Assembly (NCBI GenBank): GCA_027315365.1
Contig: DAHUYF010000153.1
Coordinates: forward strand, 516 to 64,515
DNA length: 64,000 nucleotides
Direction of reading: 5' to 3'
Source of the DNA: Rhodospirillales bacterium
GTDB taxonomy: Bacteria > Pseudomonadota > Alphaproteobacteria > ATCC43930 > CGMCC-115725
Each line of letters opens with the position of its first letter. The stretch's first letter is position 1. The translations under genes were made by a program, and so were the position numbers. Below, one piece after another: positions 1 to 64,000 of this stretch. Below the pieces are notes generated by a model. That model searched no databases. It worked only from the letters and a program-made list of their open reading frames with translations, and was not told the origin of the DNA.

Positions 1-89
1 CGCAACCTTCGGGCGGGGCAGACCGATGAGGAACATCCAGAGCAACCCGATCATGCCGTCGACTGCGTGCATCGCTTCGCCTCAACGAC

Positions 90-1172
90 ATGCGATGGGC
101 ATTGATCATGCGCACCTCCCTATCCGGCATTCTGCTGAACGACGGCGCCGCAAACCTGCAACGCCGGATTTTCACCCTCTATACCGTGCTCGTCGGCGCA
201 AATCTGGCCGCCTGGGCCTGGGCACTTGCGGTGCTGCGCGACTACCCGACCCTGTTGGGGACTGCGATTCTTGCATACACCTTCGGCCTGCGGCACGCGG
301 TAGACGCCGACCATATCGCCACCATCGATAACGTCACGCGGAAGCTGATGCAGGAGGGCAAGCGCCCGATCGCCGCCGGCTTCTTCTTTTCCATCGGCCA
401 TTCCGCCGTGGTACTGGCGACGTCCGTGGCCATTGCCGTAGCGGCCGCGGCGGCGCAATCGCGCTTCGAGGCTTTCAAGGCGATCGGCGCCGTGGTTGCC
501 ACCTGCGTGTCCGCGTTCTTCCTGTTTACGATCGCCGCCGTCAACGTGCTGATTTTCACCTCGGTCTACCGCACGTTCCGCGCGGTGAAGCGGGGAGAGG
601 GTCTGGTCGAAGAGGAGCTGAATACGCTCTTGAACGGCCGAGGCGTTCTGGCGCGTCTCTTTCGCCCGCTGTTCCGGATGGTGAGCCGGAGTTGGCGTCT
701 CCTGCCGATTGGTCTGCTGTTCGGCCTTGGATTCGATACGGTGACGGAGGTGGGCCTGTTCGGAATCTCCGCAGCGCAGGCGTCCAAAGGGTTATCGCTG
801 TCCCTGGTCCTGGTGTTTCCGGCGCTTTTCACCGTCGGCATGTCGCTCGTGGATACCACGGACAGCATCTTGATGGTGGGCGCCTATGGTTGGGCGTTCA
901 CCAAGCCGATCCGCAAGCTTTTTTACAACATGTCCATCACGCTGGTATCCGTCGCGGTGGCCATCGCCATCGGCGGAATCGAGACGCTTGGATTGATCGC
1001 CGACCAGTTCAATTTGCGTGGGGCGTTCTGGAAAATGATCGGCACGCTCAACGACAATTGGGGCACGCTCGGATATGTCATCATCGGGCTTTTCGGCGCA
1101 AGCTGGCTGGGCTCGTTCGCGATCTACCGCCTCAAGCGCTACGACGAGGTCGACATCCGCGTATCGTCTTGA
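90..1172 (+). CDS. NiCoT-family nickel/cobalt permease (HoxN/HupN/NixA type)
   Basis: 360-aa polytopic membrane ORF. Carries the NiCoT signature LRHAVDADHIATIDNVTRK (H-x4-DH). Alternative ATG at 108. Confidence 0.85.
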   Translation: MRWALIMRTSLSGILLNDGAANLQRRIFTLYTVLVGANLAAWAWALAVLRDYPTLLGTAILAYTFGLRHAVDADHIATIDNVTRKLMQEGKRPIAAGFFFSIGHSAVVLATSVAIAVAAAAAQSRFEAFKAIGAVVATCVSAFFLFTIAAVNVLIFTSVYRTFRAVKRGEGLVEEELNTLLNGRGVLARLFRPLFRMVSRSWRLLPIGLLFGLGFDTVTEVGLFGISAAQASKGLSLSLVLVFPALFTVGMSLVDTTDSILMVGAYGWAFTKPIRKLFYNMSITLVSVAVAIAIGGIETLGLIADQFNLRGAFWKMIGTLNDNWGTLGYVIIGLFGASWLGSFAIYRLKRYDEVDIRVSS

Positions 1173-1208
1173 ACCGGGCGCCGCGCAAACTGATCGTGGC
1201 CCGGCAGC

Positions 1209-3020
1209 CTACCGCCGTCCGAACAGCTTCTCGATCTCGGCGAGGCCGAGCTCGACATAGGTGGGGCGGCCGTGATTGCACTGGCCGCTATGCGGCGTGC
1301 GCTCCATCTGGCGCAGCAGCGCGTCCATCTCGGCCTGGGTCAGGCGGCGGCCGGCGCGGACGCTGCCGTGGCAGGCGAGCGTGCCGCAGACCTCTTCGAG
1401 CCGCTCCTTCAGCGCCAGCGCGTCGCCGAGCTCGGCCAATTCGTCGGCGAGGTCGCGCACCAGCCCCTGTACGTCGGTCTCGCCCAGCAGCGCCGGCACC
1501 TCGCGCACCACCACGGCGCCGGTGCCGAAAGGCTCGAGCAGCAGGCCGAGTTCGGCCAGCTCCGCGGCGCGGACGCCGAGGCGCGCCGCCGCGGCCTCCT
1601 CGAGCTCGACCACTTCCGGCAGCAGCAGGATCTGCCGCACCACGCCGTTGGCGGCGAGCGACGCCTTCATGCGCTCATAGACCAGCCGCTCATGGGCAGC
1701 GTGCTGGTCGACGATGACCATGCCGCGCGCGGTCTGCGCCACGATGTAGGTGTCGTGGAGCTGCGCGCGGGCGGCGCCGAGCGGGTAGCTCTCGGCCGCC
1801 TCGCTCTGCTCCGCTGGCGCGGTCGGGCGGGCCGACGGCAGGTCGAGGCCGAGCCCGGCCGGCAGCGGCGCCTGGTAGAGCGCCGCCGCCTCGGCCAAGC
1901 CGGGCGCGGGCGCGGCGGCGCCCCAGCCGCCGCGCGAATACAGCGGTGCGCCGGGGCGGAAGGCGGCGAGCGCATCGGCGGAGGTGGTGGTGGCGGCGCG
2001 GTGGCCGGCGGCGGCCAGCGCCTGGCGCAGCGATCCCACGATCAGGCCGCGCACCAGCCCGGCATCCCGGAAGCGCACCTCGGCCTTGGCCGGGTGGACG
2101 TTGACGTCAACCTCGTCCTCGGGCAGGTCGAGGAACAGCGCCACCATCGGATGGCGGTCGCGGGCGAGGAAATCCTGGTAGGCGCCGCGCACCGCACCGA
2201 CCAGCAGCTTGTCGCGCACCGGGCGGCCGTTGACGAAGAGATACTGGTCGCGGGCGGTGGCGCGGTTGAGCGTAGGAAGCCCGGCCAGCCCGCCGAGCCG
2301 CACGCGCTCGCGTTCGGCGGCGATCGTCAGCGCGTTGTCGGCGAAGTCGCGGCCGAGAATGGCGGCAAGCCGCGCGCGGCGAGCGGCGCCGGGATCGGCC
2401 TCGGCGAGATCGCCGCGCTGGGCGGAGAGACGTAGCAGCACCCGGTCCTCGTCGCCGAGCACGGTGAAGGATATCGCGGGATAGGCCATGGCGAGGCGAC
2501 GCACCGCATCGACCGCCTGGTCGCGCTCGCTGCGCGCGGTCTTGAGGAATTTGAGCCGCGCCGGGGTGGCGTAGAAGAGGTCGCGCACTTCGACCCGCGT
2601 GCCTGAAGGCTGCGCCGCCGGCAGCGGCGCGCCCTTGGCGCCGCCCTCGACCGCCAGCGACCACGCCTCGGCAGTACCCCGCCGCCGGCTCGCCAGGCTC
2701 AGCCGGCTGACCGCGCCGATGGACGGCAGCGCCTCGCCGCGGAATCCGAGGCTGGTGATGCGCAGGAGATCGTCGTCGGGCAGCTTCGAGGTGCAATGCC
2801 GCTCGACCGCGAGCACCAGCTCGTCGCGGCTCATGCCCTGGCCGTCGTCGCCGACCACGATCAGGCTCTGGCCGCCGTCGCGCAGCACCACCTCGATATG
2901 GGCGGCGCCGGCATCGATGGCGTTCTCGACCAGCTCCTTCACCGCCGAGGCGGGACGCTCGACCACCTCGCCGGCGGCGATGCGGTTGACGAGCACGGGC
3001 GGCAATTGGCGGATGGACAT
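1209..3020 (-). CDS. mutL: DNA mismatch repair protein MutL
   Basis: N-terminal GHKL ATPase motifs ([25 protein letters not shown]). C-terminal endonuclease-type motifs [12 protein letters not shown] and CNHGRPT. The track ORF runs to 3095, but the homologous N-terminus starts at MSIRQLP (ATG 3020). Confidence 0.95.
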
Positions 3021-3100
3021 GGGGATATTGTGCGCCAAGGGGCTTCGAGTCGCCAAGCTCAAGCTGGCGCCGCCGGCGGGCGGCGAGTCGCGCATCGCCG

Positions 3101-4444
3101 TCAGCCGCCGTCCGGCGGCACCTCCACGGCGCCAGGCAGCTTATCCGGCGAGCCCACGACGACGAAGGAGAGCTTCGCGGGATCGAGGAGCTTGCGGGCG
3201 ACGCGCCGGGCGTCGTCGATGGTCACCGCGTCGATCAGCGCGTTGCGCTTCGCTAGATAGTCGATGCCAAGCCGGTCGCGCTGGATGACGACCAGCGTCG
3301 CGGCGATGCGGCCGGTGGAATCGAGGCTCAACGGAAAGGAGCCGGTGAGATAGGTCTTGGCGTCGGCCAGTTCCTGCGCCGTCGGACCGTCATCGCGCAT
3401 GCGCCGCCATTCGGCGCGGACGATCTCGATCGACTGGGCGACGCGGCCGTTCTCGGTGGCGACGCTGCCGATGATCAGGCCGGCATGGCGCAGCGGATCG
3501 AGCGCGCTGTAGATCGAATAGGCCAGGCCGCGCTTCACCCGCACCTCCTTGGTCAGCCGCGAGGAGAAGCCGCCGCCGCCGAGGATGTGGTTGACGACAT
3601 AGGCCGCGTACCAATCGGGGTCGTCGCGCTTGATGCCGGGCTGACCGAAGGTGACGACGCTTTGCGGGATCGGCAGCCGCGCGAGCAGCAGCGGCCGCGC
3701 CGCTGCGACCGTGGTCTCGGCCACCGCCCCCGCCGCCGCCTCGGCCGGCAGGTCGCCGAAGGTGCGGTCGAGCAGCCGCTTCAGCGCCTCGGGCGTGACG
3801 TCGCCGACGACGCCGATCAGCAGCGCAGCCCGGGTGAAGCGGCTCTTGACCAGCGCCCGCATGTCGTCGACGCCGATCCGAGCGACGCTTTCGGGCGTGC
3901 CGCGCCGCGGGCGGGCGTAGGGGTGGTCGCCGAAGGCGTTGCGGAACCACAGCGTCCCGGCGATGTATTGCGGCCGCTGCCGATCGCGCTCGATCTCGCC
4001 GAGCAGCTGGCCGCGCACGCGCGCCACCGCCGGCGCATCGAAGCGCGGCGCGGTCAGGGCCAGATGCAGCAGCTCCAGCGACGGCGCGAGATTGGCCGAG
4101 ATGCTGTGCAGCGAGATGCCGATCTCGTCCTCGGCGGCATCGATGTCGAGCGAGGCGGCAAGGTCCTCGAGGCGGCCCTGGAAGACCTCGCTGTCGAACT
4201 CGCCGGCGCCCTCGTCGAGCAGATCGGCGGTCAGCGTGGCGAGGCCGGATTTGTCGGCGGGATCGAGCGCCGCACCACCGCGGAAGCTGACATCGAGTGT
4301 CACCACCGGCAGGCTGTGATCCTCGACCAGCCAGGCGGTGATGCCGCCGGGACTGGTCACCGCTTCGACTTCGGTCGCCGCCTCGGCCGGCAGCGCCGCG
4401 AGCAGAAACAGGAAGGCGGTGGCGAGGGCGCTGGCGACGCTCAC
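3101..4444 (-). CDS. M16-family peptidase-like protein, probable non-catalytic partner subunit
   Basis: 447 aa with a signal peptide ([21 protein letters not shown]). M16-like sequence, but no HxxEH motif is visible. The GTG start overlaps the stop of the upstream M16 gene (GTGA at 4441-4444). The 622-aa track ORF is an Arg-rich run-on into that gene. Confidence 0.85.
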
Positions 4445-5787
4445 GACGTCGGCTCCGGCAGCAGCACGCCGGTCACGCCGATATCGTCGTGGATGACCAG
4501 CCGCGCGGCGGCGTTGACCTCGTCCAGGGTGACCGCGCCGATGTGCTGCGGCCAGGTCTCGACATCGTCGAGGCTGCGCCCGGTGGCGAGCGCCGCACCG
4601 ACGACGCGCGCCGGGCCGTCGAGGCTGTCGCGGGCATAGACCGCTTGCTGCTGCATGTGGCGCTTGGCGCGGTCGACTTCCTCCTGCGTCAGTCCGTCCT
4701 TGAGCGCGCTCTTGACCACCGCCTCGACCGCGGCTTCGAGATCGGCGATGGCGACGCCCTTCTTGGGCGTGGCGTAGAAGCCGAAAGTGGCGAGGTCGAG
4801 GGCGCCGGGGTCGTAGAAGGCGCCGGCGGCGAGCGCCACGCCCTGCTGCAGCACCAGCGTGCGGTAGAGCCGCGACGTGACGCCGCCGCCCAGCGCCTCG
4901 GCCAGCACCTGAAGCGCATAGGCGTATTGCCGATCGCCGGCGGTGTAGCTCGGCGCGAGATACGAGCATGACCAGGACGGCTCGCCGGCGCGCGGGCTCT
5001 TCATCACCACGCGGGTCGAGGCCACCTTGCGCGGCTCCTGGGCGCGGTTGCGCGCCGGCACCGGACGCGCCGGGATCGGTCCGTAATATTTCTCGGCGAG
5101 CGCGCGAACCCGCTCGAGCGTGACGTCGCCGCCGATCACCAGCACGGCGTTGTTGGGCGCGTACCAGCGGCGATAGAAGGCGAGCGCGTCGGCGGTGGTC
5201 AGGCGGCGCATCTCGTTCTCCCAGCCGATCACCGGATTGTGGTACGGGTGGTTGAGGAACAGCGCGGCGTTGACCTGCTCGTTCAGCAGCGCCGAGGGGT
5301 TGTTGTCGATGCGGGTATGCCGCTCCTCGACGATCACGTCGCGCTCCGGCAGCACCACGGCGTCGGTCAGCACCAGGCCGGTCATGCGCTCGCTCTCGAG
5401 CTTCATGACGAGTTCGAGCCGGTCGGAAGCGACGTTCTGGTAAAAGGCGGTGTAGTCGGCGGTGGTGAAGGCGTTCTCGCGCCCGCCATTCTGCTCGACG
5501 AGGCGCGAGAAGGCGCCGGGCGGCGTCTCCGTCGTGCCCTTGAACATCAGATGCTCGAGGAAGTGCGCGAGCCCGGTCTTGCCGCGATGCTCGTCGGCCG
5601 AGCCCACCTTGTACCAGATCATCTGCGTCACGATCGGCGCCCGGTGATTCTCGATCACCACTACCTGCAGCCCGTTGGCCAGGGCGAAGCTTCGGGCGTT
5701 GAACTGCCTGGCCTGCTGCGCGCGCGCCACCGCCGGCAGCGCCAGCACGAGCAGCATGACAAAGCCGGACAGCAGCGCTCTCGCCAC
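4441..5787 (-). CDS. M16-family zinc metallopeptidase (pitrilysin/MPP-like), catalytic subunit
   Basis: Signal peptide MARALLSGFVMLLVLALPAVARA. Inverted zinc-binding motif HFLEHLMFKGT (HxxEH). Confidence 0.9.
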   Translation of the reverse strand: MARALLSGFVMLLVLALPAVARAQQARQFNARSFALANGLQVVVIENHRAPIVTQMIWYKVGSADEHRGKTGLAHFLEHLMFKGTTETPPGAFSRLVEQNGGRENAFTTADYTAFYQNVASDRLELVMKLESERMTGLVLTDAVVLPERDVIVEERHTRIDNNPSALLNEQVNAALFLNHPYHNPVIGWENEMRRLTTADALAFYRRWYAPNNAVLVIGGDVTLERVRALAEKYYGPIPARPVPARNRAQEPRKVASTRVVMKSPRAGEPSWSCSYLAPSYTAGDRQYAYALQVLAEALGGGVTSRLYRTLVLQQGVALAAGAFYDPGALDLATFGFYATPKKGVAIADLEAAVEAVVKSALKDGLTQEEVDRAKRHMQQQAVYARDSLDGPARVVGAALATGRSLDDVETWPQHIGAVTLDEVNAAARLVIHDDIGVTGVLLPEPTS

Positions 5788-5825
5788 GATTTCCTCCCTG
5801 CGGGCGCGGATGCCGGCGATGGGGT

Positions 5826-6416
5826 CTAGAAGGTTCCGAGCATGGTCGGCGGCTTGGCGCGCTCGATCACCGGCGCGCCGGTCAGGCCCTGACGCGTCGC
5901 CGGAGCGTTCGCCGCCGCCTGGCTGCCCTTCAGCCGCTGCGCCTCCTGATTGGGATCGATCACCTGATCGATGGCCAGCGGCTTGTCGGGGCCGCGCCAG
6001 AACAGCAGCTTGTCGACGAAGCTCTGGTCGAGTGGCTTGTCGCCGGCCTGCGCCTCCCGGGCCAGGGTCTGGCGGATGTCGGGCGCGGCGCTGGCAGCGC
6101 CGGCCTCTTGCAGCAGGACGTTCTCGCCCTCGCTGCGCTGTTCGGCGCCGGGCAGCGCCGACGCCTTGTCGTCGCCGGCGCGGAAGATGGTCTGCTTGGC
6201 CTGTTCAGTGGGAGAAACCTCATGCGCCGGCGCGGCGCCGGGTTCCGGCGGGCGCAGCGCATAGTCCGGCGGGATGGCGAGCGGCGCGCCCGACACCACG
6301 GCGAACTCGTCGGGTACCACCTTCTCGATGCCGAAGGCGCGATCGAGACTGTCGCAGCCGCCGAGCGCGAGCGCCGCAACCGCCACGAAGGATACCAGAC
6401 CGGCGCAGTGTCGCAT
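5826..6416 (-). CDS. DUF3035-type lipoprotein
   Basis: Lipobox LALGGC follows the start at MRHCAGLVSF (ATG 6416; the ORF extends to 6467). Pro/Ala-rich mature part. Its position between lspA and the M16 genes matches what I recall from other alphaproteobacteria. Confidence 0.7.
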   Translation of the reverse strand: MRHCAGLVSFVAVAALALGGCDSLDRAFGIEKVVPDEFAVVSGAPLAIPPDYALRPPEPGAAPAHEVSPTEQAKQTIFRAGDDKASALPGAEQRSEGENVLLQEAGAASAAPDIRQTLAREAQAGDKPLDQSFVDKLLFWRGPDKPLAIDQVIDPNQEAQRLKGSQAAANAPATRQGLTGAPVIERAKPPTMLGTF

Positions 6417-6441
6417 CGGCACAAACCCTATTCCACCCCGC

Positions 6442-6918
6442 CTAATTAGTCGCTTTGGCGCGCGCAAGCAAGCTGTCCAGCAGCATCAGCCCGACTCCGA
6501 CCGAAATCGCCGCATCCGCCAGATTGAAATCGTAAAAATGCCACCGGCCGAGATGGAAATCGAGGAAATCGACGACCGCGCCGCGCCACAAGCGGTCGAC
6601 GACGTTGCCGACGGCGCCGCCGACGACCAGACCGACGGCAAAGACCACCAGCGGCTCGCGCGCCCGCCACAGCCAGACCAGCAGCCCGGCGACGATCACC
6701 GCCGCCAACGCGGTGAAGACGACGGCGTTGATGGCGGCGCGGTTGTTGAAGAGGCCGAAGCTCATGCCGCGGTTCCAGGTCAGCGCCAGGTTGAAGAATC
6801 CGGTCACCGGCACGATGTCGCCCGACGGCCGGACCGAAAACAGCGACAGGATCCATGTCTTGGCGAGCTGATCGGCGAGCGCCACGACGGCCGCCACGGC
6901 AAGGCCGCGCCCGAACAT
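6442..6918 (-). CDS. lspA: Lipoprotein signal peptidase (signal peptidase II)
   Basis: 158-aa four-TM protein with typical LspA motifs (NRGMSFG, GGAVGNVVDR, VVDFLDF, FNLAD). The start ATG at 6918 shares one base with the ileS stop. The track ORF to 7497 is a run-on. Confidence 0.92.
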   Translation of the reverse strand: MFGRGLAVAAVVALADQLAKTWILSLFSVRPSGDIVPVTGFFNLALTWNRGMSFGLFNNRAAINAVVFTALAAVIVAGLLVWLWRAREPLVVFAVGLVVGGAVGNVVDRLWRGAVVDFLDFHLGRWHFYDFNLADAAISVGVGLMLLDSLLARAKATN

Positions 6919-9743
6919 CAGGCCGCCCTCGCCACCGCATCGGCACAGCGCCGGCAGAGATCGGGGTGGGACGCCTCGGACCCGACCTCGGGCAGGACGC
7001 GCCAGCAGCGCTGGCACTTGTCGCCGGGCGCCGGGCCGACCGCCACCGCGACGCCGGCGACGTCGGGAAGGGTGAAGGCGCCGGCCGGCGGCGGCGCGGT
7101 GCCGAGCGTCCCGTCGGAAGTGATGCAGATCTCGGCGAGATCGAGCCCGGAGAGCAGCGCGACGTCCTCGGCCGCGGCGTGGATGGCGACGCTCGCCTGC
7201 AGGCTCGAACCGATGCGCTTTTGCGCGCGCTCGAGCTCGAGCGCGCCGGTGACGACGCGCCGCAGCTCGCGAATGCGCGCCCATTTCCGCCCGAGCGCGT
7301 CGTCGTGCCAAGCGGCGGGCACCTCGGCATAGGTCTCGAGATGCACGCTGCTCTCCGCGGTGTCGCCGTGGCGGCTGAGCCACGCCTCCTCCGCGGTGAA
7401 GCACAGCACCGGTGCCAGCCAGCGCACCAGGCAGTCGAAGACGCGGTCGAGCACGGTGCGCGCGGCGCGCCGGCGCGGCGCGGCGGGCGGATCGCAATAG
7501 AGCGCGTCCTTGCGCACGTCGAAATAGAAGGCGGAGAGATCGACCGCGCAGAAATTATGCAGCGCGGTGAACATGCCGTGGAAATCGTAAGCCGCAGCCG
7601 CCCCGCGCACCACCGCGTCGAGTTCGGCGAGGCGGTGAAGCACGTAGCGTTCGAGCTCGGGCATGGCGTCGTGTGCGATGCGCTCGCCCGCGGAGAACCC
7701 CGCGAGATTGCCCAGGAGATAGCGCAGCGTGTTGCGCAGCCGGCGATAGGCATCGGCCTGGTATTTCAGGATTTCGGGACCGATGCGGAGATCCTCGGTG
7801 TAGTCCGAGGCCACCACCCAGAGCCGCAGGATATCGGCGCCGCTCTGCGCCACCACGTCCTGCGGCGCCACGGTGTTGCCGAGCGACTTCGACATCTTGC
7901 GCCCCTGCTCGTCGAGCACGAAGCCGTGCGTCAGCACCGCGTCGTAGGGCGCGCGGCCGCGCGTGCCGCAGGATTCCAGCAGCGAGGAATGAAACCAGCC
8001 GCGATGCTGGTCGGAGCCTTCGAGATAGAGATCCGCCGGCCAATGCAGGTCGGGCCGCGTCTCCAGCACGAAGGCGTGGGTCGAGCCGCTGTCAAACCAG
8101 ACATCGACGATGTCCTTGATCTGCTCGTAATCCGCGGGGTCGCGGTCGCCGAGGAATTGTCGGGGATCGGCGGTGTACCAGGCGTCGGCGCCCGCACGCT
8201 CGAAGGCCTCGGCGATGCGGTCGATCACGCCCTGATCGCGCAGCAGCTCGCCCGAGCGCTTGTCGACGAAGACGGCGATGGGCACGCCCCAGGCGCGCTG
8301 GCGCGAGATCACCCAGTCGGGCCGCGTCTCGATCATCGCGCGGATGCGGTTCTCGCCCTGCGGCGGGATCCAGCGCGTGGCGGCGATGGCGTCGAGCGCC
8401 TTCTGCCGCAGCCCGTTCGCCGCCATGGAAATGAACCATTGCGGCGTGTTGCGGAAAATCAGCGGCGCCTTGGAGCGCCAGGAATGCGGGTAGGAATGGA
8501 CGAGCGCGCCTTGCGCCAGAAGTGCGCCCGCCTCGGCGATGGCGGCGATGACGGCGCCGTTGGCGTCGCCGGTCTTGCCGTTGGGCCAGTAGACGTGGCG
8601 ACCGGCGAAGAGCGGCACCTGCGGATAATAGGTGCCATCGCCGGCGACCGTCTGCGGCGCCTCGATGCCGTGCTTCTGGCCGAGCTCCCAGTCGTCAGCG
8701 CCGTGGCCGGGCGCAATATGGACGAAGCCGGTGCCGTCGGTGTCGGTGACGAACTCGCCGGCCAGCAGCGGCACCGGAAAATCATAGCCGCCGGCGTGCA
8801 GCGGATGGCGGCAGACGGTGCCGGCGAGGTCGCCACCCTTGAACGCCGCCAGCATCACGCCGCCGGCGCGCAGATCCTTCTCGACCTCGGGCCAGCGATG
8901 CAGGGCGACCAGCAGCTTGTCGCCGACGCGGGCGAGACTGCCTTCGTCGGTACGCACGATCTCGACCAGCACGTACTCGATCGCCTCGCCATAGGCGATG
9001 GCGCGGTTGCCCGGCAGGGTCCAGGGTGTCGTCGTCCAGATCAGCACCGCGGCGCCGGCAAGCTCCGGCCGCGACGGCCGCGCCACCGGGAAGCGGACCC
9101 AGACCGTGGTCGAGCGGTGGTCGTGATATTCGATCTCGGCCTCGGCCAGCGCGGTCTGCTCGACCACGGACCACATCACCGGCTTGGAGCCGCGATAGAG
9201 CCCGCCATTCATGGCGAACTTGCCGATCTCGCGCACGATCTGCGCCTCGGCGGCAAACGACATGGTGGTGTAGGGGTGGTCCCAATCGCCGAGCACGCCG
9301 AGGCGCTTGAACTCCTGGCGCTGCACGTCGAGCCAATGTGCGGCGAAGTCGCGGCACTCGCGGCGGAACTGCACCACCGGCACCGCGTCCTTCGACTGTT
9401 TTCGCGCGCGGTATTCCTCCTCGATCTTCCATTCGATCGGCAGGCCGTGGCAGTCCCAGCCCGGCACATAGATCGCATCCTTGCCGAGCATCTGCTGGGC
9501 GCGGTTGATCACATCCTTGAGGATCTTGTTGAGCGCAGTGCCGAGATGGATGTTGCCGTTGGCGTAGGGCGGACCGTCATGAAGAATGAATTTGGGCCGG
9601 CCCGCGGCGATCTCGCGCTGGCGGCGCCAGAGATCGAGCCGCGCCCAGCGCTCCAGCAGCGCCGGTTCGCGCCGCGGCAGGTCGCCGCGCATGGGAAAGT
9701 CGGTCTGGGGCAGAAAGACGGTGGATTTGTAGTCGGTGGCCAT
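6918..9743 (-). CDS. ileS: Isoleucine--tRNA ligase
   Basis: Class I signatures [11 protein letters not shown] (HIGH type) and [10 protein letters not shown] (KMSKS). CP1 editing region. C-terminal zinc-finger cysteines CQRCW...CRRC. Start taken at [12 protein letters not shown] (ATG 9743). Confidence 0.97.
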
Positions 9744-9917
9744 GGCCTCAACGATTTGCAGGGGCGCGCGCCGGAAGCGGCGCAATCGGACGAGACGGGG
9801 TGTTCCCGGCCCTCAGCCGAGGACCGGGCGGCTAATTCGCCGGCTCCGCCGCCATACTGCCGTGACCATGGCGGCGACCATAAGGAAGGGGGATCGAGGC
9901 GTCAACCGGGGCGGCGG

Positions 9918-9956
9918 CGAAACGAGAACGCCCGCCGCGAAGGATCGGGGCGGGCG
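9918..9956 (-). terminator. Rho-independent-type terminator hairpin after the small HNH-related gene
   Basis: 8-bp GC stem, CGCCCGCC (9929-9936) pairing with GGCGGGCG (9949-9956). On the minus strand it is followed by UUCUCGUUUCG. It lies 28 nt downstream of the stop at 9984. Confidence 0.5.
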
Positions 9957-9983
9957 CTTCGAGACCGTCGGGTCCTGTCGATT

Positions 9984-10169
9984 TCAGGTATGGGACGCGG
10001 TGCTCACCGGCTTGCCCCGTTCGAGCGTCCAGGCATATTTGCCGCGGGTCTCGAAAGAGCCGTAGCGAATGCGATTGCCACGGCTGTCACGGCGCCAGGC
10101 GCGCGGATTCTTTCCCCGGATGGTCGGTGCGTTTTCCCATGCGATATCGCGATCTTTCTTTCTCGCCAT
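9984..10169 (-). CDS. Small HNH-endonuclease-related protein lacking the catalytic half (possible gene remnant)
   Basis: 61 aa, MARKKDRDIAWENAPTIRGKNPRAWRRDSRGNRIRYGSFETRGKYAWTLERGKP. GGAG Shine-Dalgarno 9 nt before ATG 10169. The N-terminal two thirds resemble small HNH proteins I recall from Rhizobiales (..RGKNP..WR.D..GN.I.YGSYG..G..GWEIDH..P). Here the DH is replaced by ER and the ORF stops 8 codons later. Confidence 0.5.
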   Translation of the reverse strand: MARKKDRDIAWENAPTIRGKNPRAWRRDSRGNRIRYGSFETRGKYAWTLERGKPVSTASHT

Positions 10170-10304
10170 TTCCACTTACTCCAGAGTGAACAAAAAATTT
10201 ATATGTGCCGCTGAGCGCAGCATTCTTCTTGCTTCTCGACTATCGGAAGCTTGCGCGCCATCGTCAAGACGATCCTGCGTCTCGCGTGCGGCGATATTCG
10301 CGGC

Positions 10305-10335
10305 GAATAAAAATAAATCGGAGAAACAGACTCCG
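10305..10335 (-). terminator. Candidate rho-independent terminator downstream of ribF
   Basis: On the minus strand: CGGAG-ucuguuu-CUCCG hairpin (10319-10335), followed by AUUUAUUUUUAUU (10306-10318). The stem is short but the U tract is very strong. It sits inside a locally AT-rich spacer. Confidence 0.5.
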
Positions 10336-10384
10336 CACTTTCCCTGGAGCGTGCTTCGGCAGAAGCGATTGCGTGCGGCGGAAA

Positions 10385-11338
10385 CTATTCCTGAAAGGCG
10401 GGAACCGCACTCAGCAGCGCACGCGTCCGCGCGGCGTCCTCGGCGATCTGCGCCTTCAACGCCTCGATGCCGGAAAACTTGGTTTCGGGACGGAGATGAT
10501 CGATGAGCGCGACGCGCAGATGGCGGCCGTAGAGATCGCCGGCGAAATCGAAAAGATGCACTTCGAGGCGCAGGTCGCTGCCGCCGAAGGTGGGACGATT
10601 GCCGAAATTGGCGACCGCGTCGAGCCAGCGCGTCTTGCCGCCCGCCACCAGCCCGGCGCGCACGGCGTAGACGCCGGGGGCCGGTCGGAGATAATCCTGA
10701 AGGAAGATATTGGCGGTGGGAAAGCCAATGGTGCGGCCGCGCTGGTCGCCGCGCTCGACGCGGCCGTCGATCTCCCAGAAGCGCCCGAGCAGCGCCGCCG
10801 CCTCGCGCGGCCGGCCGCCCAGAAGATGCTCGCGGATCCGCGTCGAGGAATAGACCGCGCCGTCGGCCGCATCGACGCGCCCCACGACGTCGACGCCGAA
10901 GCCCAGCACCGCGCCGCGCTCGGCGAGCAGCGCGGACGTGCCGCGGCGCTCGTGGCCGAAGACGAAATCGTAGCCCGCCACGACGTGGCGGGCGCCGAGC
11001 CCGCGGACGAGCACGCTGTCGATGAAGTCTTCGGCGCTGCGCCGGGCAAAGTCGCGGTCGAAATGCAAGGTGAAGAGAAGATCCACGCCGAGCGCCTCGA
11101 TGCGGCGCGACTTGACGCGAAAAGGGGTGAGGCGGAAAGGCGGGTCCTGCGGCCGGAAGACGCTGCGCGGATGCGGCTCGAAGGTCAGCACGGCGTGCGG
11201 CGCGCCGAGCCGGCGGGCAAGCGCGCCGGCTTCGCCGATGACGCGCTGATGGCCGAGATGGACGCCGTCGAAATTGCCGAGGGCGACCACCGCGCCGCGG
11301 TCGCCGGCGGCCACCTTGTCGTGGCGGAAGATGCGCAT
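10385..11338 (-). CDS. ribF: Bifunctional riboflavin kinase / FMN adenylyltransferase
   Basis: N-terminal nucleotidyltransferase motif ALGNFDGVHLGHQ. C-terminal riboflavin-kinase motifs GFPTANI and GNRPTFG. Confidence 0.95.
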   Translation of the reverse strand: MRIFRHDKVAAGDRGAVVALGNFDGVHLGHQRVIGEAGALARRLGAPHAVLTFEPHPRSVFRPQDPPFRLTPFRVKSRRIEALGVDLLFTLHFDRDFARRSAEDFIDSVLVRGLGARHVVAGYDFVFGHERRGTSALLAERGAVLGFGVDVVGRVDAADGAVYSSTRIREHLLGGRPREAAALLGRFWEIDGRVERGDQRGRTIGFPTANIFLQDYLRPAPGVYAVRAGLVAGGKTRWLDAVANFGNRPTFGGSDLRLEVHLFDFAGDLYGRHLRVALIDHLRPETKFSGIEALKAQIAEDAARTRALLSAVPAFQE

Positions 11339-11421
11339 GAAACCGGGCTCAAGCTCCTCGCTGTCGCCCGCGAAAATATCCCGCCCGCGGCGCCAAGGAT
11401 AGGGCGGCGGCGCCGGCGGCC

Positions 11422-11871
11422 TCAGCCGCGCGCGGGCACGACCACCAGCGCATCGCCGTCGACCACCACCGTCTCGCCGACGCGGCAGACGGTCTTGAGC
11501 ACGACGCGCGCCCTGTCGCGGATGATCTCGGTGACGGTGACCCGCGCCTCGACCAGATCGCCGATGCGCACCGGGGCGCGGAAGCTCAGATTCTGCGTGA
11601 GATAGATCGTGCCGGGTCCGGGCAGCCGCGAGGCGATGGTGGTGGAGAGGAAGCTCGCCGACAGCATGCCGTGGACAATGCGGCCCTTGAAGCGGGTGGT
11701 GCGGGCGTAGTCCTCGTCGAGATGCACCGGGTTGCGATCCCCGGAGATGTCGGCGAACTGCACCACATCCTGCTCGGTGACGACGTGCTCGTAGGCGGCG
11801 GTCATGCCGATGGTCAGGTCATCCAGGGCATAACCGCGCTCACGCGGGCGTCCGGCGCGAACATCATCCAT
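11422..11871 (-). CDS. MaoC-family (R)-specific enoyl-CoA hydratase / dehydratase
   Basis: 149-aa hot-dog fold protein with the hydratase motif DISGDRNPVHLDEDYA...IVHG. Start at MDDVRAG (ATG 11871); the upstream part of the track ORF is Arg/Cys-rich junk. Confidence 0.85.
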   Translation of the reverse strand: MDDVRAGRPRERGYALDDLTIGMTAAYEHVVTEQDVVQFADISGDRNPVHLDEDYARTTRFKGRIVHGMLSASFLSTTIASRLPGPGTIYLTQNLSFRAPVRIGDLVEARVTVTEIIRDRARVVLKTVCRVGETVVVDGDALVVVPARG

Positions 11872-12018
11872 GACAGGCACCTCGGAAGGACAACGAGCTT
11901 GCTGCAGTCGCGCGGCCAGGGCGGCCAAGGCGGGTGCAACGCAACTTACCCGCCGCACCGGCCGGCGGCAAGCCCATGGAATCCAAGCTGCTTGTTTAAC
12001 GCCTGAGGTGGGGATTCG

Positions 12019-12034
12019 TCTCGCAATTGCGAGA
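12019..12034. promoter_or_regulatory. Perfect 16-bp palindrome TCTCGCAATTGCGAGA (candidate operator or short hairpin)
   Basis: Exact dyad, cross-checked against translations of track ORFs 11870..12199 and 12027..12236. It lies 7 nt downstream of the amidase stop and about 150 nt upstream of the maoC start. Confidence 0.3.
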
Positions 12035-12040
12035 ACCCCC

Positions 12041-13480
12041 TCAAACCCGCCCCGACCGCGGGTCGATCGGCAGCAGCGCCGCAAGGCCGAGCTGCTCCTC
12101 GAGCAGCGCCGCCGCGGCCAGCAGCGCCGCCTCGCCGCGCGGCTTGCCCACCAGCTGCAGCCCGACCGGCAGGCCGCCGCGGGTGAAGCCGCAGGGTAGC
12201 GACAGGGCGGGACATCCCGCCAGCGTCACGGCATAGCTCATGGCGAGCCAGTCGACGTAATTGTCGAAGCGGTGGCCGGCCACCTCCTCGACATAGCGCT
12301 GCTCGATGTCGAAAGGCGGCACGATCACCGCCGGCGTGGCCAGCAGATCATACTCGCCGAAGAAATCGGCGACGCGCTCGTAAAGCCGCGCGCGCTCGCG
12401 CATCGCATTCCCCACCGCCGCGCCGTCGAGCGCCAGGCCCTTCTCGATGTTCCAGATCATCTCGGGCTTGAGGCGGTCGCGGTGCTCCGCCAGGAGCGGC
12501 GCGTAATTGGCGGCGAAGCGCACGGCGCGCAGCGTCTGGAAGATCTCGGCGGCGCCGCTGAAATCGGGGCAGGCTTCCTCGACCGCAGCGCCGCGCTCGC
12601 CGAAGCGCCGCGCCGCCGCGCCGGCCAGCGCGGCGGCTTCGGGTTCGACCGGCAGGAAGCCCAGATCGCGCGAGAAGCCGATGCGCCGGGGCGCGCGGGC
12701 GGGCGCGTCGCGCACGGCGTCGAGAAAGGACTCGGCCGGCGGCGCGACCGACAGCGGGTCGCGGGGATCGAAGACCGCCATGGCGTCGAGCATCAGGGCG
12801 AGATCGCCGACATTGCGCGCCATCGGCCCGGCGACGGCCAGGCCGTCATAGAGGTTCTTCCCCGGGCCTTGCGGCACCAGGCCGGGGCTCGGGCGCAGCC
12901 CCACCACCGAGCAGAAGCTGGCGGGGATGCGCAGGCTGCCGCCGAGATCGGTGCCGTTGGCGAGCCAGACCTCGCCGGCGGCGAGCGCCACCGCGGCGCC
13001 GCCCGAGGAGCCGCCGCAGCTCATCGCGGTGTTCCAGGGATTGCGCGTCTTGCCGAAGACCGGGTTGAAGGTGTTGGCGCCGGCGGCGAATTCCGGCGCG
13101 TTCGAGCGTGCCAGCACGACGCCGCCGCGGCGCTCCAGCGCCTCCACCTGGAGATCGGAGCGCTCCGGCACGCGATCGGCGTAGATCGGCGAGCCATGGG
13201 TGCTGCGCACGCCCGCGACATCCATCGAATCCTTGATGGCGAGCGGCAGGCCACCGAGCCAGCCCCGCCGGTCCTCAGGCGCGGGCGCCGCCATCAGCCG
13301 CCGCGCGTGCTCGCGGGCGCGGTCGGAGCAGCGGATGGGGAGCGCGTTCACCGCGCCGTCGACGGCCTCGATGCGCGCCAGCGCGGCGTCGATGAGCTCG
13401 AGCGGCGAGACCTCGCGCCGCTCGAGAAGGGCCAGCGCCTGGCGGGCGGTGAGGCGGATGAGATCGTCGCTCCGGGCCAT
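12041..13480 (-). CDS. Amidase-signature family amidase
   Basis: Amidase signature GGSSGGAAVALAAGE with upstream LAIKDSMDVAG (catalytic Lys context). Start at MARSDDLIRL (ATG 13480). Confidence 0.9.
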   Translation of the reverse strand: MARSDDLIRLTARQALALLERREVSPLELIDAALARIEAVDGAVNALPIRCSDRAREHARRLMAAPAPEDRRGWLGGLPLAIKDSMDVAGVRSTHGSPIYADRVPERSDLQVEALERRGGVVLARSNAPEFAAGANTFNPVFGKTRNPWNTAMSCGGSSGGAAVALAAGEVWLANGTDLGGSLRIPASFCSVVGLRPSPGLVPQGPGKNLYDGLAVAGPMARNVGDLALMLDAMAVFDPRDPLSVAPPAESFLDAVRDAPARAPRRIGFSRDLGFLPVEPEAAALAGAAARRFGERGAAVEEACPDFSGAAEIFQTLRAVRFAANYAPLLAEHRDRLKPEMIWNIEKGLALDGAAVGNAMRERARLYERVADFFGEYDLLATPAVIVPPFDIEQRYVEEVAGHRFDNYVDWLAMSYAVTLAGCPALSLPCGFTRGGLPVGLQLVGKPRGEAALLAAAALLEEQLGLAALLPIDPRSGRV

Positions 13481-13583
13481 GGATGCTCCTGTTTCTTCCG
13501 GCGACGGTAGCATTCCGCCCGCCGCGGCGGGAGGGCCGAAAGCGCTTCCGCGGCTGCCCGCGCGCGGCTAAGCTCCGCCCGCC

Positions 13584-14621
13584 ATGGAACCCAACAGCGC
13601 CTTGCCCTTGCGCGAGATGTGGTATTTCGCGCTGCCCGCCGCGTCGCTGCGGCGCGGGCGGATGCTGGCAACGACGCTGCTGGGCGAGCCGTTGCTGCTC
13701 TGCCGCGGCGGCGACGGCGCGGCGTTCGCGCTGCGCGACATCTGTCCGCATCGCGGCATCCCGCTGTCCTGCGGCAGCTTCGACGGGCGCGAGGTGGAAT
13801 GCTGCTATCACGGCTGGCGCTTCGACGCGAGCGGCCGGTGCACCACCATTCCCTCGCTGGTCCCGGGCCAGGAGCTCGACATCGGGCGCATCGGCGTCAA
13901 GGCCTATCCGGTGCGCGAGGTGCAGGGCAATCTCTGGATCTATTTCGGCGACGATCCCGACGGCGCGCCGGAGGTGCCGGTGATGCCGGCGATCGGCGAG
14001 CGCGCGCCGGATCTGTTCGAGAGCATGCGCTTTCCCTGCAGCATCGATCATGCGGTGGTCGGGCTGATGGACCCGGCGCACGGCCCCTTCGTGCATCGCG
14101 CCTGGTGGTGGCGCGGGCGGCGGTCGATCCACGAGAAGGCGAAGGCGTTTGCCGCGTCGCCCTTCGGTTTCACCATGCTGCGCCACGCGCCGTCGCGGAA
14201 CTCCAGAGCCTACAAGCTGCTCGGCGGCGCGCCCGAGACCGAGATCGTCTTCCGCCTGCCGAGCGTGCGCATCGAGCACATCCGCGTCGGCCGCCACGCG
14301 CTGGTCAACCTCACCGCGGTGACGCCACTGTCGGAAAGCGAATGCGCGGTCAATCACGCGATCTGGTGGACCCTGCCGCACCTCACGCCGCTGAAGCCGC
14401 TGCTGCGGCCGTTCGCGCGCGCCTTCCTGCGCCAGGATCGCGACATCATGGCACGGCAGGCGACGGGGCTCAGCCACCAGCCGAGCCTGATGCTGATCAA
14501 CGACGCCGATACCCAGGCGCGCTGGTACTACCGGCTCAAGAACGAATATGCGCGCGCACGCGCCGAGCGCCGGGCTTTCGTCAATCCGGTGAAGGACCGC
14601 GTGCTGCGCTGGCGGAGCTGA
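13584..14621 (+). CDS. Rieske [2Fe-2S] non-haem-iron oxygenase (PaO/phthalate-family-like alpha subunit)
   Basis: Rieske motif CPHRG-x16-CCYHGWRF. Mononuclear iron motif DPAHGPFVH. Confidence 0.85.
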   Translation: MEPNSALPLREMWYFALPAASLRRGRMLATTLLGEPLLLCRGGDGAAFALRDICPHRGIPLSCGSFDGREVECCYHGWRFDASGRCTTIPSLVPGQELDIGRIGVKAYPVREVQGNLWIYFGDDPDGAPEVPVMPAIGERAPDLFESMRFPCSIDHAVVGLMDPAHGPFVHRAWWWRGRRSIHEKAKAFAASPFGFTMLRHAPSRNSRAYKLLGGAPETEIVFRLPSVRIEHIRVGRHALVNLTAVTPLSESECAVNHAIWWTLPHLTPLKPLLRPFARAFLRQDRDIMARQATGLSHQPSLMLINDADTQARWYYRLKNEYARARAERRAFVNPVKDRVLRWRS

Positions 14622-14622
14622 C

Positions 14623-15081
14623 ATGACGGCGCCGGTGCTCTCGACCATCGGCTATGAGAAGGCGAGCCAGGCCGAGGTGCTGGCGGCGCTGGCCGCCGCC
14701 GGAATCCGCCGCGTCATCGACGTCCGCGACCGGCCGCTGTCGCGCCGCGCCGGCTTCTCCAAGCGCCAGCTCGAGGCGGGGTTGGAGAGCCACGGCATCG
14801 GCTATGTGCATCTCAAGGCGCTGGGCACGCCGCCCGAGGGACGCGAGGCGAATCGAAGAAGGCAATGGCCACGCTTCTGGGAGATCGTCGAGGCGAAGCT
14901 CGCCACGCCCGAGGCCGAGCACGCGCTGGAGCGGGCGGCGGCGCTGGCGGCCGAGGCGCCAAGCTGCCTGCTGTGCTACGAGGCGGACTGCCGAATCTGC
15001 CATCGCCACCGCGTCGCCGAGCTGCTCGCCGAGCGCCACGGCTTTGCCATCCGCCATCTCGAGGTGGCGCACGGGCCGTAG
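14623..15081 (+). CDS. DUF488 family protein
   Basis: 152 aa. STIGYE...IRRVIDVRDRPLSRRAGFSK...LLCYEADCRICHRHRV matches my memory of DUF488. The start is 1 nt after the Rieske stop. Confidence 0.75.
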   Translation: MTAPVLSTIGYEKASQAEVLAALAAAGIRRVIDVRDRPLSRRAGFSKRQLEAGLESHGIGYVHLKALGTPPEGREANRRRQWPRFWEIVEAKLATPEAEHALERAAALAAEAPSCLLCYEADCRICHRHRVAELLAERHGFAIRHLEVAHGP

Positions 15082-15110
15082 CGGGCGCGGACGACAGCTG
15101 GCCGCCCGCC

Positions 15111-16136
15111 CTACTCTCCCGGTGCGGTCTGCGCCACCGCTGCAGGGGGCGGAGCTTCGGTGCGGCCGGCGGTGACGCGCTGCGCCAGATGGATGATCTC
15201 GCCGACCACGCCGCGGCGGAAGGTGAGCACGCAGACGACGAAGATGACGCCCTGGATCACCGTCACCCAGGAGCCGTACTGCGCCAGGTAGTTCTCCATG
15301 CCGACATCGATGAAGGCGCCGACCACCGGGCCGAAGACGGTGCCGAGGCCGCCGAGCAGCGTCATCAGCACCACCTCGCCCGACATCTGCCACTGCACGT
15401 CGGTGAGCGAGGCGAGCTGGAAGACCAGCGATTTGGTCGAGCCGGCGAGCCCGGCCAGCGTCGCCGACAGGATGAAGGCCAGGAGCTTGTAGCGGTCGGT
15501 GCGGTAGCCCAGGGAGATGGCGCGCGGCTCGTTCTCGCGGATCGCCTTCAGCACCTGGCCGAAGGGCGAATGGATGGTGCGGTAGACCAACGCATAGCCG
15601 ATCAGGAAGACGACGAGCACGAAATAATACATGGCAAGGGGATCGCCGAGATCGACGAGGCCGAGCAGGCGGCCGCGCGGCACTGCCTGGATGCCGTCCT
15701 CGCCGCCGGTGAATTTGGCCTGCAAGGCCACGAAATACACCATCTGCGCCAGCGCCAGCGTCACCATGGCGAAGTAGATGCCCTGGCGGCGGATGGCGAG
15801 CCAGCCGAACCCCGTGCCGAGCACCGCCGCCACCGCGGTGCCGGCGAGGATGCCGACCAGCGGCTCGAAGCCCCAGGCCTTCACTGTATAGGCGGTGATG
15901 TAGGAGGCGGTGCCCATGAAGGCGGCATGCCCGAAGGAGAGCAATCCGACGTAGCCGATCAGCAGGTTGAAGGCGCAGGCGAAGAGCGCGAAGCACAGCG
16001 CCTTCATCAGGAAGACCGGGTAGAACAGGAAGGGCCCGGCGACCGCCGCCGCCAGCAGCAGCGCGCCGAGGATCAGCCGCCAGTGCCGCGGCAGCCCGGC
16101 CTGGCGCGGCGAGCGGGCGGGCTGCGTGCCGGCCAT
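15111..16136 (-). CDS. Branched-chain amino acid ABC transporter permease (LivM type)
   Basis: 341-aa polytopic permease with typical LivM-like sequence (LLSFGHAAFMG...). 1-nt gap to the upstream permease gene. Confidence 0.85.
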   Translation of the reverse strand: MAGTQPARSPRQAGLPRHWRLILGALLLAAAVAGPFLFYPVFLMKALCFALFACAFNLLIGYVGLLSFGHAAFMGTASYITAYTVKAWGFEPLVGILAGTAVAAVLGTGFGWLAIRRQGIYFAMVTLALAQMVYFVALQAKFTGGEDGIQAVPRGRLLGLVDLGDPLAMYYFVLVVFLIGYALVYRTIHSPFGQVLKAIRENEPRAISLGYRTDRYKLLAFILSATLAGLAGSTKSLVFQLASLTDVQWQMSGEVVLMTLLGGLGTVFGPVVGAFIDVGMENYLAQYGSWVTVIQGVIFVVCVLTFRRGVVGEIIHLAQRVTAGRTEAPPPAAVAQTAPGE

Positions 16137-16137
16137 G

Positions 16138-17037
16138 TCAGGCGGTCCTGCCGAAGAAGCCGGCGGGCTTGACCAGCAGCACCACCGCCATCACCACGAA
16201 GATCACCGTGTTCGACGCCTCCGGATAGAACACCTTGGTCAGGCCCTCGACCAGGCCCAGCACGAAGCCGCTGAGCACGGCGCCGACGATCGAGCCCATG
16301 CCGCCGATGACGACGACGGCGAAGACGACGACGATGATGTCGGAACCCATCAGCGGGCTCACCTGATAGATCGGCGCCGCGAGCACGCCCGCCAGCGCCG
16401 CAAGCCCGGCGCCGAAGCCATAGGTCAGGGTCACCATGCGCGGCACGTTGATCCCGAAGGCCTGCACCAGCGTCGGGTTCTCGGTGGCGGCGCGCAGATA
16501 GGCGCCGAGCCGGGTGCGCTCGATCAGGAACCAGGTGCCGAAGCACACCGCAAGCGAGGCGACGATCACCCACGCGCGATAGTTCGGCAGGAACATGAAG
16601 CCGAGATTGCGCGCGCCGGTGAGGCCGTCGGGGATCGAATAGGGCTGGCCGGACGAGCCGTAATACTGGCGGAACAGCCCCTCGATGATCAGCGCCAGCC
16701 CGAAGGTGAGCAGCAGCCCGTAGAGATGGTCGAGCTTGTAGACATGGCGCAGGAACAGGCGCTCCAGCACCATCCCCGCCGCGGCGACCACGATCGGCGC
16801 CAGGATCAGCGCCGGCCAGTAGCCAATGCCGAGATAATTGAGCGCGAGCCAGGCGCAGAACGCGCCCAGCATGTACTGCGCGCCATGCGTGAAGTTGATG
16901 ATGTTGAGCATGCCGAAGATGACGGCAAGCCCGAGGCTCAGCATGGCATAGAACGCGCCGTTGATGAGGCCGATGAGCAGCTGCGCGAAGAGCGCCGGCG
17001 TCGGCGGCAGCGCGATATGAGGAAGGAAGGAGAGCAT
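16138..17037 (-). CDS. Branched-chain amino acid ABC transporter permease (LivH type)
   Basis: 299-aa polytopic permease (INFTHGAQYMLGAF..., GGMGSIVGAVLSG). Confidence 0.85.
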   Translation of the reverse strand: MLSFLPHIALPPTPALFAQLLIGLINGAFYAMLSLGLAVIFGMLNIINFTHGAQYMLGAFCAWLALNYLGIGYWPALILAPIVVAAAGMVLERLFLRHVYKLDHLYGLLLTFGLALIIEGLFRQYYGSSGQPYSIPDGLTGARNLGFMFLPNYRAWVIVASLAVCFGTWFLIERTRLGAYLRAATENPTLVQAFGINVPRMVTLTYGFGAGLAALAGVLAAPIYQVSPLMGSDIIVVVFAVVVIGGMGSIVGAVLSGFVLGLVEGLTKVFYPEASNTVIFVVMAVVLLVKPAGFFGRTA

Positions 17038-17112
17038 CGTCGTCAGCGACCTTCCCTGCCGTCAAGGGGCGGACACACGCATCTCGCAACGCCTGCGCCA
17101 CTTCCCCGAAGC

Positions 17113-17140
17113 CCTTTTCCGCCCTTCAGGGTGGAGAAGG
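17113..17140. repeat. REP-like imperfect hairpin in the SBP-permease intergenic spacer
   Basis: CCTTTTCCGCCC-ttca-GGGTGGAGAAGG, a 12-bp stem with two non-Watson-Crick positions. Lies within the 265-bp gap between the SBP and LivH-type genes. Confidence 0.45.
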
Positions 17141-17235
17141 ATTCAGGATGGGGTCGGCGGCCCCGCCACTGCCGCCGCCCGCCATGCGCCTCGGCGACGA
17201 TGGGACCGGCGTCGCGACAGCCCCACCTCTCCCAA

Positions 17236-17262
17236 CCTCTCCGCCGCGAAGGGGCGGAGAGG
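17236..17262. repeat. REP-like perfect hairpin in the SBP-permease intergenic spacer
   Basis: CCTCTCCGCC-gcgaagg-GGCGGAGAGG, a 10-bp perfect stem. Positions cross-checked against the translation of track ORF 17148..17351 (..TSPPRRGGEG..). Confidence 0.55.
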
Positions 17263-17302
17263 GGCAGGCCACAGCACGCCAACGTCATCGACGAGCGGCG
17301 CA

Positions 17303-18505
17303 TCAGCCGTTCTTCACCAACGGGCAGTCGCCCTTGTCCAGCGGGCGATAGGCCTCGTCGCCGGGGACGGTCTGGATCAGCTTGTAGTAGTCCCACGGCG
17401 CCTTCGACTCCGACGGCTTCTTGACCTCGAAGAGATACATGTCGCGCACCACGCGGCCGTCGATGCGCAGCTTTCCGTTCTTGGTCATAAAATCGTTGAT
17501 CGGCAGCGCCCGCATCTCCGCCATCACCTTGTCCGGATCCTTGGTGCCGCTCGCCTTGACCGCCTTGAGGTAGTGGGCGACGGCGCTGTAGACGCCGGCC
17601 TGGTCGAAGGTCGGGGGACGGCCGGTCTTCTCGGCGAAGCGCTTGGAGAAGGCGCGCGTCTGGTCGTTCATGTCCCAGTAGAAGGGGCTGGTGAGCTGAA
17701 GCCCCTGCGCCACTTTGAGTCCGAGACTGTGCACGTCGGAGATGAACATCAGCAGGCCGGCGAACTTCTGGCCGCCTTCGACGATGCCGAACTCGGCGCC
17801 CTGCTTGATCGAGTTGATGGTGTCGCCGCCGGCATTGGCGAGGCCGATGATCTTCGCCTTCGAGGCCTGCGCCTGCAGCAGGTAGGAGGAGAAATCGGCG
17901 GTGCTGAGCGGCACCATCACGTCGCCCAGGATCTTGCCGCCCGCCGCCTTGACGACGTCGCCGGTGTCGCGCTCGAGCGCGTGGCCGAAGGCGTAGTCGG
18001 CGGTGATGAAGAACCAGGTATCGCCGCCGCTCTTCACCACCGCGCCGCCGGTCACATGGGCGAGCGAATAGGTGTCATAGACCCAGGCTGCGGCATAGGC
18101 GTTGCATTTGGGGCCGGTAAGGTCGGAGCTGGCCGGCCCGGTGAACAGCGCGAGTTTTTTCTTCTCGCGCGCAACCTCGGTGACCGCCAGCGCCACCGAC
18201 GAGGTCGGCACGTCGGTGATCATGTCGACGCCGTCCTGGTCGTACCATTGGCGGGCGATGCTCGAGCCGACATCGGGCTTGTTCTGGTGGTCGCCGGAGA
18301 TCACCACCGCCTTCTGGCCCAGCACCGGACCGGCATCATCGACCGCCATCTGCGCGGCCACGACCGAGCCCTTGCCGCCGACATCGGAATAGAGCCCCGA
18401 CATGTCGTTGAGGACGCCGATCTTCACCGGGCCGGACTGCGCGCCGGCGGAGGCGGCGCCGAGCGCAACGAGGGCCGCCGCGGCCAAAAGGATTTTCGCT
18501 TGCAT
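17303..18505 (-). CDS. ABC transporter substrate-binding protein (Leu/Ile/Val-binding family)
   Basis: Signal peptide MQAKILLAAAALVALGAASAGAQS, followed by a type-I periplasmic binding fold sequence (VKIGVLNDMSGLYSDVGG...). Start at ATG 18505. Confidence 0.85.
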   Translation of the reverse strand: MQAKILLAAAALVALGAASAGAQSGPVKIGVLNDMSGLYSDVGGKGSVVAAQMAVDDAGPVLGQKAVVISGDHQNKPDVGSSIARQWYDQDGVDMITDVPTSSVALAVTEVAREKKKLALFTGPASSDLTGPKCNAYAAAWVYDTYSLAHVTGGAVVKSGGDTWFFITADYAFGHALERDTGDVVKAAGGKILGDVMVPLSTADFSSYLLQAQASKAKIIGLANAGGDTINSIKQGAEFGIVEGGQKFAGLLMFISDVHSLGLKVAQGLQLTSPFYWDMNDQTRAFSKRFAEKTGRPPTFDQAGVYSAVAHYLKAVKASGTKDPDKVMAEMRALPINDFMTKNGKLRIDGRVVRDMYLFEVKKPSESKAPWDYYKLIQTVPGDEAYRPLDKGDCPLVKNG

Positions 18506-18518
18506 CTTCCAGACCTCC

Positions 18519-19241
18519 CTAGACACCCAGATATTCGTGCAGCTTGCCGATGTTCTGGTCGAGCCGGTCATTGGCGATTTCGTCGATGACCTGACCGTGC
18601 TCGACGACATAATGGCGATCCGCCACGGTGGCGGCAAAGCGGAAATTCTGCTCCACCAGCAGGATGGTGAAGCCCTTGCGCTTGAGCATGCGGATGACGC
18701 CGCCGATCTGCTGCACGATCACCGGCGCCAGCCCCTCGGTCGGCTCGTCGAGCAGCAGCAGACGCGCCCCGGTGCGCAAGATGCGGCCGATCGCCAGCAT
18801 CTGCTGCTCGCCGCCGGACAGCTTGGTCCCCTGGCTGCGCCGGCGCTCGGCGAGATTGGGGAAGAGCGTGTAGATCTCCTCGACGCTCATGCCGCCCGGC
18901 CGCACCTGCGGCGGCAGCAGCAGGTTCTCCTCGACGTTCAGGCTGGCGAAGATGCCGCGCTCTTCCGGGCAATAGGCGACGCCGAGCCGGGCGATGCGAT
19001 TGGAGGCGAGGCCGATGAGCTCGCGGCCCTCGAACGCCACCGAGCCGCGGCGCTGCGCCAGGATGCCCTGAATCGCCTTCAGCGTCGTGGTCTTGCCGAC
19101 GCCGTTGCGGCCGAGCAGCGTCACCACCTCGCCCTCGCCGACGCTGAAGCTCATGCCGTGGAGGACGTGCGATTCGCCGTACCAGCCCTGCAGGTCCTGG
19201 ACGCGCAGCAGCTCCTTCTGTCGTACCGCCGCGTCAGGCAT
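18519..19241 (-). CDS. ABC transporter ATP-binding protein (LivF type)
   Basis: Walker A GRNGVGKTT, signature LSGGEQQML, Walker B LLLLDEP. The start ATG 19241 overlaps the upstream ATPase gene by 8 nt. Confidence 0.9.
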   Translation of the reverse strand: MPDAAVRQKELLRVQDLQGWYGESHVLHGMSFSVGEGEVVTLLGRNGVGKTTTLKAIQGILAQRRGSVAFEGRELIGLASNRIARLGVAYCPEERGIFASLNVEENLLLPPQVRPGGMSVEEIYTLFPNLAERRRSQGTKLSGGEQQMLAIGRILRTGARLLLLDEPTEGLAPVIVQQIGGVIRMLKRKGFTILLVEQNFRFAATVADRHYVVEHGQVIDEIANDRLDQNIGKLHEYLGV

Positions 19242-20004
19242 GGCCGGCCGCCCCTCCTGCGCCGGTGCCCATATAGGCCTCGCGCACCTCGGCATTGGCC
19301 GAGACCTCGGCGTAGCTGCCTTCCGCCAGCACATGCCCGCGGGTCAGCACCGTGATGGTGTGAGAGAGATCGGCGACGACCGACAGGTTGTGCTCGACCA
19401 TCAGCACGGTGCGGCTCTTGGCGACGTCGCGGATCAGCGCGGCGATGCGGGCGATGTCCTCATGGCCGAGCCCGGCCATCGGCTCGTCGAGCAGCAGCAT
19501 CTCCGGATCGAGCGCGAGGGTGGTGGCGATCTCGAGCGCCCGCTTCCTGCCATAGGGCAGTTCGGCCGCGGTGGAGAGCGTGTCGGCGGCAAGGCCGACC
19601 GCGGCGATGAGCGCGTCGGCGCGCGGATTGAGCCGCTCCAGGCTGCGCTCCGAGCGCCAGAACTGGAAGGACGTCCCCAGCGGGCGCTGCAGCGCCAGGC
19701 GCACGTTCTCGCGCACGCTGAGATGCGGGAAGACCGCCGAGATCTGGAACGAGCGCACCATGCCGAGCCGCGCCACATCGGCGGGGCGCAGCGCGGTGAT
19801 GTCGCGGCCGTTATACGCGATGCGGCCCGCAGTGGGCGCCAGGAATTTGGTGAGCAGGTTGAAGACGGTGGTCTTGCCGGCACCGTTGGGGCCGATCAGC
19901 GCATGGATGGAGCCGCGCCGGACCCGAAGATCGACGCCTCTCACCGCCGTAAAACCGGCAAACTCCTTGGTGAGACCTTCGGTCTCCAGGATATAGTCGC
20001 CCAA
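19234..20004 (-). CDS. ABC transporter ATP-binding protein (LivG type)
   Basis: Walker A GPNGAGKTT, LPYGRKRALEIA, Walker B LLLLDEP. Apparent TTG start. Confidence 0.9.
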   Translation of the reverse strand: MGDYILETEGLTKEFAGFTAVRGVDLRVRRGSIHALIGPNGAGKTTVFNLLTKFLAPTAGRIAYNGRDITALRPADVARLGMVRSFQISAVFPHLSVRENVRLALQRPLGTSFQFWRSERSLERLNPRADALIAAVGLAADTLSTAAELPYGRKRALEIATTLALDPEMLLLDEPMAGLGHEDIARIAALIRDVAKSRTVLMVEHNLSVVADLSHTITVLTRGHVLAEGSYAEVSANAEVREAYMGTGAGGAAGHA

Positions 20005-20178
20005 CCTCGGCCCCCGGCGAGAGCAGGTGCTTGGCCTGCCCTCTTCGCTGTTGCGCGCAAGCTAGCCCTTCGCCCGGACCGGCACAAGTCCGCGACGCTG
20101 TCCGGAATCCGGCAAAATTCCGCCCCGCTCCCCTTTGCCGCCGCGCCTCTATAGACTGGGGGCAAGGGAGACCGGACG

Positions 20179-20577
20179 ATGAGCGACGTCATGACCGCGG
20201 TGCTGCGCGAACTGCGCTTCGACGAGCATGGGCTCGTCGCGGTGGTGGCACAGCAGCACGACACCGGCGAGGTGCTGATGCTCGCCTGGATGAACCGCCG
20301 GGCGATCGAGGAGACGCTGCGCAGCGGCAGCGTCCACTATTGGTCGCGCTCGCGCGCCACGCTGTGGCGCAAAGGCGAAAGCTCGGGCCAGACGCAACGG
20401 CTGGTGGAGATGCGTGTCGATTGCGACGGCGACGCGCTGCTGCTGCTGGTCGACCAGCATGGCGTCGCCTGCCATACCGGCCGGCGCAGCTGCTTCTTCC
20501 GCGCCGTGCGCGACGGCGCGCTGGTCGAGATCGCCGCGCCGGTGGTGACGCCGGGCGAGCTTTACGGGAAAGATTGA
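20179..20577 (+). CDS. hisI: Phosphoribosyl-AMP cyclohydrolase
   Basis: 132 aa with HisI motifs (LMLAWMN..A...T......YWSRSR..LW.KGE.SG..Q.......DCD.D.LL..V...G.ACHTG..SCF). Confidence 0.9.
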   Translation: MSDVMTAVLRELRFDEHGLVAVVAQQHDTGEVLMLAWMNRRAIEETLRSGSVHYWSRSRATLWRKGESSGQTQRLVEMRVDCDGDALLLLVDQHGVACHTGRRSCFFRAVRDGALVEIAAPVVTPGELYGKD

Positions 20578-20580
20578 GCG

Positions 20581-22053
20581 ATGCGCCTGGTCATCGCGAT
20601 GATGAAGCACGAGACCAACACCTTCTCGCCGGTCAGGACGGACTGGCAGCGCTTCCTCGACTGGGGCGCCTATGTCGGGCCCGAGGTGCAGCGCGCCTAT
20701 CAGGGCACGGCAATGCCGATCGGCGCCTATCTGCGGCTGGCACGCGAGATCGGCGCCGAGGTAGTGACGCCGGTCGCCGCCGAGGCGATGCCGAGCGGCA
20801 CGGTGGCGGGCGAGGCTTACGCGCTGATGAGCGACGCGATCGTCGCCGCGGTCCGGCAGGGCTGCGATGCCGCGCTGCTCGACCTGCACGGCGCCATGGT
20901 GGCGGAGACGACGCCGGACGGCGAAGGCAGTCTGCTGGAGCGCATTCGCGCGGTGGCGCCCGAGCTGCCGATCGCCGTCACCTGCGACCTGCACGCCAAT
21001 CTGACCGACCGCATGGCGCAGAATTGCACGGCGCTGATCGGCTACAAGACCTATCCGCATGTCGACATGCACGAGGTCGGCGATCAGGTCGGGCGCATCC
21101 TGCTGCGGGCGATCAAGGGCGAGATCAGGCCGGTGATGGGCTGGGCCCGCCGGCCGCTTCTGGCGCAGACGCTGCGCATGGGCACCGATGACGAGCCGAT
21201 GCGCGGGCTGATCGCCGAGGCGCGCGCCGAAGAGCGGCGCGGACTGCTCGCCGCCACCGTGTTCGGCGGCTTTCCGCTGGCCGACATGGCGGATGCCGGC
21301 ATGTCGGCGATCTGCATCGCCGACGGCGACCCGGATGCGGCCCAGGCGGCGGCGGAACGGCTGATGGCGGCGGCGTGGGAGCGGCGCGAAGACTTCCTCT
21401 ACCACCCGGAGGCGCTGGACGAGGCGGTGGCACGCGCCAAGGCGATGACCGAGGGTCCGGTGCTGCTGCTCGACCATGCCGACAATGTCGGATCCGGCGG
21501 CACCCAGGACGTCATGACGGTGCTGCGCGAAGTCCTCCGCCAGGGCCTCGAGGATGTGGCGGTGGCGGCGGTGTGGGATCCGGCGGCGGTGCGCCAGATG
21601 GCAGCCGCCGGGGTCGGCACCAGCGTGACGCTGCGGCTCGGCGGCAAGACCGACATGCCCTCGATCGGCCTGGCCGGCGAGCCGCTGACCCTCACCGGCC
21701 GGGTGCGCACGCTCTCCGACGGCGAATGGATCGTGCGCGGGCCGATGTACACCGGCGTCAAGGTCAGCATGGGGCCGACCGCGGTGCTCGATACCGGCGC
21801 ACTGCAGATCGTCATCGTCTCGCGCCATCACGAGCCCTGGGACCAGGGCGTCTTCACCTCGGTCGGCATCGACCCCAGGACCAAGCGCTACCTGCTGCTG
21901 AAATCCCGCATCCACTACCGCGCCGGCTTCGGCGCGCTGGCGCGCGCCACGATTACCTGCGACGGCGAGGGCGTCACGACCTCGGATAACCGCCGGCTGC
22001 GCTTCGAGCGGCTGCACCGGCCGATCTTCCCGCTCGACCGGCTGAACGCGTAG
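20581..22053 (+). CDS. M81-family metallopeptidase (MlrC-like)
   Basis: 490 aa. The N-terminus MRLVIAMMKHETNTFSP and the overall sequence match my memory of MlrC-domain proteins. Confidence 0.8.
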   Translation: MRLVIAMMKHETNTFSPVRTDWQRFLDWGAYVGPEVQRAYQGTAMPIGAYLRLAREIGAEVVTPVAAEAMPSGTVAGEAYALMSDAIVAAVRQGCDAALLDLHGAMVAETTPDGEGSLLERIRAVAPELPIAVTCDLHANLTDRMAQNCTALIGYKTYPHVDMHEVGDQVGRILLRAIKGEIRPVMGWARRPLLAQTLRMGTDDEPMRGLIAEARAEERRGLLAATVFGGFPLADMADAGMSAICIADGDPDAAQAAAERLMAAAWERREDFLYHPEALDEAVARAKAMTEGPVLLLDHADNVGSGGTQDVMTVLREVLRQGLEDVAVAAVWDPAAVRQMAAAGVGTSVTLRLGGKTDMPSIGLAGEPLTLTGRVRTLSDGEWIVRGPMYTGVKVSMGPTAVLDTGALQIVIVSRHHEPWDQGVFTSVGIDPRTKRYLLLKSRIHYRAGFGALARATITCDGEGVTTSDNRRLRFERLHRPIFPLDRLNA

Positions 22054-22055
22054 CG

Positions 22056-22133
22056 CAACGCGAAGCGTTGTCGCTGGCGGGCGTCAGCGGTTGCTCTTGC
22101 AACCGCCAGGCAAACTCCCTGCGGGAGTTTGCC
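22056..22133. terminator. Three tandem hairpins in a convergent gap (bidirectional terminator region)
   Basis: CAACGC-gaa-GCGTTG (22056-22070). GCGGTTGC-tctt-GCAACCGC (22087-22106, perfect 8 bp). GGCAAACTCCC-tgc-GGGAGTTTGCC (22109-22133, perfect 11 bp, touching the stop of the minus-strand gene). Confidence 0.55.
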
Positions 22134-22609
22134 TATGGACAAGAGAGCGTCTTCTTCACCGCCGCCAGCGTGTCGGGATCGAAGGCCTTGCCGGCACAGC
22201 TGCCGTTGTAATCGGCAACCGCGCGGTTGTAGCGCTGCACCGCATCGGCATAGCTCTTGGTGGCGGTGCCGGCCAAGACGTCGGCGGCCGCATCGCGGCG
22301 CTCGAGCAGGCGCTTGAAGGCGTCGACATCGGCAGGATTGTTGACATTGACCTGCGGCCGGCCGCTCTGGACCGCCTTGTCGAGCGCCTCGAAGGACTGG
22401 CGCTGCGACTCGTAGGCGCGGCTCTGCGTTTGCACCTCTTGATTGAGAGATGCCACCGATTGCTCCTTGCACAGGCAGGCGTGAATCTCGTCCGGCGCGC
22501 GCACCACCTGCGCCTCGGCCGCCCCGGCGGCAAGCATCAGCGCCAGCATCGCGGCAAGCCTCACTCGCCATCCCCCCGTTCCCATGCCGCCCTCCGCTTG
22601 TTTGGCCAT
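22133..22609 (-). CDS. Secreted hypothetical protein with two Cys pairs
   Basis: Signal peptide (RVRLAAMLALMLAAGAAEA). Mature part has C-x-C near the N-terminus and C...C near the C-terminus. No family recognised. Alternative start at 22585. Confidence 0.6.
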   Translation of the reverse strand: MAKQAEGGMGTGGWRVRLAAMLALMLAAGAAEAQVVRAPDEIHACLCKEQSVASLNQEVQTQSRAYESQRQSFEALDKAVQSGRPQVNVNNPADVDAFKRLLERRDAAADVLAGTATKSYADAVQRYNRAVADYNGSCAGKAFDPDTLAAVKKTLSCP

Positions 22610-22742
22610 GCACCCCTCCGCCGTGCGGCCATCACGCGCCGCCCGATCGTTTCGGCTTCAACACAGTCTAGCGGATCGCCCGGCGGTCTGGAACTGCCGA
22701 TAATTGTTGCAATAATAGCCGTGACAGACAGAATGTCCCCCG

Positions 22743-22767
22743 GGAATTGGCGGTTGAACAGCGCGTT
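22743..22767 (+). promoter_or_regulatory. Near-consensus EcfG-type promoter (GGAAT-N16-CGTT)
   Basis: GGAAT 22743-22747 and CGTT 22764-22767, 76 nt upstream of the OmpA-lipoprotein ATG. One mismatch in the -35 element. Confidence 0.3.
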
Positions 22768-22843
22768 TTCCCGGAGGGTGGCCAAGCGCGGCGACGGGGC
22801 GGTGCCCCGCGAAGCCGTAGCCGATGCAGGGAAGGACGGGGCA

Positions 22844-23761
22844 ATGACCGATGTGAGACGCGCCATCGCGCGGCCGATGCTGTGGGGACTGGTCCTGATC
22901 CTCGCCGGCTGCTCGGACTGGACGTACGATCCGCCGATGCGCGGCAACGTTTTCCTGGCGCCCTACAATCTTGGGCAGCTGGGCGTGGCCGTGCCGACGA
23001 AGCCCACGACCTTCCCCCAGGCGCTGGCCTCCGACTACGACAGTTTCGCCAAGACGCTTGAGTATGACATCAAGGACTGGGCCGACGCCGATTATTTCGC
23101 CCGCAAGGGGTTGGCTGCGGCCAACGGCCAAGTCGTGCCGCCGGAACGCAACAGCAACTGGGCGATCCCGCTCGAAGTGCCCGAGAAATTCCGCACCCAG
23201 CTTGCCGAGGGCCGCGAGCGGCTGCTGAAGGCGCTCGACGCCGGCGGGCGTGACCGGCTGCCGCTCGTCGCCGCGCGCGCCCAGGTCAGCTACGATTGCT
23301 GGGTCGAACGCATGGAGGACGATTGGAGAAGCGCGGCCGACGGCCCCTGCCACAACCAGTTCCTGACGGTGCTGGCACAGCTCGAAGGCCATCTCCAGCC
23401 GGCGGCGCAGCCGGCGGTGGCGCCCGAACCGTCGCGCGAGTATCGCGTCTATTTCGAGTTCGACCGGGCCGGCCTGCTGCCGGAGGCGCAGCAGATCCTG
23501 CAAGGCGTGACGGCGCTCGCCAAGCAGGAGCCGGGCTTGCATGTGGTGCTGGTGGGCAAGGCCGACCGCACCGGCAGCGACAGCTACAACATGCGGCTCT
23601 CCAGGGAACGCGCCGACCGGGTGCGCGATGCGCTGGTGCAGATGGGCGTCGCGGCCAACCGCATCGAGACGCGCTGGGTCGGCGAGCGCGAACCGCCGGT
23701 GCCGACCCCGCCCGGCATGCGCGAGCCCAGGAACCGCGTCGTCGAGATCAACCTACAGTAG
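22844..23761 (+). CDS. OmpA-family lipoprotein (peptidoglycan-associated C-terminal domain)
   Basis: Lipobox LILAGC after MTDVRRAIARPMLWGLV. C-terminal OmpA-like domain (YRVYFEFDRAGL...GKADRTGSDSYNMRLSRERADRV...NRVVEI). The track ORF from 22091 is a run-on. Confidence 0.85.
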   Translation: MTDVRRAIARPMLWGLVLILAGCSDWTYDPPMRGNVFLAPYNLGQLGVAVPTKPTTFPQALASDYDSFAKTLEYDIKDWADADYFARKGLAAANGQVVPPERNSNWAIPLEVPEKFRTQLAEGRERLLKALDAGGRDRLPLVAARAQVSYDCWVERMEDDWRSAADGPCHNQFLTVLAQLEGHLQPAAQPAVAPEPSREYRVYFEFDRAGLLPEAQQILQGVTALAKQEPGLHVVLVGKADRTGSDSYNMRLSRERADRVRDALVQMGVAANRIETRWVGEREPPVPTPPGMREPRNRVVEINLQ

Positions 23762-23785
23762 GTCGACGGACCGGCGCGAAACGAA

Positions 23786-23813
23786 CGGCACCGCCGCCAG
23801 GCGGTGCCGCTTT
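23786..23813. terminator. Bidirectional rho-independent terminator hairpin
   Basis: CGGCACCGCC-gcca-GGCGGTGCCG, a perfect 10-bp stem (23786-23809). Followed by CUUUCG on the plus strand and preceded by the complement of UUCGUUUCG for the minus strand. Lies between the convergent ompA-like and DUF2336 genes. Confidence 0.65.
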
Positions 23814-23815
23814 CG

Positions 23816-25093
23816 TCAGCGGCCGGCGCCGAGGCCGAGAAAGAAGTCGAGCTGCCACTGCATGGCCTCGGCGCTGAGGGGGTAGCCGCCATCCTCGCGC
23901 GGCTTCAGCGCCGCGGCGGGCGCGATCTGGCCGAGCTGGAGCTGCAGCTTGTGCGCCGCGCGCATGCCGAGGCCGCTCTTCCAGGCAAGCGCGGTGACGC
24001 CCTTGGGGCTATGCGCGCCGAGCACGCGGTCGATCGCCTCGAGCGGCAACTCCGCCAGCACGGCAAGCGCGGCGCGGACGAAGGTACGGTCGTGTCCGAC
24101 GGCGCCGAGCACGGCCGCTTCGTCGAGCTTGCCCTGCTGCTTCAGCCGCCGCGCCCGCTCGAGTGCGGCGTCGCCGTCGGCCGGCGGCGGCTTGGCGGCG
24201 GCCGGCGGCTTCTCGGCCAGGCGACGCTTCACCACCGCCGACACCTCGCGCGCGGTGGCGGGATCGAGATCGCGCCGCTCGCTCAGCAGGCGCAACAGGT
24301 GGTCGGCGACGAAGCCGGCGAGCTTGCGCGCCACCGCGAGCGATAGCCGCGGCCGTTCCACCAGCGGCTTGTGCCAGGCGGTGACGCCGGGGGCGCGGTC
24401 GATCAGGCGATCGAGGGTCTCCTCGCGGATCTGGGCGCTGGGATTGGCGAGCAGCGCCGCGACGGCGTCGACATCGGGGCTGGCGCCGATGGCGTCGGCG
24501 ACCTGCGCCGCAACGCCCGGCCGCCGGGCGATGGCGGCCAGGGCGCCGGCGATCGGCGCCTCGGTGATGATGGCGAGCAGATCCTCGTCGCTGAGCAGCG
24601 GGGAGAATTCGAGCACCGGCCCGGCAACGACGATCTCGCAGTCGCGCGCCAGCAGGCGGATGATCTCCGGCGGCACGTCGGCCACGTCCTTGAGGGCCTC
24701 GGCGATCACCTGGCGCACCCGCGTCACCTGATCGCGCAGCAGGATATCGAGCACTTCGTAAGTCATCTTGCGCAGCCGCTCATGCGCCTCCTGCGACAGG
24801 CCGGGCACGAGCCGCGCGATCTTGGCGGCGAGATCGACGCGCACCGCCGGTTCGCGGTCGCGCGCCAGCAGCAGATCGGCCTGCACCGGCGTCGCCTCGT
24901 TTCCGGCGACCGCGGCGCGCACGCCGACGTCGATGTCCGCGGCGAGGTAATAGAGCACTTCCGGCCGCGCGCTGGTGCTCCGGGCGAGTTTGCGGCGGTC
25001 GGCGGATTTGGCGCTCTGCACCAGCTCCTTCTGCGTGTCGTAGTCGATCGCCTGGCCGGTCGACCGGAAGACGCGCTGCAGCAGCTCCCTCAT
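23816..25093 (-). CDS. DUF2336 domain-containing protein (HEAT/ARM-like alpha-solenoid)
   Basis: 425 aa, helical and Ala/Leu/Arg-rich, with repeated V-R-x-x-hA-x-N..P motifs. The family call is from memory of alphaproteobacterial DUF2336 proteins. ATG 25093 overlaps the stop of the cyclase gene (ATGA). Confidence 0.7.
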   Translation of the reverse strand: MRELLQRVFRSTGQAIDYDTQKELVQSAKSADRRKLARSTSARPEVLYYLAADIDVGVRAAVAGNEATPVQADLLLARDREPAVRVDLAAKIARLVPGLSQEAHERLRKMTYEVLDILLRDQVTRVRQVIAEALKDVADVPPEIIRLLARDCEIVVAGPVLEFSPLLSDEDLLAIITEAPIAGALAAIARRPGVAAQVADAIGASPDVDAVAALLANPSAQIREETLDRLIDRAPGVTAWHKPLVERPRLSLAVARKLAGFVADHLLRLLSERRDLDPATAREVSAVVKRRLAEKPPAAAKPPPADGDAALERARRLKQQGKLDEAAVLGAVGHDRTFVRAALAVLAELPLEAIDRVLGAHSPKGVTALAWKSGLGMRAAHKLQLQLGQIAPAAALKPREDGGYPLSAEAMQWQLDFFLGLGAGR

Positions 25094-26736
25094 GCCGGCA
25101 CCGTCCCCGCCGGCGGCGCCGCCGCGACGCCGCCCTTGCCCATCGTCTTGGCGCGGTACATCGCCGCATCGGCCCGCGCGACGAGCTGCTCCGGCGTTTC
25201 GCCGCTGCCGGGCTCCGCCACCGCCAGGCCGAGGGAGATCCCGAGCGGATGCTGCGCATCGCCCGAGAGCTCGCGCAGCGACGCCGCGGCCTGCAGCAGA
25301 GCCTCGGCGCGCTCGCCGCCGGCGCGCGCGCCCAGCCCGTCGATCCACAGCGCGAACTCGTCGCCGCCGCGCCGCGCCAGCAGGTCGCCGCCGCGCGTCT
25401 CGGCCTGCAGCAGGCGGCAGAGCGCCAGGATCGCCTCGTCGCCGGCGCGGTGGCCGCGACAGTCGTTGACGCGCTTGAAATTGTCCATGTCGATATAAAG
25501 CAGCACCGCCGCGCGGGCGTCGCGCTCCAGCCGGCGCAGCCGGCGCTCCAACTCGTCGAAGAAGGCGCGGCGGTTGAGCAGCCCGGTCAGGGGATCGGTG
25601 CGCGACAGCGACACCACATGCTCGTGCTGCGCCACCTGGGCGATGGCGACGCCGAGCTGGTCGGCGACATCGGCGAGCAGCGAGCGGTCGCTGCCGGGAA
25701 AGCCGCCATCCGCCTCGCGGCGCCACAGCAGGATCGCACCCTCCACCCGCTGGCGGTAGCGCGCGGCATGGCCGACGATCTCCCAGCCCCGCACCGCCAG
25801 CGACGCCTGGTCGGCGGCGGCGAGCGTGGCACGCGCGGCATCGAGCAGTGCCGTGCCGAGCGGCTCGCCCCAGCTCGCCGCCGGCGCCAGCGTCTCGCCG
25901 ATGCGGCGCAGGATGACGCCGCCCGCGGCGCCCAGCGCAAGGCCGGTGGCGCTGACCGCGGCGGCGAGCGCCGCCGCCGGCTCGATCTCGTCCCGGATGG
26001 CGCGGACGAGATGGGTGAAGAGACGATCGCGCAGGCGGGCGCGGGCGAGCGCGGCGTCGCGCTCCCGCTCGGCGGTGAGATCGCGGCCGATGCCGCGCGC
26101 GCCGCGCGTCCGGCCAGCGGCATCGCGCAGCGGCGCCGCGACGACGCCGAGCCGGGCGCTGCCGCCATCGGGGCGCCGGAACCAGAGCTCCGCCGACGCC
26201 ACCGGAAGGGCGGCGGCAAAGACGTTGTCCTCGCCCGGCTCGGTCAGGAATTCAGCGGCGGCACGGCCGAGCAGCGCCTCGGGCGCCCAGCCGAGCACGC
26301 CTTGCGGCGAGACGAAGGTGAAGCGGCCGGCCTCGTCGGTTTCCCAGGCAAAGTCGCTGGCGATCTCGACCAGATCCTTGTAGCGCTGCCGGCTTTCGAT
26401 CAGCGCCTCACGCAGGTTGCGTGCCAGTGGCGCGTCATGCAGCAGCGCCAGCACGCGCCTCTCCCCGGCCAGCGGCAGCAGCACCAACTCGGCGCCGGGC
26501 ATGGCGGGAATGGCCACCAGCCGCGCGCCAACGCCGTCCTGCGCCGTCTCGGCGAGCGCGGCCAGCGCCAGGCGCAGCTCGGGCGCGGCGGCAGCCAGCA
26601 GCGTGCCGCCCGCGGCATTGGCGGCCGCGAGTGCGCCGGCCGGCCCGATCAGCAGCGCCGGGCCGGGAAAGCCCGCCAGCGCCCCTGCCGCCAGCGCTAG
26701 GCCCGGCCGCGCGGTCTCGTCCTGATGCCCTGTCAT
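25090..26736 (-). CDS. PAS/GAF sensor diguanylate cyclase (GGDEF)
   Basis: C-terminal GGDEF domain (DPLTGLLNRRAF...YIDMDNFKRVND...RGGDLLARRGGDEF...AMYRAK). Active-site GGDEF with a canonical RxxD I-site five residues upstream. PAS-like segment (YKDLVEIASDFAWETDEAGRFTFVSP) and a GAF-like segment precede it. Confidence 0.9.
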   Translation of the reverse strand: MTGHQDETARPGLALAAGALAGFPGPALLIGPAGALAAANAAGGTLLAAAAPELRLALAALAETAQDGVGARLVAIPAMPGAELVLLPLAGERRVLALLHDAPLARNLREALIESRQRYKDLVEIASDFAWETDEAGRFTFVSPQGVLGWAPEALLGRAAAEFLTEPGEDNVFAAALPVASAELWFRRPDGGSARLGVVAAPLRDAAGRTRGARGIGRDLTAERERDAALARARLRDRLFTHLVRAIRDEIEPAAALAAAVSATGLALGAAGGVILRRIGETLAPAASWGEPLGTALLDAARATLAAADQASLAVRGWEIVGHAARYRQRVEGAILLWRREADGGFPGSDRSLLADVADQLGVAIAQVAQHEHVVSLSRTDPLTGLLNRRAFFDELERRLRRLERDARAAVLLYIDMDNFKRVNDCRGHRAGDEAILALCRLLQAETRGGDLLARRGGDEFALWIDGLGARAGGERAEALLQAAASLRELSGDAQHPLGISLGLAVAEPGSGETPEQLVARADAAMYRAKTMGKGGVAAAPPAGTVPA

Positions 26737-26753
26737 GGCCCTCCGGCCGAAGG

Positions 26754-26778
26754 GGAACCGATGAACCCGCGGGGCGTT
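26754..26778 (+). promoter_or_regulatory. EcfG-type general-stress promoter, exact GGAAC-N16-CGTT
   Basis: GGAAC 26754-26758, 16-nt spacer, CGTT 26775-26778, ending 48 nt before ATG 26827. Cross-checked against the translation of track ORF 26725..27054 (..EGEPMNPRGVN..). Confidence 0.6.
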
Positions 26779-26826
26779 AACCCGGCGGTTACGGTTGGCC
26801 GGATAAACATTAACAAAGAGGGGTTT

Positions 26827-27054
26827 ATGAAAAGCTTAAGCCTTTACGCCGCCGGGCCGCCACCGATCCGCACGATCGCCATCGACGGCAGGACCTTCGA
26901 GCTGACCGTCCGCGAGCAGGCGGCGGGCGATTGGCACTGGCTGATCACCGCGCCGGGGCAGATCGTGCTCTCCGGCGCCGCTCCGAGCGAGACGCAGGCG
27001 GTGGACTCCGCCTGCCGCACCGGCGAGGCGCTGGCGCGACTGGCCGCCGCCTGA
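26827..27054 (+). CDS. Small hypothetical protein (75 aa), weakly DUF1508/YegP-like
   Basis: AAGAGGGG Shine-Dalgarno before the ATG; high GC3. The segment FELTVREQAAGDWHWLITAPGQIVLSGAAPSETQAVDSACRTGEAL is reminiscent of a single YegP-type repeat (low confidence). Confidence 0.55.
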   Translation: MKSLSLYAAGPPPIRTIAIDGRTFELTVREQAAGDWHWLITAPGQIVLSGAAPSETQAVDSACRTGEALARLAAA

Positions 27055-27153
27055 AACCGCCCCCAAGGCGACCGAAGACGGACAACAGCGACTAAGAATG
27101 GACGGCAGGCAAGGGCCGCCGCGCGCTGCGCCGGCTGCCCTTCGCTCATGCGC

Positions 27154-27948
27154 TCAGGCGGTTCCCGCTTCGCCGCCCTTTTCCGCCTCGCCGGCCTCGC
27201 TGGCCGCTTCCTTCGCGGCATCGATGGTGCGCTCGGCGACGTGCTTGGCACGCGCCACCGCCTCGCCGCCGAGATCGGCCGCGCGATGGCGCAGTTCCGC
27301 ACCGGCCGAGCCGATCCAGCGCTCCTCGGCGGCGCCTCTGGGCAGCAGGAACGCCACCGCCGCACCGGCCAGCAGCCCCAGCACGCCCAGCGCGATCGGA
27401 TAATCCATCATCAACGCGCCCATGCTCCGGCGTGGGCGGGTCAAGCGATCGGCCGCCTGTTCGGCCAGCGCGCTCGCCTGCTGCCAGGCGGTTTCCGCAC
27501 CCTGCTTCGCCTGGCCGGCAACGTCGCTCACCGCCCGCTGCGCCCGGTCCATCGCGTCGCCCGCCTTTTCGCGCGCATGGGCATAGCCGGCGAGATCGGT
27601 GGGATAGCGCTTGGCCGCCTCATGCGCCGCCTCGCCCGGGCGCCCCCGCGTGCTTGCCGCAAAGGCCACCCAGCCGATGCCCATCCCGATCAGCGCCAGC
27701 GGTACCGGATGGCGGCGCAGGGTCTCGCCGAAGCCGCCGCCGGATCCTTCCATCGTGTCTTTCAGCATGTCGAAGCCCCTTTCCAACAGTTCTTGCGGTG
27801 CCAGCCGGCGCTCCAGCTGAGCCAGGATCGCGCCGAGCTCGGCCCGCGTCGTCTCGATCTCCGCCGCGATGCGCTCCGGCGACTGGCCGGCGCCTTCGCG
27901 ATCGTCGCGCGCGACCGGCGCCAGCTCCGACGGCATGTCGGCGCTCAT
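27154..27948 (-). CDS. DUF3618 domain-containing membrane protein
   Basis: 264 aa. N-terminal SPERIAAEIETTRAELGAILAQLERRL is typical of DUF3618 as I recall it. Two TM segments (VPLALIGMGIGWVAFAA and YPIALGVLGLLAGAAVAFLL). ATG 27948 overlaps the stop of the upstream gene (ATGA). Confidence 0.7.
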   Translation of the reverse strand: MSADMPSELAPVARDDREGAGQSPERIAAEIETTRAELGAILAQLERRLAPQELLERGFDMLKDTMEGSGGGFGETLRRHPVPLALIGMGIGWVAFAASTRGRPGEAAHEAAKRYPTDLAGYAHAREKAGDAMDRAQRAVSDVAGQAKQGAETAWQQASALAEQAADRLTRPRRSMGALMMDYPIALGVLGLLAGAAVAFLLPRGAAEERWIGSAGAELRHRAADLGGEAVARAKHVAERTIDAAKEAASEAGEAEKGGEAGTA

Positions 27949-28364
27949 CGCACCCGCTCGCGCGCCCAGCGTGCGTCCTCGCGCAGGCTGCGCAGGCTGC
28001 GGCCGGGCAGCAGGTGCCGCGGGCCGAGATCGCGTTTTCCCTTGAGCAGCAGGACGGCGCCGATCGCGGCCGCGACGCCGCCCACCACCAGCGCGGCGGC
28101 CCAATCGGGCAGCACGCGGGCGAGCCCAAGCGTCGCCGCCGCCAGCAGCACCAGGAAGCCGGCATAGAGGATGAGACCGCCAGCGATCATCTCCGCCGCG
28201 CCGGCGCCGAGCTGGCTGAACTTGGCCGCGAGCTCCGCCTTGGCCAGCGCAACCTCCTGCCGGAAGAGCCGCGAGGCCTCGCGCGCCAGCGCCGCGAAGA
28301 GGCCGGCAACGCCGCGGTCCTCCCCCGGCGGCGGCATCACGCCGATATCGTCGCTTCCTACCAC
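27945..28364 (-). CDS. Holin-X family (holin superfamily III-like) small membrane protein
   Basis: 139 aa. FRQEVALAKAELAAKFSQLGAGAA, followed by two TM helices. The family call is from memory. Overlaps the upstream gene by 7 nt; alternative ATG at 28337. Confidence 0.7.
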   Translation of the reverse strand: MVGSDDIGVMPPPGEDRGVAGLFAALAREASRLFRQEVALAKAELAAKFSQLGAGAAEMIAGGLILYAGFLVLLAAATLGLARVLPDWAAALVVGGVAAAIGAVLLLKGKRDLGPRHLLPGRSLRSLREDARWARERVR

Positions 28365-28858
28365 CGGCCCGCTCCCGCGCCGCCAAGCGCTTCATCCGCC
28401 GGATGCAGCCCCTCCTGCCAGACCCCGGCGCCGACGCGCGGCGGCGTCGACGGCGCCGGCGCGGCCAGCAGGCGGCCGGCGACGAAACCGGCCGCCACCG
28501 TGCCGGCGATGAACAGCGCCGGCTGGCGGCGCGCCAGCGCCTCGGCCTCGACAAGGAGGTCGGCGAGCCGCCGCTCGCGCAGCACCGCCGCGACCCGGTC
28601 GAGCTGAGCGGCCGCCTGATCGGCGCAGCGCGAGGCGATCGGGCTCTGCTCGCGTTGCAGCGCATCGGCGGTGCGGCGGAAGGCCAGAGCGAAGCCGTGC
28701 ACGGTCTCGGCCAGCCGCGTCTTCTGCTCGGCGACGAGCGAGGCCGTCGCCTGGCGCATCTCCTCGCCGAGGCGGCGCGCGCCGTGGCGCGCCGTACCGA
28801 GCGCCGCTTCGGCGGCGCGCCTGCCGATCTCCGCCGCGTCCCCGTCCGGCTCCGCCAT
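28358..28858 (-). CDS. Hypothetical coiled-coil protein with a C-terminal TM anchor
   Basis: 166 aa from MAEPDGDAAEIG (ATG 28858). Long Ala/Arg/Glu-rich helical region, then the TM segment PALFIAGTVAAGFVAGRLL. First gene of the three-gene module. Confidence 0.6.
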   Translation of the reverse strand: MAEPDGDAAEIGRRAAEAALGTARHGARRLGEEMRQATASLVAEQKTRLAETVHGFALAFRRTADALQREQSPIASRCADQAAAQLDRVAAVLRERRLADLLVEAEALARRQPALFIAGTVAAGFVAGRLLAAPAPSTPPRVGAGVWQEGLHPADEALGGAGAGRW

Positions 28859-28906
28859 GTCTTGATCTCCCGCCCCAGCGGCGCACCTGCCGCGCGCTGT
28901 CGGAAC

Positions 28907-28932
28907 AACGCCGGCCGGAAAGCCGCGGTTCC
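28907..28932 (-). promoter_or_regulatory. EcfG-type general-stress promoter, exact GGAAC-N17-CGTT
   Basis: On the minus strand: GGAAC (28932-28928), 17-nt spacer, CGTT (28910-28907), ending 48 nt before ATG 28858. Cross-checked against the translation of track ORF 28403..29008 (..CRNNAGRKAAVPP..). Confidence 0.6.
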
Positions 28933-28955
28933 ACCGCACCGCGCGGCGGCGGCCG

Positions 28956-29783
28956 TCAGGGGCGTTCGTCGAGGAAGAGATCGAGGCGCAGCGCCGCGCC
29001 CGGCTTGACCGCGTAGGCGGAAAAGTCGCTGACGCCAGCCTCGCGCAGCACGTCCTCATCAATGAGGAAGCGGCCGGTGAGGCTGCGGGCGTCGCGGGTC
29101 AGCACGCGATGCGCGGCATCGGCCATGATCTCGGGCTTGCGTCCGAGCTCGGGGCTGGCGCCGGGGATGATCTGCAGCGCGGCCGTGGCGATGGTGGTGC
29201 GCGGCCACAGCGCGTTGACCGCGACGCCGTCGGCGCGGAACTCCTCGGCCATGCCGAGGACGCACATCGACATGCCGTATTTGGCGATGGTGTAGGCGAC
29301 ATGATCCTTGAACCAGCGCGGGTTCAGGTTGAGCGGCGGCGAGAGCGTGAGGATGTGCGGGTTGGCCGCGCGCTTGAGATGCGGCAGGCAGGCGCGCGAG
29401 CAGAGATACGTGCCGCGCGTGTTGACCCCCATCATCAGGTCGAAGCGCTTCATCGGCGTCGCCAGCGTGCCGGTGAGGCTGATGGCGGAGGCGTTGTTGA
29501 CCAGGATGTCGATGCCGCCGAAGCGCTCGACCGCCTGCTCGACCGCGGCCAGCACCTGCTCCTCCTCGCGGATGTCGGTCTGCACCGGCAGCGCCTTGCC
29601 GCCGGCGGCCTCGATCTCCTCGACGGCGGTGTAGATCGTGCCGGGCAGCTTGGGATGCGGCTCGACGGTCTTGGCGGCGATCACCACGTTGGCGCCATCG
29701 CGCGCCGCGCGCAGCGCGATCGCCAGTCCGATGCCGCGCGAGCCGCCGGAGATGAAGAGCGTCTTGCCTTTGAGATCGGACAT
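28956..29783 (-). CDS. SDR-family NAD(P)-dependent oxidoreductase (HSDL2-like)
   Basis: TLFISGGSRGIGLA cofactor motif and the catalytic YTIAKYG (YxxxK). Confidence 0.85.
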   Translation of the reverse strand: MSDLKGKTLFISGGSRGIGLAIALRAARDGANVVIAAKTVEPHPKLPGTIYTAVEEIEAAGGKALPVQTDIREEEQVLAAVEQAVERFGGIDILVNNASAISLTGTLATPMKRFDLMMGVNTRGTYLCSRACLPHLKRAANPHILTLSPPLNLNPRWFKDHVAYTIAKYGMSMCVLGMAEEFRADGVAVNALWPRTTIATAALQIIPGASPELGRKPEIMADAAHRVLTRDARSLTGRFLIDEDVLREAGVSDFSAYAVKPGAALRLDLFLDERP

Positions 29784-29811
29784 GCGCGGTCCTCCCTTGG
29801 CTGCCGCGCGG

Positions 29812-31599
29812 TCAGAAAGCCTCCGCTTCGAGCTCCATCAGAGACTTGGCGCCGGCGGCGATGTTGACGAAGAGGGTGTTGGTCTCGGGCAGCACGCGCG
29901 CCATGTAGAAGCGCGCGGTGGCGAGCTTCCCCTTGTAGAACAGCGCCTCGTCGCCGCCGAGACGGCCCAGCGCGATCTCGGCGATGCGCGCCCAGAGATA
30001 GCCCATGGCGACCAGGCCGAAGGCGCGCAGATACTCGCTCGCCGCGGCGCCGGCCTCGTCGGGATCGGCCATGCCCTTCTGCGCCACCAGCGCCGTCACC
30101 TGCTGCAGCCGGCCGAAGGCCTTCATCACCGGCATCACGAACTCCTGCAGCTCGGGCTTCTCCAGCCGCTGGCGCAGCCAGGCATCGACGGGGTGGAAGA
30201 AGCGGCGCAGCAGCCGGCCGTTATGCATCGGCATCTTGCGGCCGACGAGATCGAGCGCCTGGATGCCGTTGGCGCCTTCGTATAGCATGGTGATGCGGCT
30301 GTCGCGCACCAGCTGCTCCATCCCCCATTCGCGGATGTAGCCGTGGCCGCCGAAGATCTGCACGCCGAGATTGGTCGCGGCGAAGGCGTTGTCGGTGAGC
30401 ATCGCCTTGATGATCGGCGTCATCAGGCCGATGAAATCATCCGCCTCCTCGCGCGCCGCGGGATCGGGATCGCGCTCGGCGCGGTCGAGCGCGAGCGAGA
30501 CCCAGGCGGCGAGCGCGCGCGCACCCTCGGTATAGGCCTTCATGGTGAGCAGCATGCGCCGCACGTCGGGATGGACGATGATGGGATCGGCGGGCTTGTC
30601 GGGGAACTTGTCGCCCGCGAGCGCGCGGCCCTGCAGCCGGTCCTGCGCGTATTGCCGCGCCGTCTGATAAGCGGTCTCGCCCAGCGCCAGCCCCTGCAGC
30701 CCGACGCCGAGCCGGGCCGCGTTCATCATCGTGAACATGGCGCGCATGCCCTTGTGGGCCTCGCCGAGGAGATAGCCCTCGGCTTCCTCGAAATTGATGA
30801 CGCAGGTGGCCGACGCCTTGATGCCCATCTTGTGCTCGATCGAGCCGCAACGCACGCCGTTGCGCGGGCCGAGGCCGCCGTCGTCCTTCACCAGGAATTT
30901 CGGCACGATGAACAGGCTGATGCCGCGGATGCCCGGCGGACCGCCGACGATGCGCGCCAGCACGAGATGCACGATGTTGTCGGTGAGATCGTGCTCGCCG
31001 GCCGAAATGAAGATCTTGGTGCCGGTGATCTTGTAAACGCCGTCCGTGCCGGCCGGCTCGGCGCGGGTGCGGATCTGGCCGAGATCGGTGCCGCATTGCG
31101 GCTCGGTCAGGCACATCGTGCCGCTCCAGCTGCCGTCGACCAGACGGGGCAGGAATTTCCGCTTCTGCGCCGCCGATCCGTGATGCCAGATGGCGCGATA
31201 GGCGCCGTTGGAGAGGCCGGGATACATGCCGAAGGACATGTTTGCCGAGGACACCATCTCCTCGACGAGGAACTGCAAGGTGTGCGGCAGCCCTTGCCCG
31301 CCATACTCGGGATCGCAGACCAGCGCCGTCCAGCCGCCCTGGCGGAAGAGATCGTAGGCCTCCTTGAAGCCCTTGGGCGTGCGCACGACGCCGTTCTCGA
31401 AGGTGCAGCCCTCTTCGTCGCCGCTGCGGTTCAGCGGGAAGAGCACCTCCTCGCAGAGCTTGGCGCCCTCCTCGAGCACCTGCTCGAACACGTCGGGCGT
31501 GGCATCCTCGTAGCCCGGGAGCTTGGCGAGTTCGCCGACGTCGAACAGCTCCTGCAAGAGGAAGCGATACTCGCGCAGCGGCGCCTTGTAGGTGGTCAT
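29812..31599 (-). CDS. Long-form acyl-CoA dehydrogenase
   Basis: 595 aa. ACAD core (CLTEPQCGTDL, FGGHGYIREWGMEQLVRDSRI) plus a C-terminal extension domain. Confidence 0.9.
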   Translation of the reverse strand: MTTYKAPLREYRFLLQELFDVGELAKLPGYEDATPDVFEQVLEEGAKLCEEVLFPLNRSGDEEGCTFENGVVRTPKGFKEAYDLFRQGGWTALVCDPEYGGQGLPHTLQFLVEEMVSSANMSFGMYPGLSNGAYRAIWHHGSAAQKRKFLPRLVDGSWSGTMCLTEPQCGTDLGQIRTRAEPAGTDGVYKITGTKIFISAGEHDLTDNIVHLVLARIVGGPPGIRGISLFIVPKFLVKDDGGLGPRNGVRCGSIEHKMGIKASATCVINFEEAEGYLLGEAHKGMRAMFTMMNAARLGVGLQGLALGETAYQTARQYAQDRLQGRALAGDKFPDKPADPIIVHPDVRRMLLTMKAYTEGARALAAWVSLALDRAERDPDPAAREEADDFIGLMTPIIKAMLTDNAFAATNLGVQIFGGHGYIREWGMEQLVRDSRITMLYEGANGIQALDLVGRKMPMHNGRLLRRFFHPVDAWLRQRLEKPELQEFVMPVMKAFGRLQQVTALVAQKGMADPDEAGAAASEYLRAFGLVAMGYLWARIAEIALGRLGGDEALFYKGKLATARFYMARVLPETNTLFVNIAAGAKSLMELEAEAF

Positions 31600-31609
31600 G
31601 GGCTTCCTC

Positions 31610-33934
31610 TCAGTTCCGCAACGGCTTGCCGGTCTCGAGCATGTGTTCGATGCGCGCCAGCGTCCTGGGCTCGCGGATCAGCGACTGGAACGCACGGCGC
31701 TCCAGCGCCAGCAGCTGATCCTCGCTGGTCTCGAGCGTCATGTCGGTGTCGCCGCCGCTCAGCACCTCGGCGAGCCTCTCGGCGACCACTGCGTCATAGG
31801 CGGTGGCCTTGCCTTGATTGACGAGATCGGTGACGCCGAGCTTCAGCGCGGCGGCACCGGTCGGTCCCGGCAGGTTGATCGGCTGCGGCTGCGGCGGCTG
31901 GTAGCCCGCGGCGAGCGCCAGCGCCTTGGTCTTGGCGTCGGCCAGCAGCCGGTCGCGATTCATGGTGATGCCGTCGCCTTCGCGCAGCATCAGCGTGTCG
32001 CGCGCCTCGGGCGCCGAGCGCGACACCTTGGCGAGCGCGATCGTCTCGAAGGCCTGCAGCAGCGGCGGCATCGGGCCGCCCGGACGCTTCTTGTTGAGCG
32101 TGTGGCGCGTCACCAGCTCCTTGCAACCGCCCCAGCCAGGCACCAGGCCGACACCGGTCTCGACCAGGCCGATATAGCTCTCGGCATGGGCCTGCACCGC
32201 GGCCGAATGCAGCAGGATCTCGCAGCCGCCGCCGAGCGCCATGCCGGAGGGCGCGCTGACCACCGGGAACGGTGCGTATTTGAGGTTCTTGTAGGCGTTC
32301 TGCCCGGCCGTCTCGCCCTCCTCGATGAACGGCCACAGCGCTACATTGGCGGCGAAGAGGGCGAGGCCGACATTGGCGCCGACCGAGAAATTCTCCGCCT
32401 CGTTGTAGATCACCATCGCCTTGAAGGCGCCGGCGCTCTTCTTCACGGTGTCGAGGCCCTTGCCCAGCATGCCCATGATCTCGGTATCGAGCGCGTTCAT
32501 CTTGCTGTGGAACTCGAGGCAGAGCACGCCGTCGCCGACATCCCAGAGGCTGGCCGAGCCGTTGCGCGCCAGCGGCTTTGATTTGCGCTTGATGTCGGCG
32601 AGCAGCAGCACGCCCGGCCGACGTTTCACCGGCGCGTACTTGCCGTCGCGGCCGAGATAGTCGAGCCGTCCGTCGGCGGTGCGATAGAAGGATTTCCCGG
32701 CCGCCTGCTGTAGCAGCGGCGGCACGGCGATCTTCTCCGCCGCGAGCAGCGCGATGACGGCATCGGCGCCGATCCGATCGATCAGCTCGAAGGGCCCGTA
32801 TTTCCAGGTGTAGCCCCAGCGCATCGCCTCGTCGACGGCGACGACGTCGTCGGCGATCTCGGGCACCAGCGCCGCGGCATAGGCGAGCGTCAGGCCGAGC
32901 ACGCGGCGCGCATACTGCCCGCCGCGATCCTCGTGGCGCAGCAGCGCCTCGGGCTTGCGCTCGGCGGTGCTGGCGAGCTGCGGCTTGGCCAGCGGCCGGT
33001 ACTCGCCGGTGGCGAGGTCGATGGCCTCGCGCTGGCGGCCCGACGCGCTGCGCGTCATGCGGTAGAAGCCGCCCTTGCCCTTGCGGCCGGTGTAGCCCTC
33101 GGCGATCATCTTGGCGAGCAGCGGCCGGTCCTGGTAGATGCGGATGTAGGGATCGTCCTTGGCCAGGCTGCGCTGCATGCTCGCCGCCACCTGCGGCGTC
33201 AGATCGATGCCGACGAGATCGAGCAGACCGAAGATGCCGGTGCGCGGCATGCCGAAGGGTCGGCCCATGACGGCGTCGGCCTCCTCGACGCTGAGGCCGA
33301 GATCGAAGGCCGCCTGCAGCGCCGACTGTATCCACATGCCGCCGATGCGGTTGGCGATGAAGCCGGGCGTGTCCTTGGCGTGGATCACGCCCTTGCCGAG
33401 GCGCACGTCGCAGAATTCCTCGATCGCCTGCACCGCGTCGGGGCGCGTCTTCGGCCCGCAGACGATCTCCAGGAGGCGCATATAGCGCGGCGGGTTGAAG
33501 AAATGGGTGATCAGGAAGTCCTGCTCGAAGCTCGCCGGCATGCCGGCGACGAGATCCCGCAGCGGAATGGTCGAGGTGTTGGAGGAGACAATCGAGCCGG
33601 GCTTGCGCGCCTTCTCGATCTTCGCGTAGGTCGCGTGCTTGACCTCGAGTTTCTCCAGCACCACCTCGACGATCCAGTCGCAGTCGGCGAGCAGACCGAG
33701 ATGGTCCTCGAGGTTGCCCGGCGTGATGCGGCGCGCGAAATCGCGATGCATCAGCGGCGCGGGATCGGTCTTGAGCAGGCGCTCGATCGCCTGCTCGGCG
33801 ACGGTGTTGCGGTTCTTGGCGCCGGGCGGGACGATGTCCAGCAGCAGGACGGGAAGCCCGGCATTGGCGACATGGGCGGCGATGCCGCCGCCCATCACGC
33901 CGGAGCCGATGACGGCGACTTTGCTGATCGGCAT
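31610..33934 (-). CDS. 3-hydroxyacyl-CoA dehydrogenase / enoyl-CoA hydratase fusion protein (FadB-like, HAD domain N-terminal)
   Basis: N-terminal NAD-binding motif VAVIGSGVMGGGIA. C-terminal crotonase fold (FSVGANV...GGGCEILLH). The domain order is reversed relative to E. coli FadB. Confidence 0.9.
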   Translation of the reverse strand: MPISKVAVIGSGVMGGGIAAHVANAGLPVLLLDIVPPGAKNRNTVAEQAIERLLKTDPAPLMHRDFARRITPGNLEDHLGLLADCDWIVEVVLEKLEVKHATYAKIEKARKPGSIVSSNTSTIPLRDLVAGMPASFEQDFLITHFFNPPRYMRLLEIVCGPKTRPDAVQAIEEFCDVRLGKGVIHAKDTPGFIANRIGGMWIQSALQAAFDLGLSVEEADAVMGRPFGMPRTGIFGLLDLVGIDLTPQVAASMQRSLAKDDPYIRIYQDRPLLAKMIAEGYTGRKGKGGFYRMTRSASGRQREAIDLATGEYRPLAKPQLASTAERKPEALLRHEDRGGQYARRVLGLTLAYAAALVPEIADDVVAVDEAMRWGYTWKYGPFELIDRIGADAVIALLAAEKIAVPPLLQQAAGKSFYRTADGRLDYLGRDGKYAPVKRRPGVLLLADIKRKSKPLARNGSASLWDVGDGVLCLEFHSKMNALDTEIMGMLGKGLDTVKKSAGAFKAMVIYNEAENFSVGANVGLALFAANVALWPFIEEGETAGQNAYKNLKYAPFPVVSAPSGMALGGGCEILLHSAAVQAHAESYIGLVETGVGLVPGWGGCKELVTRHTLNKKRPGGPMPPLLQAFETIALAKVSRSAPEARDTLMLREGDGITMNRDRLLADAKTKALALAAGYQPPQPQPINLPGPTGAAALKLGVTDLVNQGKATAYDAVVAERLAEVLSGGDTDMTLETSEDQLLALERRAFQSLIREPRTLARIEHMLETGKPLRN

Positions 33935-33946
33935 GGCGGCCTCCGC

Positions 33947-35083
33947 TCAGGCGCGTTCGAGGATGGTGGCGATGCCCTGGCCGCCGCCGATGCATTGCGT
34001 GGCAAGCGCGTAGCGCTTGCCTTCGCGCGCCAGCAGCGCCGCCGCCTTGCCGGTGATGCGGGCGCCGGTGGCACCCAAGGGATGCCCTATGGCGATGCCG
34101 CCGCCATCGAGATTGGCCTTGACCTCGTCGATGCCGAGCTCGCGCATGCAGACGATCGCCTGCGAGGCGAAGGCCTCGTTGATCTCGACGATGTCGATAT
34201 CCTTCATCGTCAGCCCGGCGCGCTTCAGCGCCTTCTGCGTCGCCGGCACCGGGCCGATGCCCATGATCTCCGGCGCGCAGCCCGCCACCGCGATGCTCTT
34301 GAGCCGCGCCAGCACCGGCAGCTTGTTGCGCTTGGCGAACTCCTCGGTGGTGACCAGCACCGCGGCGGCGCCGTCGGTGAGCGGCGAGGAGGTGCCGGCG
34401 GTGACGGTACCGTCGGCATCGAAGGCCGGCGCCAGGCTCGACAGCGTCTCCTGCGAGGTGTCGGGGCGGATGCAGCCATCCTGGTCGACGACGCCGTCCT
34501 TGGCCTTGATCGCCACGATCTCATCCTTGAACCTGCCCGCGGCTTGGGCGGCGGCGGCCTTGCGGTGGCTCTTCACCGCGAGCTCCTGCTGATCGGCGCG
34601 CGTCACCTGGTGCTTGCGCGCGACGTTCTCGGCGGTCTGGCCCATCGAGATGTAGGCCTGCGGATACTCCTTGGCGAGACCGGGATGCGGCGAGGGATTG
34701 AAGCCGGTCATCGGCACGCGGGTCATGGATTCGACGCCGGCGCAGACGAAGGCCTCACCGGCATCGAGCTGGATGGCGCCGGCCGCCATGTGGATCGCCT
34801 GCATCGAGGAACCGCAGAAGCGGTTCACCGTGGCGCCGGCGACATTGAGCGGCAGATGCGCGAGAAAGGCCACCATGCGGCCGATATTGAGCCCCTGTTC
34901 GCCTTCCGGCATGGCGCAGCCGACGATGACGTCCTCGATCTCCTTGGGGTCGATCTTGCTGCGCTCGATCAGCGCCGCGATCACCTGGGCCGCAAGCTCG
35001 TCGGGCCGCACCCGGGCGAGGGCGCCTTTCTTGGCAAAATGGAAGGGCGAGCGGGCGAAGCCCGCGATGACGACGTTCTTCAT
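33947..35083 (-). CDS. Acetyl-CoA C-acyltransferase (thiolase)
   Basis: Catalytic Cys context NRFCGSSMQAI. C-terminal motifs GHPLGATG and CIGGGQG. Confidence 0.95.
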   Translation of the reverse strand: MKNVVIAGFARSPFHFAKKGALARVRPDELAAQVIAALIERSKIDPKEIEDVIVGCAMPEGEQGLNIGRMVAFLAHLPLNVAGATVNRFCGSSMQAIHMAAGAIQLDAGEAFVCAGVESMTRVPMTGFNPSPHPGLAKEYPQAYISMGQTAENVARKHQVTRADQQELAVKSHRKAAAAQAAGRFKDEIVAIKAKDGVVDQDGCIRPDTSQETLSSLAPAFDADGTVTAGTSSPLTDGAAAVLVTTEEFAKRNKLPVLARLKSIAVAGCAPEIMGIGPVPATQKALKRAGLTMKDIDIVEINEAFASQAIVCMRELGIDEVKANLDGGGIAIGHPLGATGARITGKAAALLAREGKRYALATQCIGGGQGIATILERA

Positions 35084-35532
35084 GGCGTTCCTTTCCTGCC
35101 GGCGGGGTCCTGCCCGGCTTCCTTCCTGCGAATGCTGTCCTCGATATAGGCGCCGATCGCACGCAGCTCTTCGAGCGTCAGCGCGATCTCCTGCTGTTGG
35201 CGCTCGAGCTCGGCGATGCGAACGCGGCCCTTGATGAGGGTGGCGCGCAACTGCTCGAGATGGTTCCGGTCGACGTCGTAGAGATCGAGCAGCTCGCGGA
35301 TGTCGGCGAGCGCGAAGCCCAGGCGCTTGCCGCGGAGGATGAGCTGCAGCCGCGCCCGGTCGCGCCCGGAATAGACCCGGTTGCCGCCGATGCGGCGCGG
35401 CGCGAGCAGCCCCTGATCCTCGTAGAATCGGATGGCGCGCGGCGACACGCCGACCTCGCCGGCGAGGTCGCCGATCGAATAGAGCCGCGAGGCGGCGCCC
35501 TCGCTGCCGGCCTGGACGGATACGGCGGACAT
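35080..35532 (-). CDS. MerR-family transcriptional regulator (LiuR-like)
   Basis: HTH sequence YSIGDLAGEVGVSPRAIRFYEDQGLL, followed by a coiled-coil dimerisation helix. First gene of the beta-oxidation operon. Alternative ATG at 35556 lies inside the upstream palindrome. Confidence 0.85.
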   Translation of the reverse strand: MSAVSVQAGSEGAASRLYSIGDLAGEVGVSPRAIRFYEDQGLLAPRRIGGNRVYSGRDRARLQLILRGKRLGFALADIRELLDLYDVDRNHLEQLRATLIKGRVRIAELERQQQEIALTLEELRAIGAYIEDSIRRKEAGQDPAGRKGTP

Positions 35533-35536
35533 TGAT

Positions 35537-35582
35537 ATGCCGATAACGTCACCCATATGACGTTAACGTAAGGCATCGGCAT
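35537..35582. promoter_or_regulatory. Nested ACGT-containing inverted repeats (candidate MerR/LiuR operator)
   Basis: TAACGTCA (35544-35551) -N6- TGACGTTA (35558-35565). Overlapping perfect palindrome ACGTTAACGT (35560-35569). Outer arms ATGCCGAT (35537-35544) and ATCGGCAT (35575-35582). Locally AT-rich and immediately upstream of ATG 35532. Confidence 0.45.
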
Positions 35583-35627
35583 GGCGATGTCCAGCCGGAA
35601 ATCGCCACCCTCGGCACCCCTGGGTTC

Positions 35628-36332
35628 TCAGGTTTCCTTGACGTTGCCGCGCCCGATCTCCTCGAGCGCGTCGGCGTTGCGGATGATGATCCAGCCCTCA
35701 TCGAGCTGGAGGATGCCGCGGCGCTGCCACTCGCGCAGGCAGCGATTGACGCTCTCGCGGGTGCCGCCGATCATGGTGCCGAGCTCGCGCTGGGACAGCG
35801 CCAGCTTGGCCTGGGGCGTGCCGGCGGCGATGCGCAGCAGCGCCTTGGCGAGCCGCATCGGCAGGCCGAGAAAGGCGATCTCGCCGATCTGCTGGTCGGT
35901 GCGGCGCAGCCGCTCGCACAGCACCTCGAGCAGCTTGATGGCGACCGCCGGGTGGCGCTCGAGCACGCTCAGCATGTCGCGGCGCTCGAGCACCAGCAGG
36001 TCGCAATTGGTCAGCGCGGTGGCATCGGCGCTGCGCTCCCTGCCGTCGAGCAGCGCCATCTCGCCGAAGACCTCGCCGCCGCCGAGATCGGCGAGCACGA
36101 TCTCCTTGCCGTCGACCGAGGCGGCGGTGATCCGCACCGTGCCCGCCAGCACCGCCATCATGCTCTGCCCGGGCGAGCCGATGCGGAAGATCACCTCGCC
36201 TGCGTCGAAGCGCCGGCGATGCGCGTGCCCCGCCACCAGCCGCAGCGCCGCATCGTCCAGCGCAGCAAACAGCGAGCAGCGCCGCAACAGGCGGCTGGCA
36301 TCGTCGCGCGATCTGTCCGGCGAATTCGGCAA
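35628..36332 (-). CDS. Crp/Fnr-family transcriptional regulator
   Basis: cNMP-binding domain (GEVFGEMALLDGRERSADATA) plus a C-terminal HTH (SQRELGTMIGGTRESVNRCL). Apparent TTG start preceded by GAGGGGG. Confidence 0.85.
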   Translation of the reverse strand: MPNSPDRSRDDASRLLRRCSLFAALDDAALRLVAGHAHRRRFDAGEVIFRIGSPGQSMMAVLAGTVRITAASVDGKEIVLADLGGGEVFGEMALLDGRERSADATALTNCDLLVLERRDMLSVLERHPAVAIKLLEVLCERLRRTDQQIGEIAFLGLPMRLAKALLRIAAGTPQAKLALSQRELGTMIGGTRESVNRCLREWQRRGILQLDEGWIIIRNADALEEIGRGNVKET

Positions 36333-36554
36333 GCGACCCCCTCACCGTATTGTTGCACCCCCGCCGCAACCTCGTCCAGCGCGGCCGCCGCGCCGCCCGG
36401 CGAAACCGGCCCCGTGGCACGGCTACCCCGGCAGCGGCCGGATGCGCTATAGGCTCGGAAGGTCGCGGCGATCCATCAGGCCGCCGCGACGGTCCGGAGA
36501 AATGATGCGCCGGCAGCCGGCGAGCGTCGGGCGCGCAGAACCAGGAAGCGGAGA

Positions 36555-38321
36555 ATGACCGCAGCAGAAGCGAGTGCCGGCATGGCGATGAAGAGCGAAA
36601 CCCGCGACGGCATGCGGATCGACTGGGACGTACCGATCCCGATGGATGACGGTCTGGTGCTGCGCGCCGACGTCTTCCGCCCGATCGCCGACGACCGCTT
36701 CCCGGTGCTGATCACCTATGGCCCCTATGCCAAGGGGCTCTCCTTCCAGGAGGGATATCCCAGTGCCTGGAACCGCATGGCGGCGGAGCATCCCGACGTG
36801 ACCGCCGGGTCGAGCAACAAATACCAGAACTGGGAAGTCGTCGACCCCGAGAAGTGGGTCCCGGACGGGTATGTCTGCGTCCGCGTCGACTCGCGCGGCT
36901 GCGGCCATTCGCCCGGCTACATCGATCATTTCTCGCCGCGAGAGACCAGGGATTTTCACGACTGCATCGAATGGGCCGGCGTGCAGCCCTGGAGCAGCGG
37001 CAAGGTCGGCACCAGCGGCGTATCTTATTACGGCATCAACCAGTGGCACGTCGCCTCGTTGCAGCCGCCGCACCTTGCCGCGATGTGCATCTGGGAAGGT
37101 GCCGCGGATTGGTACCGCGACATGACCCATCACGGCGGCATCCTCAGCACCTTCTGGGCGAACTGGTACGACATGCAGGTCAAGACCGTCCAGTACGGCA
37201 CCGGCGACTGCGGCAAGCGCAGCGCGCTCACCGGCGATCCCGTCTGCGGCCCCGAAAGCCTGTCGCCGGAAGATCTCGCGCGACGTCGTTGCGACTTCGG
37301 CGACGAGATAGCCGCCCATCCGCTCGACGACGCCTATCACAAGGCGCGCTCGGCGGCATGGTCGAAGGTGACGGTGCCGTTTCTGTCGGCGGCGAACTGG
37401 GGCGGCCAGGGCCTGCACCCGCGCGGCAATTTCGAAGGGTTCGTGCGCGCCGCGTCCGAGCACAAATGGCTGGAAGCGCACGGGCTCGAGCATTGGACGC
37501 ATTTCTACACCGATTACGGCGTCGCACTGCAAAAGCGCTTCTTCGGCCATTTCCTCAAGGGCGAGCGGAACGGCTGGGAAAAGCAGCCGCGCGTCCAGCT
37601 GCAAGTGCGACATATCGACCGCTTCGAGACCAGGCTGGAAGACGAGTGGCCGCTCGCACGCACCGATTGGACACGATTCTATCTCGACCCTGCCGAGACG
37701 TCGCTCGCGACGCGCGTTCCCGCAAGCGAGGGCAGCAAGACCTTCGACGCCCTGGGCGAAGGCATCACCTTCCTGTCGACGCCGCTTGCCGCCACGACCG
37801 AGATCACCGGGCCATCGGCACTCAAGCTGTACATCTCCTCCACGACGAGCGACGCCGATATCTTCGCCGTGCTGCGCGTGTTCTCGGCCGATCTCAAAGA
37901 GATCGTCTTCGTCGGGGCGATCGACCCGCATACGCCGATCGGCCAGGGCTGGCTGCGGGCAAGCCACCGCAAGCTCGATGCGGCGATGAGCCGCGACTGG
38001 CGCCCCTATCACAGCCATGACGAGCGCCAGCCGCTAACGCCCGGCGATATCGTCGAACTCCAGATCGAGATCTGGCCGACGAGCATCGTCGTGCCGCCGG
38101 GCTATCGCATTGCGCTGACGATCCGCGGCAAAGACTACGAGTATGGCGGCGGCAGCGGCGGGCGGCTGTCCAATTTCAAGAACGAGCTCAGAGGCTGCGG
38201 GCCGTTCCTGCACGACGATCCGCGCGATCGTCCGCCGGAGATATTCGGCGGCAGAACCACGCTGCATTTCGGCGGCACGCGCCGGCCCTATCTCCTGTTG
38301 CCGGTCATGCCGCCCAAATAG
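36555..38321 (+). CDS. CocE/NonD-family hydrolase (S15 X-Pro dipeptidyl-peptidase fold)
   Basis: 588 aa. RADVFRP...FPVLITYGPY, nucleophile motif GTSGVSYYG, and a C-terminal beta-sandwich domain region. Confidence 0.85.
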   Translation: MTAAEASAGMAMKSETRDGMRIDWDVPIPMDDGLVLRADVFRPIADDRFPVLITYGPYAKGLSFQEGYPSAWNRMAAEHPDVTAGSSNKYQNWEVVDPEKWVPDGYVCVRVDSRGCGHSPGYIDHFSPRETRDFHDCIEWAGVQPWSSGKVGTSGVSYYGINQWHVASLQPPHLAAMCIWEGAADWYRDMTHHGGILSTFWANWYDMQVKTVQYGTGDCGKRSALTGDPVCGPESLSPEDLARRRCDFGDEIAAHPLDDAYHKARSAAWSKVTVPFLSAANWGGQGLHPRGNFEGFVRAASEHKWLEAHGLEHWTHFYTDYGVALQKRFFGHFLKGERNGWEKQPRVQLQVRHIDRFETRLEDEWPLARTDWTRFYLDPAETSLATRVPASEGSKTFDALGEGITFLSTPLAATTEITGPSALKLYISSTTSDADIFAVLRVFSADLKEIVFVGAIDPHTPIGQGWLRASHRKLDAAMSRDWRPYHSHDERQPLTPGDIVELQIEIWPTSIVVPPGYRIALTIRGKDYEYGGGSGGRLSNFKNELRGCGPFLHDDPRDRPPEIFGGRTTLHFGGTRRPYLLLPVMPPK

Positions 38322-38357
38322 GCGGCGTCAGCCCGACCGACGGGCGGCGCGCCCGGA

Positions 38358-40058
38358 TCAAGGCGGCGGCGCGCAGGCGGCGCGGCGCGCCTCTTCCTCG
38401 ATCAGCGCCTTCTTCGATGGCTTGCCGATCAGCGTCTTGGGCAGGCTGTCGCGGAACTCGAACAGCTTCGGCATCTCGATCGGCGACAGCTTGTCCTTGA
38501 GAAAGGCGCGCAGCTCCGTCTCGTCGAGGCTGGCGCCGGCCACCGGCGCGACATAGGCCTTCACCGTCTGGCCGCGATAGGGGTCGGAGACCGAGAGAAC
38601 GATGCATTCGGCGACCTTGGGGTGCTGATAGATCGCCTCCTCGACGTTGCGCGGATAGATCTTGTAGCCGCCGGCGATGATGATGTCCTTGATGCGGTCG
38701 ACGAGGAAGAGATAGCCCTCGTCGTCGAGATAGCCCACGTCGCCGGTGCGCAGCCTTCCCTCGCTCAGCACCTCGGCGGTCGCCTCGGGCTTGCGCCAGT
38801 ATCCCGCCATCACCTGCGGGCCGCGCACCACCACCTCGCCGCGCTCGCCCTGCGGCATCGCGCGCGCGGGGTCCTCGACCGAGACGATCTCGACGATGGT
38901 GCCCGGCACCGGCAATCCGACCGAGCCCGGCTTGTTGACGCCGCGTAGCGGGTTGCAGGCGACCACCGGCGACGTCTCGGAGAGGCCGTAGCCCTCGACC
39001 ACGGTGCATCCGGTCGCCGCCTCGAATTTATGCTTCACCTCGAGCGGCAGCGGCGCGCCGCCGGAAATGCAGGATTTGATCGAGGTGAGGTCGATCCGGG
39101 CGGCGTCGGGATGCGCGTAAATGGCGGTGAAGAGCGTCGGCACGCCGGGCATGGTGGTGGGACGCTTGCGCCGGATGGCGGCGAGCAGCGATTTGATCTC
39201 GAAGCGCGGCAGCAGGACGATCTCCGAGCCGCAGGCGATGCTGAGATTGAGCGCCACGGTCATGGCGAAGACATGGAAGAACGGCAGCACTGCCAGCACG
39301 CGCTCCCGTCCGGGATCCATGTCGGGGAACCAGGCGAGGCATTGGCGCGCATTGGCGACGAGGTTGCGATGGGTCAGCATCGCTCCCTTGGGCACGCCGG
39401 TGGTGCCGCCGGTATATTGCAACACCGCAAGATCGCGCGCCGGCTCGACCGGCACCGCCGCCATCTCGCCGTCATTGGCGATGAGATCGGCGAAGGCGAG
39501 ATGCGCGCCGTCGCGCGGCCACCGAGCGATGTCGGCACGCTTCAGCAGCCGGTAGAGCAGGCTCTTGCCCGTCGGCAGGATGTCGGCCATCGGGCAGAGC
39601 ACGAGCTTGCGGATGCGGGAGTGGTCGAGCAGGGGCGCCAGCAGCGCGTAATGCTCCCTGAGATCGAGCGTCAGCATCACCTCGACGCCGGAATCCTCGA
39701 CCAGATGGCGGATTTCCGGCGGGGCGTAGAGCGGGTTGAAATTCACCACCGTGCCGCCGGCCGCGAGCACCGCGTAATACGCGATGACGTAATAGGGCGA
39801 GTTGGGCAGCATCAGGCCGACGCAGGTGCCCTTGCCGACGCCGAGCGCCGCGAACCCCTTGGCCGCGCGGCGCACCAGTGCGCCCACCTCCGCGTAGGTG
39901 TAGCCCTTGCCGAGGAAGTCCAGGCACGGCCTGTCGCCGAACCGCCGCGCCGCATCGTCGAGCAGGCGGTGCACCGGCTCGTCGGGAATCCCCCCATGCC
40001 AGTCGACCCCCGGCGGATAGGCCTTGAGCCACGGCCAGTTCGCCCCGATCTCCGCCAT
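38358..40058 (-). CDS. Long-chain fatty acid--CoA ligase (AMP-dependent synthetase)
   Basis: AMP-binding motif LQYTGGTTGVPKGAMLTHRN, plus TGDVGYLDDEGYLFLVDRIKD and a C-terminal GKPSKK. Start at MAEIGANWPW (ATG 40058). Confidence 0.9.
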   Translation of the reverse strand: MAEIGANWPWLKAYPPGVDWHGGIPDEPVHRLLDDAARRFGDRPCLDFLGKGYTYAEVGALVRRAAKGFAALGVGKGTCVGLMLPNSPYYVIAYYAVLAAGGTVVNFNPLYAPPEIRHLVEDSGVEVMLTLDLREHYALLAPLLDHSRIRKLVLCPMADILPTGKSLLYRLLKRADIARWPRDGAHLAFADLIANDGEMAAVPVEPARDLAVLQYTGGTTGVPKGAMLTHRNLVANARQCLAWFPDMDPGRERVLAVLPFFHVFAMTVALNLSIACGSEIVLLPRFEIKSLLAAIRRKRPTTMPGVPTLFTAIYAHPDAARIDLTSIKSCISGGAPLPLEVKHKFEAATGCTVVEGYGLSETSPVVACNPLRGVNKPGSVGLPVPGTIVEIVSVEDPARAMPQGERGEVVVRGPQVMAGYWRKPEATAEVLSEGRLRTGDVGYLDDEGYLFLVDRIKDIIIAGGYKIYPRNVEEAIYQHPKVAECIVLSVSDPYRGQTVKAYVAPVAGASLDETELRAFLKDKLSPIEMPKLFEFRDSLPKTLIGKPSKKALIEEEARRAACAPPP

Positions 40059-40183
40059 CGCCCCACACACCCGACCATTGCGCGGGTAGCGAGCCTAGCG
40101 GTTCCCCGCCCCGGCCGGCAATGCCGCCGCGGCGCCACCCGGGTTGCGGCGGCGCCGCGGGCGACGTCGCCGCGCGAGTTCGC

Positions 40184-40411
40184 CTAACGCTTGATCTCCG
40201 GATCTTCTCCGGCGGCATGGCGCTTGCCGACGAGTTCGGCCTCGCGCAGCTTGTCGCCTTCCTTGCCGTCGACCGCGCGCCCGGCCTCCTTGGCCTTTTC
40301 CTCCACCTTGCCGGAGCGTGCGAAATCCTGCTGCGCCTCGTTGAAGCGGCGCGCAGCGGTGCGGTTGCCTTCTCCTTCGTTCTGCTGGGTCCGGTCGTCC
40401 TTCCCGCTCAT
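40184..40411 (-). CDS. Small hydrophilic protein (75 aa), putative general-stress protein
   Basis: MSGKDDRTQQNEGEGNRTAARRFNEAQQDFARSGKVEEKAKEAGRAVDGKEGDKLREAE... Highly charged, no TM segment. GGAGGA Shine-Dalgarno 5 nt before ATG 40411; high GC3. Confidence 0.6.
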   Translation of the reverse strand: MSGKDDRTQQNEGEGNRTAARRFNEAQQDFARSGKVEEKAKEAGRAVDGKEGDKLREAELVGKRHAAGEDPEIKR

Positions 40412-40438
40412 CAATTCCTCCTATCTGCCTCTTGGGCA

Positions 40439-40464
40439 AACAGGGACCTTCTCGGGCCGGTTCC
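40439..40464 (-). promoter_or_regulatory. EcfG-type promoter, GGAAC-N17-TGTT
   Basis: On the minus strand: GGAAC (40464-40460), 17-nt spacer, TGTT (40442-40439), ending 27 nt before ATG 40411. Cross-checked against the translation of track ORF 40121..40528 (..WANRDLLGPVP..). Confidence 0.45.
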
Positions 40465-40490
40465 GATGCCGGCGGCGGCGCGGATCGCGC

Positions 40491-41333
40491 CTAATGCGCG
40501 AGGATCACCGGCAGCATCGCCTCCATGATGATGTGGCGGGTGGCACCGCCGAAGATCATCTGGCGCAGCCGACTCTGGGTATAGGCGCCCTTGACCAGCA
40601 GGTCGGCGCCGATCGCCCTGGCCTCGTCGAGGAAGACCTGGCCCGGGCTGCGGTCGCGCGGCGTGACGTGGCGCGCGAGCGTAGAGATCCCGTGTCGCGT
40701 CAGGCTCTGCGCCAGATCCTCGCCCGACGGACCGGGCGTCATCGCCCCCTCGACACTCACCACCTGCACGCTCTGGGCGCGCTTCAGGAACGGCATGGCG
40801 AAGGCGACGGTGCGCGCCGTCTCGGTGCTGCCGTTCCAGGCGACCAGCACGCGCTCGCCGATCGAGGCAAGCGGCGCCGGCGGCGCCATCAGCACCGGCC
40901 GGCCGCTCTCGAACAGCGCATCCTCGAGCGTCGCCTCGGCGAGCGACGCGAGCTTGGCCGGACGTTCGACGACAATGAGGTCGAAGACCCGGCCCAGCGT
41001 GCCGACCACGGCATTCTGCCGGCCCGGCTCCTCGCGCCATTCCGCGCTCGGGCCGTCGCCGACCGCCGCGTCCATCGACACGCCGTGCTGGCGCATGAAG
41101 GCGGAGAACAGCGCCCGCGCCTGCTCGCGCCGGTCGTGGCCTTCGCGCTCCAGCGTGCGGTCGACCTCGGAGGAAATCGAGAAGCCCATCTCGCCGCCGA
41201 ACACGACGGCGTATTCGGTGGTCAGCGCGTTCAAGCCGGTGATGCGCCCGTTGAAGCGCCGGGCCACCAGCAGCGCCGTGTCGAGCAGAGACGCCGCCGT
41301 GCCGTCGCCGACCACGGCCAACAGGGTCTTCAT
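40491..41333 (-). CDS. Universal stress protein (tandem UspA domains)
   Basis: 280 aa from MKTLLAVVGDG. Two Usp-like halves. The C-terminal half has the nucleotide-binding-like sequence LLVKGAYTQSRLRQMIFGGATRHI. Confidence 0.8.
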   Translation of the reverse strand: MKTLLAVVGDGTAASLLDTALLVARRFNGRITGLNALTTEYAVVFGGEMGFSISSEVDRTLEREGHDRREQARALFSAFMRQHGVSMDAAVGDGPSAEWREEPGRQNAVVGTLGRVFDLIVVERPAKLASLAEATLEDALFESGRPVLMAPPAPLASIGERVLVAWNGSTETARTVAFAMPFLKRAQSVQVVSVEGAMTPGPSGEDLAQSLTRHGISTLARHVTPRDRSPGQVFLDEARAIGADLLVKGAYTQSRLRQMIFGGATRHIIMEAMLPVILAH

Positions 41334-41421
41334 CGCCACCTCGCCTGTTCCCCGCGGCCTGCCGGCCGCGTCGTGTTTTGCCCGACTATACCGCTTGCCG
41401 GGGCGGCGCAAAAGCGGGATG

Positions 41422-41446
41422 GGAACCGCCGGCCGGCGAAGCCGTT
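41422..41446 (+). promoter_or_regulatory. EcfG-type general-stress promoter, exact GGAAC-N16-CGTT
   Basis: GGAAC 41422-41426, 16-nt spacer, CGTT 41443-41446. It ends 30 nt before TTG 41477 (GGAGG Shine-Dalgarno at 41463-41467) and 81 nt before ATG 41528. Cross-checked against the translation of track ORF 41378..42796 (..WEPPAGEAVR..). Confidence 0.6.
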
Positions 41447-41476
41447 CGTCTGGCGATCGCGCGGAGGTGTAAGCGC

Positions 41477-42796
41477 TTGGACAACCAGACCGAGCGGCCC
41501 GGTGAGGGCGGCGATCCCGCGGCCGCCATGACCCGCCTCATCGAGGCGCTCTACCCGATCTGTCGCAGCATCACCGGCGAGGGGCTGAGGCAGAGCCTGC
41601 GCCTGATCGCCCGGGAAATCCCGCTCAGCCTGGTCGAGGTGCCGACGGGAACGCGGCTCTTCGACTGGACGGTGCCGCGGGAGTGGAACGTGCGCGAGGC
41701 CTACATCGCCACGCCCGGCGGCCAGCGCGTGGTCGATTTCGCCCGATCGAATCTGCATCTCCTGCAATACAGCGTGCCGGTCGACCGCATCGTCGAGCGG
41801 AACGAGCTGCTGCGCCATCTCCACACCTTGCCCGAGACGCCGGACTGGATTCCCTACCGGACCGCCTATTACCGCGAGGATTGGGGCTTCTGCCTCAGCC
41901 AGCGACAGGCGGAAGGCCTGACCGAGCAGCACTACCGTGTCGTCATCGACAGCACGCTCGCCCCGGGCCACCTTACCTATGGTGAACTGGTCCTGCCGGG
42001 AGCGCGGGCGGAGGAGGTGCTGATCTCCTGCCATTCCTGCCATCCCTCGCTCGCCAACGACAATCTGTCCGGCATGGCGGTGGCGACGATGCTGGCGCGC
42101 CGCCTGATGGCGCGCAAGCGGCGCCTCACCTACCGCTTCCTGTTCATCCCCGGCACGATCGGCGCGCTCGCCTGGCTCGCCGCCAACGAGACGGTGGTGC
42201 CGCGGGTGACGCACGGGCTGGTGCTGAGCTGCCTCGGCGACAGCGCGCCGCTCACCTACAAGCAGAGCCGCCGCGGCGACGCCGCCATCGACCGCATCGC
42301 CGCCCATGTGCTGCAGGCGAGCGGCGAGCCCCATCGCATCGCCCCCTTCACCCCCTACGGCTATGACGAGCGGCAATATTGCTCGCCCGGATTCGACATG
42401 CCGGTCGGCTGCCTGATGCGCTCGCCCAACGGCACCTTTCCCGAATACCACACCTCGGCCGACAATCTCGACTTCCTGCGGCCGGCGGCACTCGCCGGCT
42501 CGCTCGAGGCGCTGGCGCGCATCGTCGAAGTGATCGAAGGCGACGGCACCTATCTCAATCTCAGCCCGAAGGGCGAGCCGCAGCTCGGCAAGCGCGGCCT
42601 CTACCGGCCGATCGGCGGCAAGAAGGAGGCGGGCGGCGGCGCCGACCAGATGGCGCTGCTCTGGGTGCTGAACCTCGCCGACGGCCGCCACTCACTGCTC
42701 GACACCGCTGAGCGCGCCGGCATGCCGTTCGCCGCGATCCGCGCCGCGGCGGACGCGCTGATCGAGAAGGAGCTGCTGGCGCCGGCGGCCGGCTGA
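41477..42796 (+). CDS. DUF4910 / aminopeptidase-like (M28-related) domain protein
   Basis: LYPICRSITGEGLRQSL near the N-terminus and CHPSLANDNLSGMAV in the core match my memory of DUF4910/DUF2172 proteins. TTG 41477 has a strong GGAGG Shine-Dalgarno. A conservative alternative start is ATG 41528 (MTRLIEALYP). Confidence 0.7.
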   Translation: MDNQTERPGEGGDPAAAMTRLIEALYPICRSITGEGLRQSLRLIAREIPLSLVEVPTGTRLFDWTVPREWNVREAYIATPGGQRVVDFARSNLHLLQYSVPVDRIVERNELLRHLHTLPETPDWIPYRTAYYREDWGFCLSQRQAEGLTEQHYRVVIDSTLAPGHLTYGELVLPGARAEEVLISCHSCHPSLANDNLSGMAVATMLARRLMARKRRLTYRFLFIPGTIGALAWLAANETVVPRVTHGLVLSCLGDSAPLTYKQSRRGDAAIDRIAAHVLQASGEPHRIAPFTPYGYDERQYCSPGFDMPVGCLMRSPNGTFPEYHTSADNLDFLRPAALAGSLEALARIVEVIEGDGTYLNLSPKGEPQLGKRGLYRPIGGKKEAGGGADQMALLWVLNLADGRHSLLDTAERAGMPFAAIRAAADALIEKELLAPAAG

Positions 42797-42821
42797 ATCG
42801 GCATCGACAACGAAGCCCGGC

Positions 42822-44390
42822 TCAGGCCGCGCCGAGGCGGGCGGCGATAATGTCGCCGACACGCAGGGCGTTGGCGACGATCGTCAAGGTCGGGTTGACC
42901 GCGCCGATCGACGGAAAGAAGCTGGCATCGGTGACATAGAGATTGTCGATGCCGTGCGCCTTGCAGTCGAGGTCGAGCACCGAGCTTGCGGGGTCGGCGC
43001 CGAAGCGGAGCGTGCCAGCCTGGTGCGCCGTGCCGCCGATCGGCGTGCCCTTGCCGAGATAGAGCGTGCGCTCGAAGAGATGCGGGTGGATGTCGAGCCT
43101 GTCGCAGAGCTGCCGCAGCTTCTCCTTGAGCCGCCGGTTGCCCTCGACATTGGTCTCGGTCAGCTCGAGATGCACCTCGCCGTCGCGGTAGCAGACGCGG
43201 TTCTGCGGCAGCGGCAGGTCCTCCGAGGTGAGCCAGAAGTCGATCGAGTGCCGGGCGAGCCAGTCGAACGGCTTTTCCGGCAGCCATTGCAGAAACGAGG
43301 GCAGCCCCTCGCCGTGGGCCTGCACCCCGTCCGACTTGCCGACCATCTGGATGTGGCCGAGCGGGTACTCCCAATCGTCGGAACGAAAATAGAAGTCGTT
43401 CAATCCAAGCGTCTTCTGGAACCGCGTCGGATTGGGCGTCCGCGACACCGCCATCACCATGGTGTTGTTGTGCCGCATGTAGTTGCGGCCGACCAGTCCT
43501 GAGCCATTGGCAAGACCGGCCGGGTGCCGGTCGCTGGCCGAACGCAGCATCAGCAGCGCCGAGGACAGCGCGCCGCAGGCGACCACGACGATGTCGGCGG
43601 CAAAACTCGTCCGCGCGCCATGGCGGACCACCTCGACCCCGGTGACCGCGGTGCCGGCGGGGTTGGTGACGAGCCGTTCCGCATAGGCATTGGTCAGCAG
43701 GGTCAGGTTCGGATGCGCGCGCAGCGCCGGGTCGACGCAGATCACCTGCGCATCCGCCTTGCCGTTGGTGAGGCAGGGATAGCCGTCGAAGGCGTTGCAG
43801 CGGATGCAGGGCGAGTGCGGCAGCGCCATGCCGTCCTTCTCGTCGAGCAGCACGCCCACCGGCAGATGGAAGGGATGATGCCCTTCGCGCTCCAGCCCGT
43901 CGAACAGCTCCTGGATGCGCGGCTCGTGGCTGATCGGCGGATAGGCGTAGGGCTTGCGCCAGGGCGGCTCGGTCGGGTCCTCGCCGCGCCTTCCGTGCAC
44001 GTGATAGAGCTCCTCGGCGGCCTGGTAATAGGGCTCGAAGACGTCGTAGCCCACCGGCCAGGGCGGCGAGATGCCGTCGGGATGGCGGATCTCACCGAAA
44101 TCCGCCTGCCTGAGGCGCAGCAGCACCGCGCCATAGACCTTGCTGTTGCCGCCGACGAAATAGTGCAGGCCCGGGTGGAACGCGGCGCCGGTCGAGCTGT
44201 ACCAGGTCTCCTTCGTCTGATAGCGCGCGTCGACGAACACCGCCTGGCTGTCCCAGTTCTCGCGCTCGCGCGGCAGATAATCGCCGCGCTCGAGCAACAG
44301 CACGCGCTTGCCGGTCCGGGCAAGCCGCCACGCCATGGTGGCGCCGCCCGGCCCGGAGCCGATGACGATGACGGCATGGTGCTCGGTCAC
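42822..44390 (-). CDS. GMC-family FAD-dependent oxidoreductase
   Basis: N-terminal Rossmann motif VIVIGSGPGGATMAWRLA. C-terminal GMC motif GGTAHQAGT...LYVTDASFFPSIGAVNPTLTIVANALR. GTG start at 44390; the track ORF to 44981 is a run-on. Confidence 0.85.
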   Translation of the reverse strand: MTEHHAVIVIGSGPGGATMAWRLARTGKRVLLLERGDYLPRERENWDSQAVFVDARYQTKETWYSSTGAAFHPGLHYFVGGNSKVYGAVLLRLRQADFGEIRHPDGISPPWPVGYDVFEPYYQAAEELYHVHGRRGEDPTEPPWRKPYAYPPISHEPRIQELFDGLEREGHHPFHLPVGVLLDEKDGMALPHSPCIRCNAFDGYPCLTNGKADAQVICVDPALRAHPNLTLLTNAYAERLVTNPAGTAVTGVEVVRHGARTSFAADIVVVACGALSSALLMLRSASDRHPAGLANGSGLVGRNYMRHNNTMVMAVSRTPNPTRFQKTLGLNDFYFRSDDWEYPLGHIQMVGKSDGVQAHGEGLPSFLQWLPEKPFDWLARHSIDFWLTSEDLPLPQNRVCYRDGEVHLELTETNVEGNRRLKEKLRQLCDRLDIHPHLFERTLYLGKGTPIGGTAHQAGTLRFGADPASSVLDLDCKAHGIDNLYVTDASFFPSIGAVNPTLTIVANALRVGDIIAARLGAA

Positions 44391-44477
44391 GGTGAGGGTA
44401 CGCCTGGACACCGCCGGCTGTTCCGGCGGCCGGCGACAGCTCGTCGGCAACGGATCGGGCTGCCGCGCGTTCAGATT

Positions 44478-44999
44478 ATGCCGCCGCGGCAGCGTGCACC
44501 TGGAACGAGGTCCAAGAGCGTGACCCTGAGCATCGCCATAACCCTCGCGCTGCGCTACCTGCTGGTGATTCCGTTCCTGCCCTTCAGCGCGCTCGACAAG
44601 ATCATCAATTTCAGGGGCGCGGTGAACCAGGCGAAGGAGCGGATGGCTAATGACAGTGCGGCGACGGCGCTCATTCTGGCGGGGCTCTCGGTCGAGATCC
44701 TGATGCCGCTGGGCATCCTGACCGGCTTTGTCGATCGGCTCGCCGCCTTGATCATGGCCGGCTATTGCATGGTCACCGCGCTGTTGTGGAAGCGATTCTG
44801 GGCACAAGGCGATTTCTGGCGCGCAGGCCACAGCCGGGGGCGCGACCTCTTCTGGGACTTCCTCAAGAACTTCTCGCTGGCAGGGGGATTCCTGCTGATC
44901 ACCTTGGGCACCACGGCCGGCGCGGTCGGCGGCTTCCTCGCGCACCCGCTCGCCTCCTCGCATCCCTATGCTCTGGGACAAGGCCCGACCGAGCCATGA
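44478..44999 (+). CDS. DoxX-family membrane protein
   Basis: Four hydrophobic helices with DoxX-like segments (LRYLLVIPFLPFSALDKI, WDFLKNFSLAGGFLLI). Alternative GTG start at 44520. Confidence 0.75.
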   Translation: MPPRQRAPGTRSKSVTLSIAITLALRYLLVIPFLPFSALDKIINFRGAVNQAKERMANDSAATALILAGLSVEILMPLGILTGFVDRLAALIMAGYCMVTALLWKRFWAQGDFWRAGHSRGRDLFWDFLKNFSLAGGFLLITLGTTAGAVGGFLAHPLASSHPYALGQGPTEP

Positions 45000-45445
45000 G
45001 CCCGCAGGAAAAGCCGGCGATCGCCTATTGGCATCTCTGGACCGACGCGCAGGGGATCAGCCACCAGAGCCGCTGCGCCATGACCGAGTTCGAGCTGAAA
45101 TCCATGAAGCCGCCCGCCAGCCCGCAATGGCAGGGCCGCAAGACCCACGCGGAGATGACGGTCATGGTCACGGTGCAGCCGGTCGGCTGGATGGGCATGT
45201 GGCACGAGAACCCGAAGCCGCAATGGATCATCCCGCTCTCCGGCCGCTGGTTCGTAGAATCGATGGACGGGCAGCGCGTCGAGATGGGCCCGGGCGAGGT
45301 CTCGTTCGGCGCCGACCAGAATACGATCGAGAGCGACGGCAGGAAGGGGCATCGCTCCGGCACGGTGGGCGACGAGCCGGCGGTGCTGATGGTGGTCCAG
45401 TTCGACACGCCGCCGGCAGCGGCAGCGCCCTGCCCCTTTTGCTGA
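44996..45445 (+). CDS. Cupin-domain protein
   Basis: 149 aa, beta-rich (WHENPKPQWIIPLSGRWFVESMDGQRVEMGPGEV). ATG 44996 overlaps the doxX stop (ATGA). The family call is from memory. Confidence 0.65.
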   Translation: MSPQEKPAIAYWHLWTDAQGISHQSRCAMTEFELKSMKPPASPQWQGRKTHAEMTVMVTVQPVGWMGMWHENPKPQWIIPLSGRWFVESMDGQRVEMGPGEVSFGADQNTIESDGRKGHRSGTVGDEPAVLMVVQFDTPPAAAAPCPFC

Positions 45446-45472
45446 GCGAGCGGGGTGGGCGCGGAGGACACG

Positions 45473-46378
45473 ATGGAGAGGTTCGAGATCAGCGACCGGC
45501 GCTTTGCCCATTATGTTCTCGCCAACGCGCCGCTCGAGGAACTCGCCACCGGCTTCCGCTGGATCGAGGGACCGGTCTGGATGGGCGATTGGAATTGCCT
45601 CCTGTTCCAGGACCTGCCGCGCAACCGCACCATGCGCTGGAGTGAAGCGGCCGGCATCAGCGTCTATCGCGCGCCCTCGAACTACGCCAACGGCCAAGCG
45701 CGCGACCGGCAGGGCCGGCTCATCGCCTGCTCGCACCAGGCGCGCTGCCTCTATCGCACCGAGTTCGACGGCGAGGTCCGGACGCTGGTCACCCAACACG
45801 AGGGCAAGCGGCTCAACGCGCCCAACGATGTCGTGGTTAAGTCGGACGGCACGATCTGGTTCTCCGACCCGCTCTACGGAATCTCGACCGATTACGAAGG
45901 CGGCCGGCAGATCTCCGAGCAGCCGCCGGCACTCTACCGCTTCGACCCCGAGAGCAACGACATCCGGGTGATGGCCGGCGACTTCGATGGACCCAACGGC
46001 CTCGCCTTCTCGCCGGACGAGCGCCGCCTCTACGTCGCCGAGACCGGCGACCAGACGAGCGACACCCCGCGCCAATACATCCGGGTCTTCGACGTCTCGC
46101 CGGACGGCAGGCGGCTCTCCGGCGGCGACGTCTTCCACAAAGTCGAGCCCGGCTATTGCGATGGCCTGTGCGTGGACGAGGAGGGCAATCTCTGGAGCAG
46201 CGCCGGCGATGGCGTGCATTGCATCGATCCCGGGGGCAGGCTGCTGGGCAAGGTGCTGGTGCCGCGCACCGTCGCCAACCTCGCCTTTGGCGGCCGCAAG
46301 AAGAACCGATTGTTCATCGCGGGATCGCAGACGCTTTACGCCATCTTCCTCAACCGGCGCGGCGCGCAATGGCCGTGA
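45473..46378 (+). CDS. SMP-30/gluconolactonase/LRE-family lactonase
   Basis: EGPVWMGDWNCLLFQD, NDVVVKSDGTIWFSDP and PNGLAFSPDERRLYVAE beta-propeller motifs. Start at MERFEISD. Confidence 0.85.
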   Translation: MERFEISDRRFAHYVLANAPLEELATGFRWIEGPVWMGDWNCLLFQDLPRNRTMRWSEAAGISVYRAPSNYANGQARDRQGRLIACSHQARCLYRTEFDGEVRTLVTQHEGKRLNAPNDVVVKSDGTIWFSDPLYGISTDYEGGRQISEQPPALYRFDPESNDIRVMAGDFDGPNGLAFSPDERRLYVAETGDQTSDTPRQYIRVFDVSPDGRRLSGGDVFHKVEPGYCDGLCVDEEGNLWSSAGDGVHCIDPGGRLLGKVLVPRTVANLAFGGRKKNRLFIAGSQTLYAIFLNRRGAQWP

Positions 46379-47292
46379 CGCCGCGGATCCTTCGCGTCAG
46401 CCTCACCACAGCGGAGCCAGAGCGGCTCGCGGCGTTCTATGTAGACGCCCTCGGCTTCACGCAGGTTGCCGTCGAGGAGCGCAGCGGAGCCGCCTTTTCT
46501 CGGCTGATGGGCATCGACGCGGCGCGGGCGCGAGCCGCCACGCTTCGGCTGGGCCGCCAGGAGGTTGAACTCCTCGCCTTCGCCGGGCCCGGCGCGCCCT
46601 ATCCCTCCGACAGCGCCAGCAGCGATCTCCGCTTCCAGCACCTGGCGATCGTGGTGCGGGACATGAGGTCCGCCTATGCCCGGCTCGCGGCAAGCCGCGG
46701 CTGGACGCCGATCACCCGCCCGGAGCCGCAGCAGCTTCCCGCAAGGTCCGGCGGCGTGCTCGCCTTCAAATTTCGCGATCCCGAAGGACATCCGCTGGAG
46801 TTGCTCGAGTTTCCGCGCGACCGCACGCCGGCCGCCTGGCGAACGGCGGACGCCGCCGACCCCTGCCTCGGCGTCGATCATTCGGCGATCACCGTCGCCG
46901 ACTCTGCGCGCAGCGTCGACTTCTATCGTCGGCTGTTCGGGTTTTCGGTCGCCGCGCGTTCGCTCAACCGTGGCCCGGAACAGGCGCGTCTGGATGGCGT
47001 GCCGGCCGCCGTCGTCGAGGTGACGGCGCTGGGCCATCCTGCGGCTGGCCCTCTCCATCTCGAACTGCTCTGCTATCGGCCGCCCGCCACGCAGCAGCGC
47101 CCGCAATTGAACAGCAGCGACATCGCGGCAACCCGCCTCGTGATCGAGGTCGATGATCTGCCGACGCTGGCGGAACGGATCGAGAGCGCGCCTGCGGATT
47201 TCGTCTCGCGCGGCGTCGTGGTGCAGGCTGACGGCCGCCCGGCGGCGCTGCTGCGCGACCCGGACGGGCATGCCTCGTACCTGCTGAGCTGA
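46369..47292 (+). CDS. Two-domain VOC (glyoxalase/bleomycin-resistance/dioxygenase) family protein
   Basis: Two tandem VOC modules (FQHLAIVV...DPEGHPLELLEF and VDHSAITV...DPDGHASYLL). Overlaps the lactonase gene by 10 nt. Confidence 0.75.
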   Translation: MAVTPRILRVSLTTAEPERLAAFYVDALGFTQVAVEERSGAAFSRLMGIDAARARAATLRLGRQEVELLAFAGPGAPYPSDSASSDLRFQHLAIVVRDMRSAYARLAASRGWTPITRPEPQQLPARSGGVLAFKFRDPEGHPLELLEFPRDRTPAAWRTADAADPCLGVDHSAITVADSARSVDFYRRLFGFSVAARSLNRGPEQARLDGVPAAVVEVTALGHPAAGPLHLELLCYRPPATQQRPQLNSSDIAATRLVIEVDDLPTLAERIESAPADFVSRGVVVQADGRPAALLRDPDGHASYLLS

Positions 47293-47374
47293 CGGCGCCC
47301 CGTGCCGCAAATCGAGGCGCCGCCGGACCGGAGCACGCGGCGGATGACGAAAACGTGTCAATGAACGTTTCGGG

Positions 47375-47399
47375 CGAACATATCTTCGCGGAGGACGTT
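47375..47399 (+). promoter_or_regulatory. Near-consensus EcfG-type promoter (CGAAC-N16-CGTT)
   Basis: CGAAC 47375-47379 (preceded by GG) and CGTT 47396-47399, ending 32 nt before the GTG/ATG-class start at 47432. One mismatch in the -35 element. Confidence 0.25.
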
Positions 47400-47431
47400 G
47401 ATAGCCTGCAACAACCCACAGGTCAGTCAGC

Positions 47432-48718
47432 GTGCAGGTCCGGGTGCGTGGAAGATTCGCGGTGCTGCTCGTTTTCGCGCTTTGGCTCCCGGGCTGCGTC
47501 AGCCTGCCGGCGGTCGACGGCGATGTCGCGCGCGCCCAGCAGCTGCCGCAGCCGCAGGGCGCGATCGAGCTCATGCGTCAGGAAGACACGCGCATCGCCG
47601 GATTTCCCTTCCTCCCCGGCAACTCCGTCCACCTGCTGGTGGACGGGCCGGCGAGCTACGTCGCGATGGAGCGGGCGATGCGCGCCGCGCGCCGCCGCAT
47701 CGACATCGAGAGCTACCTCTTCGACGGCCATATCGGAGAGACGATCGCCGATCTTCTCCTTGCCAAGCGGGCCGAAGGCGTCGAGGTCAATCTGATCTAC
47801 GATGCGATCGGCTCGTTCGAGACGCCCGCCGATGTCTTCGAGCGGCTGCGGCGTGGCGGCGTCAAGGTGCTGCAATACCATCCGGTGAGCGATGTCGGCG
47901 GCCTCAACGACCGCGACCATCGCAAGCTGCTGGTCGTCGATGCCAGCACCGTCATCGTCGGCGGCGTCAACATCAGTAATCTGTACTTCAACCAGCGCTC
48001 GCCGGTCGACCGCAGCAGCGCGCCGGAGAGCCTGCCCTGGCGGGATACCGATGTGCGCGTCGAAGGCCCCGTCGCCGCACAATTCGAGGCCATTTTCGAG
48101 CAGAATTGGCGGCAGCAGGGTGGCCCACCATTGCCGCCGCCGCCGGCGACGCCGGCGCGGCACGATGGCTCGGCGCTGATCGAAGCGGTGGAAGGACTGC
48201 CGGGCGAGCATGAGCCGCTGATCTATCGCAGCCTGCTGGTGGCGATCGGCCTCGCCCGCCACTCGGTGCATCTCACCACCGGCTTCTTCTCGCCCACCCC
48301 CGATTTCGCGGCGTTGCTCGAAAATACGGCGAAGCGGGGCGTCGACGTCGAGGTCGTCGTGCCCTCGCACAGCGAGAGCACGCTCACGATCGCCGCGGGT
48401 CGATCCTATTACGCCGAATTGTTGAAAGCCGGGGTCCACATCTTCGAGCGCGAGGGCGTCGTGCTGCACGCCAAGACCGCGGTGATCGACGGCGAATGGT
48501 CGATGGTCGGCTCCTCCAATCTCGACTGGCGCAGCGTGATCTACAACGCCGAGATCGACGCGGTGATCATCGACCGTCCTTTCGCCGGCGAGATGGAGGC
48601 CTTGTTCCGCAGCGACATCGTCCGGTCGCGCGAGATCGAGCCGGCCGGCTGGGCGAAGCGGGGCTTGGGAGAGCGCTTCGACGAGTGGATGGCCGACGCG
48701 CTGCAGTTTCTTCTCTGA
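47432..48718 (+). CDS. Phospholipase D / cardiolipin synthase-like protein with lipoprotein-type signal
   Basis: Two HKD motifs (HRKLLVVDASTVIVGGVNISN and LHAKTAVIDGEWSMVGSSNLD). N-terminus RFAVLLVFALWLPGC resembles a lipobox. Confidence 0.85.
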   Translation: MQVRVRGRFAVLLVFALWLPGCVSLPAVDGDVARAQQLPQPQGAIELMRQEDTRIAGFPFLPGNSVHLLVDGPASYVAMERAMRAARRRIDIESYLFDGHIGETIADLLLAKRAEGVEVNLIYDAIGSFETPADVFERLRRGGVKVLQYHPVSDVGGLNDRDHRKLLVVDASTVIVGGVNISNLYFNQRSPVDRSSAPESLPWRDTDVRVEGPVAAQFEAIFEQNWRQQGGPPLPPPPATPARHDGSALIEAVEGLPGEHEPLIYRSLLVAIGLARHSVHLTTGFFSPTPDFAALLENTAKRGVDVEVVVPSHSESTLTIAAGRSYYAELLKAGVHIFEREGVVLHAKTAVIDGEWSMVGSSNLDWRSVIYNAEIDAVIIDRPFAGEMEALFRSDIVRSREIEPAGWAKRGLGERFDEWMADALQFLL

Positions 48719-48840
48719 GCGGCGCCCATCGGGCCGCGCTCATACCCCGCCGATGCCGTAGCTCGCCAATTGACAGGCCGGGCGCCCGGCCGCTTAGCTG
48801 GCGCGGCGCCGTGCCTTCCGTGCCAGGAGTCAGGAGCCTA

Positions 48841-50538
48841 ATGAGCGATCCGATCGGGCTTGCCCGGGGTCTCACCAATTACGGCGATCGCGACTTCGCC
48901 CTCTATCTGCGCCGCTCCTTCGCCAAATCCATGGGCTATTCGCCAGCCATGCTGGCGAAGCCGGTGATCGGCATCGCCAACACGGCGAGCGGCTTCAACA
49001 ATTGCCACCGGCTGGTGCCGGAGCTGGTCGAGGCGGTGAAGCGCGGCGTGCTGGCGGCCGGCGCGCTGCCGCTCGACTTCCCGACAATCTCGCTGGGCGA
49101 AGTGTTCCTCAATCCGACGAGCCTGATGTTCCGCAACCTGATGGCGATGGACACCGAGGAGATGATCCGTGCCCAGCCGATGGATGCGGTCGTGCTGGTC
49201 GGCGGCTGCGACAAGACCGTGCCGGCGCAGCTGATGGGCGCCGCCTCGGCCAATCTGCCGGCGATCCAGCTGGTCACGGGACCGATGATGACCGGACCCT
49301 GGCGCGGCGAGCGGCTCGGCGCCTGCACCGATTGCCGGCGCTTCTGGGCGCGCTTCCGCGCCGGCGAGGTGAGCCGGCAGGACATCGACGAGGTCGAAGG
49401 CAGCCTCGCCACCACCGCCGGCACCTGCGCCGTCATGGGCACCGCGAGCACCATGGCGTCGATCGCCGAGGCGCTCGGCATGATGCTGCCCGGCACCGCG
49501 GCGATCCCCGCCGTCCATGCCGACCGGCTGCGCGCGGCCGAGGCGACCGGCGGCGCGGCGGTGGCGTTGGCGCAGCGCAAGCTTGCTCCCGACCGCATCA
49601 TCACCGCGCGATCGGTGGAGAACGCGCTGCGCGTGCTGCTGGCGATCGGCGGCTCGACCAATGCGCTGCTGCATCTCACCGCCATCGCGGGCCGGGTCGG
49701 CATCGACATTCCGCTCACCACGCTCAACGCGCTCAGCGACGCGACACCGGTGCTGGTCGACCTCAAGCCGACCGGGCCGCATTACATGGAGGACCTCTTC
49801 GCCGCGGGCGGCATCGGCGCGGTGCTGCGCGAGCTGAAGCCGCTGCTCCATCTCGACTGCGTCACCGTCACCGGCGAGAGCCTGGGCGACCGCCTTGGCC
49901 AGGGCGACGGCATCTTCGTCGACCGCAAGGTGATCCGCCCGCTGCGCGAGCCGCTGCAGCCGCAAGGCGGCCTCGTCGCGCTGTTCGGCTCGCTGGCGCC
50001 GGGCGGCGCCATCCTCAAGCGCTCGGCCGCCGATGCCGCGCTGTTCGAGCGCCAGGGCCGCGCCGTAGTGTTCAGCTCGCTCGAGGATCTCGCGGCACGC
50101 ATCGACGATCCCGCGCTCGACGTCGCGCCCGAGGATTTCCTGGTGCTGCAGAACGCCGGCCCGACCAGCCCGTCGGCCATGCCCGAGGCCGGATACCTGC
50201 CGATCCCGGGCAAGCTGGCCCGCGCCGGCGTCAAGGACATGGTGCGCATCTCCGACGCGCGCATGAGCGGCACCGCCTATGGCACGGTGGTGCTGCACGT
50301 GACCCCGGACGCGGCCAGCGGCGGTCCGCTCGCCAGGCTGCGCAGCGGCGATCTCCTCCGCCTCTCCGTGAAGGAGCGGCGGATCGACATCATGGTCGAG
50401 CCCGCAGAACTCGCGCGCCGCCCGGTGCCGACGCCCCGCGCGCCGGTACGCGGCTACGCGCGGCTCTATCACGAGCAGATCCTGCAGGCCGATCGCGGCT
50501 GTGACTTCGCCTTCCTGCGCGCGGTGCCCGAACGCTGA
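48841..50538 (+). CDS. IlvD/Edd-family dehydratase (sugar-acid dehydratase type)
   Basis: VLVGGCDKTVPA and GTCAVMGTASTM Fe-S/active-site motifs; C-terminal SDARMSGTAYG. Start at MSDPIGLARG (ATG 48841). Confidence 0.9.
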   Translation: MSDPIGLARGLTNYGDRDFALYLRRSFAKSMGYSPAMLAKPVIGIANTASGFNNCHRLVPELVEAVKRGVLAAGALPLDFPTISLGEVFLNPTSLMFRNLMAMDTEEMIRAQPMDAVVLVGGCDKTVPAQLMGAASANLPAIQLVTGPMMTGPWRGERLGACTDCRRFWARFRAGEVSRQDIDEVEGSLATTAGTCAVMGTASTMASIAEALGMMLPGTAAIPAVHADRLRAAEATGGAAVALAQRKLAPDRIITARSVENALRVLLAIGGSTNALLHLTAIAGRVGIDIPLTTLNALSDATPVLVDLKPTGPHYMEDLFAAGGIGAVLRELKPLLHLDCVTVTGESLGDRLGQGDGIFVDRKVIRPLREPLQPQGGLVALFGSLAPGGAILKRSAADAALFERQGRAVVFSSLEDLAARIDDPALDVAPEDFLVLQNAGPTSPSAMPEAGYLPIPGKLARAGVKDMVRISDARMSGTAYGTVVLHVTPDAASGGPLARLRSGDLLRLSVKERRIDIMVEPAELARRPVPTPRAPVRGYARLYHEQILQADRGCDFAFLRAVPER

Positions 50539-50614
50539 CCCGCGGCGCTCCCGCCGACCGCCACAACCGCCAAGGCGACGCCGCGGCCGATCCGCCGCCC
50601 GCGCGAGGTAACCG

Positions 50615-52387
50615 ATGCCCTTCCTCTACACGCTTGTCACCCTCCTCGCCGCTGCGGTCATCGCCGTGCCGCTGGCCAAGCGCCTCGGCCTCGGCAGCGT
50701 ACTGGGATATCTCGCGGCGGGGCTGGTCATCGGCCCCGCCGGGCTCGGGCTCATCAGCGACGTCGAGAGCCTCGGCGAGGTTTCCGAACTCGGCATCGTC
50801 ATGCTGCTCTTCCTCATCGGGTTGGAGCTCAGGCCGCAGCGGCTCTGGGTGATGCGCCGCGCGGTGCTCGGGCTCGGCGCGGCGCAGGTGATCGTGACCG
50901 CCGCGATCTTCTGCGCCGTCGCGCGGCTGTTCGGCCTGCCCTGGGCGGGAGCCGTGGTGCTGGGATTCAGCCTGGCGCTGTCTTCGACGGCGATCGTGCT
51001 GCCGATGCTGGCCGAGCGCGAACTGCTGACCAGCCAGGCCGGCCGCGACGGCTTCGCCGTGCTGCTGTTCCAGGACATCGCGGTCATTCCGATGGTGGCG
51101 CTGCTGCCGCTGCTCGACGGTGATCTCGGCACGGTGACCGGCCATAGCGCCTGGGTCGCCATCCTGCGCGCCGCAGGCGCGCTCTTCATCGTGCTGATCG
51201 GCGGCCGCTACCTGATCCGGCCGATCTTCCGCCTCGTCGAGAGCGCCAAGACGCCCGAGATCTTCACCGCGACCGCGCTGGTGATCGTCGGCGGCACCGC
51301 GGCGCTGGTCAGCACCGTCGGGCTTTCGATGTCGCTCGGCGCCTTCATGGCCGGCGTGCTGCTGTCCGAATCCGAGTATCGCCACGAGCTGCAGGCCGAT
51401 ATCGAGCCGTTCGAGGGGCTGCTGCTCGGCGTATTCTTCATCTCGGTCGGCATGTCGACCAATCTCGACCTGCTCGTCGCATCGCCGGGCTTCGTGCTGG
51501 CGGCGGTGGTCGGGCTGCTGGCGGTCAAGGCGGCGATCGGCTTCGCCCTGGGGCGGCTCGCCGGGCAGGACACGCTCAACGCGGCGCGCTTCGCCGCGGC
51601 GCTGCCGCAGGCCGGCGAGTTCGGCTTCGTGCTGTTCACCGCCGCGCTCGCCGAAGGGCTGCTGGCGCCGGCGCAGGCCGATCTCGCCATGCTCATCGTT
51701 ACGCTGTCGATGGTCGCCTCGCCAATGCTCTTCGCCCTCGAAGAGCGCTTCCTGGCGCCGATCCTGGAGAAGGCGCCGCCGCGCGCCTTCGACCCCATCG
51801 ACGGACCCGCGCCGGCGGTGATCATCTGCGGCTTCGGCCGCGTCGGCCAGGTGATCGGCCGCGTCCTGCGCCTCGAGAAGATCGCCTTCACCGCCCTCGA
51901 CGCGAACGGCGAACAGATCGACATGGTGCGGCGCTACGGCACCAAGGCCTATTTCGGCGACCCGACGCGGCTCGACGTGCTGCGCTCCGCCGGCGCGGCG
52001 GAGGCCAAGCTGCTGGTGGTGTCGCTCGACGGCATTGCGGAATCGCTGAAGGTGGTCGAGCACGCCAAGCGGCACTTTCCCAATCTCGTCATCATGGCGC
52101 GCGCGCGCAACCGGCGCCACGCGCATCTGCTGATGGATCAGGGCGTCACGCATATCGTGCGGGAGACCTTCTATTCGAGCCTGCAGCTCACCGAGCAGGT
52201 GCTGCTGGAGCTTGGCATGGAAGCCGAGGAGGCGGAGCGCACCATCCGCCTCTTCCGCGAGCATGACGAGCGCGTGCTGATCGACCAGCACGGCTTCTAC
52301 ACCGACGAGAAGCAGATGATCCAGACCACCAAGCAGGCGATGATCGAGCTGCGCGGCCTGCTCGAAGCGGACCGGGCCGAGCAGTGA
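50615..52387 (+). CDS. CPA2-family cation:proton antiporter with RCK/TrkA-N domain (KefB/KefC-like)
   Basis: N-terminal polytopic exchanger domain. C-terminal Rossmann motif VIICGFGRVGQVIGRVL. Confidence 0.9.
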   Translation: MPFLYTLVTLLAAAVIAVPLAKRLGLGSVLGYLAAGLVIGPAGLGLISDVESLGEVSELGIVMLLFLIGLELRPQRLWVMRRAVLGLGAAQVIVTAAIFCAVARLFGLPWAGAVVLGFSLALSSTAIVLPMLAERELLTSQAGRDGFAVLLFQDIAVIPMVALLPLLDGDLGTVTGHSAWVAILRAAGALFIVLIGGRYLIRPIFRLVESAKTPEIFTATALVIVGGTAALVSTVGLSMSLGAFMAGVLLSESEYRHELQADIEPFEGLLLGVFFISVGMSTNLDLLVASPGFVLAAVVGLLAVKAAIGFALGRLAGQDTLNAARFAAALPQAGEFGFVLFTAALAEGLLAPAQADLAMLIVTLSMVASPMLFALEERFLAPILEKAPPRAFDPIDGPAPAVIICGFGRVGQVIGRVLRLEKIAFTALDANGEQIDMVRRYGTKAYFGDPTRLDVLRSAGAAEAKLLVVSLDGIAESLKVVEHAKRHFPNLVIMARARNRRHAHLLMDQGVTHIVRETFYSSLQLTEQVLLELGMEAEEAERTIRLFREHDERVLIDQHGFYTDEKQMIQTTKQAMIELRGLLEADRAEQ

Positions 52388-52457
52388 TCGTCGGCGCCGG
52401 TATTGTCGCACCTGCGCCGGCTCGCCATAAGCGTCGAAGCAGCAATCGGAGACAGCC

Positions 52458-52841
52458 ATGAAGACCTACAATCCGAACACCGTCGCGGCACCCGCCGGCC
52501 CCTACAGCCACGGCGTCGAGATCCCGGCAACCGCCCGCGTCCTCCACCTTTCGGGCCAGATCGGCATAGCGCAGGACGGCAGCCTGCCGGCGGATGTCGA
52601 GAGCCAGGCCGACCAGTGCTGGAAGAACATCAAGGCACTCCTCGCCGCCGCCGGGATGGGCGTCGAGGATCTGGTGAAGTGCACGCATTTCCTCACCCGC
52701 CCGGAGCATGTGGCCGCCTATGGCAAGGTGCGCGCGCGCCATCTCGGCGAGGCGCGGCCGGCTTCGACGCTGCTGGTCATCAGCGCGCTGGCACGGCCGG
52801 ACATGCTGGTCGAGGTCGAGGCGATCGCCGCCAAGGCCTGA
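52458..52841 (+). CDS. RidA-family enamine/imine deaminase (YjgF/L-PSP)
   Basis: 127 aa. APAGPYSHGV...SGQIG...A.TLLVISALARPDMLVEVEAIA is typical of RidA/YjgF. Confidence 0.9.
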   Translation: MKTYNPNTVAAPAGPYSHGVEIPATARVLHLSGQIGIAQDGSLPADVESQADQCWKNIKALLAAAGMGVEDLVKCTHFLTRPEHVAAYGKVRARHLGEARPASTLLVISALARPDMLVEVEAIAAKA

Positions 52842-52845
52842 ACCC

Positions 52846-54315
52846 GTGGCGCGCTACGACCTGGTGCTGCGCGGCGGGCAGGTGATCGACGGCACCGGCG
52901 CGCCGGCGGCCACCGCCGATGTCGCGATCGCGGGCGACCGCATCGCCGCCATCGGCCGGCTGCCGGCGGAAAGCGGCGGCGCGGAGATCGATGTCGACGG
53001 CCTCGCCGTGGCGCCCGGCTTCATCGATGTCCACACCCATGACGACCGCGCCCTGCTGTCGCGGCCCGACATGGCGCCCAAGGTGAGCCAGGGCGTCACC
53101 ACCGTGATCGCCGGCAATTGCGGCGTCAGCCTGGCGCCGATGCTGGCGGGAAGGCCGCTGCCGCCGCCGCTCGACCTCATTGGCAGCGCCGAGCATTTCC
53201 GCTTCCGCCGCTTCGCCGATTATGTCGCGGCGCTCGACGCCGCTCCGGCCGCCACCAACGCGGCGCTGCTGGTCGGACATTCCACCTTGCGCGCCAATGC
53301 CATGGACCGGCTCGACCGGTCGGCGAGCGAGCGCGAGATCGAGGCGATGCGCGAGCGACTCGCCGAGGCGCTCGAGGCGGGCGCGATCGGGCTGTCGAGC
53401 GGCCTGTGGTACGCGCCCGCCGCCGCGGCACCGCCTGCCGAGCTGGAAACGCTGGCAAAGACACTCCATCCTGCCGGCGCGATCTACGCGACGCATATGC
53501 GCGATGAGGGCGCCCATGTGCTCGACAGCCTCGACGAGACTTTCGACGTCGGACGCGTCGCCGAAGTGCCGGTGGTGATCTCGCACCACAAGGTGGCGGG
53601 GAAGCACAATTTCGGCCTGACGCGTCGGACGCTGCCCAGGATCGAAGCGGCGATGGCAACGCAGGAGATCGGCCTCGATGCCTATCCCTATATCGCCTCC
53701 TCGACCGTGCTCCGAGAGGATTACATCGCCGTCTCGCTCAAGATCCTGGTCACCTGGTCGAAGCCCCATCCCGAGGCGGCCGGGCGCGAGCTCGCCGATC
53801 TCGCGCGGGACTGGGGGATGAGCCAGGAGGCGGCCTGCGCGCGCCTGCAGCCTGGCGGCGCCATCTATTTCACCATGGACGAGGCGGACGTGCGGCGCGT
53901 GCTCGCCTTCGAGCACACCATGATCGGCTCGGACGGGCTGCCGCATGACAGCCATCCGCATCCGCGACTCTGGGGCACGTTCGCGCGCGTGCTCGGATAT
54001 TACAGCCGCGAGGAGAAGCTCTTTGCGCTGGAGGAGGCGGTGCGGCGCATGACCGGCCTGCCGGCGCGGCGCTTCGGCCTGACCGGCCGCGGCCTTCTCG
54101 CGCCCGGCGCCTATGCCGATGTGACGGTGTTCGACCCGGCGAGGATCATCGACCGCGCCACCTTCGCCGATCCCACCATGCCCGCCGCCGGCATCCATCT
54201 CGTGCTGGTGAACGGCCAGCCGGCGTGGCGCGACGGCGCCGCCACCGGCGCGCGCCCCGGCCGCGCTCTCCGGCGCCAGCAGATGCAACAAGAGGCCAGG
54301 CGCAGCGGCAGTTGA
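52846..54315 (+). CDS. D-aminoacylase (N-acyl-D-amino-acid deacylase), amidohydrolase superfamily
   Basis: YDLVLRGGQVIDGTG...GFIDVHTHDD metal-binding motif and VVISHHK. GTG start 5 nt after the ridA stop; the track ORF from 52708 is a run-on. Confidence 0.85.
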   Translation: MARYDLVLRGGQVIDGTGAPAATADVAIAGDRIAAIGRLPAESGGAEIDVDGLAVAPGFIDVHTHDDRALLSRPDMAPKVSQGVTTVIAGNCGVSLAPMLAGRPLPPPLDLIGSAEHFRFRRFADYVAALDAAPAATNAALLVGHSTLRANAMDRLDRSASEREIEAMRERLAEALEAGAIGLSSGLWYAPAAAAPPAELETLAKTLHPAGAIYATHMRDEGAHVLDSLDETFDVGRVAEVPVVISHHKVAGKHNFGLTRRTLPRIEAAMATQEIGLDAYPYIASSTVLREDYIAVSLKILVTWSKPHPEAAGRELADLARDWGMSQEAACARLQPGGAIYFTMDEADVRRVLAFEHTMIGSDGLPHDSHPHPRLWGTFARVLGYYSREEKLFALEEAVRRMTGLPARRFGLTGRGLLAPGAYADVTVFDPARIIDRATFADPTMPAAGIHLVLVNGQPAWRDGAATGARPGRALRRQQMQQEARRSGS

Positions 54316-54427
54316 AACGCCGTCCTCGGGATTTGACGATGAGGTGCCGCGCGGCGCAGTCTGGCACCGCAACCGTCTGGCGCGCCGTTCCGGAGACGCG
54401 GCCATCAGGCTCGGCGTTCCGGCGCGC

Positions 54428-54871
54428 TCAGGCGTTGTAGGCGCCGATTTGGACGATCTTCAGCCCGGGCAACGCGGGCAGGCGCCGGTCATTGGTGAGG
54501 AAGGCCGAACATCCGGCCGCGAGCGCGGCGGCGAGCTGCAGCGCATCGGGTGTCGCGACGCCGGTCGCCGCCCGCGGGTGCGCCGCCAGACGCATATGAT
54601 CGCGGGTGAGGTCGACCATGCGCGAGCCGCGACCGCGCGTCAGCACGGCCTCGTAGCGATCGGCCAGCATGACGTTGCCGGCATGGTAGGAAACGACAAG
54701 CACTTCGAGCAGCGTGAGCGCCGAGGCCACGAGTTCGACGGCGCCGGCGTCTGCCGCGCCGAACAGCGGCGCGATTGCCGCCAGGAAGCGTTCGTCTTCT
54801 TCGATGAAATAAATGAAAATCGCGGTGTCCACGCCGACCGGCCCGGCGCCGAGATCGTCGATCAGCGCCAC
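54428..54871 (-). CDS. PIN-domain protein (VapC-like ribonuclease), no adjacent antitoxin gene
   Basis: 147 aa. The four PIN acidic positions are recognisable (VDTAIFIY, LLEVL, TPDALQLA, LTND). GTG start at 54871 preceded by AGGAAGG. Confidence 0.75.
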   Translation of the reverse strand: MALIDDLGAGPVGVDTAIFIYFIEEDERFLAAIAPLFGAADAGAVELVASALTLLEVLVVSYHAGNVMLADRYEAVLTRGRGSRMVDLTRDHMRLAAHPRAATGVATPDALQLAAALAAGCSAFLTNDRRLPALPGLKIVQIGAYNA

Positions 54872-54952
54872 GCCTTCCTCTCGCGCGCGACAACGGAGCC
54901 GGCCATAGCACGGCGCGGAGAGCAGACGCGCACCACGCTCCCGCACTCCGCC

Positions 54953-55585
54953 TCAGCGCCGCAGCACGAACTCCTGCCAGGGCCGCCGCTGCTCCCAGCC
55001 TTCGCGCTGCAGCTCCGGCATCGCCGCCTCGCTCTGCGGATGGCCGAGGCAGAAATATCCCAGGAAAATCCACCCGGCCGGCACGTCGAGGATGCGCGTC
55101 ACCGCGGCGGGATCGAGGATCGAGACCCAGCCGAGGCCGAGACCCTCGGCACGCGCCGCGAGCCATATCGTGTGGATCGCCATCACCGCCGAGTACTCCG
55201 CCATCTCCGGCATGGTGCGGCGGCCGAGGCCGTGGCCCTGCGGCGTCGCCCGGTCGGCGAAGACCGCAAGATGCACCGGCGCCTCGTCGAGCCCGGCGAG
55301 CTTGAGGCGGGCATAACGCTGGGCGCGCTCGCCCGCATAGGCATCGAGCGCCTCAGCATTGCAGCGCGCGAAATCGGCCCGCACCGCGGCGCGGCGCGCC
55401 TCGTCCTCCACCAGCACGAAGCGCCAGGGCTGGCTGAGCCCGACCGAGGGCGCCAGCGCGGCGAGTTCCAGCAGGCGCTCGACCGTGCCCGGCGGCGGCG
55501 CCTCGCGGCGGAAGCGCCGGACGTCGCGCCGCCAGACGATGAGATCGCGCAGCCGGGCGCGGAAATCCTCGTCGAACCCGGTCAT
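54953..55585 (-). CDS. bluB: 5,6-dimethylbenzimidazole synthase (BluB), nitroreductase fold
   Basis: 210 aa. WRRDVRRF, LSQPWRFVLV, LKLAGLDEAP, GLGWVSI and PELQREGWEQRRP match BluB as I recall it from Sinorhizobium and Bradyrhizobium. ATG 55585 overlaps the stop of the upstream gene (ATGA). Confidence 0.7.
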   Translation of the reverse strand: MTGFDEDFRARLRDLIVWRRDVRRFRREAPPPGTVERLLELAALAPSVGLSQPWRFVLVEDEARRAAVRADFARCNAEALDAYAGERAQRYARLKLAGLDEAPVHLAVFADRATPQGHGLGRRTMPEMAEYSAVMAIHTIWLAARAEGLGLGWVSILDPAAVTRILDVPAGWIFLGYFCLGHPQSEAAMPELQREGWEQRRPWQEFVLRR

Positions 55586-56757
55586 CTTTTGCCGCGGGCG
55601 TCGACCGGCCAGATGTCGACCAGCGTGTCGCCGCGCATGAGATGATAGCGATCGTGCAGATTGACCGTGGGATCGCAATGCGGCGTCATGCATTCGACCT
55701 GCGTGCCGAGCGGCGGCTTTGACGCGCCCGGCGGCAGCACCAGCCTGCCATGCTCGTCGCCGAAGAATTCGTAGCGGCTGCCGGGCGGGGCGCCCGCCGC
55801 CACCTCCGGCAGCGGGCCGTCGGTGGCGAAGCTCTTGAGGCCGGCGTCGCAGGTGACGTAGCCGGGCTGGTTGACGCTCACCACCGATGTCGCGACGAAA
55901 AGCGCGGTCTCGAAAGGCGGTACGTTGCGGCCGTCGCGGAGCGCGCGCAGATAGTCGACATCCATGAAGACATAGGAGCCCGCCTGCAGTTCGGTGAAGA
56001 CCCGCGCCTCGGGATCGAGATCGAAGGTGCCGGTGCCGGCGCCGCTGACGATCGGGACCTCGACGCCGCGATCGCGCAGGCGCCGCACCATGGCCCCCAG
56101 CCGATCGAGCTCGGCGAGCGCGCGGGCGCGCCGCTCCGCGCGGACCGGGACGTGCTGCAGATTGCCGGAATAGGACTGGATGCCGCGGAAGACCAGCGCC
56201 TCGGCCGCGACCGCCGCGCGCGCCAGCGCCATGAGAGCGGCCTCGTCGGCGCAGCCGGTGCGGCCATGGCCGGCCGAAAAATCGACCAGCACCGCAAGTG
56301 GCTTGCCCGCCGCCGCCGCGGCACGATCCAGCGCCGCGAGGTTGTCGGGATGATCGACCACGACGCTAAGACCCGACGCCGTCGCGTTGAGCGCCGTGAG
56401 CCGCGCGATCTTCGATGGCGTCACCTGCGGCGAGGTGATGTGCAGCCCGGCGATGCCCGCTTGCGCCAGCACCTCCGCTTCGCCCAACGTGACGCAGCAC
56501 GCGCCGAGCGCGCCCGCCGCCACCTGCAGCGCGGCGATGCGCGCCGATTTGTGCGTCTTGGCATGCGGACGCAACCCCACCCCGGCGGCGCGGGCAAAGG
56601 CCGCCATGGCGGCGATGTTGCGCTCCAGCGCATCGACATCCACCAGCAGCGCCGGCGTGTCGAGCGCATGGCGGCTGCCGGGCTGGCCGATAAGCGCCGC
56701 GTTGGGGCCGAGACTGGTCATGGGCCGCATCATCACCGCCGGGGCGGGCGAGATCAA
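55582..56757 (-). CDS. DSD1-family PLP enzyme (D-serine dehydratase / D-threonine aldolase-like, alanine-racemase N-terminal fold)
   Basis: PLP-lysine context [10 protein letters not shown]; [17 protein letters not shown] at the N-terminus. ATG 56757 overlaps the stop of the ATPase gene (ATGA). Confidence 0.8.
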
Positions 56758-57755
56758 CCGGCCGGCGTCGCACCCTCCGGCGAGCGAAGATGGCAGGCGA
56801 CGCGATGGCCCGGCGCCACTTCGCGCAGTTCCGGCGCCTCGATCCGGCAGCGCGCCTCGGCATAGGGGCAGCGGGTGTGGAAGCGGCAGCCGGCCGGCGG
56901 GTTGATCGGGCTCGGCACCTCGCCGGCGAGGATGATGCGCCGACGCGGGGCGTCGGGGTCGGGCAGCGGCACGGCCGAGAGCAGCGCCTCGGTATAGGGG
57001 TGGAGCGGCGCCGCGAACAGCGCGTCCTTCGGCGCCAGTTCGACGATCTTGCCGAGATACATCACCGCGACGCGGTGGCTGATATGCTCGACCACGGCGA
57101 GGTCATGGGCGACGAAGAGATAGGAGAGCCGCAGCTCCTGCTGCAGGTCGCGCAGCAGGTTCACCACCTGCGCCTGCACCGAGACGTCGAGCGCCGAGAC
57201 CGGCTCGTCGCAGACGATCAGGCTCGGACTGAGCGCCAGCGCGCGGGCGATGCCGATGCGCTGGCGCTGACCGCCGGAGAATTCATGCGGATATCGCTGC
57301 ATCGCGTCGGGGCGCAATCCCACCTTGGCGAAGAGTTCGGCGACCCGATCCTTGCGCGCCTGGCCGCGGATGGCGCCGAAATTGGCCAGCGGCTCCGCCA
57401 CGATCGCGCCCGCCGAAAGCCGCGGGTTGAGCGAGGCGTAGGGGTCCTGGAACACCACCTGCAGCTCGCGCCGATAGGGCCGCATGGCGCGCGGCGAGAG
57501 ATGGTCGATGCGCTCACCGCGCAGCTTGATCGTGCCGGCAGTGGGCTCGATCAGCTTGAGGATCGCCTTGCCGGCAGTCGATTTGCCGCAGCCGCTCTCG
57601 CCGACCAGGCCCAGCGTCTCGCCCTCGGCGATGGTGAAGCCGATGCCGTCGACGGCATGGACCTGCCCCACCACCCGCGAGAGCACGCCCTTGCGCACCG
57701 GAAAATGCTTGGTGAGGCCGTCGACCTCGAGCAGCGGGGGAAGTGGCGCGCTCAT
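56754..57755 (-). CDS. Peptide ABC transporter ATP-binding protein (DppF/OppF type)
   Basis: Walker [10 protein letters not shown], signature [15 protein letters not shown], Walker B LIVCDEP, and a C-terminal Cys-rich oligopeptide-transporter extension. Start at ATG 57755 (ATGA overlap). Confidence 0.9.
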
Positions 57756-58753
57756 GCCGGCAGCCTGTCGCTTTCGAAGCAGGCGGCGAAATGCCCCGGC
57801 GCTTTCGTCTCGAGCGCCGGCACCTCGATGCGGCAGCGCCCGGTGGCGTAGGCACAGCGCGGTGCAAAGGCGCAACCGGCGATCGGCTCGCGCAGCGACG
57901 GCACTACGCCGGGGATCTCGGCGAGCCGCGGCGGCGCGTTGCGGCCGAGCGTCGCGCCCAGCCGCGGCATCGACGCGAGCAGGCCCTGGGTATAGGGGTG
58001 GCGCGGATGGCGAAAGAGGTCGCGCACCGCCGCCTCCTCCACCTTCCGCCCGGCATACATGACGATGACGCGCTGCGCCATCTCGGCGACCACGCCCAGA
58101 TCATGGGTGATGAGCAGGATGGCGGCGCCGATCTCGGATTTAAGATCGCGCATGAGGTCGAGGATCTGCGCCTGGATGGTGACGTCGAGCGCGGTGGTGG
58201 GCTCGTCGGCGATCAGCAGCTTGGGATGGCAGGCGAGCGCGATCGCGATCATCACCCGCTGGCGCATACCGCCCGACAGCTCGTGCGGGTACTGCCGCGC
58301 GCGGCGCTCCGGCTCGGAAAGCCGCACCAGCCGCAGCATCTCGACGGCGCGCGCCTCGGCGGCGCGGGCGCCGAGATGCTGATGCAGCATCAGCGTCTCG
58401 CCGATCTGGCGCGCCACCGTCAGCACCGGGTTGAGCGAGGTCATCGGCTCCTGGAAGATCATCGAGATCTCGTTGCCGCGGATGGCGCGCATCTCCGCCT
58501 CGCCGAGTGTCAGGAGATCGCGGCCGGCGAAGCGGATGCGGCCGGCGAGGCGCGCGGACGGCGACGGCACCAGGCGCAGGATCGAGAGCGCCGTGACGCT
58601 CTTGCCGCAGCCGCTCTCGCCGACCACAGCCAGGGTCTCGCCGGCGGAAACGGCGAAGGAGACGCCGTCCACGGCGCGCACGACGCCGTCGCGGGTGAGG
58701 AAATGGGTGCGGAGATCCTCGACGGCGAGCAGCGGCTCGCTCTGGGCGCTCAT
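57752..58753 (-). CDS. Peptide ABC transporter ATP-binding protein (DppD/OppD type)
   Basis: Walker A GESGCGKS, signature [15 protein letters not shown], Walker B LLIADEP. Start at ATG 58753 (ATGA overlap with the permease stop). Confidence 0.9.
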
Positions 58754-59619
58754 AGGCGCCGTGCAAGCCGCGGGTCGAGTGCGTCGCGCAGCCCGTCGCC
58801 GACCAAGTTCACCGCGAGCACCGTCAGCGACAGGAACACGCCGGGAAAGATGATGAGATAGGGGCGAAGCTGAAAATAGCTGCGGCCGTCGGCCATGATG
58901 TTGCCCCAGCTCGGAATCTGCGGCGGCGTGCCGGCTCCGATGAAGCTCAGCACCGCCTCGGTGATCATCGCCGAGGCGCAGATATAGGTCGCCTGCACCA
59001 GCACCGGCGCCAGCGTGTTGGGCAGGATGTGGCGCTGCAGCGTGCGCAGGAAGCCGGTACCCGCCGCCACCGCCGCCTCGACGAAGGGCTGCTCGCGCAA
59101 GCCCAGCACGACGCCGCGCACCAGCCGCGCGACGCGCGGCACCTCGGAGATGGTGATGGCGATGATGACGTTGCCGATGCTGGCGCGGGTGAGCGCCATC
59201 AGCGCGATCGCCAGCAGCACCGGCGGCACCGACATCAACCCGTCCATGACGCGCATGATCACCGCATCGGCAAAGCGATTGAAGCCGGTGACGAGGCCGA
59301 TGGCCAAGCCCAAGGCGGTGCTGAGCAGCGCGACGCCCAACCCCACCTGCAGCGAGACGCGGGCGCCGTAGAGCGTGCGGCTGTAGACGTCGCGGCCGTA
59401 GGCGTCGGTGCCGAACCAGTAGGCGGCTGCCGGAAAGCGCAGCCGGCGGATCGGCGACACCGCCAGCGGGTCGCTGGTGCCGAGCCAGGGCGCGAGTGCG
59501 GCCATGGCGAGCATGGCGACAAGGATCAGCAGCCCGACCGCGACGGTCGGGTGGCGGCGCACCGCCGGCGCGAGCCAATGCCGGCGCCGCAGCGGCGCCA
59601 CGAGTTCGGCCGCGGCCAT
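58750..59619 (-). CDS. Peptide ABC transporter permease (DppC/OppC type)
   Basis: 289-aa six-TM permease with N-terminal [13 protein letters not shown] and the EAA-loop region. Confidence 0.9.
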
Positions 59620-59620
59620 C

Positions 59621-60562
59621 TCAATACCTCACGCGCGGATCGAGCAGCGTGTAGCTGATATCGACCGCGAGATTGACCAGCACATAGGCGGCGGAGAACA
59701 GCAGGATCACACCCTGGATGACCGGATAGTCGCGCCGCAGGATGGCGTCGACGGTGAGCCGGCCGATGCCGGGAATGGCGAAGACGGTCTCGGTGACGAT
59801 GACGCCGCTGATCAGCAACGCCACGCCGATGCCGATCACCGTGGCGATCGGCACCGCCGCGTTCTTGAGCGCGTGGCGGAGCAGCACCTGGCCGTCGGCC
59901 AGGCCCTTGGCCGCGGCGGTGCGGATATAGTCCTGGCTCAGCACCTCCAGCATGCTGGCGCGGGTGACGCGGGCGATAAGCGCGCCATAGATCAATCCCA
60001 GCGCGGCGCTGGGCAGGATGAGATGCGAGATGAAGGGCACGAAGCCGTCGCGGATGCTGACATAGCCCTGCACCGGCAGCAGCGGCAGCTCGATCGAGAA
60101 GGCCAGCACCAGCAGATAGGCGAGCACGAAGGCGGGCAGCGAGAAGCCCAGCACGGCGACGAGCATCACCAGCCGGTCGATCCAGGTCCCGACCTTCCAG
60201 GCGGCCAGCACGCCGAGCGGAACCGCGAAGACCACGGTGACGACCAGCGTCGTCAGCGTAAGCGCCACGGTCGGCTCGAGCCGCTGGCCGATGAGCTGGG
60301 TCACCGGCAGGTTGGTGAAGATGGAGATGCCGAGATCGCCGTGCAGCACGCCCCAGAGCCAATGCCCGAAGCGCAGCAGGAAGGGCTCGTCGAGACCGAG
60401 CTTTGCATGGATGCGGGCGATGTCCTCGGAGGTCGCGAGGTCGCCGGCGATCATCGCGGCCGGGTCGCCGGGCGCGATGTAGAGCAGCGAAAAGACGAAG
60501 AGCGCCACCACCCCCATCACCGGCACGGTCGCGATCAGGCGGCGGATGATGTAAGCGAGCAT
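59621..60562 (-). CDS. Peptide ABC transporter permease (DppB/OppB type)
   Basis: 313 aa. The N-terminus MLAYIIRRLIATVPVMGVVALFVF is typical of DppB/OppB; also YIRTAAAKGL. Confidence 0.9.
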   Translation of the reverse strand: MLAYIIRRLIATVPVMGVVALFVFSLLYIAPGDPAAMIAGDLATSEDIARIHAKLGLDEPFLLRFGHWLWGVLHGDLGISIFTNLPVTQLIGQRLEPTVALTLTTLVVTVVFAVPLGVLAAWKVGTWIDRLVMLVAVLGFSLPAFVLAYLLVLAFSIELPLLPVQGYVSIRDGFVPFISHLILPSAALGLIYGALIARVTRASMLEVLSQDYIRTAAAKGLADGQVLLRHALKNAAVPIATVIGIGVALLISGVIVTETVFAIPGIGRLTVDAILRRDYPVIQGVILLFSAAYVLVNLAVDISYTLLDPRVRY

Positions 60563-60581
60563 GAACCGCTGCGATGAGCCT

Positions 60582-62180
60582 CTACTGCTTCTCGACGTTC
60601 CACAGGAAGACCACGGGGGCGACGATCACGCCGTGGAGGCTCTTGCGAAACGCGGTCGGAATGATGAACTGGCCGGTGGGCACATAGGGTACGCTGGTGA
60701 AGGCCTCTTCCTGCACCTCGGCGGCGACGCGCTGCTGCGCCGCGAGATCGGGCGCCGCCAGCCACTCGGCACGCAGCGCCTCGAGCTTGTCGTCGCTCGG
60801 CCAGCCGAACCAGGCCTTGTCGCCGTTGGCGCGGATCGGGAAGTTGAGCGCCGGGTTGATCATGTCGGGCCCGACGAACCAGGTGAAGAAGATGCTCCAG
60901 CCGTTCTTCTCCACCGGCTCCTTGCTGGTGCGGCGCGTGATCAGCGTACCCCAATCCATCGCCTGGAGATCGACGTTGAGCCCGATCTCGCGCAACCGCT
61001 CGGCGACGATCTGCGCCTGGCGGTCGACGATCGGCTGGTCGGTCGCGGTCATGATGACGATGCGCTCGCCCTTGTAGCCGCTCTCCTTGATCAGCGCCTT
61101 GGCCTTGGCGGGATCGCGCGGCCCCGAAAGCGGCGCGGCGCCGGCCTCGCTCGCCATCGGCGTGTTGCAGGTGTAGTAGGAATAGCAGGTCCGCCAGTTG
61201 CGCTGATCGTCGCCCGCCAGCGCGGTCATGATCTCTTTCTGGTCGATGACGTAGAGCACCGCCTGGCGCAGCTTCTCGTTGTTGAACGGCGGCTGCAGCT
61301 GGTTGAAGCGCATCACCCCGATGCTGCCCAGCGGATCGGTATTGGCGATGGTGATGTCGGGGTTCGACTGCAGCTGCGGCACCAGATCGGGTGGCAGCTG
61401 CTGCCACCAATCGACCTCGCCGGCGGCGAGCGCGTTCGCGGCGGTGGCGGGATCGGGGATGTAGACCCATTCGACGCGATCGACCTTGGCGACCTTGCCG
61501 CCGGCGGCCCAGCTCGGCTTCTCGCTGCGCGGCACGTAATCCGGGTTGCGGACATAGACCGCCTTGTTGCCGGGAACCCACTCCGACTTGACGAATTTGA
61601 ACGGGCCCGAACCGGTGGGATCGGTGATCTGGGTGTTGGCGTCGGTCTTGGCGATGCGCTCCGGCATGATGAAGGGGACGTTGCTGGAGAGCTTGCCGAT
61701 CGCCTCCAGCAGCAGCGGGAACGGCTTCTTGAGGATGATCGAGAAGCGGCGATCATCCGCCGCCTTCATCTCGGCGACCGAGAGCGCCATCACCTGGCCG
61801 AGGCCGTCGCGCTTCATCCAGCGCTCCAGCGAGGCGATGCAGTCGGCCGAGCGTACCGGCGTGCCGTCATGGAATTTAAGCTTGTCGCGCAGCGTGAAGG
61901 CGTAGGTGAGCTTGTCGGCGCTCACCGTCCAGGTGTCGACCATCTGCGGCTGCGGCTTGAAATGCTCGTCCAGCGCAAAGAGCGTGTCGTAGACCATGTA
62001 GCCGTGATTGCGCGTGATATAGGCCGTCGTCCAGATCGGATCGAGGCTGCGCAGATCGGCCTCGGGGATGAAGCGGATGGTCTTGCCCGAAGTTTGGGCA
62101 TGAGCCGCAGGCGCGAGCAGCCCCGCCGCCAGCATTGCCGCCGCCGCCCAACGTCCCAATCCCCGCAAGCTCCACCCCAT
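60582..62180 (-). CDS. Peptide/nickel-family (family 5) ABC substrate-binding protein
   Basis: Signal peptide (GRWAAAAMLAAGLLAPAAHA), then the family-5 SBP sequence (IRFIPEADLRSLDPIWTT...). GGGAGG Shine-Dalgarno before ATG 62180. Confidence 0.85.
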   Translation of the reverse strand: MGWSLRGLGRWAAAAMLAAGLLAPAAHAQTSGKTIRFIPEADLRSLDPIWTTAYITRNHGYMVYDTLFALDEHFKPQPQMVDTWTVSADKLTYAFTLRDKLKFHDGTPVRSADCIASLERWMKRDGLGQVMALSVAEMKAADDRRFSIILKKPFPLLLEAIGKLSSNVPFIMPERIAKTDANTQITDPTGSGPFKFVKSEWVPGNKAVYVRNPDYVPRSEKPSWAAGGKVAKVDRVEWVYIPDPATAANALAAGEVDWWQQLPPDLVPQLQSNPDITIANTDPLGSIGVMRFNQLQPPFNNEKLRQAVLYVIDQKEIMTALAGDDQRNWRTCYSYYTCNTPMASEAGAAPLSGPRDPAKAKALIKESGYKGERIVIMTATDQPIVDRQAQIVAERLREIGLNVDLQAMDWGTLITRRTSKEPVEKNGWSIFFTWFVGPDMINPALNFPIRANGDKAWFGWPSDDKLEALRAEWLAAPDLAAQQRVAAEVQEEAFTSVPYVPTGQFIIPTAFRKSLHGVIVAPVVFLWNVEKQ

Positions 62181-62206
62181 CGCCGGCCTCCCGTGTTGCC
62201 GCGCTT

Positions 62207-62220
62207 GAACATGCAAGTTC
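62207..62220. promoter_or_regulatory. 14-bp near-palindrome GAACATGCAAGTTC (candidate regulator site)
   Basis: 6 of 7 dyad pairs match. Lies 27 nt upstream of the SBP start, in the divergent SBP/amidase gap. A MarR gene lies downstream of the amidase. Confidence 0.3.
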
Positions 62221-62255
62221 GGTGCCGCCAACCTTACGCCAGGAGCGGGAGCGCA

Positions 62256-62281
62256 ACAAGCGAGCGACACACAAGCGAGCG
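62256..62281. repeat. Direct repeat ACAAGCGAGCG x2 (15-bp period) in a divergent promoter region
   Basis: Copies at 62256-62266 and 62271-62281, separated by ACAC. Cross-checked against the track ORF translation (..ATSERHTSERG..). Confidence 0.4.
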
Positions 62282-62342
62282 CGGCCTTGTCGCCCGGCCG
62301 CGCTTTGCCGATAGTGGGGCACCGGCCCCGGCGGAGCATGAC

Positions 62343-63752
62343 GTGAGCGCCTCATCCGATCGTGACATCGCTTTCCTGTCGGCGGGCGCGCTCGTCGAGC
62401 GGTACCGCCGCAAGACGCTGTCGCCGGTCGAGGTGACCGAGGCCCTGCTGCGCCGCATCGACCGGGTCGAGCCCGAGATCAACGCCTTCGTGCTGGTGGC
62501 GCGGGAGAGCGCGCTCCAAGAGGCGCGCGCCGCCGAAGCGCGCTGGGCCAAGGGCGCGCCGCAGGGCCTGCTCGACGGCGTGCCGGTGACGATCAAGGAC
62601 CTCTTCCTCGCCAAGGGCTGGCCGACGCTGCGCGGCTCGACGCTGGTGAAGCGCGATCAGCCCTGGACCGAGGACGCGCCGCCGGTGGCGCGGCTGCGCG
62701 AGCATGGCGCGGTGCTGCTGGGCAAGACCACCATGCCCGAATTCGGCTGGAAGGCGCTGGGCGATAGCCCGCTCACCGGCATCACGCGCAACCCGTGGAG
62801 CCTCGCGCACACGCCGGGCGGCTCGAGCGCGGGCGCCGCCGCGGCGCTCGCCGCCGGCGTCGCGCCGCTGGCGCTGGGCACCGATGGCGGCGGCTCGATC
62901 CGCATTCCCTGCGCGTTTTGCGGGCTGCCGGGCCTGAAGCCGAGCTTCGGCCGCGTGCCGCACTATCCGCCGAGCGTCTTCGGCCTCGTCGCCCATAGCG
63001 GACCGATGGCGCGAGAGGTTGCCGATCTGGCGCTGCTGCTCAACGTCATCACCGGCGCCGACGATCGCGACCCCTATGCGCTGCCGCCGGAACGGCGCGA
63101 CTGGAGGCTGGGGCTCGAGGAGGGCGTCAAGGGATTGCGCGTCGCCTTCAGCCCGACGCTGGGCTATGCGCGGGTCGATGGCGAGGTCGCCGCTGCGGCG
63201 GCGGCGGCGGCGCAGCGCTTCGCCGAGCTCGGCGCCGAGGTCGAGATCATCGACAAAGTGTTCGAGGATCCCGCCCAGGCCTGGCTCACGCTGTGGCGGG
63301 CGGGCGCCGCCAAGGCGATGAGCGCCTTCAGCGCCGAGGAGCGGCGCCGCATCGATCCCGGCTTGGAAGCCGCAGCGCAGCAGGGCGCGCGCCTCGGCGC
63401 CCTCGACCATGTCGGCGCCGACATCGCGAGGAATGCGCTGTCGCTCGCCATGGCTACCTTCCATCGCCGCTACGATCTGCTGCTGACGCCGACCGTCGCG
63501 GTGCCGGCGCTCAAGGTGGGCGAACTGCTGGCGGATCCCGCGACGCAGCAGGAATGGATCGACTGGGCACCCTTCAGCTATCCCTTCAACCTGACGCGCC
63601 AGCCGGCAGCGACCGTGCCGTGCGGCCTCACCCGGGCCGGCCTGCCGATCGGCCTACAGATCGTCGGCCGGATGTATGATGACGCGCTGGTGCTGCGCGC
63701 CGCCCGCGCCTTTGAGCGCGCGGCACCCTTCCCGCGCCCGCCCCTGACCTGA
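62343..63752 (+). CDS. Amidase-signature family amidase
   Basis: VTIKDLFLAKG and GGSSAGAAAALAAG amidase-signature motifs. GTG start at 62343 with GGAG 6 nt upstream. The 1063-aa track ORF is mostly antisense shadow of the SBP gene. Confidence 0.9.
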   Translation: MSASSDRDIAFLSAGALVERYRRKTLSPVEVTEALLRRIDRVEPEINAFVLVARESALQEARAAEARWAKGAPQGLLDGVPVTIKDLFLAKGWPTLRGSTLVKRDQPWTEDAPPVARLREHGAVLLGKTTMPEFGWKALGDSPLTGITRNPWSLAHTPGGSSAGAAAALAAGVAPLALGTDGGGSIRIPCAFCGLPGLKPSFGRVPHYPPSVFGLVAHSGPMAREVADLALLLNVITGADDRDPYALPPERRDWRLGLEEGVKGLRVAFSPTLGYARVDGEVAAAAAAAAQRFAELGAEVEIIDKVFEDPAQAWLTLWRAGAAKAMSAFSAEERRRIDPGLEAAAQQGARLGALDHVGADIARNALSLAMATFHRRYDLLLTPTVAVPALKVGELLADPATQQEWIDWAPFSYPFNLTRQPAATVPCGLTRAGLPIGLQIVGRMYDDALVLRAARAFERAAPFPRPPLT

Positions 63753-63808
63753 GCCGCGCCCGCTCCCCCGCCGCACGAAAAGTGCTAGAACGCCGGTGGA
63801 GGAGAAGG

Positions 63809-64000
63809 ATGACGAAGAACGCCGGCAAGCCCGGGCGGCGGGGGAAGAACGGCGCGGCAGCGGACGAGGCGCTGCGCCTGGGCCCGCTCGCCGATTTCAT
63901 CGGCTTTTACTTGCGCCTGGCGCAGGAGGCGTCGTTCCAGGCCTTCGCCCGGCGCGTACGCGAGTACCAGATGCGCCCCGGCCGCTTCGCCGTGCTGGCG
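63809..64000 (+). CDS. MarR-family transcriptional regulator (5' part; runs off the window)
   Basis: My own translation from ATG 63809 reads MTKNAGKPGRRGKNGAAADEALRLGPLADFIGFYLRLAQEASFQAFARRVREYQMRPGRFAVLA. The IGFxLRxAQ...F...FxVL pattern is typical of MarR N-terminal regions. GGAGAAGG Shine-Dalgarno upstream. Confidence 0.7.
   Translation, partial: MTKNAGKPGRRGKNGAAADEALRLGPLADFIGFYLRLAQEASFQAFARRVREYQMRPGRFAVLA

Follow-up and report, generated by a model that had tools for sequence, protein, structure and literature searches.

The 64-kb stretch of DNA analysed here (the window) raises the question of which transcription system, if any, reads a set of paired GGAAC and CGTT boxes that lie in its intergenic gaps. 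An earlier note had taken them for promoters of the general-stress sigma factor EcfG, a reading supported by their enrichment, by conservation of the boxes, by restriction of the motif to Alphaproteobacteria at one site (site 2) and by the gene order of a Terricaulis locus (L075). We put its probability at roughly 0.85: the boxes at 26754 (+), 28932 (-), 40464 (-), 41422 (+) and probably 22743 (+) are predicted EcfG (ECF15; SigT/RpoE2) promoters. Judged from sequence, four promoters of this type in the window are well supported and a fifth is probable, and they stand before small or uncharacterised genes. Its source is a soil alphaproteobacterium of an uncultured, Stellaceae-like lineage: syntenic relatives, with proteins 60-97% identical, carry the label Alphaproteobacteria or Stellaceae, and the closest belong to the Stellaceae (NCBI: Allostellaceae; order Rhodospirillales, class Alphaproteobacteria).

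Scanning of both strands yielded exactly three exact matches to GGAAC-N16/17-CGTT, at 26754-26778 (+), 28907-28932 (-) and 41422-41446 (+). These are the three given in the earlier note, whose exact set was complete; its near matches at 40464, 22743 and 47375 were also found where it had placed them, while a one-mismatch site at 44447-44471 (+) had escaped it. All three exact sites are intergenic and face the next gene, ending 48, 48 and 30 nt ahead of the starts at 26827 (ATG), 28858 (ATG) and 41477 (TTG), respectively. The two distances of 48 nt had been remarked on before and are borne out, and the recurrence of this distance at several sites is without meaning, because in orthologues it ranges from 34 to 55 nt. 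The intergenic, gene-facing placement that had been claimed for the sites likewise held, with boxes ending 27-76 nt before the called starts and so within the ~100 bp expected of EcfG promoters. The boxes are GGAAC and CGTT, 16-17 nt apart, at the three exact sites, with TGTT replacing CGTT at site 4 and GGAAT replacing GGAAC at site 5. No sigma-70-type consensus was found in the promoter gaps.

Chance occurrence in GC-rich DNA draws some support from whole-window dinucleotide shuffles, in which three exact matches were reached in 2 of 100, with a mean of 0.46. Intergenic DNA makes up only 6.6% of the window (codon-usage gene map), and in the gene-oriented upstream DNA (34 regions, 4725 nt) 0.036 exact matches are expected against three observed (Poisson P ~7e-6), a number reached in none of 20,000 shuffles of these regions, which upholds the claim that three matches are unlikely by chance. 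The window contains 90 GGAAC/GTTCC pentamers, 75 of them genic, and, as had been reported from inspection by eye, none of the 75 has CGTT at a spacing of N16/17. With the sites also conserved at orthologous positions across many genomes, chance is effectively refuted already and can be regarded as exceedingly improbable.

The sequence features match those of known EcfG promoters. The published consensus for R. etli EcfG1 is GGAAC-N16-CGTT (PMC3892343), and the window's sites share with it the -35 GGAAC, the -10 CGTT and the spacer of 16-17 nt. In S. melonis Fr1, motifs lie preferentially no more than 100 bp from the coding sequence; the putative EcfG motifs listed for EcfG-regulated genes include TGTT variants, and those upstream of EcfG-dependent genes include CGAAC and GCAAC variants (PMC6599016); the window's sites resemble them in lying within ~100 bp of a coding sequence and in including TGTT, GCAAC and CGAAC forms. 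The predicted targets are also like those of published EcfG regulons: some are small hypothetical proteins, some belong to the envelope, and some have stress-protein genes as neighbours. The window's sites differ from known EcfG promoters in a slightly longer -35 box, GGAACCG, which is common to all four strong sites and extends two bases past the searched pattern. GGAAC served as the search key throughout site compilation, so its invariance in the compiled set is partly a collection effect.

Conservation at orthologous positions was found for sites 1, 2 and 4, where the boxes stay while the spacers diverge in sequence and measure 16 nt in some cases and 17 nt in others. Site 1 (P1, 26754..26778, +) consists of GGAAC(CG) at 26754-26758, a 16-nt spacer and CGTT at 26775-26778, in the gap that separates a divergent GGDEF gene, starting at 26736 on the minus strand, from a gene for a 75-aa protein of unknown function (26827..27054, +) with a good ribosome-binding site. 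The motif is kept in 7/7 orthologous loci (L001-L004, L173, L174, L177), in which GGAACC and G(C/T)GTT form conserved islands on either side of diverged spacers. No Pfam or NCBIfam family was found for the 75-aa protein, and its 35 homologues are all unnamed. Site 4 (P4, 40439..40464, -) reads GGAAC(CG)-N17-TGTT, with a conserved -10 variant, and ends 27 nt before the start of a different 75-aa protein, highly charged and hydrophilic (40184..40411, -), whose gene adjoins a universal-stress-protein gene. In the alignment, CGGAAC and CCTGTTTGC are invariant while the spacers diverge, and the motif is kept in seven of eight loci (L158, L159, L161, L164, L165, L167, L181) and absent from the eighth, L180. 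This protein too matched no Pfam or NCBIfam family; it has over 468 close homologues, and at 50% identity there are 599 clusters. Site 4, ranked before as a near match, has support equal to that of the exact sites.

The remaining sites are more narrowly conserved or more degenerate. Site 3 (P3, 41422..41446, +; GGAAC(CG)-N16-CGTT) lies 30 nt before a TTG start at 41477, from which a DUF4910/DUF2172/HTH_47 protein, M28 aminopeptidase-like by family matches, is encoded (41477..42796, +). Both boxes are kept in only the two closest relatives, L078 (N16) and L158 (N17), and neither L167, a moderately related locus, nor 79 homologues (~60% identity) on other contigs have the motif; among the exact sites, conservation was thus found at sites 1 and 2, and at site 3 in the closest relatives only. 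In L158, the orthologue of the site 3 target is translationally coupled to a PLD/cardiolipin-synthase-like gene. Site 5 (P5, 22743..22767, +), GGAAT-N16-CGTT with a degenerate -35, is a probable promoter ending 76 nt before the ATG at 22844 of an OmpA-family (peptidoglycan-binding) protein (22844..23761, +); an earlier start is ruled out by a 1-nt indel upstream in L001/L002. The orthologous position carries GGAAC-N17-TGTT in L177, GGAAT-N17-CGTT in L002 and CGTG in L001, a comparison that discriminates poorly because the entire region is strongly conserved. Two further candidates are CGAAC-N16-CGTT at 47375..47399 (+; site 6), ending 62 nt before the GTG at 47462 of a cardiolipin-synthase-like gene (47462-48718, +), and the intergenic GCAAC-N16-CGTT at 44447..44471 (+), 48 nt before a DoxX-family gene (44520-44999, +). 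The description of the targets as uncharacterised applies to the strong sites, whose products have no Pfam or NCBIfam family or only DUF-type ones, but not to the OmpA-family and cardiolipin-synthase-like targets of the near matches.

Site 2 (P2, 28907..28932, -) consists of GGAAC(CG) at 28932-28928, a 17-nt spacer and CGTT at 28910-28907, and precedes by 48 nt the ATG at 28858 of a membrane operon of three overlapping genes (27154..28858, -). These encode a 166-aa helical protein (28358-28858, -) that has a TM segment close to its C-terminal end, a YqjE-family/Holin-X protein (PF07332; 27945-28364, -; 96.9 bits against a Pfam gathering cut-off of 28.4) and a DUF3618 protein (27154-27948, -; 39 bits against a cut-off of 24.9), with a terminator-like hairpin at 27120-27101. 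In an orthologue alignment, the two boxes of site 2 stand as conserved islands amid diverged intergenic DNA. Upstream of site-2 homologues, GGAAC-N16/17-CGTT occurs in 13/31 alphaproteobacterial and 0/44 non-alphaproteobacterial loci (Fisher P 1.6e-6), and GGAAC-N16/17-YGTT in 22/31 and 0/44, respectively (Fisher P 3.9e-12). EcfG itself is confined to Alphaproteobacteria (PMC3892343). In 11 related loci (~180 kb), all 22 GGAAC-N16/17-YGTT matches are intergenic, and 21 of them precede orthologues of the genes targeted in the window.

These patterns also bear on whether the boxes belong to a different kind of element (for instance a repeat, a structured RNA leader or an operator bound by a transcription factor) that is promoter-like in appearance only. 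An inverted repeat, GGAAC-N21-GTTCC, can be made out at site 2 in the window, and conservation around site 5 extends well past the two boxes. The GTTCC arm of site 2, however, is not conserved, being TTTCC in orthologues, and free divergence between boxes held at a spacing of only 16 or 17 nt is the behaviour of a two-box promoter, not that expected of a structured RNA or palindromic operator. With no Rfam matches in the window, and with orientation and start-codon distance right at all sites, such an element is very unlikely, and a promoter reading is preferred.

The operon behind site 2 resembles the E. coli yqjD-yqjE-yqjK cluster, in which a small helical protein with a near-C-terminal TM segment is likewise followed by a PF07332 membrane protein; the PF07332 profile matches E. 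coli YqjE at 3.5e-21 and the window protein at 1e-27, while BLASTP found no pairwise similarity between the two. In E. coli, production of the C-tail-anchored, ribosome-inactivating proteins YqjD, ElaB and YgaM depends on RpoS; DUF883 genes in general show synteny with genes like yqjE and yqjK (bioRxiv 10.1101/2024.08.16.608256). The 166-aa protein has the neighbour expected of the YqjD family, its next gene (27945-28364) being PF07332 as is E. coli YqjE, and several of its homologues are named 'ElaB/YqjD/DUF883 family' by JGI. It matched neither Pfam DUF883 nor the glycine-zipper domain DUF883_C with the threshold relaxed to E <= 5, although both domains are matched by E. coli YqjD. Alignment to YqjD by hhalign covered only 31 columns, in the TM region, at 7.9% probability; in comparison with the YqjD-type TM segment, a single glycine-rich helix at the C-terminus with a conserved proline before it, RRQPALFIAGTVAAGFVAGRLL is conserved but is followed by a tail of ~35 residues rather than by the protein end. 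The clusters differ further in the third gene (DUF3618 in the window, YqjK in E. coli) and in the sigma factor (ECF type versus RpoS). In Actinoplanes sp. SE50/110, DUF3618/Holin-X clusters are reported to be induced by sigma-H overexpression (PMC11205660), one of them with a third unknown protein. The likeness lies in adjacent DUF3618 and Holin-X (PF07332) genes and an alternative sigma response; the phylum and sigma-factor family are different, and the evidence described there is the transcriptome after overexpression.

It remains to consider which sigma factor reads the sites. AAC-type -35 and CGT-type -10 boxes are used by many ECF sigma factors, so that the motif is in principle not unique to EcfG. 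The promoters could be real and read by another ECF sigma factor, either a paralogue of EcfG that serves a separate regulon or a member of an unrelated group with GGAAC/CGTT-like boxes, in which case PhyR-NepR would not control them. AAC-containing -35 boxes are common to ECF sigma factors (e.g. GGAACTT for E. coli RpoE), and the 64-kb window contains no gene for a sigma factor, NepR or PhyR. Several EcfG-like paralogues exist in many alphaproteobacteria (PMC3892343, PMC4814048). Genes for EcfG, NepR and PhyR were also not found in the Stellaceae-like loci compared. Against this stand the exact identity of the sequence to the published EcfG consensus, the alphaproteobacterial restriction of the motif upstream of site-2 homologues, and Terricaulis L075, a relative from another order than the window. 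Here, genes for a HisKA_2 kinase, an ECF sigma factor and NepR (PF18557) are followed divergently by phyR (NF006623 match, 345 bits) and, directly after it, by a site-2-type operon with the same three-gene order as the window. The exact motif precedes each of nepR(-ecfG), phyR and the operon, placing it before the regulators and beside the homologous operon. Reading by another ECF sigma factor is accordingly considered unlikely. The sites, unlike known EcfG promoters, are predictions from sequence. Because none of the regulator genes is present in the window, we infer that their reader is EcfG and not another ECF sigma factor that resembles it. We infer likewise that the organism encodes EcfG, NepR and PhyR and uses the predicted sites.

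In stressed cells, PhyR in its phosphorylated form binds NepR, the anti-sigma factor, and EcfG is set free. The -35 GGAAC(C) is recognised by the sigma-4 domain of EcfG, and the -10 (C/T)GTT, 16-17 nt further on, by its sigma-2 domain. RNA polymerase with EcfG would then read the sites at 26754, 28932, 40464, 41422 and probably 22743, with transcription starting a few nt downstream of the -10 and giving leaders of ~20-70 nt. The genes switched on would be those for the 75-aa protein behind site 1, the three-gene membrane operon, the 75-aa hydrophilic protein and the DUF4910 aminopeptidase-like protein, and probably also the OmpA-family gene.

As the promoters belong to the known EcfG general-stress type, the regulatory feature is real but ordinary, and the sites would be new cases of a familiar kind of promoter. 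Among the side results, the most interesting is that the YqjE-family/DUF3618 operon looks like a class-wide EcfG target.

A pattern search of both strands of the window for the exact EcfG-type motif, GGAAC-N16/17-CGTT, returned only three matches, at 26754-26778 (+, site 1), 28907-28932 (-, site 2) and 41422-41446 (+, site 3), against a mean of 0.46 in whole-window shuffles; these are exactly the three listed in an earlier note on this DNA. Because the window is ~70% G+C all along its length, raw ORF lists were useless, and genes were therefore called with a codon-usage model trained on long high-GC3 ORFs, giving 58 genes and leaving 6.6% of the window intergenic. On this map all three exact matches are intergenic, face the adjacent gene, and end 48, 48 and 30 nt ahead of start codons with a good ribosome-binding site each. 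The gene-oriented upstream DNA (34 regions, 4725 nt) would be expected to hold 0.036 exact matches rather than the three seen (Poisson P 7e-6), and none of 20000 dinucleotide-preserving shuffles of these regions gave three. Genes contain 75 of the 90 GGAAC/GTTCC pentamers in the window, and CGTT stands at the correct spacing in 0/75. The earlier claims regarding the placement and orientation of the exact matches, the absence of correctly spaced CGTT within genes, and the improbability of three chance matches are thus all borne out.

The three near matches of the earlier note, beginning at 40464 (-, site 4), 22743 (+, site 5) and 47375 (+, site 6), were correctly positioned, but the list was incomplete, having overlooked an intergenic, correctly oriented one-mismatch candidate (GCAAC-N16-CGTT) at 44447-44471 (+), 48 nt 5' of a DoxX-family gene. 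The recurring 48-nt distance between promoter and start was considered as a meaningful feature and rejected, since it differs between orthologues. A fifth GGAACCG, at 40105-40101 (-), was discounted because it lacks a -10 box at any spacing of 16-20 nt. Two further one-mismatch GGAAC-N17 matches at 54366-54420 (-) lie in the gap 3' of a PIN-domain gene (with no adjoining antitoxin ORF among the called genes) and face the 3' end of a convergent gene, a position that is not promoter-like.

The predicted targets are as follows. Site 1 precedes a gene for a 75-aa protein without a Pfam or NCBIfam family (26827-27054). Site 2 precedes three genes that overlap one another, encoding a helical protein of 166 aa whose conserved RRQP-glycine-rich TM segment lies close to the C-terminus (28358-28858), a 139-aa Holin-X/YqjE-family protein (PF07332, 27945-28364) and a DUF3618 protein (27154-27948). 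The targets of sites 3, 5 and 6 encode a DUF4910/DUF2172/HTH_47 aminopeptidase-like protein (41477-42796), an OmpA-family protein (22844-23761) and a cardiolipin-synthase-like PLD protein (47462-48718), respectively. The site-4 target, directly 3' of a universal-stress-protein gene, encodes a strongly charged, hydrophilic 75-aa protein (40184-40411, -) from a family of 599 clusters at 50% identity (E <= 1e-3), mostly 70-120 aa in length and including one member with an N-terminal DUF2934 fused, for which no Pfam or NCBIfam model was found. The universal-stress-protein gene itself (41339-40491) is divergent from site 3, and TATAGT at 41385-41390 (-), within a block GTTTTnnnCGAyTATAC (+ strand) common to the related loci L078 and L158, is probably its sigma-70 -10 box.

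Database labels assign homologues of the site-2 and site-4 proteins to Stellaceae, entered in the NCBI taxonomy as Allostellaceae (Rhodospirillales, Alphaproteobacteria); syntenic loci sharing 60-97% protein identity carry the label uncultured Alphaproteobacteria or Stellaceae. A profile of the site-2 166-aa protein yielded 77 genome loci, and the motif was sought up to 300 nt upstream of each homologue. The exact motif was present in 13/31 alphaproteobacterial loci (including Stellaceae, Geminicoccaceae, Inquilinaceae, Acetobacteraceae, Hyphomonadaceae and Terricaulis) vs 0/44 other loci (including Chloroflexota, Acidobacteriota, Gemmatimonadota, Actinomycetota, Deinococcota, and beta- and gammaproteobacteria; Fisher P 1.6e-6), rising to 22/31 vs 0/44 when (C/T)GTT was allowed (P 3.9e-12). 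Aligned Stellaceae-like sequences retain GGAACCG and (A/G)CGTT as conserved islands; an inverted repeat at this site, GGAAC-N21-GTTCC, is not conserved and was rejected. Three Rhodospirillaceae/Novispirillum loci (L033, L041, L062) carry GCAACTCC-N-GCCGGGCCGTT, that is, GCAAC-N17-CGTT, at the same position ~70 nt 5' of the site-2 homologue in 3/3, which points to GCAAC as a -35 variant that this lineage conserves. In the related locus L001, 321 nt that include the site-2 promoter and ~49 codons at the start of its gene are duplicated (7344-7664 and 9806-10126, 94% identity). The copies lie on either side of ~2.1 kb of other sequence and truncate a neighbouring gene for a short-chain dehydrogenase; a rearrangement or an artefact of assembly may account for them.

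At site 1, GGAACC and G(C/T)GTT are invariant in L001-L004 while the spacer is otherwise freely substituted, and the motif is also kept in the orthologues L173, L174 and L177, in the last of which the target gene has been relocated behind an OmpA gene. At site 4, CGGAAC and CCTGTTTGC are invariant among five sequences with diverged spacers, and GGAAC-N16/17-TGTT is kept in 7/8 independent loci; the TGTT recorded in the earlier note is therefore present as described, and its T is a conserved feature, not a defect. At site 3, both boxes are retained in L078 and L158, the spacer lengthening from 16 to 17 nt in the latter. The motif is absent from L167 and from all 79 metagenome DUF4910 homologues (~60% identity), which lack taxon labels and thus show only that it is not intrinsic to the gene family; on this distribution, site 3 looks like a recent recruitment. 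Comparison with L001 and L002 says little on site 5, because the whole upstream region is ~90% conserved and L001 reads CGTG; the orthologous position in L177 has a canonical GGAAC-N17-TGTT, and site 5 is a probable EcfG-type promoter. The noncoding stretch around it (22640-22845, 5' of the OmpA-family gene), ~90% identical in L001/L002 vs 55-70% for other intergenic regions, includes an AT-rich block (GATAATTGTTGCAATAATAG) together with a GGGGCGGTGCCCC hairpin. It is Rfam-negative, cannot be coding because of a 1-nt indel, and could represent a leader with RNA structure or a region dense in regulatory elements.

For site 6 and the 44447 candidate no relative shares the upstream regions, because the block at 42822-47292 is absent from every related locus compared, and for the same reason it may be an insertion. 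Its five genes (GMC oxidoreductase, DoxX, cupin, SMP-30/gluconolactonase and glyoxalase) set apart the DUF4910 and PLD genes within 41477-48718 of the window. In L158 (6241-8849) these two genes overlap stop/start and are, as judged from this arrangement, one operon behind a site-3-type promoter. In E. coli a DoxX gene, yqjF, adjoins yqjDEK.

Across 11 related loci, 22/22 GGAAC-N16/17-YGTT matches are intergenic, and all but one lie 5' of orthologues of window targets; a compiled set of 31 sites gives GGAACC(G)-N14/15-(C/T)GTT. This conservation bears on two rival explanations. That the boxes belong to some non-promoter element is highly unlikely, and that the matches are due to chance has next to no probability; both are poorly supported because conservation is confined to the two boxes, spacer length varies by one base only, and Rfam and sigma-70 scans gave nothing competing. 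Rfam returned no match in the whole window at gathering thresholds, so that known RNA elements do not account for the conserved intergenic blocks, and a sigma-70 scan of 22.5-42 kb found no consensus promoter in four gaps (weak negative evidence). The Rfam-negative sequence includes an unusually long gap for so compact a window, 599 nt without a called gene (9786-10384) between isoleucyl-tRNA synthetase and ribF-like genes.

Pfam annotation of 50/58 window genes revealed no sigma factor, NepR, PhyR or HWE/HisKA_2 kinase (the remaining eight, ABC-transporter and fatty-acid-oxidation genes, were assigned only by synteny or BLAST similarity). The regulatory link came from listing what other exact motifs in the alphaproteobacterial loci precede, which brought up a canonical general-stress locus in Terricaulis (Caulobacteraceae; L075, MAG CAZZFE010000003.1). 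Here a HisKA_2 kinase (6268-7974), an ECF sigma factor (7976-8542) and NepR (8535-8807, PF18557), all on the minus strand, are divergent from PhyR (8951-9733, plus; NF006623, 345 bits), which is directly followed by homologues of the three site-2 genes (9845-11523). Exact motifs stand 5' of nepR, of phyR and of the site-2-type operon, tying the motif to the PhyR-NepR-EcfG system, with the target operon as direct neighbour. Searches with the L075 PhyR, NepR, EcfG and PhyK (tblastn) gave no match in the window or any compared locus outside L075. The surrounding general-stress island (3800-15300), with 10 exact sites in 20 kb, has motifs before nepR-ecfG-kinase, phyR and the YqjE-family operon, and also before a single-domain response regulator, a Crp-like regulator and a PRC-barrel-like ORF. 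The third alternative, that a paralogue or look-alike ECF factor recognizes the sites in place of the primary EcfG, is considered unlikely.

The motif agrees with published ones: R. etli EcfG1 recognizes GGAAC-N16-CGTT and EcfG is restricted to Alphaproteobacteria (PMC3892343), and in S. melonis Fr1 motifs cluster within 100 bp of the coding sequence, TGTT, GCAAC and CGAAC variants occur among putative motifs 5' of EcfG-dependent genes, and these genes include outer-membrane proteins (PMC6599016). The candidate promoters thus have every sequence-level feature of the EcfG class. Motif enrichment, two-box conservation and the L075 regulator link agree in supporting the earlier interpretation, and the best explanation (probability roughly 85%) is a set of EcfG-type promoters that would be released by the PhyR-NepR partner switch.

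The site-2 operon resembles a gene cluster of E. coli, yqjD-yqjE-yqjK. YqjE from that cluster and the 139-aa window protein are both in PF07332, but the third gene is not the same and the 166-aa protein fails DUF883 models (membership was rejected by Pfam and hhalign, though JGI names its homologues so); by these comparisons, the operon is YqjD/YqjE-like and not a member of that family. YqjD-family proteins depend on RpoS for their production, and yqjE-/yqjK-like genes show synteny with DUF883 genes (bioRxiv 10.1101/2024.08.16.608256). Two DUF3618/Holin-X clusters in Actinoplanes are related modules too, and overexpression of sigma-H induces them (PMC11205660). Among the papers searched, none combined DUF883 or YqjD with EcfG, SigT, RpoE2 or PhyR. 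The site-2 module is physically joined to the phyR/nepR-ecfG locus in some lineages, and may have belonged since ancient times to the core of the EcfG regulon in Alphaproteobacteria. By analogy, it may be an instance of a bacteria-wide membrane module repeatedly brought under the stress sigma factor of the lineage concerned (RpoS for E. coli yqjDEK, sigma-H in Actinoplanes, EcfG in the window), with a function akin to YqjD-type membrane tethering and inactivation of ribosomes. That all of these wider readings hold, an effector role for the site-4 protein family included, is less likely than not; if true, this hydrophilic family (~600 clusters) would be a new conserved general-stress effector.

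With the window sites a well-known class of promoters gains new members from an unstudied lineage, and the understanding of how EcfG promoters work stays unchanged. Stellaceae are a common soil family that has hardly been studied and is represented here by metagenome-assembled genomes alone; for them the result is a confident, comparison-backed list of genes predicted to be direct targets of the general stress response. It also illustrates that a simple two-box scan combined with related-genome comparison can part real EcfG sites from look-alikes. One useful lead is the predicted stress-sigma control of two small protein families without a family model. The biological lead is the YqjE-family/DUF3618 operon, whose promoter is kept over several alphaproteobacterial orders and which adjoins phyR in Terricaulis; together with the RpoS and sigma-H control of related modules, this recommends it for functional work, for example on ribosome hibernation or on how membranes are protected under stress.

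Follow-up and report, generated by a model that had tools for sequence, protein, structure and literature searches.

The window, by which we mean the whole 64,000-nucleotide stretch of DNA that was analyzed, carries three adjacent minus-strand open reading frames, here called P1, P2, and P3, that were defined from the ORF list and its translations. The features of the locus are these:

28907..28932, minus strand: EcfG-type promoter motif GGAAC-N17-CGTT, an exact match; 48 nt separate its last base from the ATG at 28858
28867..28870, minus strand: GGAG, Shine-Dalgarno-like, read from the sequence, 8 nt 5' of the P1 ATG
28358..28858, minus strand: P1, 166 aa, ATG start at 28858 (ORF and translation)
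27945..28364, minus strand: P2, 139 aa, GTG start (ORF and translation)
27154..27948, minus strand: P3, 264 aa, ATG start (ORF and translation)
27101..27120, minus strand: candidate weak terminator-like hairpin and possible operon end, from a consensus scan, 34 nt past the P3 stop

The GTG start of P2 lies on the TAG stop of P1, giving a 7-nt overlap (28364-28358), and an ATGA at 27948-27945 holds both the stop of P2 and the start of P3. Both overlaps had been pointed out in a first-pass annotation made from the letters alone, and both are there. Since the cistrons overlap or abut throughout, joint translation of P1, P2, and P3 is suggested. The GTG start of P2 is supported by close homologues, which keep the same N-terminal peptide. 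The hairpin past P3 is a candidate only, because its T-tract is of poor quality and chance alone would supply 0.9 sites of this kind. All three proteins are rich in alanine (20-25%), arginine (10-12%), and glutamate (5-10%), and this composition, together with hydropathy, bears out the earlier description of proteins with one or two transmembrane (TM) segments and Ala/Arg/Glu-rich helices. In the part of the window from about 23.8 to 34 kb, the operon is flanked by metabolic and signaling genes, whose products include an SDR, an acyl-CoA dehydrogenase, a PAS-GGDEF protein, a DUF2336 protein, and an OmpA-family protein. A paralogue search of the window found neither a second copy of the P1, P2, or P3 family nor a canonical DUF883 gene. 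The locus is a genuine three-gene operon of small inner-membrane proteins, chromosomal and non-phage.

P2 is a member of the YqjE family, and a membrane hairpin with two TM segments is predicted for it. The protein matches Pfam PF07332 (Phage_holin_3_6, or 'Holin-X') over the whole profile (E=1e-27; 96.9 bits with a cut-off of 28.4), and E. coli YqjE matches the same profile (E=3.5e-21, 75.8 bits). A direct BLASTP comparison of P2 with YqjE gave no match, the two being too diverged, and no NCBIfam family was found for P2. The labels Holin-X and DUF3618, given earlier to P2 and P3, thus hold up, as both proteins match their Pfam models (PF07332 and PF12277) above the cut-offs, but the accompanying statement, that no experimentally defined function was known for either label, overlooked the membership of E. 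coli YqjE in PF07332. The predicted hairpin consists of hydrophobic segments at residues 64-82 and 89-107 (nt 28044-28175; hydropathy), joined by the loop RVLPDW, with an amphipathic helix N-terminal to it and an Arg-rich C-terminus behind it. The five K/R residues of the C-terminal flank suggest that the C-terminus is cytoplasmic, and to judge from flanking charges, both ends of P2 are probably in the cytoplasm.

P1 matches no family in Pfam or NCBIfam. A profile search with the P1 family nonetheless gathered 15,672 clusters at E<=1e-3. The protein is laid out as a predicted N-terminal helical cytoplasmic domain, Pro113, a single predicted Gly-rich TM segment (residues 114-132, nt 28463-28519; hydropathy), and a disordered C-terminal tail. 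Its AlphaFold2 model (pLDDT 79.6) is all-helical, with helices at 5-69, 73-95, 98-111, and 113-132. Alignments of homologues show an invariant ARRQPxLF..G..R motif; Pro113 and Gly124 do not vary in any of the 3 alignments, and Arg129 varies little or not at all. Behind the TM segment come 34 residues, and in orthologues up to about 100, and with a tail of 30 to 100 aa P1 is therefore no strict C-tail anchor. Comparison of the P1 profile with PDB sequences brought up designed coiled coils, ATP synthase subunit b, and apolipoprotein A-I, all at E>=1e-4, which we regard as compositional noise.

P3 matches Pfam PF12277 (DUF3618) at residues 22-65 (nt 27754-27885; E=1e-9, 39 bits, cut-off 24.9), as do all 27 of 27 diverse orthologues; NCBIfam has no family for it. 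Two hydrophobic segments, at residues 82-100 (nt 27649-27705) and 184-202 (nt 27343-27399), each combine a proline with a glycine zipper, and long amphipathic helices lie between and after them. The first is only marginally hydrophobic (KD 1.67). The two anchors resemble each other (hhalign probability 83%). From one to four anchors were counted per orthologue, by a combination of regular expression and hydropathy that is too crude for exact numbers, and this variation is at odds with a single fixed topology. The AlphaFold2 model of P3 is all-alpha (pLDDT 66.5). A PHROG 'tail protein' match on the helical region, at 0.013, was dismissed as coiled-coil noise.

Whether the three genes travel together was examined in 80 genomic loci anchored on P2 (20 alphaproteobacterial and 60 other), found by a locus scan with a 12-sequence alignment. 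P1, P2, and P3 stand in the same order and on the same strand in 64 of the 80, in at least 10 phyla; the trio is a conserved unit, a point that the first-pass annotation had proposed to test. P2 has a P1-like gene immediately upstream of it in 68 loci and a gene for a DUF3618 protein immediately downstream in 74. The trio ranges over Alpha-, Beta-, Gamma-, and Deltaproteobacteria, Chloroflexota, Verrucomicrobiota, Planctomycetota, Acidobacteriota, Gemmatimonadota, Armatimonadota, and Actinomycetota. Across the sample, the HMM envelopes of P1 and P2 are separated by a median of 22.5 nt, and those of P2 and P3 by a median of -2 nt. There is no fourth conserved gene, the commonest extra neighbor occurring in 13 of the 80 loci.

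EcfG is the general stress sigma factor of Alphaproteobacteria. The exact GGAAC-N17-CGTT reported earlier at 48 nt upstream of the ATG at 28858 was confirmed. It fits, in both sequence and position (28932-28907), the experimentally derived EcfG consensus, which has GGAAC at -35, CGTT at -10, a spacer of 16-17 nt, and a distance of up to about 100 bp from the coding sequence (PMC6599016). The window contains three instances of the motif where 0.46 are expected, and three or more were found in 2 of 100 shuffles. Upstream of the orthologous operon, the exact motif is present, with differing spacers, at 8 of the 20 alphaproteobacterial loci, a set that includes six closely related Stellaceae or Stellaceae-like genomes, and is absent from the other 12. 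Four further loci of the 20 have it with one mismatch. The trio of Azospirillum sp. B510, AZL_RS26750-26760, is preceded by such a one-mismatch motif. None of the 60 non-alphaproteobacterial loci has an exact motif upstream of the trio. The phylogenetic footprint thus backs the stress-promoter reading of the first-pass annotation, in Alphaproteobacteria only. On the strength of the motif and its footprint, the trio appears to be transcribed from an EcfG-type general-stress promoter, and its expression would then depend on EcfG.

A stress sigma factor has been connected with the same families elsewhere. In Actinoplanes sp. SE50/110, the clusters ACSP50_3381-82 and ACSP50_4921-23 are induced by overexpression of sigma-H, and the trio (an unnamed protein, Holin-X, and DUF3618) is already present in the list of sigma-H-induced genes (PMC11205660). 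Both clusters (ACSP50_3381-3382 and ACSP50_4921-4923) have adjacent DUF3618 and Holin-X genes and are stress-sigma-induced, and so resemble the families described here; the unnamed third protein is found only in the second, ACSP50_4921-4923. Other Actinoplanes genomes in the 80-locus sample have the trio in the order P1-P2-P3, as here. The Actinoplanes clusters differ in their sigma factor and promoter, and P3 in actinobacteria has about 200 aa and one anchor, as against the 264 aa and two anchors of the P3 described above. They are known from an expression table and were not analyzed there as a unit. A search of the literature beyond the papers cited here turned up nothing relevant on PF07332, PF12277, or DUF1469, or on EcfG or the general stress response in connection with holin-family proteins.

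The name of the P2 family invites another interpretation, that the locus is the remnant lysis cassette of a cryptic prophage, made up of a holin and accessory proteins. We consider this scarcely credible. The invitation comes from the Pfam name, 'Putative Actinobacterial Holin-X', and from one phage protein with the domain, Holin-1 of Salmonella phage vB_SpuM_23, for which lytic activity has been reported (PMC12774745), and from nothing more. Phage holins with a Phage_holin_3_6 domain, such as that one, share with P2 the domain label and a two-TM architecture. In contrast to them, P2 stands in a non-phage context, has no detectable similarity to PHROG families or phage genomes, and possesses a long amphipathic helix at its N-terminus as well as conserved partners, both of which they lack. 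Neither P1 nor P2 finds a PHROG family at E<=0.1, and tblastn of P2 against 50,697 phage records gave no match at E<=0.01. In the same collection YqjE matches only two records, and these are evidently bacterial DNA. The neighbors checked (about 23.8-34 kb of the 64 kb) include no gene for an endolysin, spanin, structural protein, or integrase, in agreement, over that range, with the earlier claim that phage genes are absent nearby. Moreover, the order of the trio is kept in at least 10 phyla and in unrelated contexts, with no recurrent phage-like neighbor across the 80 loci, and the stress-sigma motif upstream is conserved. The earlier opinion that the holin label is misleading therefore survives insofar as it concerns a lysis cassette, which PHROG, phage genomes, and neighbors all fail to support, but not entirely, in view of the lytic Salmonella phage protein.

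If P2 is not a phage holin, what is it doing between P1 and P3? The nearest likeness is to the E. coli yqjD-yqjE-yqjK operon, which is sigma-S dependent (PMC10746276), and to the related operon PA3040-3042 of P. aeruginosa. The middle gene of these operons belongs to PF07332, as P2 does, and the order of products is the same: a helical anchored protein, a two-TM hairpin, and a coiled-coil membrane protein. Overlapping or abutting cistrons are common to yqjDEK (a 2-nt gap and then an 11-nt overlap in E. coli) and the trio, as is a Gly-rich anchor preceded by a conserved proline. So, apparently, is control by a general stress sigma factor, sigma-S in E. coli and, if the promoter motif is a guide, EcfG here. 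YqjD is a membrane-anchored ribosome-inactivating protein, and ElaB inactivates ribosomes too; across the DUF883 family, synteny with yqjE- and yqjK-like genes is the rule (bioRxiv 10.1101/2024.08.16.608256). P1 is likewise syntenic with a yqjE-like gene. In addition, P1 and P3 resemble YqjD, ElaB, and YgaM (the DUF883 proteins) in having cytoplasmic helices, a helix-breaking proline, and a glycine-zipper TM segment.

The differences are also considerable. Many P1 homologues bear the JGI label 'ElaB/YqjD/DUF883 family'. Unlike YqjD, P1 has no match to either DUF883 Pfam model and is longer, and while YqjD, ElaB, and YgaM are C-tail-anchored ribosome-hibernation factors, the TM segment of P1 is not at the extreme C-terminus. 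Neither P1 nor any of 30 close homologues and 25 diverse orthologues matched the DUF883 N-terminal domain (PF05957) at E<=1. DUF883_C (PF19029) was matched by 2 of 31 close P1 homologues (E=0.16) and, at E<=1, by none of 26 diverse orthologues. P3 orthologues are sporadic and sub-threshold in this respect, 5 of 27 diverse ones matching DUF883_C (best E=3e-4) and 4 of 27 the N-terminal domain. In hhalign comparisons with YqjD/ElaB/YgaM, the second anchor of P3 reached a probability of 85% (E=6.5e-6) and P1 42% over 27 columns (9-18% with YqjD alone), weak similarities confined to 27-39 Gly/Ala-rich anchor columns, where convergence by composition is possible. The third gene encodes a DUF3618 protein with two anchors here and YqjK (PF13997) in E. 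coli. P3 has no Pfam match to that family, its BLASTP comparison with YqjK gave E=9.5, and hhalign gave less than 1% with a single YqjK sequence; P1 showed no similarity to YqjK by hhalign either. A yqjC-like gene is absent here, whereas the E. coli operon is part of yqjCDEK. Finally, the trio ranges far more widely than has been reported for DUF883, which is mostly found in Pseudomonadota. On balance, the locus looks like an uncharacterized, divergent relative or variant of the stationary-phase YqjDE(K) module.

The reading that we favor, at somewhat better than even confidence, is that the operon encodes a general-stress-induced, non-lytic inner-membrane complex, a divergent variant of YqjDE(K). 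We infer the biochemical activity of P1, P2, and P3, their formation of a complex, which the first-pass annotation supposed to be stoichiometric, and their topology from the features described above. In P1 and P3 alike, long amphipathic helices would lie in the cytoplasm, and a conserved proline would precede a glycine-zipper anchor like that of DUF883_C. The glycine-zipper helices of the two proteins may pack with the P2 hairpin to form a hetero-oligomeric complex of the inner membrane, which would display their helical domains on its cytoplasmic face under stress or in stationary phase. There, by analogy with yqjD-yqjE-yqjK, P1 and P3 could dock or sequester cytoplasmic machinery, ribosomes being the first candidate. 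Such docking or sequestering seems to us the likeliest activity, with direct protection of the membrane as the main alternative. The analogy can be carried only so far. The P. aeruginosa operon PA3040-3042 causes no growth inhibition and has only subtle biofilm and tobramycin phenotypes (PMC11302039), weak effects which indicate that a YqjD-like function is not reliably transferable.

According to the alternative of direct protection, the amphipathic helices of P1 and P3 would form a coat on or in the surface of the bilayer, with P2 as its integral anchor, and the coat would stabilize the cytoplasmic membrane during desiccation, osmotic, and stationary-phase stress. We hold this to be doubtful but worth serious attention. 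It is essentially the proposal of the first-pass annotation, and its proteins may be likened to LEA proteins, apolipoproteins, phasins, YtxH, and PspA. Similarities of this kind recur below threshold in Pfam searches: among 26 P1 orthologues, Apolipoprotein appears in 17 and YtxH in 6, and among 27 P3 orthologues, Apolipoprotein appears in 22, YtxH in 14, ApoLp-III in 12, ApoO and Phasin in 7 each, and LEA_4 and CsbD in 2 each. All, however, fall below the family cut-offs, and they are typical of any amphipathic Ala-rich helix. The AlphaFold2 models of P1 and P3, both all-helical, are compatible with a coat, but Foldseek found no PDB match to the P1 model at E<1, and PspA and Vipp1 appeared only at E>4. 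The marginal hydrophobicity of the first P3 segment and the variable number of segments fit an interfacial location better than a membrane-spanning one, and the stress-specific promoter also speaks for a protective coat. The presence of a YqjE-family hairpin as the invariant partner, on the other hand, is left unexplained.

The hairpin is central to another possibility, a holin-like dormancy module in which a P2 pore would lower the proton-motive force and slow growth while P1 and P3 restrain or time its action. The idea is modeled on CidA/LrgA or small membrane toxins. When E. coli YqjE, a member of the same Pfam family as P2, is overexpressed, growth stops and persistence increases, according to work cited in PMC11302039 and PMC10746276. 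But growth arrest is an unspecific outcome of overexpressing a small membrane protein, and overexpression of PA3041 in P. aeruginosa did not inhibit growth (PMC11302039). P2 has two TM segments like class II holins, its Arg-rich flank is consistent with the cytoplasmic C-terminus suggested above, and a Phage_holin_3_6 protein of a phage is reportedly lytic, as already noted; against this, searches with P2 itself found neither a PHROG family nor a phage genome. For an effector made together with its regulators, tight translational coupling would be fitting. Taken together, these considerations make a dormancy pore improbable.

To return to the favored complex related to YqjDE(K), its interest lies partly in its partners. 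YqjD, a ribosome-hibernation factor, has YqjE and YqjK as its conserved partners. The present results provide the YqjE-family protein with another set of partners, far more widely distributed, namely the unmodeled P1 family and DUF3618, in a tight operon found from Actinomycetota to Planctomycetota and tied in at least two lineages to sigma factors of the general stress response. This second set of partners and its stress wiring make the YqjE-family hairpin, and not DUF883, the core shared by the stress-linked membrane modules. The link to YqjDEK also offers, by analogy, a concrete alternative mechanism, ribosome docking, to the stabilization of the envelope.

One may go further and imagine the trio as an ancient pan-bacterial dormancy device, in which P1, P3, or both dock and silence ribosomes at the membrane around a YqjE-like hairpin core. 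We think this unlikely. If true, the device would be distinct from DUF883, would extend over at least 10 phyla and more than 10,000 P1-family clusters at 50% identity, and would be under the control of each lineage's own stress sigma factor (EcfG, sigma-H, and, in the YqjDEK branch, sigma-S). The YqjE-like hairpin would then organize the complex or couple it to the energization of the membrane.

Most of the alphaproteobacterial EcfG regulon is still 'hypothetical', and the trio supplies candidates for membrane-linked stress adaptation in Alphaproteobacteria. The label 'phage holin family protein' is probably misleading for thousands of chromosomal genes.

The promoter motif, the three ORFs and the 7-nt and ATGA overlaps that the first-pass annotation claimed are all present in the sequence as described:

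Features of the putative stress operon
28932-28907, minus strand: GGAAC-N17-CGTT motif, read from sequence
8 nt 5' of the P1 start ATG 28858, minus strand: GGAG, read from sequence
28858-28358, minus strand: P1, ORF of 166 aa with an ATG start
28364-27945, minus strand: P2, ORF of 139 aa with a GTG start, its first 7 nt overlapping the end of P1
27948-27154, minus strand: P3, ORF of 264 aa, its ATG overlapping the TGA of P2 as ATGA

On the minus strand, 48 nt separate the GGAAC-N17-CGTT motif from ATG 28858. Support for a GTG start in P2 comes from close homologues, which share the same N-terminal peptide, several with ATG at that position.

By Pfam, P2 belongs to PF07332 (Phage_holin_3_6 / Holin-X, E=1e-27) and P3 to PF12277 (DUF3618, E=1e-9), while searches of Pfam and NCBIfam placed P1 in no family. 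All three proteins are rich in Ala (20-25%) and Arg (about 10-12%), and hydropathy gives P1 a single hydrophobic segment (114-132), P2 a hairpin (64-82 and 89-107) and P3 two segments (82-100 and 184-202). The AlphaFold2 model of P1 (pLDDT 79.6) consists of three helices, an invariant Pro113, a Gly-rich TM segment and then a disordered tail; with the helices assigned to the cytoplasm, the modeled protein resembles a longer YqjD. A profile search with P1 found 15,672 clusters (50% identity) at E<=1e-3 and 12,218 at E<=1e-10, counts possibly inflated by Ala-rich helices. None of the family members scanned against Pfam matched a family above threshold, and the anchor motif ARRQPxLF...G...R is invariant (window 28358-28858 and family members P0243-P0388). 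So large a family, lacking a Pfam or NCBIfam model, may perhaps deserve a definition of its own.

The P2 alignment, scanned against one genome per species, gave 80 loci, from Alpha-, Beta-, Gamma- and Deltaproteobacteria, Chloroflexota, Verrucomicrobiota, Planctomycetota, Gemmatimonadota, Acidobacteriota, Armatimonadota and Actinomycetota. Their neighbors were identified with HMMs of the three families against six-frame translations. A P1-like gene lies immediately 5' of P2 on the same strand at 68 loci and a DUF3618 gene immediately 3' at 74; several of the missing members are due to contig ends. The complete trio, in the same order, is kept at 64 of the 80, which bears out the proposal that the three genes form a conserved unit, and no fourth conserved gene was found around it at these loci. 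Median HMM-envelope spacing is 22.5 nt between P1 and P2 and -2 nt between P2 and P3, making the latter the tightest pair, like yqjE-yqjK in E. coli.

The closest relatives of the window locus are in Stellaceae MAGs and one uncultured alphaproteobacterium (P2 identity 82%); between the Stellaceae relatives and the window, the flanking PAS-GGDEF, DUF2336 and acyl-CoA dehydrogenase genes are syntenic. Among cultured organisms, Azospirillum sp. B510 carries the trio on plasmid pAB510c, annotated as "hypothetical / phage holin family protein / hypothetical". At this locus (L083), a 186-nt gap lies 3' of the holin-family gene, and the annotated third gene, AZL_RS26760 (4074-4877, "hypothetical protein"), lacks the DUF3618 helix, its match to the P3 profile beginning only at position 69. 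Either the N-terminal module has dropped out or the annotation places the start wrongly. The commonest extra neighbor, at 13 of the 80 loci, encodes a multi-pass membrane protein, mostly directly 3' on the same strand, in Chloroflexota.

The window contains three copies of GGAAC-N16/17-CGTT where 0.46 would be expected, and 2 of 100 shuffles reached three; by itself, this count is modest evidence for a promoter. The phylogenetic footprint backs the reading of a stress promoter: the exact motif lies within 100 nt 5' of the first gene at 8 of 20 alphaproteobacterial loci but at none of the 60 loci outside this class, the chance rate, taken from the shuffle rate, being about 0.002 per locus. Where the motif occurs in alphaproteobacteria, the hexamer-like elements are kept and spacer sequences vary, and four further loci of the 20 have it with one mismatch, mostly TGTT. 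The window motif and its spacing to the coding sequence agree with the EcfG consensus from Sphingomonas melonis transcriptomes (PMC6599016). In Actinoplanes, overexpressing sigma-H, a stress sigma factor, induces two clusters of the same families (PMC11205660). The window operon is itself a putative EcfG target.

Converging on the end of P3 is a 75-aa ORF without a Pfam family (ATG 26827 to 27054, plus strand), with its own exact GGAAC-N16-CGTT at 26754-26778 (plus strand), likewise 48 nt before the ATG. It keeps this convergent position at seven loci (L002-L006, L008, L010); in the relatives at L003-L006, L008 and L010, the motif lies 41-55 nt 5', exact in five of the six and with one mismatch in the other. 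The ORF appears to belong, as a second member, to the trio's putative stress regulon. The third GGAAC-N16-CGTT (41422-41446, plus strand) lies 31 nt 5' of a TTG with a GGAGG Shine-Dalgarno; the gene behind it, at about 41478-42796 (plus strand), encodes a DUF4910/DUF2172/HTH_47 protein and may be another EcfG target.

Does the holin label mean lysis? At E<=0.1, a PHROG search found no family for P1 or P2, and tblastn of P2 against 50,697 phage records found no match. E. coli YqjE matched only two of these records, both evidently bacterial DNA: OR845630.1, an unannotated 1.9-kb record under an Escherichia phage name, and AGRM01000002.1, a 691-kb Salmonella enterica contig. Each has the look of bacterial chromosome placed among phage entries. 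The genes checked near the trio encode an SDR, an acyl-CoA dehydrogenase, a PAS-GGDEF protein, a DUF2336 protein and an OmpA-family protein, and no phage-like neighbor recurs across the 80 loci. A lysis cassette is thus rejected, as the first-pass annotation had it. The wider superfamily may nonetheless include true holins, since a Salmonella phage holin with a Phage_holin_3_6 domain is reported to have lytic activity (PMC12774745). A minority reading would have P2 lower the PMF, holin-like, for dormancy.

The first-pass annotation knew of no experimentally defined function for the family labels, which overlooked a link to YqjDEK: PF07332 includes E. coli YqjE (75.8 bits). In MG1655, yqjD (DUF883), yqjE and yqjK are consecutive, with a 2-nt gap and then an 11-nt overlap. 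Promoters of this operon are sigma-S-dependent, overexpressed YqjE arrests growth, and complexes are predicted for YqjE and YqjK (PMC10746276). YqjD, ElaB and YgaM are C-tail-anchored, bind 50S near the tunnel exit and inhibit translation, and DUF883 genes are syntenic family-wide with yqjE- and yqjK-like genes (bioRxiv 10.1101/2024.08.16.608256). P. aeruginosa PA3040-3042, an operon of the same kind, has phenotypes in cell-envelope stress, biofilm and tobramycin, without growth inhibition (PMC11302039).

The likeness to the window locus lies in the core subunit of the YqjE family, where P2 and YqjE are similar at family level only; P1 and P3 are of different families from YqjD and YqjK, or have diverged past recognition. 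Many P1 homologues carry the JGI label "ElaB/YqjD/DUF883 family", and hhalign of P1 with YqjD/ElaB/YgaM aligns only the anchor (probability 42%). The Pfam models do not place P1 in DUF883: its homologues and orthologues lack a match to the N-terminal domain even at E<=1, and only 2 of 31 homologues touch DUF883_C (E=0.16). Among 27 diverse P3 orthologues, 5 match DUF883_C (best E=3e-4) and 4 the DUF883 N-terminal domain; hhalign pairs the second P3 anchor with DUF883 (probability 85%, E=6.5e-6) and the two P3 anchors with each other (83%). By these comparisons, the DUF883 signal is stronger in P3 than in P1, yet limited to the anchors. Sequence and profile comparisons also reject P3 as YqjK. 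By analogy, we conclude that the window locus probably functions like a YqjDE(K) module. Rather than anything categorically strange, the locus is a conserved hypothetical operon for which a plausible analogue is known. The module occurs very widely, has hardly been studied and is wrongly annotated as a holin, and it sets the question of YqjE-family function in a wider, testable frame.

Under general stress, P1, P2 and P3 would form a non-lytic hetero-oligomeric complex in the inner membrane, held together by the hairpin of P2 and by the glycine zippers that anchor P1 and P3, with the long helical domains exposed on the cytoplasmic face. Of the activities considered, the likeliest, tentative as it is, may be to dock or silence ribosomes as YqjD does. 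About equally plausible is a protective role at the membrane surface, favored by recurrent sub-threshold resemblance to apolipoprotein, phasin, YtxH and LEA families. The original outline of a conserved, stress-driven, non-lysis unit stands; the stabilizing function attached to it is a proposal.

P3 has one hydrophobic anchor in the Actinoplanes loci, two in most loci, including the window, and three or four in some Chloroflexota and Acidobacteriota loci, so that no single conserved membrane topology can fit. Were all segments to cross the membrane, lineages would differ in the side on which the conserved C-terminal helix lies. The first segment in P3 is only marginally hydrophobic (KD 1.67), hence may be interfacial. 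Each of these segments in DUF3618 proteins consists of a Pro plus a Gly zipper, and the variation in their number, down to one in Actinomycetota, is seen in the P3 orthologues at L018, L057, L076, L067, L075 and L080. At loci L015 and L016 the two halves of P3 are encoded as separate ORFs.
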